A DNA stretch of 40,000 nt from Desulfobulbaceae bacterium. GTDB taxonomy: Bacteria > Desulfobacterota > Desulfobulbia > Desulfobulbales > Desulfobulbaceae. The translations under genes were made by a program, and so were the position numbers. Under the pieces are notes generated by a model. It searched no databases. It was given only the letters and a program-made list of their open reading frames with translations, and was not told the DNA's origin. Position 1 is the stretch's first letter. Each line of letters begins with the position of its first letter. Positions 1 through 40,000 of the stretch are shown one piece after another. The stretch covers positions 890,960 through 930,959 of the forward strand of contig CAXXDG010000002.1 in NCBI GenBank assembly GCA_963678525.2. Reading direction: 5' to 3'.

Positions 1-52
1 GTTTGCTACATATATCGCGGTTCAATATTTACAACATCAAGGAGAGAATTCA

Positions 53-1246
53 ATGAAAACAACAAAAACGTTATTTTTGGCCTCCCTGTTGGCCTGCAGT
101 GTAGCAGTGAGTGCGCAGGCTGCCGGCACGCTTAAAGAGCTTGGCCGTCATCCCTTCCACACACCTCCAATCAGCAGTGTAGCAGAACTCAAGACAATGG
201 CTCAAGACGAGCAGCAGGCAATCATGGATGGGTTTACTCTTGCCGGCATGCCTGAACTATATCAGCCGTTCATGGATCAGCTTGCGCAGACAACACCTGA
301 AATCAAAGAATATGCCCCGGGCGAAACTCTGAACTGGATGCTTTATAAGAAAAACGGCAATGGCCGTGTGCGCATCATGAAAGACGTTACCTGGGGGGGT
401 GAAGCTCCTTTTACAGGTTTTGAGGTAGCCGTCGATTATGAAGGCCGTAGATACACATTTGTCTCGCCCATGGTGTGCAGCAACATCTCCCTGAAAGAAA
501 TTGGGGCAATTCCTATGGTTGCCGCAGTTAACCAGGAACCCGCCTGTAACTCGGTGGTCACGCCGGTCAGCGCCTACTGCGGTGAAATGATAACAATCGA
601 CGCCACATCTTCCACCGATGACGGTGCTGTCAGCGGCATGAAGGTAACGGTGCTCGACACTGAAGGCAATATAGTCAGTGAGGAACCGGTACCTGAAAAC
701 GCCTTGACCTACCAGATGCCCATGCCCTGCGGAGACAACACCATTCAGGTAACAGTGGTTGACGATCAGGGACTCGAGGCGACCTCACCTTCCTGTCAGA
801 CGGTAATAACAGGAAAAAGCCGCTTCCGTCCGATTGCTGATCTCGGCTACTACAAACAGTCCGATCCAGGCGACTACTTCTTCATCCGAGGCGGGTTTGA
901 GTACAATTTTACTGAAGAATTCTCCGTACTGGGCATGGCAGGCATCGCACCCCAGTTCAAGGGAGATGACGGTGAAACGGCTTTTCTGGTAGATGTTCTT
1001 GCCAATTATTCCTGGAACCCTGTTTTTGTCGCCTTTGGCCTTGGCGGCTGGATCAGCACCGGAGACAATGATTATGATACGGAAGACACGGACCTTGACC
1101 TGATCCTCAACATAGGCAGCCGTGTTTACGGAGAACCTGATGCATTTAATATTTCAGTCTTTCTTGAGGGCCGAGCAGCGGTAGATGAACTGGATGACCT
1201 TGAGAAATACACCCGTATAGGCGCTGGAGTCCGCTTCCGCTTCTAA
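53..1246 (+). CDS. Secreted outer-membrane beta-barrel protein with central PKD/Ig-like domain
   Basis: 397-aa ORF with an AAGGAGAG RBS upstream. N-terminal signal peptide (LLACSVAVSAQA). Middle segment ITIDATSSTDDG...VTVVDDQG is PKD-like. The C-terminal beta-strand-like region ends in VRFRF (OMP-type terminal Phe). An intrinsic terminator follows. Confidence 0.7.
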   Translation: MKTTKTLFLASLLACSVAVSAQAAGTLKELGRHPFHTPPISSVAELKTMAQDEQQAIMDGFTLAGMPELYQPFMDQLAQTTPEIKEYAPGETLNWMLYKKNGNGRVRIMKDVTWGGEAPFTGFEVAVDYEGRRYTFVSPMVCSNISLKEIGAIPMVAAVNQEPACNSVVTPVSAYCGEMITIDATSSTDDGAVSGMKVTVLDTEGNIVSEEPVPENALTYQMPMPCGDNTIQVTVVDDQGLEATSPSCQTVITGKSRFRPIADLGYYKQSDPGDYFFIRGGFEYNFTEEFSVLGMAGIAPQFKGDDGETAFLVDVLANYSWNPVFVAFGLGGWISTGDNDYDTEDTDLDLILNIGSRVYGEPDAFNISVFLEGRAAVDELDDLEKYTRIGAGVRFRF

Positions 1247-1271
1247 TCCGGATTTCCCGTGATTTTTGTGT

Positions 1272-1309
1272 AAAACGCCGGCGCCCAAAAGGTGGCCGGC
1301 GTTTTTTTA
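1272..1309 (+). terminator. Rho-independent terminator after the OMP gene
   Basis: GC-rich stem ACGCCGGC / GCCGGCGT followed by a T7 run, about 25 nt after the stop codon. Confidence 0.8.
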
Positions 1310-1509
1310 TTTCTCCCTTCTCCATCCAATCTCCAGGAAGAAGTCCTGGATATGCTCCTTGCCGGTACCCTGGGCTGCTCCGCATTTCTCACGAATATAT
1401 TTTGAAGTAGATGCGCGGCGCCGGACGTACGGCTAAACGCCAGCGCTTCACTGTACAGCAGCATTCTTTCCGACTTTATATCAGTAATCTCAAAAGCACA
1501 GGACTCATC

Positions 1510-2448
1510 GTGAAAAAACAGCTCCTTGAAATCCTCATCTGTCCGCAGTGTCTTCCTGCTGAATATTCCCTTACCCCGTATATGGATCTTGTGACGAAAG
1601 ACGATATCGAGCAGGGTCGTCTCGTTTGTCCCCATTGCGGAACACAGTATCCCATAACAGACGGCATTGCCTACCTTGACCCGTTTCAAAGTCCCGAACA
1701 GGTGCAGCACAATAAATACGAACAGGATGCTGTGGTCTCTTCCTATCTCTGGAGTCATTTTTCCGACTTATTCGACCCGGAAAACTGTTCGCAAGCCTAC
1801 GCAACCTGGTCCGACCTGATTCAAGCCGGGAAAGGCATAGGCATCGATGCCGGAGGCGCGGTTGGGCGATTCACCTTTGAGTTAAGCACAAAATGCGACT
1901 TTGCCCTGGGCATGGATAACTCCGTGGCATTTATCAGAACTGCAAGACAGCTTATGCAGCAGAGACGTATCAGCTTTCCGCTGAAAGATGAAGGATTCCT
2001 CTGCAATGAAGCGACCGTTACCCTGCCCGATAGATGGAACACAGACCGGGTGGAATTTATTGTCGGCAACGCCCTTGCCCTGCCGATCGCTCAATCGACC
2101 ATTGCCGTTTTTGGTTCGCTCAACCTGGTGGATAAGGTGCCTTCCCCCATGCAGCACCTCAAGGAAATGGACAGGGTTACCAAGGCCGGACAGGCCCAGT
2201 TCGTCCTTTCCGATCCTTTCAGCTGGTCCGAAGAAGCCGCCGATGTGGATCAGTGGCTCGGCGGCAGGCGTGAAGGCCCCTACAGGGGAAAAGGCCTGGA
2301 CAATATTGCCGATATCCTTACAACCCCCCACGATTCCATTGCTTCCCAATGGCAGGTCACGGCAACAGGGCATACCTGGTGGAAAATCAGGACCCACAGC
2401 AATCATTATGAGCTTATCAAAAGCTGTTATCTGAGAGCCGCCCGATAG
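1510..2448 (+). CDS. Trm112-like zinc-ribbon / SAM-dependent methyltransferase fusion protein
   Basis: N-terminus LLEILICPQC...LVCPHCGTQYPITDGIAYL is a Trm112p-type CxxC...CxxC ribbon, followed by GIDAGGAVGRFTFEL (motif I-like). I prefer the GTG at 1510 (AGGA 6 nt upstream) over the track ATG at 1411, whose extra 33 aa look non-native. The start is uncertain. Confidence 0.7.
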   Translation: MKKQLLEILICPQCLPAEYSLTPYMDLVTKDDIEQGRLVCPHCGTQYPITDGIAYLDPFQSPEQVQHNKYEQDAVVSSYLWSHFSDLFDPENCSQAYATWSDLIQAGKGIGIDAGGAVGRFTFELSTKCDFALGMDNSVAFIRTARQLMQQRRISFPLKDEGFLCNEATVTLPDRWNTDRVEFIVGNALALPIAQSTIAVFGSLNLVDKVPSPMQHLKEMDRVTKAGQAQFVLSDPFSWSEEAADVDQWLGGRREGPYRGKGLDNIADILTTPHDSIASQWQVTATGHTWWKIRTHSNHYELIKSCYLRAAR

Positions 2449-2456
2449 GAGGAATC

Positions 2457-4511
2457 ATGCTCACCGAGACCGTATGCCGTCTATGCTCGTCCTGCTGCCC
2501 CATAGTTGCAGAAATCATTGATGGAAAACTGGTATCAGCCAGAAGAAAACCAATTGTCAGCGAGGATCAGCAAATAACCTGCCCAAAGCTTCAGGCAGCT
2601 CCGGAGATTGTCTATTCATCACAACGGCTGACCGCACCGCTCATTCGAAATACAAAAGACGCACCCCTTCGTGAGGCCGGCTGGGACGAAGCCCTGGAAA
2701 AGGTTGCCGGCCTCATGCGCCGGCATAAACAGGAAAACGGCGCCCAATCCGTAGCCTGGTTACGCGGAATGGCTGCAGACTGGGGAGCGCAATGGGATTA
2801 TCCCAACCGCCTGATGCATCATTTCGGCTCCCCCAATACAATCGGCAATGGATCGGTCTGTTTCGTCGGCCGGGACATGGCCCATTCCTATGTGTATGGC
2901 TCCATGGCCTTCCCCGAGCCCAAGGACAGTCAATGCATTCTTGTCTGGGGAAAAAATGATGCCAACACCACCCTGGGAGCGGCTGAAGCGATTCTGGCAG
3001 GCCATAACAACGGTGCGCTACTCATTGTCATTGATCCTGTTAAGACCAGATTAGCAGCAAGAGCCGATATCTGGCTGCAGATCAAGCCCGGCCACGACGG
3101 TCTGTTGGCTATGGCAATGATCAATGAAATCATCTCAAACAATCTCTATGACAAAGAGTTTGTTGCCGAGTACACCATAGGTTTTGAAGAACTTAAACAA
3201 GCTGCTGCCAGGTTTCCCGCAGAAAAGATTGCCCGGCGGCTATGGCTGACGCCTGAACAGATTAAAAAGGTTGCCCATCTCTATGCAACCACAAAACCGG
3301 CCTGCATTGTTGACGGTAACGGTCTGGACATGCATCGCTTTGTGTTTGACACTACCCGGGCGGTGGCCTGCCTCAGGCCGCTTACCGGAAATCTGGACAA
3401 ACCGGGCGGCGATGTATTGCCCCAACCCGTTTCCGTACGAAATATCCAGGACAGACACCTGCTTGAGCCGGATGTGAAACCGATAACCCGTGATTATCAC
3501 CTGTTCAATACTTTCAGCCCAACCTGGGGTAACCAGGTCCAGGGATGTGTGGTTGACGCCATTCTGGCCCACAGGCCATACCCGCTGCAAATGGTGGTGG
3601 TGCAGTCAGGCAATCCCGTGATCAGCATGGCTGACTCCCAGCGGGCCAAAAAAGCCTTTTCTCAGGTCTCATCACTGGTGGTGATCGACCTGTTTCTCAC
3701 GGAAACAGCAAAGTTGGCTGATGTCGTATTACCGGCTTCCAGTTGTTTTGAACGGACACAGATCAACAGGTCATCGATCCGCAATAACCCGATTATTCTC
3801 CAGAACGCGGTCATAGATCCTGTGGGAGATTCATGGCCGGACTGGAAAATCGTCGCCGGAATTGCAGAAAAACTGGAACTCAACCAGGCTTTCCCGTGGG
3901 AAAGCGCAGAGCAGGCCATTGATTATCAGTTGGAAACAGCCGGCGCCACAGTGGCGGATGTCTTGAACAATGCAAACTGCCTCCGTGTTGAAGAGCTGCA
4001 GTATCAAAAGTTCCGTAAACAGCCGTTTCAGACCCCAAGCAATAAAGTGGAGTTCTATTCCGCACGACTTGCAGAAGCCGGCCACAATCCGGTTCCATTT
4101 GCAGACGGTATCTTGGAAAACCCTGTCAGCTACCATGACCGGTCTGCGGACTATCCTTTCATCGGTATGTCGGGCACGCGGGATATCCGCTTCACCAACT
4201 CCCAGTACCGCAATATCCCTTCACTGCTGGACGGTTCCAGCGGGCCGGTCGCCGACCTGCACCCGGATGATGCAAGACGTTTGGAAATATCAAACGGCGA
4301 CACTGTAAAAATCTCAACACCAAAGGGCGGCATCATCATGCGGGCCCGAATACTTGAAGTATGCCGTCCCGGAACTCTTCGCCTGGCCTGGGGCTGGGGT
4401 GAACATGAGCAACAGGCAAATCTCAACGATCTTACCGAAGATGAGGTTCGCGGCCCTGTAACCGGCACGTCAACCAGCCGCAGTTTTATGTGTGATATCT
4501 GTAAAGTATAG
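2457..4511 (+). CDS. Molybdopterin (MopB superfamily) oxidoreductase catalytic subunit, apparently cytoplasmic
   Basis: 684-aa ORF with a GGAGGA RBS. N-terminal Cys cluster CRLCSSCC...C (4Fe-4S domain) and a candidate Mo-ligand Cys in GNGSVCFVGRD. Length and order match the MopB plus C-terminal beta-barrel domain layout. No twin-arginine signal. Confidence 0.8.
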   Translation: MLTETVCRLCSSCCPIVAEIIDGKLVSARRKPIVSEDQQITCPKLQAAPEIVYSSQRLTAPLIRNTKDAPLREAGWDEALEKVAGLMRRHKQENGAQSVAWLRGMAADWGAQWDYPNRLMHHFGSPNTIGNGSVCFVGRDMAHSYVYGSMAFPEPKDSQCILVWGKNDANTTLGAAEAILAGHNNGALLIVIDPVKTRLAARADIWLQIKPGHDGLLAMAMINEIISNNLYDKEFVAEYTIGFEELKQAAARFPAEKIARRLWLTPEQIKKVAHLYATTKPACIVDGNGLDMHRFVFDTTRAVACLRPLTGNLDKPGGDVLPQPVSVRNIQDRHLLEPDVKPITRDYHLFNTFSPTWGNQVQGCVVDAILAHRPYPLQMVVVQSGNPVISMADSQRAKKAFSQVSSLVVIDLFLTETAKLADVVLPASSCFERTQINRSSIRNNPIILQNAVIDPVGDSWPDWKIVAGIAEKLELNQAFPWESAEQAIDYQLETAGATVADVLNNANCLRVEELQYQKFRKQPFQTPSNKVEFYSARLAEAGHNPVPFADGILENPVSYHDRSADYPFIGMSGTRDIRFTNSQYRNIPSLLDGSSGPVADLHPDDARRLEISNGDTVKISTPKGGIIMRARILEVCRPGTLRLAWGWGEHEQQANLNDLTEDEVRGPVTGTSTSRSFMCDICKV

Positions 4512-4665
4512 CAGGGGATATACGTCGAAGCCCCTGCAAACGTACAGGTTCCCGAGAAAATTTAACTGAAATTTATCACATTACTTATTTCTTCTAAAAT
4601 CTAAAACATGTAAACTTACAAGATGATGCTTTCAAGATGTAGAACACATACAAGGGGGATATACA

Positions 4666-5859
4666 ATGAACCACATATTCCATGCAGTTGTTCTAAATCT
4701 TCACCAACCTGCCGGAAACCTCCAGCACCTGTACACCCACAACAACTGGGAAGCAAAGGAGATCCTGTTCGCGCTTGACCGGATCCCCCGATCGCTCTGG
4801 CAGTACAGTGATTCAGCCAAGATTCATTTATCGGTATCCGGTACCCTTCTGGAAACACTGGCCGATCCACAGTTCCAATCCGCCGTCTACGGCACAGTCG
4901 ATTGCGGATCATTGCTCTGGCATTTGCAGAATGAGCAAATTTTTGAAATTCTCGGCACGGCATATTACCACCCGGTTCTGCCCCTTATCCCATCAGCGGA
5001 CAGGGACGAACAGATCCGACGCTGGCTCGGCATCGGTCGGCACCTTTTCGGGCGCCCTCATTTCAATGGTTTCTGGCCGCCGGAAATGGGATTTTCCATG
5101 GAAATCATTCCCCTGTTGAAGCGACACGGCTACACGTACGTACTGGCGGACAGTGAACATATACAACCTGTTGATCCCATGAGTTGGCAGGAGCTGCGCT
5201 ACCGGCCCCATCTCGCCAGGTATGGTGATGATGAAATCATTGTTATTGTACGCGACCGCGACCTGTCGAATGCTCAGGAAAGCGGCATGGATTACGGCTG
5301 GTTTCATCGGGAGGTGCGGGAAAGGACCAGGTGGTGCGATTTTCCCCCTCTTGTCACAACATGCACTGATGGTGACAACGGCGGCTGGTTTCGCAACGTC
5401 AACCCCCGGGCAAATTTCTGGGGATCTTTTTATCCCGAGCTTCTTGATCATGCCCTGAATGGAACCGGAAATATCAAGCCTGCCTGTATAACCGATTACA
5501 TCAATCAATATGGCGCTCACGGCTATGTGGAGGTTGAGACAGCAGCATGGAATACCGGCCGGCACCATGGCAGAGGTTTTGTCCAATGGACCGGATCACA
5601 GGCGCAAAAAGATGCCATAGCCAGGATTGAGCAGACCAGCGCGATAATTCATCGGACAGCTGTTGACCTCGCAGCATTGCGCATTCCCAACCGTCATTCC
5701 GCCGTTTATGAGTTTGAAAATTCTCTCTGGCATATGCTCCGCGCTGAAACCAGTTGTAATTTTTACTGGGGGGAAGCCTGGGTGCATAAATGCCATGAAG
5801 ATCTTGACGCGGCATGGTCGTATCTGCATAGAGCCAGAAATGAAGCGGCTCTACAATAA
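4666..5859 (+). CDS. Glycoside hydrolase family 57 protein
   Basis: GH57 conserved regions are visible: LNLHQP, YYHPVLPL, WPPEMGFS (nucleophile Glu), TDGDNGGWF (acid/base Asp) and ETSCNFYWG. Confidence 0.85.
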   Translation: MNHIFHAVVLNLHQPAGNLQHLYTHNNWEAKEILFALDRIPRSLWQYSDSAKIHLSVSGTLLETLADPQFQSAVYGTVDCGSLLWHLQNEQIFEILGTAYYHPVLPLIPSADRDEQIRRWLGIGRHLFGRPHFNGFWPPEMGFSMEIIPLLKRHGYTYVLADSEHIQPVDPMSWQELRYRPHLARYGDDEIIVIVRDRDLSNAQESGMDYGWFHREVRERTRWCDFPPLVTTCTDGDNGGWFRNVNPRANFWGSFYPELLDHALNGTGNIKPACITDYINQYGAHGYVEVETAAWNTGRHHGRGFVQWTGSQAQKDAIARIEQTSAIIHRTAVDLAALRIPNRHSAVYEFENSLWHMLRAETSCNFYWGEAWVHKCHEDLDAAWSYLHRARNEAALQ

Positions 5860-6043
5860 GACCTACATTTTTTTAAGAGCTGTTCAGACACCTTCATTCA
5901 GCTTACCAACCAGCATGGCTGGACCAGGTTGGCCGGCAACAACGATGACACCGCTTCGCTGTTATGAAAGGTTATCACTCCTGTATGGCGCCTTCTGCCC
6001 TCTGCCGGAGACTTTCTCATATAAACTTACATGAGTGTGAATT

Positions 6044-7516
6044 ATGTATATAGTAATGATCTCTTCAGAGTGTGCACCTGTTGCCAAAGTCGGCGGCCTT
6101 GCCGATGTGGTCTTCGGATTAAGCAGGGAATTGTCAATTCGCGGCAATGCAGTGGAGATCATTTTACCTAAGTATGACTGCATGCGATACGATCATATAT
6201 GGGGACTGCATGTAACCCATGATGATCTGTGGGTGCCGTGGTTTAATTATTCCATTCACTGTACCGTCTATTTCGGCTTTGTTCACGGCCTGAAGTGCTT
6301 TTTTATTGAACCGCATTCTAAAGAGAACTTCTTCAATCGCGGCTCCTACTATGGTTTTCCGGATGAAGCCATGCGTATGGCCTTCTTTACCAAGGCTGCC
6401 ATGGAGTTCATGCTGAAATCCGACAAACGACCGGAAATCATTCATTCCCACGACTGGCAAACCGCCCTGGCTCCCGTACTGCTCTATGAAATGTATCAGC
6501 ATATAGGCATGAAAAATTGCCGCACCATGCATACCATTCATAATTTTAAACACCAGGGTATTGCCGGACAAAATATCCTTTGGTTTACAGGCCTTGGGAG
6601 GCCGGACTACTATTATGACCTGTGCAGGCTCAAGGACGATTTCAATCCAAGTGCGATCAATTTCACTAAAGGAGCCATTGTTTACGCCAATTTCACCTCC
6701 ACGGTCTCACCACGATATGCATGGGAAGTCAGGCACTCGACGCAAGGCTATGGACTAGGGCACATCCTGCATGTTCACCAGAATAAATTCGGCGGAATTT
6801 TAAACGGTCTTGACTACGACATGTGGAATCCGGAAACGGATCCCCATATTCCGGTGAACTATACCTGCGACAACCTTGATGCGAAGTATGGGAATAAAGA
6901 AGTACTGCGGGAGCGGCTTTGGCTTGAGAAATCATACAAACCCCTTATAGCCTATATCGGCAGGCTTGACGGACAGAAAGGGGTTCATCTGATACGACAC
7001 GCTCTGCTCTATGCCGTCAATAACGGCGCCCAGTTCATCCTGCTCGGTTCAAGCCCGGAAGCCAGTATCAACAAGGATTTCTGGGATCTCAAGCGATGCC
7101 TCAATGATAACGTCGACTGTCACCTTGAGATCGGCTACAACGAGGAACTGGCGCACCTCATCTATGCGGGCGCAGATATGGTCGTGGTGCCGAGTATTTT
7201 CGAACCATGCGGACTGACCCAGGTCATAGCTTTGCGATACGGCACAGTCCCCATTGTCAGGGCTGTAGGGGGTCTGATGGATACGGTTTTTGATCGTGAC
7301 TATTCAGACAAGCCCGAAGAGGAGCGTAACGGCTATGTATTCCATCAGGCTGATTTTCAAGGCATAGAATCGGCACTTACGCGTGCCGTCGGACTCTGGA
7401 ATCACTACCCCGAGAAATTTAAAGAACTGATGCTCAACGGCATTCAATATGATTATTCCTGGAAGAATCCAGGGCAGGACTATCTGAGCGCATACGAATG
7501 GATTCGCCACAAATAA
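6044..7516 (+). CDS. glgA: Glycogen synthase (GT5)
   Basis: N-terminal SSECAPVAKVGGLADVV (KxGGL motif). Length 490 aa, C-terminal PSIFEPCGLTQ block. Confidence 0.92.
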   Translation: MYIVMISSECAPVAKVGGLADVVFGLSRELSIRGNAVEIILPKYDCMRYDHIWGLHVTHDDLWVPWFNYSIHCTVYFGFVHGLKCFFIEPHSKENFFNRGSYYGFPDEAMRMAFFTKAAMEFMLKSDKRPEIIHSHDWQTALAPVLLYEMYQHIGMKNCRTMHTIHNFKHQGIAGQNILWFTGLGRPDYYYDLCRLKDDFNPSAINFTKGAIVYANFTSTVSPRYAWEVRHSTQGYGLGHILHVHQNKFGGILNGLDYDMWNPETDPHIPVNYTCDNLDAKYGNKEVLRERLWLEKSYKPLIAYIGRLDGQKGVHLIRHALLYAVNNGAQFILLGSSPEASINKDFWDLKRCLNDNVDCHLEIGYNEELAHLIYAGADMVVVPSIFEPCGLTQVIALRYGTVPIVRAVGGLMDTVFDRDYSDKPEEERNGYVFHQADFQGIESALTRAVGLWNHYPEKFKELMLNGIQYDYSWKNPGQDYLSAYEWIRHK

Positions 7517-7596
7517 TGAAATTACACATAAAAAGCGTCAACAAACCGCTCATCAAAAATTCCGGACCCCGTTCGGCAACATAACAGGATACAATC

Positions 7597-9060
7597 ATGG
7601 GTGACATACCAGAATATATTGATCAATGGCCAAATATTGCAGGCTCAGAATCTCTCATTGAGAAGGCGATACATGCTGCAGCAGATCATCCCGCATATGC
7701 AGGCAAAACCGCTCTTGATTTCAGTACGGTGAAAAGTGCGTACGCCATTGCACTGCATATGCATCAACCACTCATCCCGGCGGGCGGGGATGACCTTGCT
7801 ACAGCGGCAATTATCAGCAACCTGCAATACATGATGGAACACCAGGGGATCGGTGACAATCATAATGCCCCGGTGTTTCATCAATGCTACAAGAGAATGG
7901 GAGAATTCATACCGCAGCTCGTCCACGAAGGCAAAGCGCCTCGGGTGATGCTCGAGTATTCGGGCGCCCTCTTTCACGGGCTTCGTAAGATGGGGCTCCA
8001 TGATGTATTCGACAGCCTGAAAACCATTACCTGCAACCCTGAATACCGGTACTGTGTTGAATGGCTCGGCGCTCCATGGGGACACGCCGTTGCGCCCTCC
8101 ACACCTGTGCAGGATTACCGTCTGCATATCAAGGCCTGGCAGCACCATTTCGCCGCCATCTTCGGACTTGAGGCTCTGGGGAGGGTGCGAGGATTTTCCC
8201 CATCTGAAATGGCCTTGCCGAACCATCCTGACATTGCGTATGAATTCGTAAAGTCCCTGCGCGATTGCGGCTATCAATGGATTTTAGTGCAGGAACATAC
8301 CATTGAAAATCCTGAAACCGGCTATGGTCCGGAGCAAAAACATCTTCCCCATAGGCTTGTCTGCACCAATTCAGATGGTAAGACTGCAAGCATTATTGCC
8401 GTCATTAAAACACAGGGGAGCGATACAAAACTTGTTGCCCAGATGCAGCCCTATTACGAAGCGAAAGGACTTTCACACTGGGAACTAGCAGGCAAAAGCG
8501 TGCCCCCATTGGTAACCCAGATAGCTGACGGAGAAAACGGCGGTGTTATGATGAACGAGTTCCCTGATAAATATTTTGAAGCTGTCCGGGAATGCTCAGA
8601 TACTGATACACCCATCATGAATGTAACTGAATACCTGGAATATCTCTTTGCTCTCGGTATCAGTGAAACTGATCTGCCTGTGGTCCAGCCCCTTTTTCAA
8701 AAACTCATCTGGGATCGCTTCAAGCCCGGAGACGGCGCTGAAAAGCTTGAAATGGTCATTGAAAAGGTGAAAAGCGAAAACCATCAATTTCACATGGAAG
8801 GGGGAAGCTGGACCAATGACATTTCATGGGTGCACGGATATGAAGACGTGCTCGGCCCCATGGAAGAAGTGAGCGCCCTGTTTTTTGAAAAAATCATAGA
8901 TCCTGGTATGCCTGCCGATGAAGACAGGTATAGAAACGCCCTGTTTCATCTGCTGAGCTCACAGACCAGCTGTTACCGGTACTGGGGGCAGGGAATCTGG
9001 CCGGAATACGGGAAGGAGATCTGCAGGCGCGTTCATGAGATCCTTATCCATGATTATTGA
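7597..9060 (+). CDS. Second, divergent glycoside hydrolase family 57 protein
   Basis: ALHMHQPLIP, FSPSEMALP, ADGENGGVMMNEF and SQTSCYRYWG match the GH57 regions. AGGA RBS. Confidence 0.8.
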   Translation: MGDIPEYIDQWPNIAGSESLIEKAIHAAADHPAYAGKTALDFSTVKSAYAIALHMHQPLIPAGGDDLATAAIISNLQYMMEHQGIGDNHNAPVFHQCYKRMGEFIPQLVHEGKAPRVMLEYSGALFHGLRKMGLHDVFDSLKTITCNPEYRYCVEWLGAPWGHAVAPSTPVQDYRLHIKAWQHHFAAIFGLEALGRVRGFSPSEMALPNHPDIAYEFVKSLRDCGYQWILVQEHTIENPETGYGPEQKHLPHRLVCTNSDGKTASIIAVIKTQGSDTKLVAQMQPYYEAKGLSHWELAGKSVPPLVTQIADGENGGVMMNEFPDKYFEAVRECSDTDTPIMNVTEYLEYLFALGISETDLPVVQPLFQKLIWDRFKPGDGAEKLEMVIEKVKSENHQFHMEGGSWTNDISWVHGYEDVLGPMEEVSALFFEKIIDPGMPADEDRYRNALFHLLSSQTSCYRYWGQGIWPEYGKEICRRVHEILIHDY

Positions 9061-9186
9061 GAGCAGCAGCCCCTTACCCCTGTAAATTATTGGCGGATAC
9101 AACAAGTTATAAAGGATTTGAACTATCCATTTTCCTGACCTTGCCACCACCGGTAATCCTCATTTTGAAACAACACGAAGGAACAC

Positions 9187-10101
9187 ATGGAGCTGAAATA
9201 TAAATTTCACAACGGTTCAGGAGTCATCGAAAACGATACAATATTTCTTCAATATGCTCTTCGAAAGGAATCCTATCCCCTGAAAGAGGTTGTCGGTTTG
9301 TATCGCTACAAGAGTTTCGGAATGGATACACTAGTTGTTGCTTCAGGTCTGCCCGGTGGAAAAATCAAATCAGAGCTCATTCTTCTCGGACGGGAAAATG
9401 TGCCGGAAGCATTTATAGATGAACTTGTAGCTCAGGCTCCGAAATCAGCCAACCTGTTGCATCTGCCAAAGAAGGAAGCGTTCAAGAAAATGGGAATAGC
9501 TGGAAAGATGCGATACAGCATGATTGCAGTGTTTATCCTCACTTTTCTGATTATATGCGGTTATTTTTCTCCCCAGATTTATCATGGAATTATGGACAGA
9601 CATCTGGTCCCGGTATCTGTTGAGGATATGTACGCAGGGAATTCACTTTCCTCAAACTTTGTCAGCGTGAATGCCCATCTGCCGACCTCACCCTTAATCG
9701 TCAGCTATACAAAATGGTGGTCTTCCTCCCGCCCATTTTTCGAAAGGAGAAAGAAAGGATTCTACCCCATTGTTCCCGGTGACTGGAAGCAGGGAGATCC
9801 TATACGAATGGTTCTGATGGTCGATGGAGGTTTCGAACTGAAAAATATCGCACTACACGAGGACAAGGACATAACCGTACAAGGTATCGTACGCAACGTC
9901 CTGTGGGAACGTTTTTTCTGGTCCGGTTCAATGGAGAACCTTTCCCGGCATGCAAAATCACCGGTCGAACATCCGATAGTAATAGAATACAACACCAGGC
10001 CCGTGTACGAAATGGTGTGGTATCTCGGCGGCACCCTGTTCTTTATAATCCTTTTTTTAAGCATCGCCGGTCTGCGGAGCAGAAACACGAATGGAAGATG
10101 A
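9187..10101 (+). CDS. Hypothetical membrane protein (two hydrophobic segments)
   Basis: 304-aa ORF with a GAAGGA RBS. Predicted TM segments MIAVFILTFLIICGYF and VWYLGGTLFFIILFLSIAGL. No recognisable family. Confidence 0.6.
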   Translation: MELKYKFHNGSGVIENDTIFLQYALRKESYPLKEVVGLYRYKSFGMDTLVVASGLPGGKIKSELILLGRENVPEAFIDELVAQAPKSANLLHLPKKEAFKKMGIAGKMRYSMIAVFILTFLIICGYFSPQIYHGIMDRHLVPVSVEDMYAGNSLSSNFVSVNAHLPTSPLIVSYTKWWSSSRPFFERRKKGFYPIVPGDWKQGDPIRMVLMVDGGFELKNIALHEDKDITVQGIVRNVLWERFFWSGSMENLSRHAKSPVEHPIVIEYNTRPVYEMVWYLGGTLFFIILFLSIAGLRSRNTNGR

Positions 10102-10337
10102 CATGCGGCAGGCAATCCCCCCATACGTTTTGCATAAAATAATGCGGCGGTAACTGCTCACAATGCACCTGATCTTTCCATGATCAAGTCGGCTTACGTA
10201 TGACCAAATATACGCTGCGCCGGCCTGCTTGCGTAAACCTCAGACACACTGTAATCAGTTATAAGTACGGGGGATTTGGCAAACTTAACCACTTCCCCTA
10301 TGAGTAGTTTCATGCTGCGAAGTAAATGAAAGGTAAT

Positions 10338-10372
10338 AAAAAAACCCGCTAACCATTGCTGGTTGCGGGTTT
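10338..10372 (-). terminator. Intrinsic terminator hairpin (distal copy)
   Basis: Minus-strand RNA CCCGCAACCA-GCAA-UGGUUAGCGGG followed by U7. Confidence 0.7.
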
Positions 10373-10431
10373 AACGAATCAAGGTGGACAACCTTGGATT
10401 ATAAAATGGTGCGAAGGCGGGAACGGAATTC
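10338..10431. repeat. Distal att repeat (terminator hairpin copy plus degenerate tRNA-Leu 3' fragment)
   Basis: 31 bp are identical to 28668-28698. Imperfect homology then continues through GGACAACCTTGGAT to TGGTGCGAAGGCGGGAACGGAATTC (compare the tRNA 3' end TGGTGCCGAAGGCGAGAGTCGAACTC). Confidence 0.85.
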
Positions 10432-10492
10432 AAGGGAATATTTTTAGTAAAATTAGATAATTGCCAAGTATGAGTTTTTTGTGTTTTTTATC

Positions 10493-10516
10493 TGTACCCG
10501 CTTTTGTACCCGCTTT
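10493..10516. repeat. Tandem 12-bp repeat TGTACCCGCTTT x2 (candidate integrase arm-type sites)
   Basis: Two exact tandem copies just inside the distal att. The octamer TGTACCCG recurs at 28614-28621 and inverted at 28564-28571, just inside the int-proximal att. Confidence 0.5.
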
Positions 10517-10664
10517 GTGCAGATGTAGATGGTCGCTTGACAAATTTGCCGGTTTAAACTTGCCAGCTCGGTTAGTACGAGTTGTTTTTTGTATCGGCGC
10601 TTTGCTGGGTGGACAACAAAAGAATATAATCCTGCCCTTGCAAACAGGCTTGATATAATGCAAA

Positions 10665-11999
10665 CTACAATGGTTTCCATGGAACAACCTCTGCCTGGCT
10701 AGGCCCTCTTTGTTTCAACCTGTTGCCATAAGTGCCAGAATACTGACAAACAGCGAGAATACCTAATTCTAAAAACCATAGCCCTAGATTCCAGGCTTCG
10801 AAAGTTGCATTGTCTAGCTGGCCTCGCTTTTTGTGCTCTGGGTGAACAAGAGAATTTCTTGTTTCAGTCAAAGCATGAGGAGCGTCTATCCAGTTATGTT
10901 TCTTGGCCAAGGTCTGTAGCTCTTTCATTTCGTTCGGTATTTCTATAGGGATGTCCAGGGATGAGAACAAAAGACGAAATTTATCTGACGCCCAAAGATC
11001 TTTAAAGCCTTTTGCGGTTACAAGTTTTTTGCTTTTAACTGCAAATTCATATGATAACCTTTCTATGGCTGCTTGCGTGAGTATGATTCCAGCGTCAATC
11101 CCTCTTGATGAGTCATTGGCAATAAGATACCAATAAATAACCTCATGAAGCGCTTCTTTCCAGTCGTCATCACTCCACTTGTCCATAAACTTCGGGAAAA
11201 AAACGCTAAGCTGCTCACCTCGCCTTCTATCGAACCATGAAAAGGTCGTATATCCAGTATCTCTGGGAGAAGACCAGCTTTCCCAGACCTGATTATAATT
11301 TCCATCATGCCCAACAGCGCAGACAGGATCAATCCACCTACCGATAGCAAATGAAAGAAAAAATTTCAAAGTATTAATGAAACACTCTGCTTCCTCCCCG
11401 CTATATGTAATATCGTCATTCTTCTCAAAAGAACCGATATGGGTTAAGCGATAGCCTCCTTCTTCTTTAAGTGATTCCATTGCCTTTTTGGTAGATTTCA
11501 GGGAGCGTATTTCAACGCACCAGTCATGGTTTTTCAACTCTAAATGCTCAATGGGGTGGCAGGTGTTCCCTTCTTTTTCAGTTGAACGCCTAGTACCTGA
11601 AAAGGAGACAAAATTAAGCAAGTGGAATGTTGTTGAAGCTATTGATGTATCATTGTTACCTGTACCAATGATTGGCTCATAGTGAGGGCTCCACTTTATA
11701 TCAAACTTACCCGTTGTGGCATCCCCGCCGCAGCTCAACCTGGATCCTTCTATTGGTATGCCGTTCATAGTAAAAATGACGCCTTGTGTTTTTCCCAATT
11801 GTACCCTCGTGGCGTCAACGGCTGATACTCCTTCAAAGTGACCATGAAAAAGCAATTGGCTTCGGGGAATCAATTCTAAGAATGCTTCCCCGTTTCCTTG
11901 ATAAGTAGTTTCGTCAATGGAAAGACTTACTGTTGAGCTGTTTATCAGCACTTTTTTATTATCTGAAAAGAAATCGTATATAGGCTCTATATTAGTCAT
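10665..11999 (-). CDS. HEPN-motif protein (ApeA-like), putative abortive-infection RNase
   Basis: 444-aa ORF in an AT-rich block. The C-terminal helical region carries ETRNSLVHPEH, i.e. the HEPN RNxxxH (Rx4H) motif at 10842-10859. The large N-terminal beta-rich domain fits the ApeA architecture (N-terminal domain plus C-terminal HEPN). The family call is from the motif only. Confidence 0.6.
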   Translation of the reverse strand: MTNIEPIYDFFSDNKKVLINSSTVSLSIDETTYQGNGEAFLELIPRSQLLFHGHFEGVSAVDATRVQLGKTQGVIFTMNGIPIEGSRLSCGGDATTGKFDIKWSPHYEPIIGTGNNDTSIASTTFHLLNFVSFSGTRRSTEKEGNTCHPIEHLELKNHDWCVEIRSLKSTKKAMESLKEEGGYRLTHIGSFEKNDDITYSGEEAECFINTLKFFLSFAIGRWIDPVCAVGHDGNYNQVWESWSSPRDTGYTTFSWFDRRRGEQLSVFFPKFMDKWSDDDWKEALHEVIYWYLIANDSSRGIDAGIILTQAAIERLSYEFAVKSKKLVTAKGFKDLWASDKFRLLFSSLDIPIEIPNEMKELQTLAKKHNWIDAPHALTETRNSLVHPEHKKRGQLDNATFEAWNLGLWFLELGILAVCQYSGTYGNRLKQRGPSQAEVVPWKPL

Positions 12000-12272
12000 A
12001 TTGCATATCTGGTCGTAATTAAATGCTTAATCGCTTAAGCAGACCGTGGACGTATTTCATTATCGGTTTTCCCTCAGCTTCCTTTGTTGCTGGGCTCATC
12101 TTCATGGGCATAAAAGACCTGGCCGGAAAGTCGCCTCCGTCCAGGAGGTAACGTTTGCGACAATTTCACGCGCTTGTGTTCGTGCGCACGTTTGCCATGT
12201 GTATGCACAATAGTCTTGGGTATAACGACAAGGTACCCGGCGAGCTGCAGCGAGTCCGCGTTGACCGATTGG

Positions 12273-12761
12273 TTACGGCTTTTCATTTCCTGCTTTTCTG
12301 ACAAGATTCAATATGATTAGAGTAATTAATGAAAGCTGAACTATATTATTAATTGCTGACATTAACATTGAATTAAACAAAAGCGGAATGCATATATTCG
12401 CAAAGCCGAGAATAGAAAGTGCAAATGTGAGTATTAAATTAATTATTGCGAACCAGTATACAGACACAAGCAGATCTAAATATCCTTGCCTTCGATACTT
12501 TTGAAATGAATTGGTTCTAATCAGACTGAACAGGATAGTAATAATTGCGGCCAAAAAGCCTAGCATTGTAAAGCTGAAGGTAGCTATTACAATAGAAAGA
12601 TTTATTCTCTGAGCAAATAGACCCAGTGAGATATTCAGATAACCTGAGAGGTAATTACTGTATATTAGGTAGATAAGGGGTCCAGGAATTAACGTCAATA
12701 AAGCTATTAATATCTTCAGGTGTCGCTTCCGTGAATCTTTCATCATTTGAAAATTCCTCAA
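12273..12761 (-). CDS. RexB-like small membrane protein with four hydrophobic segments
   Basis: 162-aa ORF directly after, and overlapping, the RexA-like gene. It has four long hydrophobic segments. The N-terminus MRN... and the block TMLGFLAAIITILFSLIRTN...YRRQGY resemble lambda RexB as I recall it (TMIAILIAALTFLIGSRTRR...IREYGY). The start is uncertain, with a 90-107 nt overlap with the upstream gene. Confidence 0.6.
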   Translation of the reverse strand: MRNFQMMKDSRKRHLKILIALLTLIPGPLIYLIYSNYLSGYLNISLGLFAQRINLSIVIATFSFTMLGFLAAIITILFSLIRTNSFQKYRRQGYLDLLVSVYWFAIINLILTFALSILGFANICIPLLFNSMLMSAINNIVQLSLITLIILNLVRKAGNEKP

Positions 12762-13587
12762 CCTTTAGCTCTAGATGCATGTTGTTGTTTGTTTTATTTA
12801 CAATGTGTTCATATATAGCATTTTCTTCTCTTGTGTTAATAGTTTCTGAAATTGCTCCTTTGCCAACAAGGTATAAATCAGTTAAGTGATCCTGCAATTC
12901 GTCTTTTGCCTTAATTATTAGCTTTCCTAAACCATCATCTGGTATAGAATTTACAAATTTTTTAACTATTGGTTGAATATTTTTTCTTTTTTTGGGTTTA
13001 ATTACTATTTCGAATGATTCAACTTCACCAACATCATCAGCGTTTCCACCAACAAAATTGAGAATATCTGCAGCCATTGAATTTTCCTTTTCAATTTCAA
13101 TAGTCGTTCTTCCAAGAAATGGTAATTGCAGTACTTCTTCTTTAGACGCTTGATGCAAGAGAGCTTGTGCGATAAACCTATAGTGACCAAGGTCAACTTT
13201 ACGGAATATTTCATCAATAAGATGAACCAGAGCTGGTATTTTAGGAGCTAAAAATGTTGATGCAAAACCTAAGAAATTGTTTTGAATATATACATATGAT
13301 GCAAATCCTAGTTGCTCGCCTTGATCAAGAAGTTCATAGATTTCATTGACATTTAAATCATTGGTGTTGATTTTTTTAATGACTTCATTACTTCTTGTCA
13401 TCACGAATAGATAAATATCTTGTGCGGCAGGGAACAAATATATTTGTTCATTATTGTACTGAAATGAGTTTTTAAATGTTACTGAATCTAGATTGCAAAA
13501 TGTCCTTATCAATGCTCTTATGTCATACAAGTAAGACATATTATCTTCTGTTTTTTCAATGTGATAGCCGAAATAGTTCAATTTCAT
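12655..13587 (-). CDS. RexA-like protein (phage-exclusion sensor component)
   Basis: 310-aa ORF. Two blocks align with lambda RexA from memory. Block 1: KKINTNDLNVNEIYELLDQGEQLGFASYVYIQNNFLGFASTFLAPK vs QKINRSKASVEDIKNSLADDESLGFPSFLFVEGDTIGFARTVFGPT. Block 2: FLGRTTIEIEKE..DILNFVGG..ESFEIVIKPKKRKNI vs FIGRTTVKVEAK..DILKVLGA..DSLDIVIKPKFKRDI. Gene order matches rexA-rexB. Confidence 0.7.
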   Translation of the reverse strand: MKLNYFGYHIEKTEDNMSYLYDIRALIRTFCNLDSVTFKNSFQYNNEQIYLFPAAQDIYLFVMTRSNEVIKKINTNDLNVNEIYELLDQGEQLGFASYVYIQNNFLGFASTFLAPKIPALVHLIDEIFRKVDLGHYRFIAQALLHQASKEEVLQLPFLGRTTIEIEKENSMAADILNFVGGNADDVGEVESFEIVIKPKKRKNIQPIVKKFVNSIPDDGLGKLIIKAKDELQDHLTDLYLVGKGAISETINTREENAIYEHIVNKTNNNMHLELKVEEFSNDERFTEATPEDINSFIDVNSWTPYLPNIQ

Positions 13588-13608
13588 ACAATCCTCTTTG
13601 TTCCATAA

Positions 13609-14052
13609 CTAGGTCTTTTTCGAGTGATGATCTGGTGCCGATTCATACTGAGCGTTTACCGGCAAAAGGGTTGCGGCTTCTTTCAATTCACCGCTAATAA
13701 AATACCAGGGCATCGACGGTGACGGCGCTGTCCTGCAGGTATATTGCTTCCGGCGCTGCACCTGCAAGCGTTGCCCTTGCCAGGCTGTTTTCTTTTTCAA
13801 AAGATTTGCCATGGTTGCCGCAATGACCAACTTGTAGCGGAAATGACGCTGGTGCAGCCATTCCGCTACAAGTTGTGCACGTCTGCAATTGTTCCCCCAG
13901 GGTAAAATATCACCTGCCACAATGAGTATATCGCCTGGCGGCAAGTTGATTTTGGCATGCATTCCATTAAGAATTCTCCCAATTTTTATGCATAAAGAGA
14001 GGAAACTTGAAACAGATAAAAGTTTCATACCATGTTTCCATATAGTTGCCAT
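13609..14052 (-). pseudogene. Calcineurin-like metallophosphoesterase, frameshifted and 3'-truncated
   Basis: Frame A gives LPPGDILIVAGDI...YKLVIA. The expected GNHD block (GNHGKSFE...YLQDSAVTVDALVFY) is in another frame (track ORF 13694-13888), consistent with loss of 1 nt in the G run near 13818-13821. A premature stop follows, and the rest is missing or degenerate. Confidence 0.6.
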
Positions 14053-14181
14053 GCTGGTTTCCTTGTTTTATGTGAAAAACCAGGGGAAATTGACATAATT
14101 TCCAAAGTGTTTCCACGATGGTTTCCTTAAAATGGGTGAAAGTTTCCTGTTTCCTGTACTATAGGGAGGAAACCAGGAAAC
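14001..14181. promoter_or_regulatory. GGAAAC/GTTTCC iteron cluster 1
   Basis: GTTTCC at 14034, 14057, 14109, 14121, 14142 and 14149. GGAAAC at 14001, 14168 and 14176. The cluster lies between the prim-pol stop and the phosphoesterase pseudogene start. Confidence 0.6.
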
Positions 14182-14191
14182 TTTCGGTTTT

Positions 14192-16015
14192 TCATGCCTC
14201 AGCGCGGATCTGTTTTGCCAGTTTGGAGCAGTAGCCTTTACTGATTTCCAGCTCTTCGGCTATGTCCTTTTGGCTGTAGCCTTCATCGAGGAGTTTTCCC
14301 ACCTTATCCTGCAGGCTTTCCTCGATGGTGCGCAGCTGCCAGGTGAAACCGTCTTCCCCCGCTATCAGTCCGGCTTCGAATGGTTTTACGTCGTCCCCGT
14401 GCAGGCCTCGGTTTTTGCGGAAATGGACCTCGAACAGTGCGCCCTGGTCGGGTGTGTATGACTTTGGCCGCATGAGCTGGATAACCGTATCCAGTACATC
14501 TTCTTTTCTGGAGCTGCCTCGCTGCATGCCGCCTTTGCCGTCATGATGGACCAACAGCACCGATTTACCCATGGCCCGCATGCGGAGTGCCCATTCCTGT
14601 ACCGGTAACCAGGCGTCGGATTTATTTTCCGATGTGCTCCTGCAGACCGTGGAAATATTGTCCAGGATGATCAGGCTTATGTCCTCGGTGAGGATGGTAT
14701 CCACCTGGGCCTGGCCTTCAGGGCTGCCAAGGTCTGGAATGCTTCCCTGCTGCAGGCCAGGGGTAATGATCTGCAGGTTATCTGCCAGGCTCTTATCCAT
14801 GTTGGCCATGGTGCCAGCTATTCTTTCTTTAATGGTTACCGCCGGCATTTCTCCATCAATGAACAGCACGCCCCTGGGCTTATCCGCTTTCCAGTTGAGG
14901 AAACTGGATCCGGTTGCCACTGCGCAGCCGATCCCCAGGCTTATGTGGGTTTTGCCCACTCCCCGGTAAGCATGCAGCAGGCAAAGGCCCTGCTCTGGCA
15001 ACCAGGGGGAAAGCAGGTTATTCCGGGGCGGGAATTCCCGGGAAAGCAGGTTACCTGCTGTTATAACCACAGGTGAGGGCACCATTGGCCGGTTTTGTCC
15101 GGTTTCCATCCTGGTTTCTCCGGCCTGGCCGTAAAGGTTGCCGATGTTCGTTACAGTGTAACGGGGTGTCGGCTCCTGTTCAGGCGGAGCATTGTAAGAA
15201 AGCGCCTTTTTGATGGTTGCTTGCCCATAGGTCAATTGCCCGTGTCTTGTGTCCCATTTCTGCCGAAACAGGCAGGACGCCCGAAAAATGGCGTCCATTT
15301 GCTGTGGATCGTTGTTTGTCCAGAATGCCAGGATAGAACAAAGGGCAAGGTCGGCCTCGCTCTGGCTGGCGTAGCCGTTCATGTTGCCCTGCATGAGGTT
15401 TGCAAACAGCTGGGCCTGTTTGCTTGCCCGGATCCGCTCTACGGTTGCCATGCCTGCCTTGTCCAGGTTGTTGAGTGTAGCAGTCATTGCCGCCCGGGAA
15501 AAGACCTGGTCGATTTGCTGCTGGCAGTAGTTGACCTGGTCTACATGGGTTAGCCTGTGGCCGGTAATGGTGAGATACCAGGCGTGGTCATAGATTTCTA
15601 TATTCTTTTGCTTCAGGTTTCTGGGGATCTTCCCGGCTGCTATAATCCGCAAGCCTTCACCGCTGGGGCTGATCTCGGTATAGGTTTGCAGCTTGTGGAC
15701 AATCTCCATTGCTTCTTTGCTTGCGCCTCGGCTGCCTACGCAGTGGTCCAGATCTATAAAGACAAAGGGATCCTGTGCGGTGGTACAATAGCCGATACCG
15801 TCATAGCCGCCTTCCTCATAGGCGGCCATGACTTCGGAAAAATCAGCCCAATGGCTGGGGTTTGTTTTGTCGGCGGTTTTGCCGTTGATCCGGAACGGCG
15901 GCTTTGTCCAGCGGGAGCCCTGGAGCTGGTAGCACCACAGCACCCATTGTGGAAATGACTTGAGCTGTTCAGGAATGCCGGCTGCAACAATGTGTAAAGG
16001 GTTAGGCTTGGTCAT
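14192..16015 (-). CDS. Bifunctional prim-pol / RecA-like (AAA_25-type) replication ATPase with C-terminal HTH
   Basis: N-terminal prim-pol features (FPQWVLW, FVFIDLDHC DxD motif). Middle QSEADLALCSILAFWTNNDPQQMDAIFRAS is a primase C-terminal type helix bundle. Walker A YRGVGKTH and Walker B VLFIDGE are present. C-terminal SQKDIAEELEISKGYCSKLAK is an HTH. GGGGAGGA RBS. Confidence 0.8.
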   Translation of the reverse strand: MTKPNPLHIVAAGIPEQLKSFPQWVLWCYQLQGSRWTKPPFRINGKTADKTNPSHWADFSEVMAAYEEGGYDGIGYCTTAQDPFVFIDLDHCVGSRGASKEAMEIVHKLQTYTEISPSGEGLRIIAAGKIPRNLKQKNIEIYDHAWYLTITGHRLTHVDQVNYCQQQIDQVFSRAAMTATLNNLDKAGMATVERIRASKQAQLFANLMQGNMNGYASQSEADLALCSILAFWTNNDPQQMDAIFRASCLFRQKWDTRHGQLTYGQATIKKALSYNAPPEQEPTPRYTVTNIGNLYGQAGETRMETGQNRPMVPSPVVITAGNLLSREFPPRNNLLSPWLPEQGLCLLHAYRGVGKTHISLGIGCAVATGSSFLNWKADKPRGVLFIDGEMPAVTIKERIAGTMANMDKSLADNLQIITPGLQQGSIPDLGSPEGQAQVDTILTEDISLIILDNISTVCRSTSENKSDAWLPVQEWALRMRAMGKSVLLVHHDGKGGMQRGSSRKEDVLDTVIQLMRPKSYTPDQGALFEVHFRKNRGLHGDDVKPFEAGLIAGEDGFTWQLRTIEESLQDKVGKLLDEGYSQKDIAEELEISKGYCSKLAKQIRAEA

Positions 16016-16233
16016 GGCAGGTCCTCCCCTTGATTGGTCTTGTAAGCCTGGTAAGCTTCATATGCCTTTCTGAAGTCGCCCATGGTCATACCAGGGGTAA
16101 CCAGGTTGCTGTCCAGAAATGCCTGGTAATTGGCATTAGTGACGGTATTGGTTGGTTTGATCTTGGCGTATGCTTCTGCAGATGGCTTCACTGCTTCCAC
16201 TACCCTGATTGTCAGTTGTTTTTCTTTGCTCAT
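16012..16233 (-). CDS. Hypothetical small protein (73 aa)
   Basis: GGGAGGG RBS. ATGA start/stop overlaps with both neighbours indicate translational coupling. Confidence 0.6.
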   Translation of the reverse strand: MSKEKQLTIRVVEAVKPSAEAYAKIKPTNTVTNANYQAFLDSNLVTPGMTMGDFRKAYEAYQAYKTNQGEDLP

Positions 16234-16547
16234 CTTTCAAACCCTCCCATATCGCGTGCCGTCTCTTGGATTCTGAGAGATAACAACCTGCAGGCTGCGG
16301 TTATCTGGTAAATGCCGGCGGAAAAGGATTCTCCGTCTGCAGGCAGTTCTCTGGCCGGGCCTGTGGCATGCTCTACCACCTGGAGAACGTTGCTCAATGT
16401 TTCTGCCATTAAAGAAAGCTCGTAAGCGTCCTTTGGCTGCCTTTCTGCGGCGATCATGGCCACCAGGCCGTCTGTTTCGCTGTTGTTCCAGTCTGGATCG
16501 ACATTGTACAGGAGCTGGTGGTTTGATGAGGTTATCTGTGCTTTCAT
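16230..16547 (-). CDS. Hypothetical protein (~105 aa)
   Basis: ATG at 16547 lies 7 nt after GGAGG (the track start at 16553 is a GTG). It is coupled to flanking genes. No recognisable family. Confidence 0.6.
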   Translation of the reverse strand: MKAQITSSNHQLLYNVDPDWNNSETDGLVAMIAAERQPKDAYELSLMAETLSNVLQVVEHATGPARELPADGESFSAGIYQITAACRLLSLRIQETARDMGGFER

Positions 16548-16549
16548 TC

Positions 16550-16972
16550 TCACACCTCCTGCTGTTGGTTGATTTCAACGGCAATAACAGTGCCGCTGGG
16601 TACGACAATGGCCTTGTGGTTGGCAATAACCGCATAGATTTCCGTGTTTGTTTCGAGCAGGTGAAAGAATACCTGGGAAACACGATCATTCAGGCAGCCG
16701 ATAAGCACCTGGCCTATCTTGCCCCTGGCTCCCAGGGGGTGGCCATATTGGCCGTTATCGCGCACCATTTGCAGAAACAACTCTTCAAGGGGGGAAACAA
16801 GCTCTTCTCTGAGGTAGGTATCCAGGTCCACGAATTCAACCTGGTCGCTGGTCAAGGTTTTGCCTTTGACCTGCCAGGTTTGCCTGTGTGGCGCTGGCTG
16901 CTGGGGTTGTAAATGGGAAGAGGTACGGTTTTTCTGATTACTGCGGGCGGGGAAAATGGGTGTTGTAGCCAT
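16550..16972 (-). CDS. Hypothetical protein (140 aa), first gene of the prim-pol operon
   Basis: ATG at 16972 lies 8 nt after GGAGG. The track ORF extends to 17053 but has no RBS. No recognisable family. Confidence 0.6.
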   Translation of the reverse strand: MATTPIFPARSNQKNRTSSHLQPQQPAPHRQTWQVKGKTLTSDQVEFVDLDTYLREELVSPLEELFLQMVRDNGQYGHPLGARGKIGQVLIGCLNDRVSQVFFHLLETNTEIYAVIANHKAIVVPSGTVIAVEINQQQEV

Positions 16973-17350
16973 GTGTGCTACCTCCAAATAAAAAATGCCA
17001 CGAGTGCTCTCAAGCCTAGTACGGCTCCCGGGGCCTCGCGGGATCCCGGACACTCATGGCAAATTGTATTTGAACTATCAGCAGACCTGGTTTTGGGTGC
17101 CGGTCTGATGCACCGTACTAGTTTGAGAGGTCTGCAGATTATCAGCAGGAAAAGAAATCGTCAAGCCTGGGGTTGCTGCTACCGGGTGTGAGCGGTCGTT
17201 TTTGTTACCACAGAAAGAGGGGAGATGGGTTGCTTTTCGGCTGGATAACAGGCCTGCTGGATAGTGGGGAGCACTGTAACTGCATGACCACAAGAGGTGG
17301 GTGGGGATACTCTCTGTGGTGAGCAGTTGTTCTTCTTTAGTGAATACACA

Positions 17351-17451
17351 GGAAACAGGAAACTTTTTATCTATCTTATTGTTGTTCTATTTAAAAAGTG
17401 GTTTCCTGGGCAGGAAACTTGCTGGAAACCGTGAGGAAACAAGGTGGAAAC
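17351..17451. promoter_or_regulatory. GGAAAC iteron cluster 2 with 11-bp phasing
   Basis: GGAAAC at 17351, 17358, 17413, 17424, 17435 and 17446; the last four are exactly 11 bp apart. One inverted GTTTCC at 17401. The cluster lies in the divergent region between the prim-pol operon and the IHF/HU gene. Confidence 0.65.
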
Positions 17452-17597
17452 CTGTACCTATCCGGCATAAAAGAAGAAAAACAGGTTTGGTCGATTTGAC
17501 TTTTCAAGATACACGTGCCATAAGATGTGTTTCGGAACCACTATGTGGTAGTTGAATGTAAAAATTTTTTCCTCAAAATTATAATCAAAGAGACATA

Positions 17598-17891
17598 ATG
17601 AAACTGACAAAAGCCCGCATGGCTGATGAGATTGCCAAGGTGCATGATATGGCTTCCATAAGGGAAGCGAGTGAATATGTTGAAGCCTTCCTTACTGTTA
17701 TTAAACAGGAGATGGTAGCCGGTAACGACATATTGATTTCAGGATTCGGAAAGTTCACGGTCAGGGATAAGCGGCAACGGCGCGGCAGGAATCCACAGAC
17801 CGGTGATGATTTACTGCTTGACCCGAGAAGGGTTGTCACCTTCAACCCGTCCGGCAAGCTGAGGATGAAAGTTAACGGGAAGCTGAATTGA
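17598..17891 (+). CDS. IHF/HU family DNA-bending protein (IHF-alpha-like), island-encoded
   Basis: 97 aa. GFGKFTVRDKRQRRGRNPQTGDDLLLDPRRVVTFNPSGKLRMKV matches the beta-arm signature of IHF/HU. Confidence 0.88.
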   Translation: MKLTKARMADEIAKVHDMASIREASEYVEAFLTVIKQEMVAGNDILISGFGKFTVRDKRQRRGRNPQTGDDLLLDPRRVVTFNPSGKLRMKVNGKLN

Positions 17892-17908
17892 CAGTTGGTG
17901 GAATTACT

Positions 17909-17951
17909 CCGGCATGTATGCGGGGCTTTTGTTCTGGAGCATACATGCCGG
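17909..17951. terminator. Bidirectional hairpin between convergent IHF/HU and tape-measure genes
   Basis: Perfect 13-bp stem CCGGCATGTATGC / GCATACATGCCGG with a 17-nt loop. No strong T tract. Confidence 0.5.
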
Positions 17952-17972
17952 TAAGAATGTGTGTAAGTGTTC

Positions 17973-20639
17973 TTACCTTGCCCCTGACCAGTGGAATTCA
18001 TTAATTGCTTTCAGTACGGTGCGGGCAATATTATTTGCATCCGCCCTGCTGGTCATAAATCCGCCGACCTTAAGGTTTACCGTGTTATTGACAACCTGGC
18101 GGCCTGTTTGTGCTGCCGCTGTGGCCTGGCCGCCTTGCTGAAATTTTTGGATCCCTTGAGGATTGAGTACCATGGTATTGTTTATAAGACCGCCTGTGCG
18201 TGCCCTGAGAAGTTCCATGGAGTTTAGCTGCAGGGCATTGAGGGCTTGGAAATAGGCTGCGCCGTATTTGCGTACTGCCTCTTTGCGGATAACGAATTCA
18301 CCGGCCTCCAGGAGGGCAGGGATCCGGTCCCCTCCGCCATAGCCTGAAAGTTTTCCTCCTGATCTCAGTTTGTGAACCATGCCACCTGTTGCTTTGGCCG
18401 CTACTTCCTGCACCTTGACGTTTATTTGGTAATCCCTGTTGACCAGGTCGTTCAGTTTTTGCTGGAGGTCATCAACAGAGTCTGAGCCGCCTTTCAGGAA
18501 ATCGTTCCAGGTTTTATTCCAGGCTTTATTGAAGTCAGTTGCTGTCTCCTTCAAGGCTTCTGCCTCTTTACTTATAGCCCCAAATTCTTCAGCCAGCTTG
18601 CCGCCTGTTTGATCGTCCAAGGCCTGGGCTGCCTCCTCGGCTGCTGCTTTCTGTTGCTGTAATATTTCTGTGGCCAGCTTTCCTGCCTGTTCCACCCCGG
18701 CCATGGCTGTTTTGAGCGCGGTCTGCTGGCTTATAATGGTATTGTCGTTTACCTTGACTTCGTTGTTAAGGTCTGCATAAGCTGTTTTGGCCATGTCAGC
18801 ATATTTAATTGCCGTGCTGAAGTCGCCGGACTGGGCCGCCTTCTTGGCTGCAGTTTCGTATTCCTGGGCCTCTCTTTTGCGATCCTGCCAGGCGCTGTAG
18901 TCATCCATGCCGGTCCTGGACATGGAGCGGAGCTGTTCCTGCAGGGACCGTTCCCTGTTGACGATTTCATCCTGCAGCCTAGTTATCTCGCTGACGTATG
19001 TCTGGTACTGCTGTTTCAACTTTTCCAGCTTTTCCTTACCGAGTTGAACCTCTTGGTCGGCTGTCTGTTTGGCCTTGGTTCCGACCTTGTTATAGGCTGT
19101 TTCCGCCACCTCGCCATAATCATTCATGGCGCTTTCGATCTGTTCCAGTCTCGTCCTTGCTGCAGCCAGTTCCACTTCGGCCTGGCGAGCTTCATTGGTC
19201 ATGCCGCCAAATATGGTTCTATCTTTGGATTTGAGGTAGAGGTCCTGTACAATGGCAGACTGGTGTTTGAAGGCTCCTATGAGTTGATTTTCATAGGCTC
19301 GGAGTTCGGTGGTGCTCTTGGCGAATAAGCTTTCTTTGCTTTCCGGTTGAAAATAAGCAAACTGCCTGAATTTAGCGGCGGTAATGTCCAGCTCGTGCTG
19401 CAGCTCGCGCAAGGCTATTTCTGTAGGCTCTGTCCATTCATAGAGCTTGGTGCCAATGGCCATGCCTGCTATCAGGGCGAGGGTTGCCCCTGCTGCTGCT
19501 CCCAATGCTGCGCTTGCAGTAAGTGCGGCAGCTCCGGATCCGGTAAGGGCGACATTCAGGCTGCCAAGGTAACGAATAAGGCGCATGCCTGTCATAGCCA
19601 TCATGGCGGCGTTGAGCCCCTGCCATGCGCCGGTAAGTATGACTACTGCTTTGTGTACGGTTAACAGGGCGGCCGAACCCAGGCCGAGTTTTACTGCAAG
19701 TTCTCCATGATTGACGGCGGCATTGAGAACAGCTTCAGCCATGGTGAAAAAGCGGTTGGAGAGGGTTACTATCTTGTCTTGAAGGTTTGGGTCGGATAAG
19801 GCTGCGGTGAAATCTGTAATTTTCCCGGTGACGGTATCAAGAAAGCCTGACTTTGAGACGGTGGTAGCAAGGTCGAACCAGGCGTTCTTGAATTTATTGA
19901 TAGCGGCCTGGGCGCTGTTGCTTGCATCCAGTGCGGCCTGGCCGAATTTGTTGTGAAGCACCTCTGAAAGTTTGGGGATGAAGTCTGTGGAAACGATCTG
20001 GCCTGCTGATATCAGGCCGAACAGTTCTTCTGTGCTTGTGCCTACGGCTTTTGCAAAGTCCTGAAAGCCGACCCCAGGGAGGGCCTCTGCGATCGTTTTT
20101 AGATCTTCCAGTTCAAACCTGCCGCGGCTTATTCCCTGGGAGATCTGGGCAAAGGTCCGGTTGATTTCGTCACCGGATGCGCCTACAGCAGCGGCGGTTT
20201 CTGATACAGCCCTGAACAGATCGCGCGTTGCCGCTCCTTCAATGTCTGTGCCCTGGCTGGCAGCAATGAGCCCCCTGTATGCTGTGGCAGCTGACTGGAA
20301 TTCTATCCCAAGCTGGTTGGATGTTTCTTTCAGGTATTCAAGTTCAGATCTGGCTGCAGCCGAACTGCCGGTGATTGATTGAAAACTCTTCTGCAGGTTG
20401 TCGAATGCCAGGCCTGCGTCAAATACGCTTTTGGTGAATGCTGCCGCCGATACTCCACCAAAGAGACCGGCAAGCTTGGAGGGTAAGCCTAACAGGCTGT
20501 TGTTGAGTGCCCTGGAATGATTCAGGCTCGACTGGATGCTCTTGTCAAAAGTGTCGAATCCTTTGTACGCATTCTTGATGCCCTTGTTAAAGGCGGTCGG
20601 GTCGATGGAGAGTATAAAGTCTATTTCTTTCTTGCCCAT
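17973..20639 (-). CDS. Phage tail tape measure protein
   Basis: 888 aa. N-terminal tape-measure block (RGRFELEDLKTIAEALPGVGFQDFAKAVGTSTEELFGLISAGQIVSTDF), a hydrophobic Ala/Gly-rich centre and long coiled coils. The C-terminal GGDRIPALLEAGEFVIRKEAV motif is typical of TMPs. Confidence 0.85.
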   Translation of the reverse strand: MGKKEIDFILSIDPTAFNKGIKNAYKGFDTFDKSIQSSLNHSRALNNSLLGLPSKLAGLFGGVSAAAFTKSVFDAGLAFDNLQKSFQSITGSSAAARSELEYLKETSNQLGIEFQSAATAYRGLIAASQGTDIEGAATRDLFRAVSETAAAVGASGDEINRTFAQISQGISRGRFELEDLKTIAEALPGVGFQDFAKAVGTSTEELFGLISAGQIVSTDFIPKLSEVLHNKFGQAALDASNSAQAAINKFKNAWFDLATTVSKSGFLDTVTGKITDFTAALSDPNLQDKIVTLSNRFFTMAEAVLNAAVNHGELAVKLGLGSAALLTVHKAVVILTGAWQGLNAAMMAMTGMRLIRYLGSLNVALTGSGAAALTASAALGAAAGATLALIAGMAIGTKLYEWTEPTEIALRELQHELDITAAKFRQFAYFQPESKESLFAKSTTELRAYENQLIGAFKHQSAIVQDLYLKSKDRTIFGGMTNEARQAEVELAAARTRLEQIESAMNDYGEVAETAYNKVGTKAKQTADQEVQLGKEKLEKLKQQYQTYVSEITRLQDEIVNRERSLQEQLRSMSRTGMDDYSAWQDRKREAQEYETAAKKAAQSGDFSTAIKYADMAKTAYADLNNEVKVNDNTIISQQTALKTAMAGVEQAGKLATEILQQQKAAAEEAAQALDDQTGGKLAEEFGAISKEAEALKETATDFNKAWNKTWNDFLKGGSDSVDDLQQKLNDLVNRDYQINVKVQEVAAKATGGMVHKLRSGGKLSGYGGGDRIPALLEAGEFVIRKEAVRKYGAAYFQALNALQLNSMELLRARTGGLINNTMVLNPQGIQKFQQGGQATAAAQTGRQVVNNTVNLKVGGFMTSRADANNIARTVLKAINEFHWSGAR

Positions 20640-20738
20640 GGTTTTTCCTTGGTTGTGGGGGCAGTTCTCTACACCAGGCTACATGCTGACGCCTGGTGTA
20701 TGTTGGTGGTCAGGTTGTTGGTGCAGGTGTATTGGCTG

Positions 20739-21017
20739 TTATTTTGCGGCGTTGTTGGCCTGCTCGATGGCTTTCATGTAAAAGCTCAGTCCATACTGAA
20801 AGATGTTATGGTGACCTATCATGGCCAGCTGCAGGCAGTTGTAATCAATTGTGGCCAGGGTTTTCTTGGTCTTTGCCTTGATGTGTTTTTTTTCTTTATC
20901 GCGATACTGTTTCAGGGCTGCCTCGAATAACCCGGGATCCTTTAACCGGTCTATTTCTGTAATATACTCTGGTAGGCTTCGACCCTCTTCTTGATGGTCG
21001 AAGCTAAGTGAGGGTTT
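20739..21017 (-). CDS. Predicted -1 frameshift extension of the tail assembly chaperone (gpGT-like)
   Basis: The -1 frame stays open for 112 codons across the chaperone stop and has no ATG/GTG/TTG start until the last 27 codons. It reads as plausible protein (EYITEIDRLKDPGLFEAALKQYRDKEKKHIKAKTKK...). An X_XXY_YYZ heptamer A_AAC_CCT lies at 21011-21017 in the zero frame. Confidence 0.5.
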   Translation of the reverse strand, partial: KPSLSFDHQEEGRSLPEYITEIDRLKDPGLFEAALKQYRDKEKKHIKAKTKKTLATIDYNCLQLAMIGHHNIFQYGLSFYMKAIEQANNAAK

Positions 21018-21262
21018 ATATCTGCCACTGCCTCCGCAAGTTTCTGCACCTCTGAAGGGTAGGCGGCGTTCATCTGATCAATGGTGACCCCGCTTGATTG
21101 GGTGACAATACTCATAGGGAGATATCCGTCGATGAGTTCGTCCAGAAAATCAAGCTCGGTATCGTCTCCGATCTGGCTGAAAAATTCCCGTACCTCTTTC
21201 ACAGTGAGCTCGTTCACCGTGATCTTCTCGCCCCATAAATCAATTTGTTTGGATAAAAACAT
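20951..21262 (-). CDS. Phage tail assembly chaperone (gpG-like)
   Basis: 103-aa acidic ORF immediately upstream of the tape measure gene. This is the canonical position and size, and an overlapping -1 frame is present. Confidence 0.65.
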   Translation of the reverse strand: MFLSKQIDLWGEKITVNELTVKEVREFFSQIGDDTELDFLDELIDGYLPMSIVTQSSGVTIDQMNAAYPSEVQKLAEAVADINPHLASTIKKRVEAYQSILQK

Positions 21263-21312
21263 GGTTGTACCTCATGTATGAATGGTTGTTTTTGGTGTGG
21301 TGTCTGTTGTAT

Positions 21313-21786
21313 TCACCGCGTTGTTACGTGTAGCAATGCGCGTATGAGTTTTGTTATTGCGGTGAATTCATCAACTATATGCTCATCTGGTATCTGTGGA
21401 GGATGCTCGTACCATTTTTCAATAGCTTCAATTGTGCCGTCAGGACGACCGTCTGCATCTGCTCTTTCTTTGCATGTTCGCTCTCCTGGGTCGATGATTG
21501 TGAATTTTGCACCAGCGCTTATATAGTCATCAATAAACGTTTTAGACGGATTTGTATGGATGATCCATGCATTACTACCAATTCCACTTTTGATTGTGTT
21601 AATTGCTGTATATCGGCATTGAAGCGCAATCGTCCTAATGCTGCCGTCTGCGCCGTGTGATTCTCTCGCTCCTAATGCAAAAGCGATCTTGTCGAAATCA
21701 ACCAGGACCTCGCCGTCATTCGAGTTTGCTTCAATGTAAGTTGATTTCCCAGCGCACGGCGGTCCAACGATAATGTTAATGTCCAT
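21313..21786 (-). CDS. P-loop NTPase / kinase-like protein
   Basis: 157 aa. Walker A IIVGPPCAGKST at the N-terminus. Size and layout resemble small AAA_33/polynucleotide-kinase-like phage proteins. Confidence 0.65.
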   Translation of the reverse strand: MDINIIVGPPCAGKSTYIEANSNDGEVLVDFDKIAFALGARESHGADGSIRTIALQCRYTAINTIKSGIGSNAWIIHTNPSKTFIDDYISAGAKFTIIDPGERTCKERADADGRPDGTIEAIEKWYEHPPQIPDEHIVDEFTAITKLIRALLHVTTR

Positions 21787-21843
21787 AAATTGTCCTATTA
21801 ATAAGTTGATTGGCCTTATCAGGGAGTGGATGAGTGCAGCTGT

Positions 21844-22173
21844 TCATGGCGGCCTGGCTGCCTGTGGATGCCAGAAAAACTTACGGGCGCGATAAGTTTC
21901 AATGGGGGGTGTTTGTTGGCTGCTGCTGTCTTGTGTGCCTGGTGATGTTCTTTGCCCTTGCTGTCCTTGTCCCCGCTCCCCTTGGATCCGAAACAATGGG
22001 GTGGTAAAGATGATTGACTGCATCACAGACCGCGCCGAGCCCTGTCGTTTTCGGGCGACCATGGCAGACCCAGGGGGCCATGAAATCTCTACGACCCTTA
22101 GGCGTATAACCGGTCTGCAGAATAACGTACGCGCCGGCAAAATTGGAGATGGGGGTGTTAAATACGTACTCAT
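21844..22173 (-). pseudogene. Unassigned coding-like region, possibly a frameshifted gene remnant
   Basis: The only ATG-initiated ORF (109 aa) is low-complexity. A second minus frame without a start codon reads more protein-like (EYVFNTPISNFAGAYVILQTGYTPKGRRDFMAPWVCHGRPKTTGLGAVCDAVNHLYHPIVSDPRG). Confidence 0.25.
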
Positions 22174-22199
22174 AACTACTTGATATTATAGTTAATTAT

Positions 22200-22808
22200 T
22201 CAAAAAGGAAAAGCAGTCTGCTTTACTGTTTTTCCGTTATTCTGGAAGGAAAAAATAATCTCTCCCCTGGATCCCAGAGAGAAGGTCGCTCCCTCTCTGA
22301 TCCAAACCGATAGCCAAGCCACGCCCCATTTCCCATAGGGCCACTTGAACTTTCCTCTCCTGACCAGGGCGGCCATGGTCCAGCCTGCAGACAGAAGTTG
22401 AGCCTTATTTTCTTTGATCCATGGCCAGGCCACTGCAAATGCTTGCTGCTGCAGCTCCCCGGCACGGTCCATGGGCTTTGGTCCTGGGATCTGATCGTCA
22501 CCGGCTGCTGCTTTGGTGGTTATCCGCTCAGGCTTGTTCTTGCCGGTGGCTTCCACGAGGTGTCCTTCGATTCCTGGCTGGCAGGTTTTGCAGTAAAAAC
22601 CGCCTGCATTGCCATGCACAAAGGATGTTCCCTGGCAGATCGGGCAGGGGAAAAGAAAGGAAAGTCGTTCTGGTTTCCGTTTCTGTCTCGGCTTTTTTGG
22701 TAGTTTTGCCTGTTTGGGGACATACTTTTTCCTGGTTTGCGCTGGATCCGGCGTGTTTTTCTGCCCTGGTGAGGGCGAAATTTGCTCGAGTTGATCAAAA
22801 AGGCTCAT
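22200..22808 (-). CDS. Zinc-ribbon protein, function unknown
   Basis: 202 aa. Basic N-terminus, then CPICQG...CKTCQPG (4-Cys ribbon) and a Trp-rich C-terminal domain. It is the first gene downstream of the origin region. Confidence 0.65.
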   Translation of the reverse strand: MSLFDQLEQISPSPGQKNTPDPAQTRKKYVPKQAKLPKKPRQKRKPERLSFLFPCPICQGTSFVHGNAGGFYCKTCQPGIEGHLVEATGKNKPERITTKAAAGDDQIPGPKPMDRAGELQQQAFAVAWPWIKENKAQLLSAGWTMAALVRRGKFKWPYGKWGVAWLSVWIREGATFSLGSRGEIIFSFQNNGKTVKQTAFPF

Positions 22809-22877
22809 AACTCGTATGAATTTCTCTGCTGTTTTTGCTCATTTTGAAGGTCGAAATTGCTCAAAACCTGGCGTTTA

Positions 22878-23215
22878 GCTGTCACCAGGAGGTGGAAAAT
22901 AGCGGTTTTGCTGTCACCAATTGCCATTCAGCTGTCACCAAATTGAAGTGAAAATTTTAAGCGCGACCTACTTAATACTATATAACTATATAATATTATT
23001 ATATATGTTATATACAGAGGTTGCTATCTGGTGACAGTGGTTACAGTGGTGACACCTGTTTTTTACGCGCGTGAGAGTTGTTCTCTTTTTTCAGTAAACT
23101 CTTTTTCTATTAAGGGGAAAATGCTGTCACCACTGTAACCACTGTCACCAGTGACCTAATTACAACGAGTTAACACTGTCACCACGATTTTTTTTCAGTG
23201 TAACCACTGTCACCA
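22878..23215. promoter_or_regulatory. Replication origin candidate: 9-bp iterons CTGT(C/A)ACCA flanking an AT-rich unwinding element
   Basis: There are 12 copies. Direct copies start at 22879, 22911 and 22932. Inverted tandem TGGTGACAG/TGGTTACAG/TGGTGACAC spans 23029-23055. Direct tandem copies span 23124-23150, with further copies at 23176, 23198 (GTGTAACCA) and 23207. Nearly pure A/T sequence lies at 22971-23016. Confidence 0.7.
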
Positions 23216-25842
23216 GGATCTGGCTCGGTTGCTTCATCGGGAGTGCCTAGGTTGTTTTGGTGCCACTTAAGGTCGAAAACCCATACTCTTCTTTGTTTGG
23301 GTCTCCCTGATTTGTCAGTTTCTGGGTCATCGGGGAAACGGTAGGCATAGCTGTTTTTGACGTATGATGGATGAGCTTGCAGGGCCTTGGCGAGTTGCTC
23401 GTTTACCTGAAAGTTCAGTCCTTTGTTCTTTAAGAGGTTCTCAACTCTGGGTAGATTGACGAGTATTCTGTTTTTTTCAGAGTCAAGATGATAGGCAGTA
23501 GCCGCCTTATCGTCCGGGAGAGTGTCCAGCAGCTCGAAAAAATAATCTGCGGTGGTTGTTTGTCGGATAGCTGAGGTAATGCATTTCTGGCGGCAGATAT
23601 CTCTGAAGTAATCAGTAACCGCCTGGTCCTGCTTGATAGAATACAGGCTACAAAAAAGGCGGTGAAATGCCAGAATGAGTGCATGGTTATCCAGTATCCT
23701 TCTTTCTGGCATGGGGGATAGGTCTGTTCTGGCTTTTTTCCATTCTTCGGTCCAGTTTGACTCAAAGTGCTTGCGATTCATCAATACATTTTGAATGAGT
23801 CCGGCCAGGATTGGCTTGTCCATGTTCGTTAGCTTTTCGTAAGCTACCCGGGAATTGTCGGTTAGGTCTTCGGCTTTAAAATGAAGGGAAATTACGCGCT
23901 GGCGCTCGGCTTTTGAATTGAACGGCTCGGTATTTTGACAAAATAGAAGCGCCCCAAGAAAGGGGTTTTCCTTGGTTTGTAAGTCGGCGCTGAATGTTGC
24001 CTGCACTTGCAATGGGCCTCGATTATAGGCCGTCAAAATGATGCTATAGTCAAACCCTCGCTCGTTACGCTCGTTATCCTCAAGCAGGGCGGTAAACAGT
24101 CCACTGAGTTGGCCAATGGTTCGTATGCTTCCTTTTTTAGAATTGAGCTGGGTAACAGGCAGGCCTTCACCGTCTCGCCCCTGGATGGCGTTCAGTAGCG
24201 TTACTAAAGCGCTTTTCCCTGATGCTGGATCCCCGTGTAAGCTGAGAAAAGGGAAAAAATTGCACTCTGCCTTTATTTGATTCACGAAAAAACTTGAAAG
24301 TACCAAGGAAAAGGCAGAAATCCCGTTCAGGCCCCATGCGTCATGCAGCAGAGTATATATTTCTTTGACCTGAGATTTGTTGATTGTTGCAGGGGAAATG
24401 GCCTTGCCGGCGCCATGAACCGGCGGCCGGTAAGATTGGTTGTAGGCTATTCGAAAGTGTCCCCGTTTGTCTGGCAGGAAAAGCTTGCCTTCTGGACCCA
24501 CGCCCCAGTCGTGGAAGATATAACTGTCGTTTTCAGGCTGATATCCGATAACCTGGGCCTGGCATACCTCAGGTGCTGACTGGTCACTGGTGATCTTGGT
24601 TTGAAATGCAGTGGCCGCCCTTGGGTTGCCTTCCCAGTTTATTTTAGCCCGAGAAAGAAAAAACTCGTTTATGGATCGTGAGTTGACCAGGTTGGTCCCC
24701 GTGGCGGTAACCTCGATCTGCTTTCCTTTTGGTGGTTGTACAATGAGGTTGTAAAGATATTCTGGCTGTGCTGGGTTGGCTTTGTTGATCAGGTAACTGT
24801 TCACCCGAACTGTGGCTCTCAAGCAGCGCTCTACATCAAGAAATGGCGTGTCGTTGCCTTTCTGTTTCTTTAATGCGCTGTAATAGGTTGAGCCTTGAAA
24901 ATTGAACAGTCCTGGGGCTCGATGATAAAATTCGTTATAAATTTCCGCCCACTCAGTGGAGGTCTTGGCCAAGGCCAATTCTCCATTGTGTTTAAAACGG
25001 GGAAGGGAACGCTGAAAGTATTTTCTGGCGTCCTCCAGTGAGCTGGAAGAAGCCAGGAGGTCGTTCCAGTCTTTACCTGGATCACACAAATAGACTTCTG
25101 CTTCTGGATAAACTGCCGACCATTTGGCACAAGCACGATGGCCGGCAGGATCATTATCAAAAGCAAGCACCTTATTTTTAAATTCTGACAAGTCTACCTT
25201 GTGCGGATCCTGGCCGCTTGATATCACAGCAATGGCTTGGTAACCAAGCTCTATTAGGGATATAGCGTCGATAATCCCTTCTACGGCCCATACTTTTTTT
25301 TCTGGATCATAGGTAAAGCCTGGGTGGCGGTAGAAAATTGATTTCGGGCTATTAATATTGTGTGTTTTCCCCTCACCTGGTGGTGGGGAAAACAGTCTCC
25401 CATTTAGGATCTCTTTGCCCTTGCTATCCTTGCCTATAGGAAACATGACAGCGCCGGATCCTGTGTTTCTCACATTCTTGAGATAACGAAAATCAAGGCC
25501 ATCAAGTGTCTTGTTGATTCCCCTGGACTTAAGGTATTCCCGGGCAGGCTTGTGGGGATCGTTTTTCGTGGCCGGAAAGTCCTTTTCGACGTTCCCTTTC
25601 AGTTCAGGAAAAAGCTCAAGTGTTTTCGTGCTGGTGCCACAGTTCGAAAGCCTGTTACAGTTAATCGCCATGGGGCTTTGTTGGTACGCCCATGCGCTCT
25701 TGTCCCCACATGCTGGACAGGTGAGTCCTTGGATGCTATTTCCGTTACACCTGGTATGCCTGTTCCAATAGGGTGACTGTTTGAGGCGATCGAGGATTTT
25801 GTTGGTTAGGCCTTGCAACGCTTTACCTCCAGGTTGTTTCAT
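23179..25842 (-). CDS. Zn-finger / Toprim primase fused to P-loop helicase (P4 alpha / PICI Pri-Rep analogue)
   Basis: 887 aa. N-terminal CPACGDKSAWAYQQ...NCNRLSNCG zinc finger. Toprim block VWAVEGIIDAISL...VLAFDNDPAGHRA. Walker A LHGDPASGKSAL. The C-terminal domain abuts the iterons. Confidence 0.85.
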   Translation of the reverse strand: MKQPGGKALQGLTNKILDRLKQSPYWNRHTRCNGNSIQGLTCPACGDKSAWAYQQSPMAINCNRLSNCGTSTKTLELFPELKGNVEKDFPATKNDPHKPAREYLKSRGINKTLDGLDFRYLKNVRNTGSGAVMFPIGKDSKGKEILNGRLFSPPPGEGKTHNINSPKSIFYRHPGFTYDPEKKVWAVEGIIDAISLIELGYQAIAVISSGQDPHKVDLSEFKNKVLAFDNDPAGHRACAKWSAVYPEAEVYLCDPGKDWNDLLASSSSLEDARKYFQRSLPRFKHNGELALAKTSTEWAEIYNEFYHRAPGLFNFQGSTYYSALKKQKGNDTPFLDVERCLRATVRVNSYLINKANPAQPEYLYNLIVQPPKGKQIEVTATGTNLVNSRSINEFFLSRAKINWEGNPRAATAFQTKITSDQSAPEVCQAQVIGYQPENDSYIFHDWGVGPEGKLFLPDKRGHFRIAYNQSYRPPVHGAGKAISPATINKSQVKEIYTLLHDAWGLNGISAFSLVLSSFFVNQIKAECNFFPFLSLHGDPASGKSALVTLLNAIQGRDGEGLPVTQLNSKKGSIRTIGQLSGLFTALLEDNERNERGFDYSIILTAYNRGPLQVQATFSADLQTKENPFLGALLFCQNTEPFNSKAERQRVISLHFKAEDLTDNSRVAYEKLTNMDKPILAGLIQNVLMNRKHFESNWTEEWKKARTDLSPMPERRILDNHALILAFHRLFCSLYSIKQDQAVTDYFRDICRQKCITSAIRQTTTADYFFELLDTLPDDKAATAYHLDSEKNRILVNLPRVENLLKNKGLNFQVNEQLAKALQAHPSYVKNSYAYRFPDDPETDKSGRPKQRRVWVFDLKWHQNNLGTPDEATEPDPGDSGYTEKKSW

Positions 25843-26120
25843 GCGACTTTGTGCCGATAAACACGATAGCTTTCGTTTTTTGCCGTTAGGTCTATTTCTT
25901 TATCTTCTTTATAGATGAGTTTTACGCGGAGGGTATTGTCGGGTGTTTCTTTGATCAAAATGCATTCAAGACCTTCTTGATCGCCATGGATTTTCTGTGC
26001 CCTTTTATAGCCACGTGGTGTGAAAATATCGGCTTTGCCTTCACGATAACGAGAAATAAAGGCTTCCTTGGTATTGTGAAACAGCAGGGCGTCTACCTCT
26101 TCGTATTTGTCCTTTTTCAT
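25839..26120 (-). CDS. Hypothetical small protein (93 aa)
   Basis: ATG at 26120 lies 17 nt after the alpA stop; the longer track start would overlap alpA. Its stop overlaps the primase start (ATGA). Confidence 0.55.
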   Translation of the reverse strand: MKKDKYEEVDALLFHNTKEAFISRYREGKADIFTPRGYKRAQKIHGDQEGLECILIKETPDNTLRVKLIYKEDKEIDLTAKNESYRVYRHKVA

Positions 26121-26137
26121 ATTTATGCCTTTATTGA

Positions 26138-26392
26138 TCAGTTTGCTTTTGGCAGGTTGTCTATCCAAGTCATGACTTCGCTTAATCTCCATACCCGGCT
26201 TTTTGGCCCTGAGAGGTATCCTGGCGGGAACGTTCCGTCTTTTATCATGCTATAAATGCTTGATTTTTTACGTGAAAGAATGGCTTCCAGCTGCGTCATG
26301 TTTATTAGACGTTCCTCAATACCGGGAAGAATTGCGGCTTTTTGTGAGTTTTCGAGTGTCTGTTTGATTAATGCGGTTGCGGTTTCGCTCAT
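26138..26392 (-). CDS. alpA: AlpA-family (MerR-like HTH_17) excisionase/transcriptional regulator
   Basis: MTQLEAILSRKKSSIYSMIKDGTFPPGYLSGPKSRVWRLSEVMTWI matches the AlpA/Xis HTH pattern. ATG at 26392 lies 8 nt after GGAGGG (the track start is a TTG). Confidence 0.8.
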   Translation of the reverse strand: MSETATALIKQTLENSQKAAILPGIEERLINMTQLEAILSRKKSSIYSMIKDGTFPPGYLSGPKSRVWRLSEVMTWIDNLPKAN

Positions 26393-26615
26393 ATATTTTC
26401 CCTCCAAGAAAGGTTATGGTGATCTGTTTGGATGACGAAAAAATAATGAGCAAACTGGTGTTGCCGCCAGTTTTACCAATATCTGGATGTGTAATTTATA
26501 ATCTATGGAAGTGACTGTTTGTGAAAACAGTAGGTTATGGCAGGTGAAAAACTAAAAAGCGCAGGTGAATTGATAATAGTTGTAATTTTAAATAGTTATT
26601 ATTAATTCAGCATTC

Positions 26616-27284
26616 TCATTGGTTACGAAAATATCGGATTACTTCTGTGATGTAGCTGGAAAAAGGCTTCGCCCCATTTTCACCTATACTGGGGCCAATG
26701 ATTGTTACTAACTTTTGCAGTGTGCCGCGTTCCCCACCTGTTGGTTGGTGATCATGGTTAATACAACATGTGCATAACCTGAACACGAAATGGCGGACAT
26801 GGAATTTCTTGCCGCCGTCACGGACGTTTCCCTTTTTCCCTGAAGGTGACTCTACTTGTTCGGTTGCTTTTTCAATTCGTAGTAAATCTAGGCCCAATTT
26901 TTTGGGATCAAGATCTGTATTAGGATGATTCAGATCGATATGGTCGTAAGTGTCCAGCAACAATAACGATAATTGATTTCTGACCCACTCTTCCTCAAGA
27001 ATAAAGCTCATTTTCTTAGCAAGCTCATGGAGCTCTACAAGGCTTTCATTTATTTTTCTTTGACATGGTTTGTTTTCGAATTGTTTTACATGCGTCAGGT
27101 ATACATGACAGGCTTTCTCAATACATGAAACGGATTCTGGATTAATGAGCTTTGCAATCTGTTTTTTCTGCTCAGCAGTTAATGTCCCCTTATGAGCTTC
27201 CGATTCCTCGTAGTCTATCTCTTTGATATGTTGTTGGCTTTCCTGGGAAGGTTGTCCGTGGTCGTGCCATCCACCTTTTTTCAT
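26616..27284 (-). CDS. Hypothetical protein (222 aa) between int and alpA
   Basis: Clean ORF in an AT-rich stretch with no recognisable motif. Its C-terminal half is rich in His and Cys (CTCCINHDH). Confidence 0.55.
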   Translation of the reverse strand: MKKGGWHDHGQPSQESQQHIKEIDYEESEAHKGTLTAEQKKQIAKLINPESVSCIEKACHVYLTHVKQFENKPCQRKINESLVELHELAKKMSFILEEEWVRNQLSLLLLDTYDHIDLNHPNTDLDPKKLGLDLLRIEKATEQVESPSGKKGNVRDGGKKFHVRHFVFRLCTCCINHDHQPTGGERGTLQKLVTIIGPSIGENGAKPFSSYITEVIRYFRNQ

Positions 27285-27306
27285 AATTTGCCCTTATAAA
27301 GAGAAC

Positions 27307-28545
27307 TCACTTGTTTGCTTGCTGCCCAATTGGAATTATCTCTGCACCATATTCAAGTTGTTGCAGTAGATCCGCCCACCACTGCATGAGCTCACGGCGC
27401 TGTTCCATGTATTCGCTTCGATGATAAGCTGCCCGGATCTTATTTCTTTCTTCATGGGCGAGTGCTTTTTCAATTACATCACCATTAAATCCTGATTCAT
27501 TGGCAATAGTGCTGAAGGTGGCTCTAAAGCCATGCACAGTCGCTTTAGAATGATATCCGAGGCGGTATAATCCATACAGCATTGTATTTGCGGATAACTG
27601 TTTACTGCCCTGTCTGATTCCTGGAAAAATAATTCCCTGCCCTCCGTAAAGCACTTTGAGCCTTTGAAGGATGGCTAATGCCTGCTTTGAAAGAGGAACA
27701 TTGTGCTGGCTGGACATCTTCATTCTTTCTGCAGGGACTCTCCAGATATTATTTTCCCAGTCTATTTCGTTCCAGGTTGCCCCCCTGACTTCATCTGTCC
27801 TTGCAGCGGTGAGTATCAGAAATTGGAGTGCAAGTTTTGTATTGATATGGATATCGCCGGCAGAAATATCCTTTAGCATTTGGGGCAAGTCTTCCCGACT
27901 GATAGCGGCATGGTGTACTCGTTTTTTTGGTTTCAGAACACCCTGCATGTCTGCAGCTGGATTATACGTTGCGCGGCCAGTTTGGATGGCATACCGAAAA
28001 ACAGAGCTCATTCTCTGTAATACTTTTCGTGCTATTTCTAATGCGCCCCGTGATTCTATGCTTCTGATTATTTCGAGTATTTGTGGTGGTGATATATTAT
28101 CAATGGGAAGATGGCCTATACTGGGAAAGGCATCGTGTTGAAGTGTTGCCAGGACGTGGTCACTATGGCTTTTTGACCAGCGTTCTCGCTGAAGAGTCAC
28201 CCACTCCTGGGCCAGTGATTCAAAAGAGTCTCTCTTGCTTTGATTTTTCGCACGTTCTTCTTCAATAACAATCTGCTTCTCTTCACGTCGTTTGCTTGCC
28301 GGGTTCTTTCCAGCTTTGACAAGCTCCCTGGCCTCCTGTCTTGCTTTCCTGGCATCCTCTAAACTAATTTTCGGGTACGACCCGATCACGTACGTTGATT
28401 CTGTACCCGCTATTTTGTAACGGTAGCGCCAGGTTTTCTTTCCAGACTTGGCAACGTGAAAATATAAGCCATGGCCATCACTTAGCTTGTATGGCCTTTC
28501 TTTTGTCTGAGCGTTGCGGACTTGAAGAGCGGTGAGTTTACCCAT
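27307..28545 (-). CDS. int: Tyrosine recombinase, P4-type integrase with DUF4102-like arm-binding N-terminus
   Basis: N-terminus GKLTALQVRNAQTKERPYKLSDGHGLYFHV...KTWRYRY. Catalytic residues are visible in LTAARTDEVRG, HGFRATF and LAHEERNKIRAAYHRSEY. ATG at 28545 lies 7 nt after GGAGGGG. Confidence 0.92.
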   Translation of the reverse strand: MGKLTALQVRNAQTKERPYKLSDGHGLYFHVAKSGKKTWRYRYKIAGTESTYVIGSYPKISLEDARKARQEARELVKAGKNPASKRREEKQIVIEEERAKNQSKRDSFESLAQEWVTLQRERWSKSHSDHVLATLQHDAFPSIGHLPIDNISPPQILEIIRSIESRGALEIARKVLQRMSSVFRYAIQTGRATYNPAADMQGVLKPKKRVHHAAISREDLPQMLKDISAGDIHINTKLALQFLILTAARTDEVRGATWNEIDWENNIWRVPAERMKMSSQHNVPLSKQALAILQRLKVLYGGQGIIFPGIRQGSKQLSANTMLYGLYRLGYHSKATVHGFRATFSTIANESGFNGDVIEKALAHEERNKIRAAYHRSEYMEQRRELMQWWADLLQQLEYGAEIIPIGQQANK

Positions 28546-28667
28546 GTTTCCCCTCCATGAAATCGGGTACAAAATATAAGGGTATTCGTGTGCGAAATGC
28601 TTATACCCACATCTGTACCCGATTATTTCATGGATTTCAATGGAAGAAAATGGAGTGTGATGGAAAC

Positions 28668-28700
28668 AAAAAACCCGCTAACCATTGCTGGTTGCGGGAT
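28668..28700 (-). terminator. Intrinsic terminator of tRNA-Leu / secG operon
   Basis: Same hairpin as at 10345-10369, followed by U6 on the minus strand, 35 nt after the tRNA CCA end. Confidence 0.75.
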
Positions 28701-28762
28701 TTAAGTACCAAGATGGACAACCTTGGATATATAATTGGTGCCGAAGGCGAGAGTCGAACTCG
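28668..28762. repeat. tRNA-proximal att repeat
   Basis: Counterpart of 10338-10431. It spans the tRNA terminator hairpin, the 35-nt spacer and the last ~26 nt of tRNA-Leu. Confidence 0.85.
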
Positions 28763-28821
28763 CACGACCGTGGGCCACTACCCCCTCAAGATAGCGTGTC
28801 TACCAATTCCACCACTTCGGC
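28736..28821 (-). tRNA. leuU: tRNA-Leu (anticodon GAG), CCA encoded
   Basis: The reverse complement GCCGAAGTGGTGGAATTGGTAGACACGCTATCTTGAGGGGGTAGTGGCCCACGGTCGTGCGAGTTCGACTCTCGCCTTCGGCACCA folds as a class II tRNA: 7-bp acceptor stem, anticodon loop TTGAGGG, long variable arm, T-arm GCGAG/CTCGC. The position directly after secG matches E. coli secG-leuU. Confidence 0.93.
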
Positions 28822-28831
28822 ACTCTTTATT

Positions 28832-29191
28832 TTATTCTGCTGCCTGCGGCTCCGCAGGTTGATCCTGACTGTTTTCCACAGGTGGCGTGACCTGTTCACC
28901 AGCCGGAGTATCTGCCTGCTGCTCCACGGAGATGCTCGCGTTTTTCATAACTGAGCTGGAGCTTTTATTTACCGACATATAGGCCAGGGAGACCGAGGTC
29001 CCCATGAACACTATAGCTGCAAGAGTAGTTATTTTATTGAGCAATGGCACAGGTCCTTCAGCACCAAACAGTGATTGACTGGACCCTCCAAATGTGGCTC
29101 CTATATCTGCCCCTTTTCCGTGCTGCAATAAAACTATTGCGATCAGGAAAAGACAAACAATTACGTGTATTATTATTAATAAATTAGTCAT
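28832..29191 (-). CDS. secG: Preprotein translocase subunit SecG
   Basis: VLLQHGKGADIGATFGGSSQSLFG signature, two TM segments, 119 aa. Confidence 0.9.
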   Translation of the reverse strand: MTNLLIIIHVIVCLFLIAIVLLQHGKGADIGATFGGSSQSLFGAEGPVPLLNKITTLAAIVFMGTSVSLAYMSVNKSSSSVMKNASISVEQQADTPAGEQVTPPVENSQDQPAEPQAAE

Positions 29192-29943
29192 GTGAATTTG
29201 ATAATTCGTGCAAAAGACTCGAACTGCAGTGCTGCACCGCCTACCAGCGCACCATCAATATCCGGTTGCGCCATCAGCGCATCAACATTCTCAGGCTTAA
29301 CCGAACCACCATACAATATTCTTACTTGTTCGGCAACCGTTTTGTTCATTTTTTCTTCCAACAACTGTCGAATAAAGGCGTGGACCTCTTGGGCCTGCTC
29401 CTTTGTTGCCGTTTTTCCCGTGCCGATCGCCCAGACCGGCTCATAGGCAATAACAACGGATTCCATCTGTGCTTCACTCACCCCCTGCAAACCGTCTGTT
29501 ATCTGCTGCTCCAGAACAGCGAAGGTTTTATCAGCCTCACGTTCTTCAAGGGTTTCTCCTATGCAGAACACTGGAATAAGTCCATCTGTCAGGGCGCCAA
29601 GCACCCTCTGGTTAATCATGGCATCATTCTCAGCGAATATCTGCCGTCGTTCGGAATGCCCGATAATGGCCATGCCGACATGCAGGTCCTTCAGCATAAG
29701 GGGAGAGATTTCCCCGGTAAAAGCGCCTTGCTTTTCCCAGCACACATTCTGAGAGCCCACACGCAATTTTGAGCCCTGCACGGCTTGGGCAACGGCATCG
29801 AGTGCCGTAAAAGGAGGAGCAACCATCACCTCCCTATCATCGTAGGCATCAGCCACTTCTGCAAGCTGTTTTGCGAGTTCAACACCTTCACTGACGGTAA
29901 GGTGCATTTTCCAGTTCCCTGCTATTAAAGGTTTTCTGGACAT
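29188..29943 (-). CDS. tpiA: Triosephosphate isomerase
   Basis: AGNWKMH, IGHSERR and YEPVWAIGTG motifs. ATG at 29943 follows GAGGAG (the track start at 29973 lacks an RBS). Confidence 0.93.
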   Translation of the reverse strand: MSRKPLIAGNWKMHLTVSEGVELAKQLAEVADAYDDREVMVAPPFTALDAVAQAVQGSKLRVGSQNVCWEKQGAFTGEISPLMLKDLHVGMAIIGHSERRQIFAENDAMINQRVLGALTDGLIPVFCIGETLEEREADKTFAVLEQQITDGLQGVSEAQMESVVIAYEPVWAIGTGKTATKEQAQEVHAFIRQLLEEKMNKTVAEQVRILYGGSVKPENVDALMAQPDIDGALVGGAALQFESFARIIKFT

Positions 29944-29986
29944 ACAATTCTCCTCTATATCATTCGTATTCATTTAGACAAGTAAT

Positions 29987-31159
29987 TCAGGATAAAGCCA
30001 ATACCCCCGGCAGGTCCTTTCCTTCCATAAGCATGAGAAACGCTCCGCCGCCGGTGGACATGTAGGAAATATTTTCAGATTCACCGGCTTTTTTAATTGC
30101 GGCATTGGAATCTCCTCCCCCTGTTACACTGAGGGCATGGGACGCCGCCACTGTATGGGCGATCGCCATTGTTCCTCTTGAGAAGGCATCCATCTCAAAA
30201 GCTCCCATGGGTCCGTTCCAGACGATGGTCTTTGCCTCAGCAAGAGCCTCGGTAAAATACAGTACAGATGCCGGACCGATATCCAAGGCCATCCATTGCC
30301 CGGGTATATCCTGAACAGTGACCTGTTTGCAAACGGCTTCATTGTCAAATTTCTCGGCCGCGACCACGTCAACGGGCAGGTAGACTTTCACGCCCTTTTC
30401 AGCTGCCTGCTTCAGCAGGGCCGCAGCGGTATCGACAAGATCGTCTTCCACCAGGGAAGCACCGACATTATACCCCTGACTCTTTAAAAAGGTATTGGCC
30501 ATAGCTCCACCAAGGATCAGGCGGTCCACTCTGTTGAGCATATTCTCCAAGGCCTGTAATTTGCCGGACACCTTTGCTCCACCGACAATGGCAACAAGAG
30601 GTCGTATCGGGGTATCAATGGAACGCTGAAAATAATCAAGCTCACGCTGCAGCAGAAATCCTGGAGCCTTGTCTGCAATAACCCCTGCCACACCGACAAC
30701 AGAAGCGTGGGCACGATGGGAAACGGCAAAGGCATCGTTGATGTATACTTCTGCCAACGCGCCAAGCTGTTTTGCAAACTGCTCATCATTTTCTGTTTCC
30801 TGCTTATAAAATCTGACGTTTTCCAACATCAAAACGTCACCATCCTGCATCTGTCCGACAAGCGCTTCAACATCCGGTCCTATGCAATCCGGCGCCAGGG
30901 CAACCTTTTTGTCAATCAGGCTCGCCAAATGCTCTGCAACCGGCGCCAGGGAAAATTTCTCCTGCCTTTCCCCCTTTGGCCTGCCCATGTGCGTGCAGAG
31001 GATGGTACGCGCCCCCTGTTTCACGAGATATTCAATGGTAGGCAATGCCATCTGCATGCGCAGATCATCCTGCACCTGACCATCCTTCATGGGGACATTA
31101 AAATCAACGCGAACGAACACTCTTTTCCCAGAGAGGGCGAGATCTTGTATTTTTTTCAC
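29987..31159 (-). CDS. pgk: Phosphoglycerate kinase
   Basis: RVDFNVP, hinge and C-terminal GGGDS/STGGGA motifs, 390 aa. Confidence 0.95.
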   Translation of the reverse strand: MKKIQDLALSGKRVFVRVDFNVPMKDGQVQDDLRMQMALPTIEYLVKQGARTILCTHMGRPKGERQEKFSLAPVAEHLASLIDKKVALAPDCIGPDVEALVGQMQDGDVLMLENVRFYKQETENDEQFAKQLGALAEVYINDAFAVSHRAHASVVGVAGVIADKAPGFLLQRELDYFQRSIDTPIRPLVAIVGGAKVSGKLQALENMLNRVDRLILGGAMANTFLKSQGYNVGASLVEDDLVDTAAALLKQAAEKGVKVYLPVDVVAAEKFDNEAVCKQVTVQDIPGQWMALDIGPASVLYFTEALAEAKTIVWNGPMGAFEMDAFSRGTMAIAHTVAASHALSVTGGGDSNAAIKKAGESENISYMSTGGGAFLMLMEGKDLPGVLALS

Positions 31160-31172
31160 GGGTTCCTCCGAT

Positions 31173-31625
31173 TTAACCTATAGGTCTCTGTAAAATAACG
31201 GCATCCTCAACAGGATGCGTGTAATATTTTTTTCTGGTTGCAATAGCAACAAACCCTAACCGTTCGTAAAACACCCCGGCAAGAGTGTTGGAACTGCGAA
31301 CTTCCAAAAAACAGGTCGTTACCCCTACATCACACAGGGCTTTTGCTCCCCGTTCCCAGAGGGCCCGTCCTACTCCCTGCAGGCGATAATCAGGTGCTAC
31401 CCCGATACGCAACAATTCCGATTCGGGGACTACATATCTGAATATTGCGTATCCGCACACGGACAACCCGTCAACTGCCAGCAGATGAACCCCCAAGGGA
31501 TATTGCAATTCAGCGAGCAGCTGGGTACAGGACCATGGACTGTCCATGCCTTTCCTTTCCAGGACATGGACAGCTTCCAGATCATTGTTGTCTATCGTGC
31601 GTATGTCAAACCATTTTTTCTGCAA
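31173..31625 (-). CDS. rimI: GNAT acetyltransferase, RimI-like (ribosomal-protein-alanine N-acetyltransferase)
   Basis: 150 aa with the GNAT motif A LRIGVAPDYRLQGVGRAL. The start overlaps the gap 3' end by 20 nt. Confidence 0.7.
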   Translation of the reverse strand: MQKKWFDIRTIDNNDLEAVHVLERKGMDSPWSCTQLLAELQYPLGVHLLAVDGLSVCGYAIFRYVVPESELLRIGVAPDYRLQGVGRALWERGAKALCDVGVTTCFLEVRSSNTLAGVFYERLGFVAIATRKKYYTHPVEDAVILQRPIG

Positions 31626-32826
31626 CAGATACGGTTAAATCTCCCAGCATATTCGTATAACTGCCCAATTCATTATCATACCAGCCATAAATAACGGTCT
31701 GGGTAACCGGGACGTCCAGAACCGCCGGGACACTCTCCTCGGTAAGGGACACGCCCTTGATGTGTTTCAGGTTTACCTTGATGGAGGCTGTGCGGGTATG
31801 AATTTCAGTTGACTCAATAACAGCCGCAGCCCTTGGTATTCCAATTATATCTGAAGAGACATTTTGTTCTGTGGAATGGACAAGGTAGGGTGTATTTTCC
31901 GCATACTCGCTATAGATTGAATTAATCAAGTCCCGTTTAACAGGATTGTCCATCTCATCCTGCAGGTTCAGGACGAGTACGATAAGCGAACCTGTGGAAG
32001 TCGGAATGCGTACGGATTCAGCAATAAATCCAATGGTCTTCATCTCAGGAATAACCAAGCCGAGAGCTTTGGCTGCTCCGGTAGTGGTTAAAATAATATT
32101 ATTCAGGATGGAACGATTCTTTCTCAGGTCCGTTGCACCTGAAGCAGGCATCCGGTCGAGAACCTGCTGACTTCCGGTAGCGGCGTGGACCGTGACCATA
32201 GAGGCCGAGAGCATGCGGTCGGGGCCGAAATGATCCAACAGCGGTTTTATCATATATGACAGACAGGTGGTAGTACAGGAAGCCGCGGATATAATACTGT
32301 GACGTGACGGATCATATTCATCATCATTAATGCCCATTACAGTTGTGACGGCATCTTCGGGCATGTCAAGTCCCTTTGCCTTGATCTTAAAGGGCGCGGA
32401 GAGCATGACTTTCTCGGCTCCGGCCTGCAGGTGTCCACGAATGGCTCCTTTAGCATCTTCGGGATCTGCAGTGGGATCCTTGAATACCCCTGTGGTGTCC
32501 ACCACCAGCCTGACCTCATTGGCCTGCCAGGCGATATCTTTCGGGTTGCGCGCAGTCCTGAGAAAACGAACCGGTACCCCGTCAATGGTCATTGTCCCTT
32601 CTGATTCGTTGAGATTTTCAATGACGCGCCCGCCTTTGTGCCCATGCAGATACATGCTCAAGCGACCATAGGAAGAATCTTTCTCTATGGTTGCCGCGAT
32701 GTCCTGTAAGCCTGAACCCACATTTCTGCCAAGATTCACCACAATCTCAGAAAAATGTTTCCTTGATACATGATGCCACAGTGATAATTTACCTATTCTA
32801 CCAAGTCCGTTCAATCCTAGCTTCAT
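31606..32826 (-). CDS. gap: Glyceraldehyde-3-phosphate dehydrogenase, long form (~406 aa)
   Basis: NGLGRIGK Rossmann start, active-site SAASCTTTCL and C-terminal WYDNELGS. ATG at 32826 follows GAGAGGAG. Confidence 0.88.
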   Translation of the reverse strand: MKLGLNGLGRIGKLSLWHHVSRKHFSEIVVNLGRNVGSGLQDIAATIEKDSSYGRLSMYLHGHKGGRVIENLNESEGTMTIDGVPVRFLRTARNPKDIAWQANEVRLVVDTTGVFKDPTADPEDAKGAIRGHLQAGAEKVMLSAPFKIKAKGLDMPEDAVTTVMGINDDEYDPSRHSIISAASCTTTCLSYMIKPLLDHFGPDRMLSASMVTVHAATGSQQVLDRMPASGATDLRKNRSILNNIILTTTGAAKALGLVIPEMKTIGFIAESVRIPTSTGSLIVLVLNLQDEMDNPVKRDLINSIYSEYAENTPYLVHSTEQNVSSDIIGIPRAAAVIESTEIHTRTASIKVNLKHIKGVSLTEESVPAVLDVPVTQTVIYGWYDNELGSYTNMLGDLTVSVAEKMV

Positions 32827-32980
32827 GGGCCCGTATTCTCCTCTCTGATGTATTGGTTGAAAAAAGTGCATAGCGTACTATCTTGTCCCCACCCGGAAAC
32901 GGTATTTCAGAGCCTGCCCAGCATGTCGCGAGGCAACAATACCGTCTCTCCTTCACTAAAATTTTACCCACGTACAACTC

Positions 32981-33682
32981 ATGTTACTTCCAGAACGCCG
33001 TACACACGCAACGCTTGTCAAAAGATACAAACGCTTTCTTGCAGATGTTCAGTTGGACGACGGCGCCGTACTGACTGTCCATTGCCCCAACAGCGGTTCC
33101 ATGCTCGGGTGCTCGAAACCGGGACTTCCCGTGGTGATTTCCCTCTCCAATAACCAAAAGCGAAAATATCCTTGGACACTGGAACTTGTTCAGGTTGACC
33201 GGCACTGGGTCGGTGTCAATACCTCCTTGACCAACAAACTGGTACATGAGGCGCTTAACAATGGACAGATAGACAATTTTGCCGCAATCAGTTCAATTAC
33301 ACCTGAAATAAAGATTTCAGAGAAAAGCCGTCTGGATTTCATGATTGAGCATAAAGATAAAACGAATACAACGTATCTGGAAGTAAAAAACTGTTCCCTG
33401 GCTCAAAACGAGACAGCTCTCTTTCCCGATGCCGTAACTGCGCGTGGAACAAAGCACCTGGAAGAACTCATCCATCTGCTGCAGCAGGGGTATAATGCAG
33501 CTATCCTTTTTTGCATCCAGAGGGAGGATGTTCATGTGTTTCAACCGGCAGCGGACATTGACCCGAAATATGCCGAAACCCTGCACAAAGCTGCAGAGGC
33601 AGGTGTAAAGATCCTGGCTTACAAGGCCCATGTTTCTCCCAGCGAAATCTACATTCAGCAGGAAGTTCCAGTGATAGTATAG
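32981..33682 (+). CDS. sfsA: Sugar fermentation stimulation protein SfsA
   Basis: ATLVKRYKRFLADVQLDDG...TVHCPNSGSMLGC closely parallels the E. coli SfsA N-terminus. 233 aa. Confidence 0.9.
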   Translation: MLLPERRTHATLVKRYKRFLADVQLDDGAVLTVHCPNSGSMLGCSKPGLPVVISLSNNQKRKYPWTLELVQVDRHWVGVNTSLTNKLVHEALNNGQIDNFAAISSITPEIKISEKSRLDFMIEHKDKTNTTYLEVKNCSLAQNETALFPDAVTARGTKHLEELIHLLQQGYNAAILFCIQREDVHVFQPAADIDPKYAETLHKAAEAGVKILAYKAHVSPSEIYIQQEVPVIV

Positions 33683-33843
33683 CACACTGTACAAATTTCA
33701 CGGAAAAATCACGTACAGTTTCCGCGCATACAAACTAAAGGGTTTCCTGAATAATCCAAATTTCGGAGTCTGCGCTTACCTTCGAGGATAATTATCTGAA
33801 CATAACACCGAGATTGGGCGAAAAAGCAATTATTCAAGGCAGC

Positions 33844-35112
33844 CTACAGTTTGAATTGCACCACGCCCTCAACCATTGTCAATACAGCCCTGCCTTTGAA
33901 TTGCCGGCCGATAAAAGGTGAATTTTTGCTTTTTGAAACAATCACATCTTCCGTGTAGGTAAACACATGATCAGGATCTATGATCGTTATATCCGCCGGT
34001 TCTCCCGGTGAAAGATTCCCACCCTGCACACCAAGGATTCTCGCAGGATGAACGGACATCAACTCAACGAGCCGGGAAAAATCCAGGACACCTGCATGCA
34101 CAAGCTGTAGTCCAAGGGGTAGAGCTGTTTCCAGGCCTATAATTCCGTTGGCGGCGGCATCGAACTCAAGCTCTTTTTCCAGAATGGAATGGGGGGCATG
34201 GTCCGTGGCTATGGCATCGATCGTCCCGTCACACAGGGCTGCTGTTATGGCATCCACATCTGCCTGTTCGCGCAAAGGGGGATTCATTTTCGCATTGGTG
34301 TCGTACCCCTTGACCGCATCATCGGTCAAACTGAAATAGTGAGGTGCCGTCTCTGCGGTCACGGGAACCCCTCTCTGTTTGGCGGCGCGGATAAGGTCTA
34401 CCGACTGGGCGCAGCTCACATGCGCAATATGCACAGGCTTGCCGGTAAATTCAGCCAAGGCGATATCACGATATACCATTACCGATTCAGCGGCAACCGG
34501 GATGCCTTTCAAGCCAAGAAGTGTTGAATTGCAACCCTCGTTCATTACCCCTGTACTTAACGCAGGATCTTCACAATGGGAAATCACCGCCAGCTGAAAA
34601 TCAGCGGCATATTCCAGTGTACGCCGCATCAACTGACTGTCTATGACCGGAAGCCCGTCATCAGATACAGCCACGGCTCCATTCTCACGCAAATCTCCCA
34701 TCTCCGTAAGCTCGCAGCCTTTACTGCCTTTGCTGACAGCGCCCACCGGGTAGATTCGAGCAGAAGCCTGTCGGGCCTTATCCAGGATAAAACGACAGAC
34801 TGATGCGCTGTCATTGACGGGATTGGTATTCGGCATGCAAGCCACTGCAGTAAAGCCGCCATGTACTGCACTACGCGTACCGGAAAGAATATCTTCTTTG
34901 TATTCCTGGCCGGGCTCCCGCAGGTGAACATGCATATCAATGAGTCCAGGGACAACGATTTGTCCCTTCGCGTCAATAATTTGAACATCTGCAGGCAGAT
35001 CAGCGGCAGTCTCTGCAATCTTGCCGTCCAGGACATATATATCCTGACATCGGTCAATCCCATTCAGCGGATCGATCACCCGGGCCTGCTGAATAATCCA
35101 TGAAGTATTCAT
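33844..35112 (-). CDS. pyrC: Dihydroorotase (class I, multifunctional-complex type)
   Basis: [13 protein letters not shown] and ATDHAPH motifs. Adjacent to pyrB. Confidence 0.9.
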
Positions 35113-35155
35113 GAACACGTCATCTCAGTCAGTATGTTAATAAAATGATACCCTT

Positions 35156-36088
35156 TCATGAGTTCCCCATCACCAGATACAGCAATGCCATACGAACCGC
35201 CACACCATTGGTAACCTGGTTCAGAATAACGGACTGGGAACAATCTGCGACTTCCGGGCTCAACTCAATGCCGCGATTGACCGGCCCGGGATGCATGACA
35301 AGCGCGTCTGGTTTTGCGAGTTTGAGCAACGCCCCTGAAATCCCGAAATGCCTGGCGTACTCCCTGAAGGACGGGAGTAACGGATCGTTTTGGCGTTCTT
35401 TTTGAATACGCAGTGTCATTACCACATCGGCATCACGCACAGCACTCTCCAGGGAAGATTCAACCACGGCGCCAAGTTTTTCCAATCCCTTTGGAATAAG
35501 GGTCGACGGCCCATACACATGCACACTGGACCCCATTTTTGTAAATCCTTCAATACCCGAGTGCGCCACCCTGCTGTGCATGATATCGCCGATAATGGCA
35601 ATCTTCAGGTCATGGAGACGCCCTTTGTGCTCCTTTACGGTCATCATATCCAGAAGGCCCTGAGAGGGGTGCTGGTGGGCGCCGTCGCCTGCATTGATGA
35701 CCGACGCATTCACATACCTGGCCAGCAGGTGCGGCGCACCTGAAAAGGAATGCCTGATAATGATAATGTCAGGGTGCATTGCCGAAATATTACGGGCGGT
35801 ATCGATCAGCGTCTCACCCTTGGTGGTGCTGCTGGTGGAAGGAGATATGTTGAAAGTGTCGGCGCTCATCCTTTTCGCGGCCACCTCAAAACTCAGCCTG
35901 GTGCGAGTCGAAGGCTCAAAAAAAAGATTGATAATCGTATGCCCTCGTAATGTAGGCACCTTTTTGATCGGCCGTGCAGATATTTCCTTAAAGGAATCTG
36001 CAGTATTCAATATATGGGTGATATCATCAGGCGAAAGTTGATCTATACCCAGTACATGTCGATGAGGGAAAAAGTATCCTGTTGCCAC
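35156..36088 (-). CDS. pyrB: Aspartate carbamoyltransferase catalytic subunit
   Basis: FEPSTRTRLSFE, HPSQGLLD and HPGP motifs. GTG at 36088 lies 5 nt after GGAG (alternative GTG at 36094). Confidence 0.92.
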   Translation of the reverse strand: MATGYFFPHRHVLGIDQLSPDDITHILNTADSFKEISARPIKKVPTLRGHTIINLFFEPSTRTRLSFEVAAKRMSADTFNISPSTSSTTKGETLIDTARNISAMHPDIIIIRHSFSGAPHLLARYVNASVINAGDGAHQHPSQGLLDMMTVKEHKGRLHDLKIAIIGDIMHSRVAHSGIEGFTKMGSSVHVYGPSTLIPKGLEKLGAVVESSLESAVRDADVVMTLRIQKERQNDPLLPSFREYARHFGISGALLKLAKPDALVMHPGPVNRGIELSPEVADCSQSVILNQVTNGVAVRMALLYLVMGNS

Positions 36089-36100
36089 GCGCACTCCGGT

Positions 36101-36751
36101 TCAATGAACTATATCACCAATACGACCCCAGCGGATGGAACTGAAACGATCAAAGGAAAAGAGATCTTTCTGCACATCCCAGGACCAGTAAATTATGAAC
36201 GCCTTGCCTCGCACTGCATCTAAATCGACAAAGCCCCAGAAACGTCCGTCGTGGGAATTGTCACGATTGTCTCCCATTACAAAAAGTTTATGGGGCGGAA
36301 CAGTCACCGGGCCGAAATTATCCCGTGGCCCAAAGGCTGCTGACAAAATATTGGCATCCCTGTGAACACCGTATGCATCATCAAAAAGAGAACCGTCAAT
36401 ATAGACTTTTTTGTTGCGGATTTCCACTGTCTGCCCCTCTGTTGCTATGACCCGTTTAATATAGTCCAACTTGGGGTTTTCAGGATATTTAAAAACAATA
36501 ATATCGTTTGATTGGGGTTTTTTGACCGGAATTACGACATTGCCTGAAAACGGCATCTTCACGCCATAAATAAATTTATTTACGAGGATATGGTCGCCAA
36601 TTTGCAAGGTCGGCAGCATTGAGCCTGATGGAATTTTAAATGCCTGCACAACAAAGGTGCGTATAAACAGAGCCAGAATCAGAGCAATGATAACGGCTTC
36701 AAAATTTTCACGCAAAGCGGATTTTTTTTGTGGGGATTTGAGAGAAGTCAC
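36101..36751 (-). CDS. lepB: Signal peptidase I
   Basis: N-terminal TM segment, catalytic box IPSGSMLPTL and GDNRDNSHDGRFWG box E. Confidence 0.92.
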   Translation of the reverse strand: MTSLKSPQKKSALRENFEAVIIALILALFIRTFVVQAFKIPSGSMLPTLQIGDHILVNKFIYGVKMPFSGNVVIPVKKPQSNDIIVFKYPENPKLDYIKRVIATEGQTVEIRNKKVYIDGSLFDDAYGVHRDANILSAAFGPRDNFGPVTVPPHKLFVMGDNRDNSHDGRFWGFVDLDAVRGKAFIIYWSWDVQKDLFSFDRFSSIRWGRIGDIVH

Positions 36752-37075
36752 TCGGAGCCTCTAAGAGAGATATTGGATATGAAATTCGAAGGCAAGCTAC
36801 CCCATAGCCAACGAAAATACAAGCAGGATTTCGCCTGTAAACGCTACATGTTATTCATAAAATCATTTCAAGAAGTTAACCAAATACAAGGAGTTAAACA
36901 GTTAAACCAGGCAGCCTCTATCTCCTTGTTTTTAATAAAAGAAAAACTTAAAAAAATACGAGTGCCCCTTGACAAAGACAAGTGTTTATGTGCTTAATAC
37001 TTAAAGACAGGTACACGATTTTTTTTTTATACTGTCAATTCAAGCTTCTGCATCCAATATTTCTAAGAGAACATT

Positions 37076-38131
37076 ATGGCTAAAAAAGATCAGCTCATCA
37101 CTGGTGTAGACATCGGCTCCCACGCCGTGAAGGTTTGCCAGCTCCAGCGATCTGGAAAAGGATACAAACTATCGGCGATAGGCAGCGCACTGCTCCCTGA
37201 AGGCGCAGTGGAAGACGGCGTGCTCCAGGAACCTGAAATTGTCGGCAAAGCCATTGCCGCACTGTTTAAAAACCTCAAGATAAAAAGCAAACGTATCGGC
37301 ATCTCCATTTCCGGTTACTCGGTCATTGTAAAAAAAATCAACCTCGAATACATGACCGATGAGGAATTGGCAAAATATATACTTGCAGAAGCTGAGCAGT
37401 ACATCCCATTTGACATTGAGGATGTCTACCTGGATTATCGTAAACTTCCTACCAGCAGCAAGGAAGCCGATCGCAGCGACGTCATGCTGGTTGCGGCGAA
37501 GAAAGAAGTTGTCGATGATTATATAATGATGCTTGATGAGCTCAAATTGAAAACCGTTCTGGTCGATGTTGACGGTTTTGCGCTGGAAAACATCTGGGAG
37601 ACCTCTACAGGGAACACCGACGGCCGGGAAAACATCGTTCTTGTTGATATCGGCGCCTCCAAGATGAATATCAATATCATCAAAGAAGGGATCAGCGTAC
37701 TGGCCCGAGACATAGTCGTGGGCAGCAATCAACTCACCATGCAACTGGCCAATGCCCTGGGTATTGACGAGGACCAGGCCGAAGAGATCAAGCTGGGAAT
37801 CGCTCCCGCAGGTGAACAGCAGGATCAGGTAGAAGACATTTTCAACCGGACCTGCACCCAATGGATCCTTGAGATTAAAAAAGCCGTGGATCTTTACCAG
37901 GCAAATAACCCCAACAATCCCCTTTCAGCCCTTATCCTGAGCGGAGGAGGATCCAAAGTAGCCGGCCTGATCGATTATATGAGGCAGGAGACCGGACTTA
38001 ACGTGATCTCGTTTAATCCGTTTGCGACCATGAAAGTCGACGAGAAGAAAATAGATCGTCAGTATCTTGAATCAATAGCCCCTGAAATGGCTATTGCAAC
38101 CGGCCTAGCCATAAGACACGCACCTTTTTAA
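37076..38131 (+). CDS. pilM: Type IV pilus assembly ATPase-like protein PilM
   Basis: Actin-like fold signatures (GVDIGSHAVKV, LVDIGASKMN). 351 aa. First gene of the pilMNOPQ order. Confidence 0.9.
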   Translation: MAKKDQLITGVDIGSHAVKVCQLQRSGKGYKLSAIGSALLPEGAVEDGVLQEPEIVGKAIAALFKNLKIKSKRIGISISGYSVIVKKINLEYMTDEELAKYILAEAEQYIPFDIEDVYLDYRKLPTSSKEADRSDVMLVAAKKEVVDDYIMMLDELKLKTVLVDVDGFALENIWETSTGNTDGRENIVLVDIGASKMNINIIKEGISVLARDIVVGSNQLTMQLANALGIDEDQAEEIKLGIAPAGEQQDQVEDIFNRTCTQWILEIKKAVDLYQANNPNNPLSALILSGGGSKVAGLIDYMRQETGLNVISFNPFATMKVDEKKIDRQYLESIAPEMAIATGLAIRHAPF

Positions 38132-38135
38132 AGAT

Positions 38136-38714
38136 ATGATACATATAAATCTTCTTCCTGTCAGAGAAATCCAGAAACGAAGTGCGGCTAAAAAACAACT
38201 TTTCAGTTATGGCGGCCTCTTTGTTCTCGCACTTGTACTGATCGGCGCTGTGCTGTTTTGGCAGAAAAATTCCCTTGCTGAAAAACAGCAAACCCAGCAG
38301 CAGCTGCAAAACAAGCTTGCGCAACACCAAAAAATCCTGGCGGAAATTAAAAAGCTCGAAGCAGACAAAGAAGCCTTGCTGCGCCGGATCGATGTCATCG
38401 ACAAGCTGAAACAGAGCTCATCCCTGACGGTCCACGCCATGGATGAAGTCTCACGTTTCGTACCCTCCAATAGATTATGGCTGGAGTCCCTGAGCCAAAG
38501 CGCGAACAATCTGAAGCTTAAGGGGATGGCTCTGGACAACAGGACCATTGCCAAGTTCATGGACGACCTGAAAACCTCAGCATTCATACAGGATGTGTCC
38601 CTGTCGGGAGCATCACTGAAAGCATTTGCCGGCAAAAACCTCAAGACGTTTGAACTATCCTGCAGCCTGACGACGCCGTCCAACGAGCCTGAAGGCCCGG
38701 AGTCAAACCAGTAA
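38136..38714 (+). CDS. pilN: Type IV pilus assembly protein PilN
   Basis: N-terminal INLLP motif, single TM segment, coiled coil. Located after pilM. Confidence 0.85.
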   Translation: MIHINLLPVREIQKRSAAKKQLFSYGGLFVLALVLIGAVLFWQKNSLAEKQQTQQQLQNKLAQHQKILAEIKKLEADKEALLRRIDVIDKLKQSSSLTVHAMDEVSRFVPSNRLWLESLSQSANNLKLKGMALDNRTIAKFMDDLKTSAFIQDVSLSGASLKAFAGKNLKTFELSCSLTTPSNEPEGPESNQ

Positions 38715-38739
38715 ACAGCATATTTAGAGTCCGGATCTT

Positions 38740-39360
38740 ATGAAAAACAAAAGCAAGTTCGACACATTCATCGATGAGAAATATCTCCCCCTGGATATAA
38801 AGCTCAAGGCAGGCCTGGCAATTCTGCTTCTGGCTCTTCCCGTTATCGGCGGGTACCTGTTGATGTACAAACCGACAGCTGAGAATATTACCCGTGTGGA
38901 AGGGCAGATCAAGCAATCTGAAGAACAATTGAAAAAGGCTGAGCAGACCATTCGTAATCGACATAAATACGAAAAAGAACTGGAAGATACCCAAGCCGTA
39001 TTTGCAGAGAAATCAGTCATTCTGCCTAAAAGTCAAGAAATCCCTGAGCTTCTCAGAAACATCTCCGATCTTGGTAAAACAGCAGGTCTTGATTTTCTCA
39101 GTTTCAAACCCGGGGCTGAGACGCCGCAGGAATTTTATGCGACCATTCCCATAAACATCGAGACCAAAGGGCCTTATCACAATATGGGATTTTTCCTGGA
39201 TCAGGTCAGTAAAATGGAGCGATTAGTCACGGTCGACAATATTACCATGGGCTCTCCGAAGGAAGAAGACAATGAGATGATGCTCAGCTCTAAATGCCAG
39301 CTGTTGACCTACAGGTTCACAGATCAACCGTTGCAGCAGCCCGGACAAAACAAGAAATAA
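38740..39360 (+). CDS. pilO: Type IV pilus assembly protein PilO
   Basis: Single TM segment, coiled coil, ferredoxin-like C-terminus. Call rests on position in the operon. Confidence 0.8.
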   Translation: MKNKSKFDTFIDEKYLPLDIKLKAGLAILLLALPVIGGYLLMYKPTAENITRVEGQIKQSEEQLKKAEQTIRNRHKYEKELEDTQAVFAEKSVILPKSQEIPELLRNISDLGKTAGLDFLSFKPGAETPQEFYATIPINIETKGPYHNMGFFLDQVSKMERLVTVDNITMGSPKEEDNEMMLSSKCQLLTYRFTDQPLQQPGQNKK

Positions 39361-39387
39361 TTCCTTATCTCGCAGGACAAGGGAGCC

Positions 39388-39939
39388 ATGTTACGTAGAC
39401 AACCAACCACATACAAGGGCCGACACAGCATGCATGTGTTAAAAAGAGTATCAGCACTGTATACCATCATTACTGTTTTTGGCGTTGCTGCTGCCGGCAC
39501 GGCCGTTGGAACAGAGGGTGATCCGGCAGTTCCCCTGCCGTCCGGTTCGCAGAGCGGAGACACTGCCGCCTACGAATATCCCATTAATGTACGTTCGGAC
39601 CCGTTTGTCCCCTTTCTTTCACCTGAATCCTCTCAGATCGGGCCTGATCCCAATGAAATCATTGAAGAGGACAAAATACTGACAGGCATGCAGCTTTTTG
39701 AGCCGGGTCAGCTGGATTTGGTGGCCATCCTGGAAACAGGCGATGATCGCATTGCCATGGCTCAGGATGTCTCCGGCAAAGGATATATCCTGAAAACAGG
39801 TATGCTCATCGGCAGGAGGGGAATGATCCAGGAAATCAATGATTTACAGGTAATCATAGAAGAACGAGCTGTTACCCGTGCAGGGAAAGAGATTTTGAGC
39901 ACGGTTACAATGAATTTAAAAAAAGAGGGGGACGATTAA
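39388..39939 (+). CDS. pilP: Type IV pilus assembly protein PilP-like
   Basis: Signal-anchor N-terminus and beta-rich C-terminus. Located between pilO and the putative pilQ start. The start is uncertain (alternative ATG at 39430). Confidence 0.65.
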   Translation: MLRRQPTTYKGRHSMHVLKRVSALYTIITVFGVAAAGTAVGTEGDPAVPLPSGSQSGDTAAYEYPINVRSDPFVPFLSPESSQIGPDPNEIIEEDKILTGMQLFEPGQLDLVAILETGDDRIAMAQDVSGKGYILKTGMLIGRRGMIQEINDLQVIIEERAVTRAGKEILSTVTMNLKKEGDD

Positions 39940-39941
39940 AC

Positions 39942-40000
39942 ATGTTTCACTTGTCTTTCCCGCGCACGCATGTGTTCCGGATACCTATTGCAGGACGAAA
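39942..40000 (+). CDS. pilQ: Start of probable secretin PilQ (truncated by window end)
   Basis: ATG lies 8 nt after GAGGGGGA, immediately following pilP. Only 19 codons are visible, so the call rests on synteny. Confidence 0.4.
   Translation, partial: MFHLSFPRTHVFRIPIAGR

Follow-up and report, generated by a model that had tools for sequence, protein, structure and literature searches.

The locus downstream of secG in this Desulfobulbaceae bacterium raises the question of where an integrative element found at a tRNA gene has exchanged strands with the chromosome. The original prediction, made on the window (the whole 40,000-nucleotide stretch analysed here), placed the crossover outside tRNA-Leu(GAG), within a hairpin taken to be the terminator of the tRNA gene. 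The repeats on which it was based are present as described: a block formed by A6 and a 25-nt hairpin is identical at both ends of the element (31/31) and opens a two-copy direct repeat of 74 nt (10339-10412 and 28668-28741; 85% identity, 18,329 bp apart in a repeat search), in which imperfect homology continues past the block through a spacer about three quarters identical and reaches a tRNA-like piece at 10407-10431. When the hairpin was searched as a degenerate pattern allowing up to 3 mismatches, it was found in the window at these two places only, with 0.03 expected by chance, and in one further true copy outside the window across the 5.57-Mb genome. The 7 other genomic matches all carry the maximum of 3 mismatches, none of them lies beside a tRNA or integrase gene, and they were taken as chance. 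The features of the locus are collected in Table 1.

Table 1. Features of the island, its ends and its left flank (positions in the window)
Feature	Position	Strand	Remarks
Accessory block	4666-10101	+	GH57 (397 aa), GlgA (490 aa), 487-aa and 304-aa proteins without assigned function
Dispersed 164-bp repeat	10149-10312		
Possible decayed P' arm	10313-10338		26 nt
Left copy of the 31-bp hairpin block	10339-10369	-	
Far-end spacer, R-type	10370-10406	-	
tDNA fragment	10407-10421	-	Last 16 nt of tRNA-Leu(GAG) minus one G, one further mismatch
P arm of the island	10422-10520	-	Two GGGTA motifs 12 bp apart (10495-10511)
444-aa protein	10665-11999	-	No family matches
162-aa ORF	12273-12761	-	Overlaps RexA
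RexA	12655-13587	-	
Primase-polymerase/helicase, 607 aa	14192-16015	-	NrS-1 HBD and AAA_25
Tape measure protein, 888 aa	17973-20639	-	
103-aa ORF	20951-21262	-	PHROG without known function
TerS-like ORF, 157 aa	21313-21786	-	
Toprim primase-like protein, 887 aa	23179-25842	-	
AlpA-family small DNA-binding protein	26138-26407	-	
P4-type tyrosine integrase	27307-28545	-	Arm-DNA-bind_3, Phage_int_M and Phage_integrase domains
P' arm	28546-28667	-	Four TCC(A/G)T motifs in exact 10-bp phasing (28630-28664)
Terminator hairpin and U-run, right copy of the 31-bp block	28668-28698	-	RNAfold
tRNA-proximal spacer, L-type	28699-28735	-	Small inverted repeat around a GTCCAT motif
tRNA-Leu(GAG), intact, downstream of secG	28736-28821	-	Sole tRNA found in the window by ARAGORN

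At the level of the element itself, the prediction of an integrative element at tRNA-Leu(GAG) is supported, and the region from about 10413 to 28735 is an 18.3-kb P4-type integrative island. By the measures of Islander, the tRNA gene is intact and the integrase gene, which adjoins it as predicted, lies inside the island, while the far end holds a co-oriented fragment of this tRNA (15 nt, with the known one-base deletion). The integrase shows the three domains of the P4-type (DUF4102-type) enzymes, N-terminal arm-binding, central SAM-like and C-terminal catalytic (PF13356, 2.5e-25; PF22022, 1.6e-34; PF00589, 1.8e-22), and matches NF007246 at 3.4e-85, under the curated cut-off. Its catalytic R, HxxR, H and Y were read by eye in the translation (ARTDEVR, HGFRAT, AHEE and AAYHR), and its start is probably the ATG at 28545, preceded by a GGAGGGG site, rather than the listed TTG at 28572 (ORF 27307-28572). 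The P' arm also holds two direct copies of GGGTA (28604-28620) and two inverted ones (28565-28584), followed by the ribosome-binding site. The GGGTA motifs of the P arm lie about 85 nt from the tRNA-like end, and the same sequence is present in the P arms of islands in the related genomes G010 and G001.

Satellite phage P4 targets the 3' end of leuX, a tRNA-Leu gene, and has its integrase gene adjacent to att. The island resembles P4 and P4-like islands in the domain architecture of the integrase, in a tRNA-Leu ending in GGCACCA, in the position of int next to the tRNA, and in the small AlpA-type regulator (here a candidate excision or regulatory factor) and large Toprim primase that follow int. 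Unlike P4, it has no recognised capsid-size or regulatory genes, with no capsid-size or helper-exploitation gene (sid, psu, delta) found in the island by Pfam or PHROG, and it carries a tape measure gene, a TerS-like gene and a second primase-helicase; its host belongs to the Desulfobulbales, identity to gammaproteobacterial relatives is at most about 31%, and P4 satellite is a candidate class only. Toprim is the sole domain of an alpha-type primase-helicase detected in the 887-aa protein, homologues of which (45-62% aa) are found at the equivalent place in islands from G010, G301, G206, G222, G269 and G139. G010 shares the 607-aa primase-helicase (62% aa) and G001 retains a C-terminal relic of it, and the distal cargo (10665-13587, minus strand) is AT-rich. 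The presence of two different primase modules could suggest that the 18.3 kb are a chance composite of two unrelated elements, or that the repeats have nothing to do with mobility. This is scarcely credible, since the 17.4-kb island of G010 holds homologues of int, the Toprim primase, o202, o167, o107 and the 607-aa primase-helicase in conserved order and shares its P-arm motif and far-end structure with the window island, and since the repeat is far beyond chance.

The integrase belongs to a Desulfobulbales-wide family located at tRNA-Leu and tRNA-Phe genes. About 40 orthologous integrases (49-77% aa) stand behind tRNA-Leu of every isoacceptor or behind tRNA-Phe, and all these target tRNAs end in GGCACCA. 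Twelve orthologues (59-69% aa) from genomes of the same order are found 180-250 nt behind tRNA-Leu (CAA, UAA, GAG, CAG) or tRNA-Phe, and the same holds for 15 of 17 further orthologues and for nearly all of those in named genomes down to about 49% identity. The use of different tRNAs within one integrase subfamily is described by Williams (2002), as summarised in bioRxiv 10.1101/2020.11.02.365908. No integrase closer than 77% to that of the window appeared in the related-locus search, so the island's own spacer cannot be read from a near-identical copy, and exact words of its P and P' arms had no match in two metagenome scans.

The far ends of these islands are informative about the position of the exchange. 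Eleven were found, in 10 islands and at four tRNA species, and all carry the last ~15 nt of the cognate tRNA minus one G, which in the window fragment is missing 3 bp before the discriminator. Six of them, from five islands (G088, G030, G007b, G139 twice and G282), have a plain host terminator immediately after the fragment. In the remaining five (G037b, the window island, G301, G010 and G222) a second spacer-hairpin unit comes next, implying that these islands inserted beside an older relic. Among these two-unit islands, the two ends of G301, like those of G010, bear clearly different hairpins, and in G222 the difference is a single base. Exchange in the hairpin was thus not found among independent members of the family, and a crossover there is not the family rule. 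Counting bases points to another position: with GG in attL, G in attR and necessarily GG in attB, attP would carry one G and the exchange would lie to its right, and as no identity extends past CCA at virgin sites, the exchanged segment would be GCACCA. The crossover of the family would then fall in the six terminal bases of the tRNA gene (28736-28741 here). Because site-specific recombination neither gains nor loses bases, the G deletion should already be in attP, and the tRNA-like piece at 10407-10431 is best read as attP-arm sequence borne by the island. This part of the original prediction, that the piece is not displaced host sequence, draws support from the one-G deletion in all 11 far ends. 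The G-less fragment always matches the local isoacceptor, an observation counted against the island-borne reading.

In the default picture of tRNA islands, as it appears in the Islander paper (PMC4383910), the exchange takes place in the tRNA body, and the far end would consist of the displaced tRNA end, since mutated, and the native terminator. The correct placement and orientation of the fragment fit this classical scheme followed by decay, which is nevertheless very improbable here: the same single G is lost in 10 independent islands at four tRNA species, 31 nt remain unchanged against 5 changes and a deletion in the tRNA-like 26 nt, a non-uniform pattern, and the far-end terminator is the family module instead of the plain native one. 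"Damaged" tDNA fragments with a small deletion 3 bp upstream of the discriminator are recorded in the same paper (Hudson et al. 2015, citing Williams 2003, J Bacteriol 185:1059), and the deletion seen here in all 11 far ends agrees exactly with that description; there, however, it is treated as damage to a displaced fragment, whereas base counting here suggests a deletion carried by attP. As compared with the asymmetric 3'-end sublocation of tRNA-targeting integrases (Williams 2002, as summarised in 10.1101/2020.11.02.365908), the exchange would here be narrowed to six bases common to all targets.

Several other arrangements were considered and set aside. A crossover in the T-loop was rejected, as the loop sequences differ between the two ends. 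A perfect 57-bp repeat in G265, from the anticodon loop to CCA, was dropped as the family mode in view of the G-less fragments in ten islands; this repeat, like one of 54 bp in G088, is probably part of a different element present at the same tRNA. In a scan of viral contigs the G-less 15-mer had 51 matches, none with the unit model and two with an integrase of 40% identity, which is too distant; the matches were taken as chance and not as family members. In G192, a P arm, a G-less end, a unit and int were found with no tRNA in the 5.8 kb upstream, a layout that can be read either as an attP-like arrangement or as a tandem junction.

The origin of the hairpin can be approached through its company. 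Every tRNA-proximal junction of the family, behind five different tRNA species, shows a module of a ~37-nt spacer, a terminator hairpin and phased TCC(A/G)T repeats. The module moves with its element from one tRNA species to another, being 91-100% conserved in close pairs of elements, also where their tRNAs differ (L099/L101 at CAA versus L102 at GAG; L078 at CAG versus L080 at GAG). The module model was matched along almost its entire length at 15 of 30 secG-tRNA-Leu(GAG) loci (marginally at L023, by eye a plain terminator), and these 15 include all 4 loci with an integrase or a remnant of it within 1.5 kb. The other 15 show only a plain terminator or are cut by the contig end; where relatives lack the module at this site, a plain terminator follows about 10 nt after the tRNA. 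Since the same module is present wherever the integrase family sits, the hairpin derives from the island and is not the native terminator, and the claim that it belongs to the host tRNA was not borne out. Relic units without integrase are common, as in G001, G004 and G007 at the same tRNA and at two more sites in the source genome; the hairpin of the window recurs unchanged in G001 and with one altered base in G007.

These observations favor, with a probability of about 0.6, a P4-type island that exchanged strands in GCACCA and inserted beside the spacer and hairpin unit of an earlier related island. The duplicated terminator hairpin would most likely be due to this leftover, rather than to a new kind of attachment site. 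On its left side attP would comprise the P arm with its GGGTA repeats, ~15 nt of tRNA 3' end minus one G, and GCACCA; on its right side, a spacer that contains an integrase-type motif, the hairpin of an intrinsic terminator, the four phased TCC(A/G)T sites and int. Integration would leave the tRNA intact, supplying it with the island's own spacer and terminator, while the far end would gain the G-less fragment and, after it, whatever earlier lay behind the tRNA. If a unit of an earlier related island was already there, two units would now bracket the island, and their hairpins would be identical by virtue of being near-invariant among the units of the genus, and not through strand exchange there. 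No body of such an earlier island is recognisable left of 10339. The Islander paper (PMC4383910) counts 125 'tandems', cases of tandem or accreted islands at one tRNA gene; as in those, the new island would lie between the tRNA and older remains, with the old junction pushed to the far end, although here only a unit of ~70 nt is recognisable, without an integrase or fragment of its own. There is a clear second tandem case in the source genome, at tRNA-Leu(UAA).

The ownership of the two spacers complicates this picture. The far-end unit, R-type spacer plus hairpin, is 62/64 (97%) identical to the tRNA-proximal unit of the G001 element, which, read by the same rule, carries it as its own, next to the P' arm. 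The simplest reading of this is that the R-type spacer also belongs to the window island and that the exchange took place to the right of the spacer, which counts against insertion beside a relic. The original prediction would have the exchange inside the 31-bp block. This could have come about through homologous recombination or through the integrase acting at a secondary site; the L-type spacer, like the tRNA, would then be resident, and the G-less piece and R-type spacer would be the attP arm of the island. Consistent with this, the far end of the G001 element shows a different resident unit, and an R-like spacer is also seen in another element of this clade in G001, the one at tRNA-Leu(CAG). 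The L-type spacer is similar (~72%) to the units found behind this tRNA in G007 and G004, close to genome-wide divergence, as a resident sequence would be, which again stands against the preferred explanation. In addition, the nearest relative of the island is a relic located at another site of this genome; the two are ~93% identical from the 3' half of the hairpin through int and only ~50-60% in the spacer. This break lies exactly at the spacer/hairpin boundary, as it does in the L081/L080 pair, and implies at least one exchange at the hairpin in this lineage, also against the preferred explanation. An attP rebuilt by hairpin exchange is colinear over its whole length with the rebuilt attP of G001.

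Against such an exchange stand the family rule, the GCACCA site being present in both junctions here, and the six virgin-site far ends without the family hairpin, together with the G301 and G010 hairpins that differ from end to end. Integrase-mediated insertion is expected to greatly outcompete RecA acting on 31-37 bp of identity, and a perfect block is expected even without exchange in a hairpin nearly invariant in the genus. Moreover, neither the R-type nor the L-type spacer occurs in the closest relative of the island. Exchange in the hairpin is therefore a minority possibility for this island. With the same reserve, the conserved hairpin may be a second recombination point through which islands enter or leave relic units, the window being one case; if so, hairpin exchange would swap spacers between island and chromosome, and an island could insert wholly outside the tRNA gene.

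The flanks were compared with relatives in order to find the site before insertion. The original prediction had housekeeping genes beside both repeats; they are found on the right (secG, tpiA, pgk and gap), but the left flank is accessory. The accessory block lies between the far end of the island and a conserved 684-aa gene and is absent there in G001, the closest relative, where the island far end abuts the orthologue of this gene, a molybdopterin oxidoreductase (2457-4511 in the window). Nothing at the G001 locus corresponds to 4512-10338, and none of the 7 congeners has the 304-aa gene or this GlgA. G001 thus contradicts the predicted empty site of tRNA, terminator and 304-aa gene. No conspecific genome came up among 40 relatives searched with the tRNA region or in the genus searched with the left-flank genes. 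Six congeners match at the tRNA (G001 and G003-G007), four of them with other relics, G003 with a plain terminator and G005 ambiguous; in G002 the single match is without secG.

As an island, this is an ordinary case. The "damaged fragment" already known from other islands makes better sense as a property of attP than as the result of damage, and for island-mapping software the locus is a warning that the crossover need not coincide with the longest perfect repeat. In the Desulfobulbales, cable bacteria included, strand exchange by this integrase family seems to take place in six bases that its targets have in common, and their presence in all tRNA-Leu species and tRNA-Phe would explain the use of five tRNA species. 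The tRNA appears to be supplied with the spacer and terminator of these islands. Such a unit is kept at about half of the secG-tRNA-Leu loci examined, often without an integrase gene or remnant within 1.5 kb, so that part of what appears to be native tRNA 3' flank would in fact be island-derived.

The P4-type island (18.3 kb, ~10413-28735) adjoins tRNA-Leu(GAG). A repeat search returned two direct copies of 74 nt (10339-10412 and 28668-28741; 85% identity, 18,329 bp apart), of which the initial 31 nt are identical in both and consist of an A-run and a 25-nt hairpin that, in the computed fold on the tRNA strand, shows a GC-rich stem followed by U6. The original prediction is sound as to the identical repeat blocks and the integrase-bearing island at this tRNA. 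A degenerate pattern of the hairpin allowing up to 3 mismatches matches the window twice, both times at the repeat copies (0.03 expected), and has one additional true copy genome-wide. Seven other listed genome matches were read as chance, all of them having the maximum of 3 mismatches and none of the seven lying beside a tRNA or an integrase. The large ORFs between the repeat copies are all on the minus strand (see table), including one for a 444-aa protein without matches in family searches. In alignments, homologues of the integrase begin to match at residue 9-13, and a GGAGGGG site precedes the ATG at 28545, which makes a protein of 412 aa starting at this ATG, rather than at TTG 28572, probable. 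The TerS-like ORF lies beside the tape measure gene, without capsid, portal or large terminase, a combination that may point to a helper phage being hijacked in the manner of a satellite. An island of 17.4 kb at tRNA-Leu(UAA) in the relative G010 (L039/L040, island orientation 1-18700) shares with the window island, in the same order, int, the Toprim primase, o202, o167, o107 and the 607-aa primase-helicase, which marks the two-primase backbone as a conserved design and makes a chance composite very unlikely.

Features of the island and its left flank in the window
Feature	Position	Strand	Remark
tRNA-Leu(GAG)	28736-28821	minus	sole tRNA gene found in the window
P4-type integrase	ORF start as listed TTG 28572	minus	between repeats
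AlpA-family protein		minus	between repeats
887-aa Toprim protein		minus	between repeats
888-aa tape measure		minus	between repeats
TerS-like 157-aa ORF	21313-21786	minus	PHROG terminase small subunit, 3.5e-27
607-aa primase-helicase		minus	between repeats
RexA		minus	between repeats
162-aa ORF		minus	between repeats, overlapping RexA
Accessory block GH57-GlgA-487aa-304aa	4666-10101		two proteins (487 aa, 304 aa) of no known function
Dispersed 164-bp repeat	10149-10312		MITE- or REP-like; 164 BLAST hits in own genome

Housekeeping genes had been placed at both repeats. This is correct for the right flank, where gap, pgk, tpiA and secG lie upstream of the tRNA, but not for the left one, whose accessory block is absent from all seven congeners. 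The 304-aa gene is missing in 7/7 congeners, as is the GlgA of the same block, and the DNA of 4512-10148 has no match in five of the seven. A GlgA with 87% identity to it is present in G013, which belongs to a different genus of the family, and the whole block was probably acquired horizontally. The 164-bp repeat is present in the closest relative (G001) in >40 copies at 75-82% identity. Given the absence of the left block from congeners, the variable region behind tRNA-Leu(GAG) comprises 4512-28735. The predicted empty site, with tRNA and terminator followed by the 304-aa gene, has to be abandoned: that gene is lacking in all seven congeners and 4512-10338 is variable.

Desulfobulbales, the order of the host, is rich in orthologues of the integrase (49-77% aa identity), with 116/301 genomes matched at E ≤ 1e-60; congeners of the host include Desulfogranum marinum and D. 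mediterraneum. Twelve integrase loci, then 17 more, plus 80 named loci were examined. Down to ~49% identity, nearly all orthologues with upstream sequence sit 180-250 nt behind a tRNA-Leu (isoacceptors CAA, UAA, GAG and CAG) or a tRNA-Phe, and GGCACCA is the 3' end of all these target tRNAs; relatives at <=43% identity use other tRNAs. At the tRNA-Phe(GAA) loci (L088-L090, L110 and G238) the orthologues are 50-57% identical, and the tRNA, ending in GGCACCA, is followed by the family's spacer-hairpin unit. Every tRNA-proximal junction displays the same order: after the tRNA comes a ~37-nt spacer, in which a TCC(A/G)T-like motif is enclosed by a short inverted repeat, then a hairpin rich in GC and bearing a T-run, then TCC(A/G)T repeats in several copies, GGGTA repeats and finally int. 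The window has four TCC(A/G)T copies with a phasing of exactly 10 bp, the arrangement that arm-type integrase sites should show. Between closely related elements taken in pairs, spacer and hairpin are conserved at 91-100% despite different tRNAs (L099/L101 at CAA versus L102 at GAG; L078 at CAG versus L080 at GAG), which indicates that the module of spacer, hairpin and arm sites normally moves with the island. Relatives supplied 30 secG-tRNA-Leu(GAG) loci. Half of these (15) fit the module model along almost its entire length, one of them (L023) only marginally and by eye a plain terminator, and the remaining 15 show a plain terminator ~10 nt past the tRNA or break off at the end of a contig. 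An integrase or its remnant lies within 1.5 kb at four loci, all of them in the matching group. The hairpin had been taken for the tRNA terminator; as the module travels with islands and is absent from plain-terminator loci, the hairpin is rather island-derived DNA that now serves the tRNA in that capacity.

The exchange point was approached through the far ends, by looking in every island for the 16-nt 3' end of the tRNA that it adjoins, intact or minus one G. The G-less form was found at 11 far ends of 10 islands, involving four tRNA species, and the intact form once only (G265), inside a 57-bp repeat that is probably part of another element. Six of the G-less fragments run straight into a plain terminator (G088, G030, G007b, G139 twice and G282), and five are followed by a second spacer-hairpin unit (G037b, the window, G301, G010 and G222). 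The Islander paper (Hudson et al. 2015, PMC4383910) describes exactly such far-end tRNA fragments missing one base. Conservative recombination leaves the number of bases unchanged; since GG stands at the junction on the tRNA side and G at the far one, and the target, a working tRNA, would have had GG, the single G would have come from attP. The tRNA-like piece at 10407-10421 would then be island-borne, as originally proposed, for the different reason that the one-G deletion must be in attP. In all cases the ~9 nt left of the deletion agree with the isoacceptor at the respective locus, an agreement that an attP origin does not explain. Because the G-run keeps its left-hand neighbour in both products, the exchange would lie to its right, and because at virgin sites the two junctions share nothing past CCA, GCACCA remains, which we infer from this comparison to be the exchange point of the family. 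Such a position is consistent with the "asymmetric 3' end" sublocation that a preprint gives as known for some integrase subfamilies (bioRxiv 10.1101/2020.11.02.365908). The crossover had been predicted in the hairpin, outside the tRNA, a location that the family comparison would move to GCACCA.

For the window island itself, the preferred reading is that it inserted canonically at GCACCA, next to a relic unit, with a probability of roughly 0.6. With a single unit in attP and two in the combined junctions, the target must have held one beforehand, wherever the exchange occurred. Relic units that lack a working integrase are found often: at the same tRNA-Leu(GAG) in three relatives (G001, G004 and G007) and at two more sites of the own genome. 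There, tRNA-Phe(GAA) (C3:2555375-2555450) is followed, in the 110 nt downstream, by a family-type unit of spacer, hairpin and TCCAT, with no family integrase detected nearby by tBLASTn. A relic of a near-identical island (C3:1623590-1626002; L033 ~10590-13003) retains a tRNA-Leu(UAA) 3' half, a unit, a P' arm, a frameshifted integrase reduced to codons 1-104 (89% aa identity) and, of the 444-aa gene, codons 1-46. The intact tRNA-Leu(UAA) (C3:1578955-1579042) is 44.6 kb away, so a later, different element has displaced the relic. G301 and G010 have two units each with clearly different hairpins, so a perfect hairpin block is not required, and the hairpin is nearly invariant in the genus (identical in G001, one mismatch in G007), which makes the identity of the two window copies unsurprising.

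Strand exchange within the 31-bp hairpin block, the rival account of this island, is rather unlikely, and several spacer comparisons speak for it. In G001 the far end of a related island, on another contig, shows the same P-arm motif, a tRNA-like piece short of three bases, and a different unit, which directly abuts the orthologous gene of window 2457-4511. If the family rule applies, the unit beside the G001 tRNA would be that element's own. This tRNA-adjacent unit is identical at 62/64 positions to the far-end unit of the window, and a spacer similar to the far-end type (10370-10406) also occurs in G001's second element, the one at tRNA-Leu(CAG), whereas for the tRNA-proximal spacer of the window (28699-28735) the resemblance is to the G007 and G004 spacers at this locus. 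The own-genome relic, the nearest relative, is ~93% identical from the 3' half of the hairpin onward and just 50-60% in the spacer; likewise, L081 and L080 of Ca. Electronema share hairpin (97%) and P' arm (91%) with unrelated spacers (58%). These breakpoints show that exchanges at the spacer/hairpin boundary do happen in the family. Against this stand the family rule of exchange in GCACCA and the far higher efficiency expected of integrase-mediated insertion.

The island is an instance of an already known kind, with an attachment-site anatomy that matches features in the literature. Exchange within GCACCA would explain how one integrase family makes use of every tRNA ending in GGCACCA.

Follow-up and report, generated by a model that had tools for sequence, protein, structure and literature searches.

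A YopA-family gene with a predicted HEPN-type C-terminal domain in the distal module of a tRNA-Leu island from a Desulfobulbaceae bacterium

The distal end of the tRNA-Leu island

The window, by which we mean the whole 40,000-nucleotide stretch of DNA analysed here, contains an 18-kb phage-related island integrated at tRNA-Leu (Table 1). The att repeat at positions 10339 to ~10430 matched positions 28668 to ~28761 in a seed and extended alignment, with an exact core of 31 nt, and was found to contain approximately 26 nt of the tRNA-Leu(GAG) 3' end. Beside the integrase gene, copies related to the tandem TGTACCCGCTTT of the distal end also formed an inverted pair (28561-28571 and 28614-28624).

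Table 1. Positions of the island features and of the domains and residues of the YopA-family protein within the window
Feature	Position	Strand	Basis and remarks
YopA-family gene	10665..11999	minus	ORF, ATG start, 444 aa
N-terminal beta-rich domain, ~residues 1-195	11415..11999	minus	AlphaFold2; boundaries approximate
Middle alpha/beta segment, ~residues 196-255	11235..11414	minus	Predicted secondary structure; boundaries approximate
C-terminal helical HEPN-like domain, ~residues 256-444, Pfam YopA_C	10668..11234	minus	AlphaFold helices
E313 codon	11061..11063	minus	Helix 301-323; invariant, 61/61
Predicted catalytic motif R381-N-S-L-V-H386	10842..10859	minus	End of helix 373-385 and start of next loop
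Weak terminator-like hairpin	10631..10648	minus	Consensus scan; 17 nt past the stop codon of the YopA-like gene
Tandem TGTACCCGCTTT x2	10493..10516	plus	Probable arm-type recombinase sites at the distal island end
Distal att repeat	10339..10430		Partial tRNA-Leu 3' end and duplicated terminator hairpin; boundaries approximate
RexB-like	12273-12761	minus	Weak but near full-length RexB match
RexA	12655-13587	minus	Pfam RexA, E 3.3e-62
P4-type tyrosine integrase	27307-28572	minus	Island anchor
tRNA-Leu(GAG)	28736-28821	minus	Island anchor

The final ORF ahead of the distal att is a gene of the YopA family, and no ORF lies between it and the att repeat, as the initial annotation had proposed in describing it as the last gene before this att. 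Compared with its homologues, the gene is intact and of full length. The previously described 444-aa ORF with an RNxxxH motif was verified, with residues R381 to H386 encoded at the nucleotides originally given, and the motif, which had been estimated to lie about 60 aa from the end, was measured to be 58 aa from the C terminus. The AT richness of the gene was borne out by a GC content of 0.41 to 0.44, compared with ~0.50 for the chromosome and the island core, and the reported lack of a Shine-Dalgarno sequence was likewise observed, no GGAG/AGGA-type sequence being present in the 20 nt preceding the ATG. A sigma-70-like promoter was not found in the 273-nt spacer upstream of the gene. The terminator-like hairpin downstream is at most suggestive because the count of such sites was not above the shuffled expectation.

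Together with the RexA and RexB-like genes (12273..13587), the YopA-like gene forms one low-GC cargo module inside the att sites. This distal module of the tRNA-Leu island would carry two abortive-infection-type systems, namely, RexAB and the YopA-like gene with its predicted HEPN domain. The original proposals of single-gene cargo at the distal edge of the island, here one integrated at a tRNA, and of a defence context were both supported. RexAB was considered as a functional partner of the YopA-like protein and was rejected, as RexA and RexB were missing from the 47 other YopA-family loci.

Family, domain layout, and the predicted HEPN domain

Precomputed Pfam assignments placed YopA_M (PF26308) and YopA_C (PF27216) in the window protein and in all 119 homologues listed. 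A tblastn search identified yopA of the prophage SPbeta (SPBc2p071), from which the family takes its name, as a full-length homologue that aligns with 97% of the protein at 28% identity (E 2e-38). The two proteins are of similar length (438 aa in SPbeta and 444 aa in the window) and both exhibit an RNxIVH-type motif, but they share only this 28% identity, and SPbeta yopA is in a prophage moron region of Bacillus, whereas the window gene is in a tRNA-Leu island beside RexAB. A word-indexed search returned 498 homologues and an exhaustive search 3,490 cluster representatives, giving a family of approximately 3,500 clusters at 50% identity with a patchy distribution across bacterial phyla and Methanosarcina.

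The family is already known by its Pfam entries and its RefSeq name ("YopA family protein") and has no entry in PADLOC 2.0. At an E value of ≤10, the window protein had no matches in PADLOC, NCBIfam, PHROGs, or a Pfam set lacking the YopA_M and YopA_C models. PADLOC had no matching model, and therefore no defence catalogue of 2023 includes the YopA family. An exact-sequence look-up returned no record of the window protein, and a DNA comparison with Escherichia coli showed no similarity. Literature searches combining YopA with SPbeta, prophage, HEPN, or the Pfam identifiers returned nothing relevant and no paper linking YopA to HEPN. Profiles of two family alignments, including one of 61 sequences, had no matches among PDB sequences at E ≤10. 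As judged by these profiles, the family has no relative with a solved structure, and the ApeA cryo-electron microscopy entries, if present in the PDB set, are not detectably similar to it.

The AlphaFold2 model of the full chain had a mean pLDDT of 86.9, and that of the C-terminal domain had a value of 82.2. In the N-terminal domain, approximately 13 beta strands were predicted within residues 16 to 193 (E16 to E193). This domain is the least conserved part of the protein, with a mean column identity of 0.25 compared with 0.46 for the C-terminal domain, and BLAST alignments to cyanobacterial and Escherichia coli relatives start only at residues 105 to 162. It is presumed to be a sensor or recognition module. 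The middle alpha/beta segment, with conserved residues F217, G220, G230, and W255, is probably part of Pfam YopA_M. The C-terminal domain comprised helices at residues 261-275, 278-295, 301-323, 329-368 (an insert), 373-385, and 396-417. The predicted structure therefore supports the layout first put forward, in which a large noncatalytic region precedes a helical C-terminal domain, but the N-terminal domain of ~330 aa assigned at that time was too long, the non-HEPN part being ~255 aa and consisting of a beta-rich domain (residues 1-195) and an alpha/beta segment (196-255). No NTPase motif was found in the protein. Whole-chain Foldseek searches against PDB and BFVD returned only noise (beta-barrel proteins, PilZ, and EF-Tu domain II). 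A PilZ-like N terminus was considered and dropped because the TM-scores were ~0.1.

HEPN domains have been defined by conservation of an Rx4-6H motif in which the arginine is directly followed by a polar residue (N, D, or H) (Anantharaman et al. 2013, PMC3710099). This motif is located where core helix 3 ends and the loop leading to helix 4 begins, in a four-helix up-down core that often has an insert between helices 2 and 3, and a conserved acidic residue, often within Ex3[KR], is found upstream, typically in helix 2 (PMC3710099). In the window protein, R381-N382-x3-H386 has the form of this motif, and the AlphaFold models place V385 last in helix 373-385, so that H386 opens the following loop. 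The models further exhibited a four-helix layout composed of the hairpin 278-295/301-323, the helical insert 329-368, the motif helix, and the last long helix 396-417. The upstream acidic residue may be represented by E313, which by its conservation is a candidate second, acidic active-site residue of the HEPN domain; E318-x3-K322 was nearly invariant in the closer alignment.

A bare Rx4-6H is expected by chance about once per 444 aa, and the window protein has two, but conservation was limited to R381x4H386, with the second match, R46x5H52, not being conserved. In the 61-sequence alignment, at 30 to 56% identity, the arginine was present in 60 of the 61 sequences, N382 in 98%, and the histidine in all 61, and the R381/N382/H386 motif was invariant in the closer alignment. 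The R/H pair is thus kept in homologues, which was the conservation check set out in the initial annotation. The four-helix HEPN fold proposed at the same time was recovered as a topology in the AlphaFold models, but the Foldseek neighbors of the isolated domain were nonsignificant. The top match was the HEPN toxin 7bxo_F (probability, 0.82; E value, 0.41; TM-score, 0.36/0.51), the highest TM-scores were obtained with the HEPN proteins 4nqf (0.43/0.55) and 8xeh, with 8yuf also among the matches, and none reached an E value of ≤1e-3. The nearest of these neighbors, again nonsignificant, was HepT, the toxin of the HEPN/MNT pair (PDB 7BXO, 5YEP, and 7AE8), which has likewise been reported as a neighbor of the HEPN domain of ApeA (doi 10.64898/2026.01.26.701840). 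HepT is, however, a minimal HEPN protein of ~130 aa neutralised by an MNT antitoxin, whereas the window protein has a putative sensor region of ~255 aa and no MNT. Because HEPN domains that keep Rx4-6H act in this way, we infer by analogy that the C-terminal domain would be a metal-independent endoRNase with a composite site formed in a dimer.

Relation to ApeA

The protein had initially been described as resembling ApeA, a system that reportedly goes back to Gao et al. in 2020. A true ApeA would be encoded by a single gene, form doughnut-shaped decamers, sense 5'-phosphorylated deoxydinucleotides, and cleave tRNA anticodon loops. Sensing in ApeA would take place in a pocket located between its N-terminal domain and its HEPN domain. 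The ApeA monomer comprises a catenin-like N domain, a PafA-like Mid domain, and a split HEPN domain, assembles into a decameric or dodecameric doughnut with a pdNG ligand pocket, and cleaves tRNA anticodons, and the R502A substitution abolishes defence (Juozapaitis et al. 2026 preprint, doi 10.64898/2026.01.26.701840).

The two proteins share the logic of a noncatalytic N-terminal region and a C-terminal HEPN domain in one polypeptide and one gene, a very similar catalytic helix (T-R-N-x-[LI]-V-H preceded by W), and a location in mobile-element hotspots, and by analogy the expected output of the YopA-like protein would likewise be tRNA cleavage and abortive infection. Both BLASTP and hhalign aligned the R381-H386 motif to R502-N-L-I-V-H507 of Ec2ApeA, placing the R-N-x3-H expected of an ApeA HEPN helix at the corresponding position in the window protein. 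However, when hhalign was run against ApeA alignments of 3 and 42 sequences, either whole length or domain only, the match was confined to the motif helix. The 61-sequence alignment compared with the 42 ApeA sequences (Ec1ApeA and Ec2ApeA included) gave an E value of 0.064 and a probability of 0.9%, and the C-terminal domains alone gave a P value of 0.012 and a probability of 3.6% over 51 columns around the motif. The PADLOC search described above, in which the window protein had no match, also gave no ApeA match among the 61 relatives, and the window protein had no match in NCBIfam, although the ApeA model is possibly absent from that release; Ec1ApeA carries the RefSeq name "HEPN family anti-phage protein ApeA." Validated ApeA proteins are predominantly alpha-helical and 583 to 601 aa long, whereas the window protein is ~140 aa shorter, has a less split HEPN core, and has a beta-rich N terminus in place of the helical catenin-like domain and PafA-like Mid domain. 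The catalytic Arg follows the helix Glu at a distance of 68 residues in the window protein, compared with 131 in Ec2ApeA.

A second comparison concerned the Pfam families HEPN_Apea (PF18739) and ApeA_NTD1 (PF18862), which had been suggested at the outset as a check. Neither family matched the window protein, SPbeta YopA, or the family HMM consensus, and the validated Ec1ApeA and Ec2ApeA were likewise without a match. Of 61 divergent relatives, 13 matched PF18739 over the motif region (best E value, 8e-4), all below the gathering score of 24.4 bits, with scores of 12.8 to 15 bits for the two matches with reported scores; PF18739 was the sole Pfam family matched by more than one divergent member. 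One of 34 relatives matched ApeA_NTD1, with an E value of 0.011. These weak matches would favor an ApeA assignment, as would the description of the "ApeA/BMEI1217" clade, in which an ApeA-NTD1 of ~300 aa, mostly of beta strands and with conserved aromatic residues, is fused to HEPN and embedded in R-M operons (Anantharaman et al. 2013). This description fits the YopA family, but the matches are subthreshold and Pfam now keeps YopA_M and YopA_C separate. On this evidence, the window protein is a member of the YopA family (Pfam YopA_M and YopA_C) and not ApeA. We therefore retain from the initial description the likeness of the catalytic helix and of the C-terminal HEPN layout, but not membership of the ApeA family, and we consider it improbable that the protein is a true ApeA.

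Genomic neighborhoods and possible function

The neighborhoods of 48 YopA-family loci were compared. In 21 of them, the methyltransferase gene of a BREX type-3, type IIG, or type I system was found within 5 kb, and in 17 the YopA-family gene directly abuts such a gene, the stop codon of one often overlapping the start codon of the next. BREX type-3 loci that carry the gene include one of Desulfosoma caldarium (RJVA01000012) and one of Sedimenticola type. In 26 loci, the query panel revealed no methyltransferase, BREX, or RM gene nearby, and an unbiased neighbor search with ORFs of at least 90 aa revealed no universal conserved neighbor. E. coli also has homologues, WP_001565355.1 being one, and E. 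coli homologues adjoin a type I R-M system. The SPbeta yopA region also holds the yonT toxin, a RES-domain protein, and a superinfection-exclusion gene, and some YopA-family copies are on plasmids or adjoin ParDE or integrase remnants.

HEPN RNases recur as executioner modules in prokaryotic immunity, as in Cas13, Csm6, PrrC, ApeA, and DARNA, and the systems that contain them differ in how infection is sensed, which is their least understood part. The anticodon nucleases PrrC and RloC reside in type I R-M loci and provide a second line once the first is inhibited. The 21 YopA-family loci with a methyltransferase gene resemble this arrangement of a HEPN RNase in a methyltransferase-based defence operon, but PrrC and RloC have an N-terminal ABC-type ATPase, whereas the window protein has beta-rich domains and no partner in the window. 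DARNA was rejected as belonging to the same family, as its HEPN domain is N-terminal and its C terminus is helical.

One explanation of these neighborhoods is that the protein is a nonautonomous second-line guard effector of BREX type 3 or of MmeI-like type IIG R-M. As for PrrC with EcoprrI, the partner complex would restrain the effector and phage inhibition of the complex would free it; in that case, the window copy would be an orphan, whether silent, decaying, or re-wired. Among the 18 loci of the window protein's own subclade (at least 52% identity), 13 adjoin BREX type-3 or type IIG genes, the usual order being PglXI, YopA-like gene, and BrxHII with overlapping stop and start codons, and MmeI-family enzymes are 12 to 19 nt off in six loci (L021, L029, L048-50, and L053). 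HEPN genes inside BREX loci have also been predicted to be backup suicidal effectors in a 2026 survey (PMC12839542). However, such a partner was absent from the 26 loci noted above, from SPbeta yopA, and from this window, in which the scanned island ORFs of at least 120 aa had no methyltransferase domain. In addition, the window copy is intact and has kept every invariant residue, and defence genes cluster regardless, such that adjacency alone is no proof of coupling. We regard this explanation as possible but unlikely for the window protein.

The gene may instead be a selfish addiction or toxin module, or a mobile-element gene for superinfection exclusion or for host shut-off during induction. 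The surroundings of the SPbeta copy and the copies on plasmids or beside ParDE or integrase remnants are consistent with this, as is the frequent occurrence of HEPN domains as toxins (PMC3710099). Nevertheless, no conserved small antitoxin-like neighbor was observed among ORFs of at least 90 aa, the association with BREX and R-M exceeds that with any TA partner, and the IMG/VR viral contigs yielded only one distant YopA-family copy, so that such a role appears distinctly improbable. A further explanation would be that the C-terminal domain is a noncatalytic helical bundle, either ligand binding or structural, with RNxxxH used for binding. The fold matches are statistically weak and some HEPN domains do lack catalysis, but these typically lose the Rx4-6H (PMC3710099), whereas here R, N, and H are 98 to 100% conserved at ~30% identity together with an invariant Glu. 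We consider this very improbable.

The window protein is probably a HEPN RNase abortive-infection effector, a YopA-family member built of three parts, namely, a beta-rich N-terminal domain that evolves fast, a conserved alpha/beta segment in the middle, and a C-terminal HEPN-type domain. We propose that two C-terminal domains would pair to create a composite metal-independent endoRNase site from R381, N382, and H386, aided by E313, and that the N-terminal and middle domains would hold the RNase silent until an infection cue is sensed. Once activated, the RNase would cleave RNAs of the cell, with tRNA anticodon loops the most plausible target by comparison with ApeA, PrrC, and DARNA, and this cleavage would halt translation and abort the infection. 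Since there is no methyltransferase partner in the window, the YopA-like protein presumably acts alone.

For the family as a whole, a more speculative reading, which we hold to be rather unlikely, is that YopA proteins are a widespread uncatalogued HEPN immune effector that primarily guards methyltransferase-based immunity, with free-standing copies such as the window gene and SPbeta YopA having become emancipated. The gene would lie between PglXI and BrxHII in BREX type 3 loci or adjoin MmeI-like enzymes, and the variable beta-rich N terminus would sense either phage interference with these complexes or a small molecule or nucleic acid derived from the phage, leading to tRNA cleavage. If YopA proteins are indeed RNase effectors that use a new beta-rich sensor and are repeatedly wired into BREX type-3 and type IIG loci, a common defence gene would join the catalogues and SPbeta yopA would gain a function. 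The family would also make the proposed "backup suicidal effector" layer of BREX more accessible to experiment, and E. coli homologues beside type I R-M exist.

Family and predicted fold of the 444-aa protein

The 444-aa protein was found to be encoded by an ATG-initiated reading frame with exactly the position and length proposed in the initial annotation (see table). The gene had also been described there as AT rich and devoid of a Shine-Dalgarno sequence; its GC content was indeed 0.41 to 0.44 versus ~0.50 in the chromosome and the island core, and no Shine-Dalgarno-like purine run was present within the 20 nt 5' of the ATG. The peptide ETRNSLVHPEH was confirmed, with its RNxxxH motif (R381 to H386, nt 10842-10859) located 58 residues before the C-terminus, in line with the ~60 claimed.

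No match to the protein was found in Pfam, PADLOC, NCBIfam or PHROGs at an E value of ≤10, the Pfam set scanned being one without PF26308 and PF27216. A homologue search returned 498 proteins, and precomputed matches to both of these domains, YopA_M (PF26308) and YopA_C (PF27216), were present in 120/120 proteins listed, including the window protein. An exhaustive profile search recovered 3,490 cluster representatives (50% identity) at E ≤1e-3 and 1,655 at E ≤1e-30, most of them 430 to 460 aa long. Among annotated phages, tblastn matched only Bacillus phage SPbeta, whose yopA product, homologous along its full length (E value of 2e-38, 28% identity over 97% of the protein), has RNKIVH at the position of the window protein's motif. 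The E. coli homologue, most recently named "YopA family protein" in RefSeq (WP_001565355.1, 437 aa), occurs in 9 to 19 of 5,426 complete genomes, on both chromosomes and plasmids. Our literature search found no paper tying YopA to HEPN or to any function, and sequence searches found no solved structure of a YopA relative. The family is already named in Pfam and RefSeq, without an assigned function, structure or PADLOC entry.

An AlphaFold2 model built with the family alignment was confident (mean pLDDT 86.9, pTM 0.88). Its N-terminal part, about residues 16-193, is rich in beta strands, a short stretch of about residues 196-255 is mixed alpha/beta, and the C-terminal domain is helical, its helices spanning 261-275, 278-295, 301-323, 329-368 (as three short helices), 373-385 and 396-417. 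When the C-terminal domain was modelled alone, the helices were unchanged (pLDDT 82.2). HEPN domains are defined by a four-helix up-down core in which helix 2 is frequently separated from helix 3 by an insert, an R..H motif placed where helix 3 ends and the loop to helix 4 begins, a polar residue after the R and a conserved acidic residue upstream (Anantharaman et al. 2013, PMC3710099). In the model, the second, third, fifth and sixth of these helical elements form the core and the three short helices form an insert between its second and third members; the R..H motif runs from the final turn of helix 373-385 into the first residue of the loop, N382 follows R381, and the invariant E313 lies in the preceding long helix. 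The model fits the definition on each point, and the predicted helices and motif placement agree with the four-helix bundle on which the initial annotation had made its HEPN reading depend. A Foldseek search with the whole chain gave nothing meaningful. With the isolated C-terminal domain the top match was a HepT-type HEPN toxin (7bxo_F, prob 0.82, TM 0.36/0.51), non-significant at an E value of 0.41, and the highest TM-scores also belonged to HEPN structures (4nqf, 0.43/0.55; 8xeh, 0.35/0.49; 8yuf), none of them significant. The ApeA preprint (doi 10.64898/2026.01.26.701840) likewise names HepT as the structure nearest to the HEPN domain of ApeA.

By chance, a protein of this length should contain about one bare Rx4-6H pattern; this one contains two, of which one is conserved. 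The initial annotation had also staked its reading on conservation of the R/H pair. In an alignment of 61 sequences with 30 to 56% identity to the window protein, R381 was retained in 60/61, N382 in 98% and H386 in 61/61, while the second match, R46x5H52, was unconserved; E313, Y291 and R427 were invariant. In a closer alignment (34 sequences, 52 to 60% identity) the block RNS..HP was invariant. Mean column identity was 0.25 in the N-terminal beta region versus 0.46 in the C-terminal domain. We consider it likely that the C-terminal domain belongs to the HEPN superfamily.

Relationship to ApeA

The initial annotation had likened the protein to ApeA. Genuine ApeA sequences were obtained from complete E. 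coli genomes, in which they were located through the 5' DNA listed in the ApeA preprint's supplement (doi 10.64898/2026.01.26.701840). When the window protein was compared with Ec2ApeA by BLASTP, there was no significant match; the best segment placed TETRNSLVH over YRTRNLIVH, aligning R381/H386 with R502/H507, and R502A abolishes defence by ApeA (same preprint). When a 42-sequence ApeA alignment was compared with the 61-sequence YopA alignment by hhalign, the E value was 0.064 and the probability 0.9%; the C-terminal domains alone gave P 0.012 and a probability of 3.6%, with no more than 51 columns aligned, all near the motif. No PADLOC ApeA match was found for the window protein or its 61 relatives, and no NCBIfam ApeA match for the window protein. 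The N-terminal half of the window protein is beta-rich, whereas the ApeA monomer is "predominantly alpha-helical," its N domain being catenin-like and its Mid domain PafA-like (doi 10.64898/2026.01.26.701840). On these grounds, membership in the experimentally defined ApeA family was rejected, and the claimed likeness does not hold at the family level.

PF18739 (Apea-like HEPN) matched below threshold in 13 of the 61 divergent YopA relatives and was the sole Pfam family to match more than one member; two further PF18739 matches aligned the region of the motif with the profile's C-terminal half. ApeA_NTD1 matched one YopA-family member weakly. Anantharaman et al. (PMC3710099) described ApeA-NTD1 as ~300 aa of "mostly beta strands" with conserved aromatics, and ApeA as occurring in R-M operons; this description fits the YopA family better than E. 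coli ApeA. The validated Ec1ApeA and Ec2ApeA had no Pfam match at E ≤0.01, so PF18739 is no criterion for the validated family. Since their homologues likewise carry no precomputed Pfam domains, HEPN_Apea and ApeA_NTD1 miss the family now named ApeA. We read YopA_C as a HEPN domain in a broad "Apea-like" neighbourhood and the family as distinct.

Island and family-wide gene neighbourhoods

Coordinates of the genes discussed (window positions, or positions in the named loci L002, L010, L013 and L014 from other genomes and plasmids)
Feature	Location	Strand	Remarks
tRNA-Leu(GAG)	28736-28821	minus	
P4-type tyrosine integrase	27307-28572	minus	Island order 1; Arm-DNA-bind_3, Phage_int_M, Phage_integrase domains
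222-aa ORF		minus	Island order 2
Toprim primase, 887 aa	23179-25842	minus	Island order 3; ~25% identity to P2-like Ralstonia/Pseudomonas phage primases
Small ORFs			Island order 4; between Toprim primase and TMP_3 protein
888-aa protein	17973-20639	minus	Island order 5; tape-measure (TMP_3) domain, E 6.5e-27
607-aa protein	14192-16015	minus	Island order 6; NrS-1 polymerase HBD, AAA_25, HTH_7 domains
RexA	12655-13587	minus	Island order 7; Pfam RexA, E 3.3e-62
RexB-like membrane protein	12273-12761	minus	Island order 8; weak, nearly full-length match
YopA-like gene	10665-11999	minus	Island order 9, last
YopA-like gene, Desulfosoma caldarium	L002 8001-9350		Between PglXI and BrxHII, BREX type-3
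YopA-like gene, E. coli	L010 3563-4876		IncY plasmid pZ1323CEC0011-3, between recombinase-like gene cluster and type I R-M system
Ec2ApeA	L013:2605-4356		583 aa
Ec1ApeA	L014:2651-4456		601 aa; RefSeq "HEPN family anti-phage protein ApeA"

The placement of the gene at the very edge of the island was upheld by the tRNA-Leu gene, the integrase and a direct repeat, the stop codon lying ~235 nt inside the distal end. The repeat (31-nt exact core) pairs 28668-~28761 with 10339-~10430 and contains ~26 nt of the tRNA-Leu 3' end plus the duplicated terminator hairpin downstream of the tRNA. Because it joins the tRNA-Leu end to the distal copy, the island extends over ~10.43-28.74 kb. The repeat is unusually long (~90 nt), and its distal tRNA remnant is degenerate. 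Two copies of the motif TGTACCCG(C/A)TT lie in tandem close to the distal att (10493-10516), and an inverted pair lies next to the integrase gene (28561-28571 and 28614-28624); the two pairs are probably arm-type sites for recombinase binding, one at each end of the island. The chromosome just outside the distal att encodes, on the plus strand (9187-10101), a predicted membrane protein of 304 aa without a Pfam match.

All sizeable island ORFs are on the minus strand. They include two separate replication-type proteins (the 607-aa and 887-aa proteins), and the TMP_3 ORF sits in this 18-kb island without other recognisable virion genes. A lambda-type RexAB abortive-infection pair (12273-13587) lies directly upstream of the YopA-like gene; the three-gene module has 37 to 44% GC (window 10000-14000) versus ~50% in the remaining island (14-28 kb) and the chromosome. 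This defence cargo appears to have been gained separately from the island backbone.

For the wider family, 47 loci were collected from species-representative genomes, comprising Desulfobacterota, Gammaproteobacteria, Betaproteobacteria, Campylobacterota, Planctomycetota, Chloroflexota, Firmicutes, Bacteroidota, Spirochaetes, Nitrospinota and the archaeal Methanosarcina. Thirty-nine of them were analysed along with the window and eight further loci (plasmids, SPbeta and metagenome contigs), 48 in all, by an unbiased clustering of all ORFs of ≥90 aa lying up to 6 kb away. No universal neighbour emerged from these ORFs. The commonest, seen in 12 loci, was a PglX-like N6 methyltransferase encoded directly upstream in the same orientation (median gap, -29 nt); an SNF2 helicase was immediately downstream in 7, PglZ was present in 6 and BrxC in 4. 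The Desulfosoma caldarium locus is BREX type-3, with the order BrxC, Schlafen/HATPase, PglXI (PF01555), YopA-like, SNF2 (BrxHII) and PglZ and with overlapping stop and start codons. The same insertion between PglXI and BrxHII, again with overlapping codons, was seen in the BREX type-3 loci L017-L025, L031 and L045 of other genomes. A Schlafen/HATPase gene is often present in BREX type-3 loci holding a YopA-like gene. In a second recurrent context, 15 to 19 nt separate the YopA-like gene from that of an MmeI-family type IIG enzyme, and a DEAD helicase and a T5orf172 protein are often encoded there as well. The Planktothrix copy is flanked by an Eco57I-like methyltransferase and an SNF2 protein. 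By a protein-panel count, 21/48 loci have such a methyltransferase gene in the same orientation at a distance of up to 5 kb, directly abutting in 17; within the window protein's subclade (≥52% identity) one is nearby in 13 of 18. RexA/RexB were found only in the window among the 48 loci.

Possible roles of the YopA family

The most likely reading, which we favour with some reserve, is that the window protein acts in abortive infection or defence as a HEPN endoRNase effector. The conserved C-terminal domains would dimerise to create an active site of R381, N382, H386 and E313, and the variable N-terminal beta domains may act as sensor or gate. As for its RNA target, ApeA, PrrC and DARNA are all tRNA anticodon nucleases, and by analogy the target would be tRNA. 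A non-catalytic role seems very improbable beside the retention of the R/H pair.

The main rival is that the family serves primarily as a dependent, PrrC-like guard of BREX type-3 and type IIG systems, the window copy being an orphan. The tight PglXI/BrxHII insertions and the MmeI-family neighbours speak for such a guard. The window copy is free-standing, because the island ORFs scanned yielded no methyltransferase domain; SPbeta yopA, whose neighbourhood includes a repressor, the yonT toxin, a RES-domain protein and a gene for superinfection exclusion, is likewise free-standing. We regard the guard as possible but clearly the less probable reading. True ApeA membership is unlikely, despite the aligned R and H, given the differing architecture of the YopA family, and a selfish toxin on the mobile island is a minor possibility.

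A single-protein HEPN RNase as defence cargo is a known kind of system. The proposed HEPN assignment and the strong association with BREX type-3 and type IIG systems are both absent from the searchable literature. A 2026 survey (PMC12839542) predicted that stand-alone HEPN endoRNases in BREX loci are "backup suicidal effectors" and did not name the YopA family. A specialist would not be surprised by the finding; yet the family is large, can be tested in E. coli and B. subtilis, and bears on BREX-associated backup effectors.

Follow-up and report, generated by a model that had tools for sequence, protein, structure and literature searches.

Which protein reads the GGAAAC hexamers on both sides of the replication operon of a Desulfogranum island, and what do they do there? 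The island (18.3 kb) is integrated at tRNA-Leu in a genome of 5.57 Mb. Within the 40,000 nucleotides analysed here (the window), the hexamers form two groups which do bracket the rep operon, as a preliminary description had proposed (cluster 1 and cluster 2, Table 1). Judged from the comparison of related loci, the hexamers are probably iterons read by the helix-turn-helix (HTH) domain of Rep, with cluster 1 as the origin of the island and cluster 2 as a cis-acting auxiliary array. The overall design, an iteron origin next to rep, is familiar; the protein family is little studied.

GGAAAC is present at every coordinate given in the preliminary description, and its view that the copies are non-random and common to both clusters was borne out by coordinates and shuffles. 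The window contains 46 copies, compared to 24.2 ± 5.4 in shuffled sequences (0 of 100 shuffles reached 46). Outside both clusters there are 30 copies per ~39.7 kb; at this rate, ~0.14 copies would be expected in cluster 1 (181 bp) and ~0.08 in cluster 2 (101 bp), where 9 and 7 are observed, respectively (Poisson estimates by hand arithmetic, ~1e-13 and ~1e-11). The 11-bp phasing ascribed to the four-copy array of cluster 2 is exact. Indeed, cluster 2 is the only occurrence of GGAAAC-N5-GGAAAC-N5-GGAAAC in the whole 5.57-Mb genome, across which the remaining GGAAAC pairs at 7-8 bp stand isolated.

Table 1. Features of the rep operon and its flanks (positions in the window).
Feature	Position	Strand	Description
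Cluster 1	14001..14181		Proposed replication origin, 11 bp 3' of the rep stop codon; GGAAAC at 14001, 14168, 14176 (+ strand) and 14034, 14057, 14109, 14121, 14142, 14149 (- strand); one-mismatch copies at 14008, 14022, 14045, 14085, 14098
Dyad	14142..14181		GTTTCCtGTTTCC-tgtactataggga-GGAAACcaGGAAAC; two sites face two across a 13-bp centre
rep	14192..16015	-	607 aa: prim-pol and helix-bundle, RepA-type hexameric helicase, C-terminal HTH
Rep C-terminal HTH	14195..14326	-	Three helices; recognition helix KGYCSKLAKQIRAE, proposed GGAAAC reader
Protein B	16230..16553	-	107 aa, conserved operon partner; homologues in L013, L014, L015, G010
Protein A	16550..16972	-	140 aa (start ATG at 16972), the foremost of the conserved rep-operon genes; homologues in L013, L014, G010
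Rep-operon 5' leader	16973..17135	-	Conserved (alignment A3), structured; two terminator-like hairpins with a U-run after each
Rep-operon promoter, candidate	17138..17164	-	TTGACG, 15 nt, GATAAT
Cluster 2	17351..17451		Auxiliary iteron array, inverted relative to cluster 1; GGAAAC at 17351, 17358 (pair 7 bp apart), 17413, 17424, 17435, 17446 (array) (+ strand) and 17401 (inverted copy, - strand); spacer 17364-17400
IHF/HU-family gene	17598..17891	+	Divergent from the rep operon; Bac_DNA_binding 3e-24

The prim-pol and helix-bundle part of Rep extends over aa 12-277 and the helicase over aa ~320-560. Pfam matches were obtained to AAA_25 (3e-29) and NrS1-1_pol-like_HBD (7e-27), and PDB sequence matches to the NrS-1 primase (1e-38) and to 7ola (7.5e-36), which we take to be PriRep5 of SaPI5; the prim-pol is of the NrS-1/SaPI5 type. 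RSF1010 RepA was matched by profile (3e-7) and was also the top Foldseek hit (TM 0.65/0.75) of an AF2 model of a 291-aa half of Rep (pLDDT 86.9). The HTH helices occupy residues 248-261, 266-273 and 277-290 of this half. Curated HTH models matched the C-terminus only below their cut-offs (HTH_7, 8e-4), and the weak profile matches to HTH proteins include the P1 ParB HTH at E 0.2. Among 72,556 plasmid records, no homologue of the helicase-HTH half was found except for one partial match.

Cluster 1 is also phased, at 11-12 bp, once the one-mismatch copies are counted. Seen from the rep side, an inverted 2+2 quartet comes first, then a run of three iterons spaced at 11-12 bp; beyond a gap of 41 bp follow four more with this spacing, and an inverted pair ends the cluster. 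The dyad is nearly letter-for-letter identical in G010 and G001, and the same 2+2 unit built from other hexamers is found in L044-L048 and L051. The dyad may be the place where a double hexamer is loaded and the DNA first melts. For SaPI origins, melting has been proposed to occur at inverted iterons 15-17 bp apart (bioRxiv 10.64898/2026.10.17.759575). The 41-bp central gap is only moderately A+T-rich (98th percentile), and the gap of the relatives is on average not A+T-rich (0.54 vs 0.50). Note that a small gene (MSLKAL...), which starts inside the origin in many relatives, is degenerate in the window, so that the cluster 1 origin could in principle be decayed.

The closest homologues of Rep share 73, 68 and 64% identity, and a decayed copy is present in D. 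japonicum. The preliminary description had named the conservation of the repeats in homologous elements as one of its tests, and they are kept in every close homologue examined: both clusters are retained, or the 3' one where nothing else remains. Furthermore, comparison with ~80 relatives of the helicase-HTH half shows that the rep stop codon is usually followed at once by a dense cluster of hexamers arranged as in cluster 1, regardless of the type of primase fused to this half. All seven of the more distant genomic relatives possess such a cluster ~0-130 bp 3' of rep, with few copies elsewhere. Among the metagenomic loci with a 3' flank, 45 of 66 hold one hexamer at 8-16 copies, and ~14 of 66 contain only 2-5 copies, the top hexamer not being of the NNNRAC type in 5 or 6 of the latter; in ~1/5 of the metagenomic loci with sufficient flank, a 3' cluster is poorly developed or missing.

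Over ~60 loci, the residues of the recognition helix co-vary with the hexamer. The helix ..G.VSK.. pairs with GGAAAC, NKGY[VI]SRL with GGCAAC, [NHD]KSNVSR with CGCAAC, [NH]KSTVSR with TGCAAC (the commonest hexamer class of the family) and GKSTISK with TGAAAC, and further pairs exist. In a tree of the ATPase only, the hexamer specificity switches with the helix between sisters (e.g., L015/L007, L099/L058, L048/L049), i.e., the hexamer follows the recognition helix of Rep even where the ATPase tree does not. Four independent, well-supported pairs are available on this tree, of which three agree and none opposes, too few for significance (median p 0.25); the L029/L030 pair does not fit the simple rule by which K goes with A and R with C. 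Since the cluster is found 3' of rep in the relatives and its hexamer follows the recognition helix, cluster 1 is best read as a putative SaPI/PICI-style origin read by the Rep HTH. A reading of the hexamers as iterons of the prim-pol/ATPase/HTH protein is likewise supported. By the comparison of ~80 relatives, the earlier proposal of an iteron origin is upheld for the position and anatomy of at least cluster 1, but not for an equivalence of the two clusters: the 3' cluster is common throughout the family, whereas cluster 2 is an addition confined to certain lineages.

The close prim-pol subfamily shares cluster 2, and two further lineages (L048 and L051) also possess a second array; in every case, that of the subfamily included, the second array bears the hexamer cognate to the 3' array of its locus. 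The layout of cluster 2, with a fixed distance of 55 bp from pair to array, is kept in L013, L014 and G010. The spacer (83% A+T) belongs to the least stable 0.3% of the 30-mers of the window (99.7th percentile) and melts more easily than the cluster 1 gap. Of the three small ORFs that had been assigned to the module, A and B are conserved and the third is not; neither A nor B has a Pfam or PHROG match. The start codon of A and its GGAGG ribosome-binding site are conserved (alignment A3). For the leader, RNAalifold (four sequences) predicts 28 pairs, of which 10 show compensatory changes, and no Rfam match was found. The promoter-like element further upstream is the only occurrence of TTGACG-15-GATAAT in the window and is conserved in L013 and L014 (less clearly in G010); it presumably serves as the promoter of the operon, with a 15-nt spacer that would be atypical.

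These data suggest the following scheme, in which the binding of Rep, the melting and the origin function are inferred. Rep hexamers would dock on the phased sites of cluster 1 via their flexible HTH domains, and two such assemblies would meet head-on at the dyad and open its 13-bp centre, the 41-bp gap or both. Rep would then load itself as a helicase and prime with its own prim-pol domain. Cluster 2 looks like an extra control site, located upstream of the promoter rather than on it, and, paired via Rep with the origin, would most likely influence replication or expression in cis, either by handcuffing/looping as P1 incA does or as a helper site like P4 crr. Its role may be copy control by looping, that of a crr-like helper, or that of a second origin.

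The last possibility, that cluster 2 is the indispensable half of a bipartite origin (Rep being needed at both arrays, as at P4 ori and crr) or an origin of its own with the start in its spacer, appears rather unlikely to us. Its iterons do flank the 30-mer that melts most readily in this region, with opposed copies beside it, and the strictly conserved internal spacing equals 5 x 11 bp. Moreover, cluster 2 of L013 has inverted copies at its ends, as a small origin would, L051 has a complete second origin copy upstream, and P4 alpha uses one iteron for both ori and crr, which flank its operon. However, in relatives for which 8 kb is available on either side, the 3' cluster stands alone, as it does in most metagenomic loci, and cluster 2 lacks a 2+2 dyad with a conserved centre. 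G010 possesses four or five copies of the module, two of them with GGCAAC and without any matching Rep in the genome, which would be odd for an essential part of an origin.

It is distinctly improbable that cluster 2 is a classical operator through which Rep directly represses the promoter of its operon or of the divergent HU gene. Iteron plasmids commonly autoregulate rep via iteron-like inverted repeats, the inverted copy GTTTCCtgggcAGGAAAC resembles an autoregulatory operator, and cluster 2 is situated between the two transcription units. However, the promoter region in which it had been placed does not overlap it: the conserved promoter-like element is ~190 bp away (130-220 bp among relatives, thus at a variable distance), and the spacer has no conserved sigma-70-like promoter on either strand. 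This distance and the structured leader speak against a classical operator, and regulation could be carried by that separate conserved RNA with its terminator-like hairpins. The HU-like gene (IHF-alpha model match 1.6e-28, below the cut-off) is adjacent in the window, as had been noted, but keeps this neighbourhood in one relative only (L013), where it has a promoter-like site of its own. Its product is possibly an architectural cofactor, with a weak tie to the repeats. That this protein, A or B reads the hexamers as transcription or architectural sites is very unlikely, even though the close subfamily conserves A and B along with rep, neither of them matches a known family, and the HU/IHF gene lies adjacent. 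The 3' clusters also occur in families with a stand-alone helicase-HTH as rep, where no homologues of A and B were observed, a change in the Rep helix is accompanied by a change in the hexamer even among sister ATPases, and HU/IHF proteins do not read 6-bp direct repeats, neither cluster containing an IHF consensus. As for a partition (centromere-like) site of the excised element, which had also been considered, short phased repeats are typical of plasmid centromeres and the HTH profile weakly touches ParB of P1, as mentioned above. Nevertheless, no gene of the ParA, ParB or ParM/R type was found in the island, and the position directly behind rep, which is constant in many types of element, is in keeping with an origin, so that we regard this explanation as extremely improbable and find nothing in support of it.

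The reading of cluster 1 as an origin places the island next to the experimentally characterised SaPI/PICI origins, in which 6-12 iterons of 5-6 nt, with opposed copies among them, lie directly 3' of rep and are read by the C-terminal domain of Rep (PMC9371898; PMC6092414; bioRxiv 10.64898/2026.10.17.759575). The systems of SaPI5 (PriRep5/ori), SaPI1 and SaPIbov1 likewise have a self-loading initiator-helicase whose C-terminal domain reads such iterons, the short segments between inverted iterons being the proposed melting points. PriRep5 also carries a fused prim-pol primase, its N-terminal domain is homologous to Rep (PDB 7ola, E 7.5e-36), and its iteron TGCAAC(C) (bioRxiv 10.64898/2026.10.17.759575) equals the commonest hexamer class of the island family. 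However, the island helicase is a RecA-fold RepA/DnaB-type ATPase rather than SF3 or MCM-like AAA+, its reader is a bare three-helix HTH at the extreme C-terminus rather than a beta-wing winged helix, its origin centre is not strongly A+T-rich, and a second array lies upstream of the operon. No similarity between the C-terminal domains of Rep and SaPI proteins was detected in PDB sequence and profile searches. RSF1010 (IncQ) provides the closest solved helicase, RepA (1g8y, 1nlf), and replicates from an iteron origin independently of host primase and helicase, but divides the functions among RepA, RepB' and RepC instead of one polypeptide and uses 20-bp iterons and ssi sites.

In P1 (incC/incA) and mini-F (incB/incC), rep also lies between two arrays of the same iteron, one at the origin, and the second array controls copy number via titration and handcuffing. 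These plasmids differ in their Rep_3/winged-helix initiators without helicase or primase, in their iterons of 19-22 bp, in an origin array that is upstream and overlaps the rep promoter, and in their dependence on DnaA, DnaB and DnaG. P4 alpha is a single primase-helicase (Toprim primase and SF3 helicase) with a C-terminal DNA-binding domain; it recognises the same short iteron (8 bp, TGTTCACC) at two loci kilobases apart, which flank its operon and are both required, and transcription termination is controlled in a leader ahead of the operon. The island arrangement is alike in having iteron loci on either side of a primase-helicase operon and a terminator leader, but most relatives of the island Rep have the 3' locus only. 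P4 alpha and its cis site are mentioned in PMC6092414. Gram-negative PICIs (e.g., EcCICFT073) are integrative islands, too, with pri-rep followed by an ori of two iteron sets, and a cloned rep-ori drives replication; their Pri-Rep, however, is distantly related to P4 alpha (PMC6092414), whereas the island Rep joins a prim-pol to a helicase of the RepA type. Genes for alpA, packaging or capsid redirection were not recognised in the island studied here. The combination of primase, RepA/DnaB-type ATPase and C-terminal (w)HTH in integrated mobile elements was noted by Kazlauskas et al. 2018, who guessed that the terminal domain recognises the origin; the parts of that survey consulted do not describe origins, iterons or a correspondence of helix and hexamer (PMC5862659). 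The island encodes a second large protein (887 aa, Toprim), which together with CTGT(C/A)ACCA repeats forms a more P4-like module.

Every GGAAAC copy of the preliminary description was recovered by a motif search of the window. The phasing that it had claimed for cluster 2 (the repeats upstream of the rep operon) is exact, with the copies at 17413, 17424, 17435 and 17446 lying 11 bp apart, and its expectation that the repeats would be conserved in homologous elements held as well, close homologues retaining GGAAAC clusters. The window contains 46 copies of the hexamer (24 +/- 5 in shuffles); from the density outside the clusters, ~0.14 copies would be expected in the stretch of cluster 1 (the repeats 3' of rep) and ~0.08 in that of cluster 2. 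Cluster 1 comprises three copies on the plus strand and six on the minus strand. If one mismatch is allowed, five further copies appear and the spacing becomes regular (in total 9 exact and 5 one-mismatch copies). The first site is located 11 bp past the rep stop codon, and opposed iterons are found in the 2+2 dyad (two sites facing two, 14142-14181) and in the terminal inverted pair. The gap in cluster 1 is only ~67% A+T and the gaps of relatives are on average not A+T-rich; an A+T-rich centre is not supported as a general trait of the origins in this Rep family. The gap contains one relaxed DnaA box (TTTTTCACA) that has no counterpart kept in Desulfolithobacter dissulfuricans (G010) or Desulfogranum japonicum (G001), and the number of such boxes in the window is at chance (4 vs 4.1). 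The IHF consensus WATCARNNNNTTR has four matches in the window, none of them close to either cluster. A phased GGAAAC triple occurs in the 5.57-Mb genome in cluster 2 only; other close GGAAAC pairs in the genome were rejected as further sites, being isolated and in coding sequence.

Coordinates and composition of the features discussed in the text (window positions unless a locus is named)
Feature	Position	Strand	Detail
Island boundary repeats	10339-10412 and 28668-28741		74 nt
TCTGTACCCGCTTTT-like 15-mers	10491-10517, 28400-28414, 28612-28626		four, near both island ends
147-aa ORF	13609-14052	-	begins within cluster 1
Cluster 1	14001-14181		
Cluster 1, element 1 from the rep side			inverted quartet GTTTCCtGTTTCC-13 bp-GGAAACcaGGAAAC
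Cluster 1, element 2 from the rep side			three sites, 11-12 bp spacing
Cluster 1, element 3 from the rep side			41-bp gap
Cluster 1, element 4 from the rep side			four sites, 11-12 bp spacing
Cluster 1, element 5 from the rep side			terminal inverted pair
Relaxed DnaA box	14071-14079		in the cluster 1 gap
Remnant of the MSLKAL... gene	~14094-14026	-	23 codons
Start codon of protein A	16972		ATG
Leader hairpins	within 16973-17164	-	two, terminator-like
71-aa ORF	17078-17293		
Promoter-like element	17164-17138	-	TTGACG-15-GATAAT
Cluster 2, GGAAAC sites	17351, 17358, 17413, 17424, 17435, 17446	+	
Cluster 2, GGAAAC site	17401	-	
Cluster 2, spacer	17368-17397		83% A+T
CTGT(C/A)ACCA repeats	22869-23219		at and just past the 3' end of the 887-aa gene
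Least stable 30-mer of the window	22976-23005		93% A+T
887-aa Toprim/P-loop protein gene	23179-25842	-	own CTGT(C/A)ACCA repeats
Starts of the MSLKAL... gene	L044:1702, L045:3983, L046:4028, L048:3993, L056:3292, L097:3982, others		
Cluster 2 modules of G010	L007 9742-9831, 10139-10220, 10686-10775, 11011-11090, 12977-13056		
Tandem duplications of the rep 3' end	L014 9758-10714		
Homologue of the 887-aa protein	L014 1-1277		contig start

An ORF of 147 aa that begins within cluster 1 has a GDILIVAGDI stretch recalling a metallophosphoesterase fragment. Family searches with it gave no match and it resembles non-coding or decayed sequence; it may be what is left of a gene where the low-GC Rex cargo adjoins.

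In G010, whose Rep is 64% identical, 16 GGAAAC copies are present directly 3' of rep, including a dyad as in the window with an identical 13-bp centre, and the layout of cluster 2 is shared too. Both clusters are also present in two metagenomic elements (Rep 73% and 68% identical). In G001 (D. japonicum DSM 18378, a same-genus relative, as the host genome of the window belongs to Desulfogranum), rep is decayed and cluster 1 is still there. A wider search with the helicase-HTH half of Rep alone as a query revealed relatives in 16 of the phylum's 401 genomes and at 80 metagenomic loci. This module is fused to prim-pol, Toprim, DnaG-type zinc finger or RepB-type primases, or stands alone. Most typically, a single hexamer forms a dense cluster that starts ~0-130 bp past the stop codon: at 45 of the 66 metagenomic loci whose 3' flank is long enough, one hexamer reaches 8-16 copies 3' of rep and is scarce in the rest of the locus. 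About 14 of the 66 have only 2-5 copies (in 5 or 6 of these the top hexamer is not of the NNNRAC type), and the 3' cluster is therefore common, not universal. The recurring layout consists of an inverted pair, a direct pair, phased sites, a 43-67-bp gap, phased sites and inverted sites.

Rep is the 607-aa product of 14192-16015 (minus strand) and has three parts. Its N-terminus consists of a prim-pol and a helix-bundle domain, with relatives in the primase-polymerase of phage NrS-1 (E 1e-38) and in PDB 7ola (E 7.5e-36), which we take to be the SaPI5 PriRep5. The central ATPase belongs to AAA_25 (Pfam, 3e-29); according to both profile and predicted fold, its closest solved relative is RepA of RSF1010, a hexameric replicative helicase, which was the best match in a fold search with the Rep model (TM 0.65-0.75; model pLDDT 86.9). 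The C-terminus is modelled with high confidence as a three-helix bundle ending in the helix KGYCSKLAKQIRAE; this terminal helix-turn-helix scores just below the Pfam cut-offs. Rep is thus predicted to be a hexameric helicase that doubles as initiator via its C-terminal DNA-binding domain. A Rep_3/RepA-RepE winged-helix initiator domain has no Pfam or NCBIfam match in Rep, and Pfam finds neither a Toprim nor an SF3 domain in it, which places Rep outside the Rep_3 iteron-plasmid and P4 alpha families. Searches of Pfam and PHROG at permissive thresholds placed neither of the operon partners, proteins A and B, in a family.

Which protein reads the repeats can be judged from the relatives. In ~60 loci with at least six copies, all hexamers fit NNNRAC and can be sorted by the recognition helix: ..G.VSK.. 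goes with GGAAAC, NKGY[VI]SRL with GGCAAC, [NHD]KSNVSR with CGCAAC, [NH]KSTVSR with TGCAAC, GKSTISK with TGAAAC, NKSSV.Y with TCTAAC, and SKS...R with (C/T)GGGAC. On a tree built from the ATPase columns only, the helix residue changes between Lys and Arg ~7 times and hexamer position 3 between A and C ~8 times. Sister loci with a different helix possess a correspondingly different hexamer (L015 vs L007, L048 vs L049, L091 vs L111), and helix and hexamer also differ together between L099 and its sisters L058, L064 and L073. Of four well-supported independent pairs, three agree and none opposes (L029/L030 switches another position), which is too few for a significant sign test, the direction being consistent. 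The co-variation is thus descriptively strong, on few phylogenetically independent contrasts. The hexamer follows the helix also between sister ATPases, and this is the main evidence that the HTH of Rep, not another protein, reads the repeats; iteron specificity appears to reside in the C-terminal domain of Rep. The pairing of Arg with a C:G base pair would be chemically sensible.

SaPIs and Gram-negative PICIs carry 6-12 penta- or hexanucleotide iterons just 3' of rep, which are bound by the C-terminal domain of Rep, and the cloned rep-ori replicates (PMC9371898, PMC6092414). Initial melting in SaPIs has been placed between inverted iterons 15-17 bp apart, and the SaPI5 iteron is TGCAAC(C) (bioRxiv 10.64898/2026.10.17.759575); this is the commonest hexamer class among the Rep relatives studied here. 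Because the position, the short iterons, the opposed sites and the C-terminal reader match those of SaPI/PICI origins, 14001-14181 is best read as a replication origin, with the 2+2 dyad as the likely site of Rep loading and first melting. The two systems also have in common a self-loading initiator-helicase with its own primase fused or adjacent and a C-terminal reader domain, and the origin directly 3' of rep with 6-12 iterons of 5-6 nt holds in most relatives. Unlike the SF3/MCM-like SaPI Reps, however, Rep has a RepA-type helicase with a RecA fold, and its reader is a bare HTH. Furthermore, neither here nor in relatives is the central gap markedly A+T-rich, and in many of the relatives it holds the start of a small gene with codons running through the second iteron set.

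This small gene of many relatives, which begins within the gap, encodes 100-140 aa with an MSLKAL... N-terminus, and the second iteron set is read in it as GN, RN, ET or AT codons. Synonymous differences suggest that it is really coding. The window has a remnant of it. In L014, a metagenomic close relative, three tandem copies of the 3' cluster are present, each extra one with a duplicated 72-114-aa C-terminal fragment of Rep. The duplications of the rep 3' end have produced free-standing ORFs of 103 and 142 aa, 81-93% identical to the C-terminal HTH region and each with a full iteron cluster of its own behind it. They may be regulators made of the iteron-binding domain by itself, or mere recombination products.

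Cluster 2 (17351-17451) is inverted relative to cluster 1. It consists of three or four sites at 11-bp spacing, often one inverted site, an A+T-rich spacer and a 7-bp pair. The five copies of the GGAAAC type (one each in the window, L013 and L014, two in G010) all keep this layout, the pair and the last phased site being exactly 55 bp apart. The spacer is among the least stable 0.3% of the 30-mers of the window. The G010 locus (L007) has four or five cluster 2 modules, and a Fic/SocA-Panacea toxin-antitoxin pair lies among them. In two of these modules, ~90% identical over ~350 bp, every site is GGCAAC and the cluster 2 design is retained; a Rep of the GGCAAC type was not found in the G010 genome. 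Second arrays exist in two other lineages, L048 (two 2+2 dyads upstream) and L051 (a full origin duplicate upstream), with the cognate hexamer in both. As cluster 2 is conserved and duplicated and cognate arrays occur elsewhere, it can be regarded as a second array for the same Rep; together, these comparisons say that it is probably dispensable for the basic mechanism of the family and prone to duplication.

We favour a cis-regulatory role of cluster 2 via Rep-mediated pairing with the origin; possible models are P1 incA, for handcuffing or looping, and P4 crr, for a helper site. An alternative would be that cluster 2 is a second origin; relatives inspected with 8 kb per side have the 3' cluster alone and no second cluster. 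A direct operator would be suggested by the placement of cluster 2 in a promoter region, as the preliminary description had it, but this placement did not hold: alignment of the stretch that separates cluster 2 from the first conserved gene revealed a kept TTGAC(G/A)-15-(G/T)ATAA(T/C) element, at a distance varying from 130 to 220 bp between relatives, which makes an operator unlikely. A promoter in the spacer itself was also rejected, since a consensus scan gave no match and six aligned copies agree in no more than a loose A/T pattern, with TAnnnT consistent on neither strand. The island's IHF/HU-like gene, on the strand opposite to the rep operon, adjoins cluster 2 only in the window and in L013, where it has its own promoter-like site.

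A further-reaching interpretation, which we consider improbable, is that the upstream arrays form a separable, copy-able iteron module for control and inter-element conflict, beneath which would lie a simple, apparently re-writable Rep-HTH code. Handcuffing of the module to the origin by Rep could then hold the 3.3-kb rep operon in a locked loop, and modules of foreign specificity could be decoys titrating the Rep of competing islands (cf. the orphan GGCAAC modules of G010). The initiators, self-loading, of the RepA type and each a single polypeptide, would make up a very large family whose three-helix HTH would read NNNRAC, with Lys for A and Arg for C at position 3.

The promoter-like element is followed by a conserved leader of ~160 nt with two terminator-like hairpins (10 compensatory pairs, from four sequences only), a GGAGG ribosome-binding site and the protein A gene. 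The leader matches no Rfam family, nor does 13500-18000 as a whole. By analogy with P4 immunity or plasmid countertranscript systems, it could control rep expression as an attenuator or as the target of an antisense RNA. A 71-aa ORF considered as the first operon gene is probably not a gene: it extends into both the conserved promoter and the leader, and the 70-aa ORF in the corresponding position of L013 is not similar to it.

With P1/F-type replicons the module shares two arrays of one iteron bracketing rep and its operon, an arrangement kept in L013, L014 and G010; the initiator there, however, is of the Rep_3/RepA-RepE winged-helix type, in contrast to the prim-pol, RepA-type helicase and HTH found here. 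P4 alpha combines Toprim and SF3 domains and has 8-bp type I iterons, whereas Rep has neither domain and its iterons are 6 bp long, and the resemblance to P4 ori/crr is functional only. The module would work like a SaPI/PICI pri-rep-ori unit, with a second array that recalls P4 ori/crr or P1/F. We infer binding, melting, replication and control from sequence comparison. The design is not a new principle, as it matches SaPI/PICI, P4 and P1/F logic. Fusions of a primase, a RepA/DnaB-type ATPase and a (w)HTH have been seen in integrated elements by a 2018 survey, which guessed an origin-recognition role for the terminal domain (PMC5862659). A limited literature search returned no account of the origins of such fusions, of NNNRAC iterons or of the helix-hexamer correspondence.

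A concrete, testable origin is proposed here, together with its initiator, for integrative islands of a class that occurs in sulfate reducers and many uncultured bacteria but is almost absent from plasmid and phage collections. Indeed, a protein search with the helicase-HTH half of Rep gave no match in phages and one partial match in plasmids, and the DNA of 13600-17900 had no match in phage records or complete E. coli genomes. The relatives form a natural series of one architecture and one origin layout with about a dozen hexamer specificities tracking a few residues of one helix. Such a series serves the study of origin recognition by self-loading helicases of the RepA type and could help to build orthogonal replicons for laboratory strains. 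The second array, of conserved layout yet dispensable across the family, offers a natural handle on copy control or incompatibility.

The island with both clusters measures 18.3 kb and lies beside tRNA-Leu(GAG) and a tyrosine integrase. On the minus strand the order is integrase, 887-aa Toprim/P-loop protein, tape-measure-like protein, cluster 2, rep operon, cluster 1 and a low-GC cargo with RexA/RexB-like genes. No terS, capsid-redirecting or alpA-type genes were recognised in the island annotation. The order from the Toprim protein through the tape-measure-like protein, cluster 2, A/B and rep to cluster 1 is kept in L014, and the island is therefore not a chance composite. The L014 homologue of the 887-aa protein is 47% identical and encoded upstream of the tape-measure-like gene and the rep module. 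The CTGT(C/A)ACCA repeats surround the least stable 30-mer of the window, and together with the 887-aa gene they give the island another case of a candidate origin placed after its gene. The TCTGTACCCGCTTTT-like 15-mers are candidate arm-type integrase sites.
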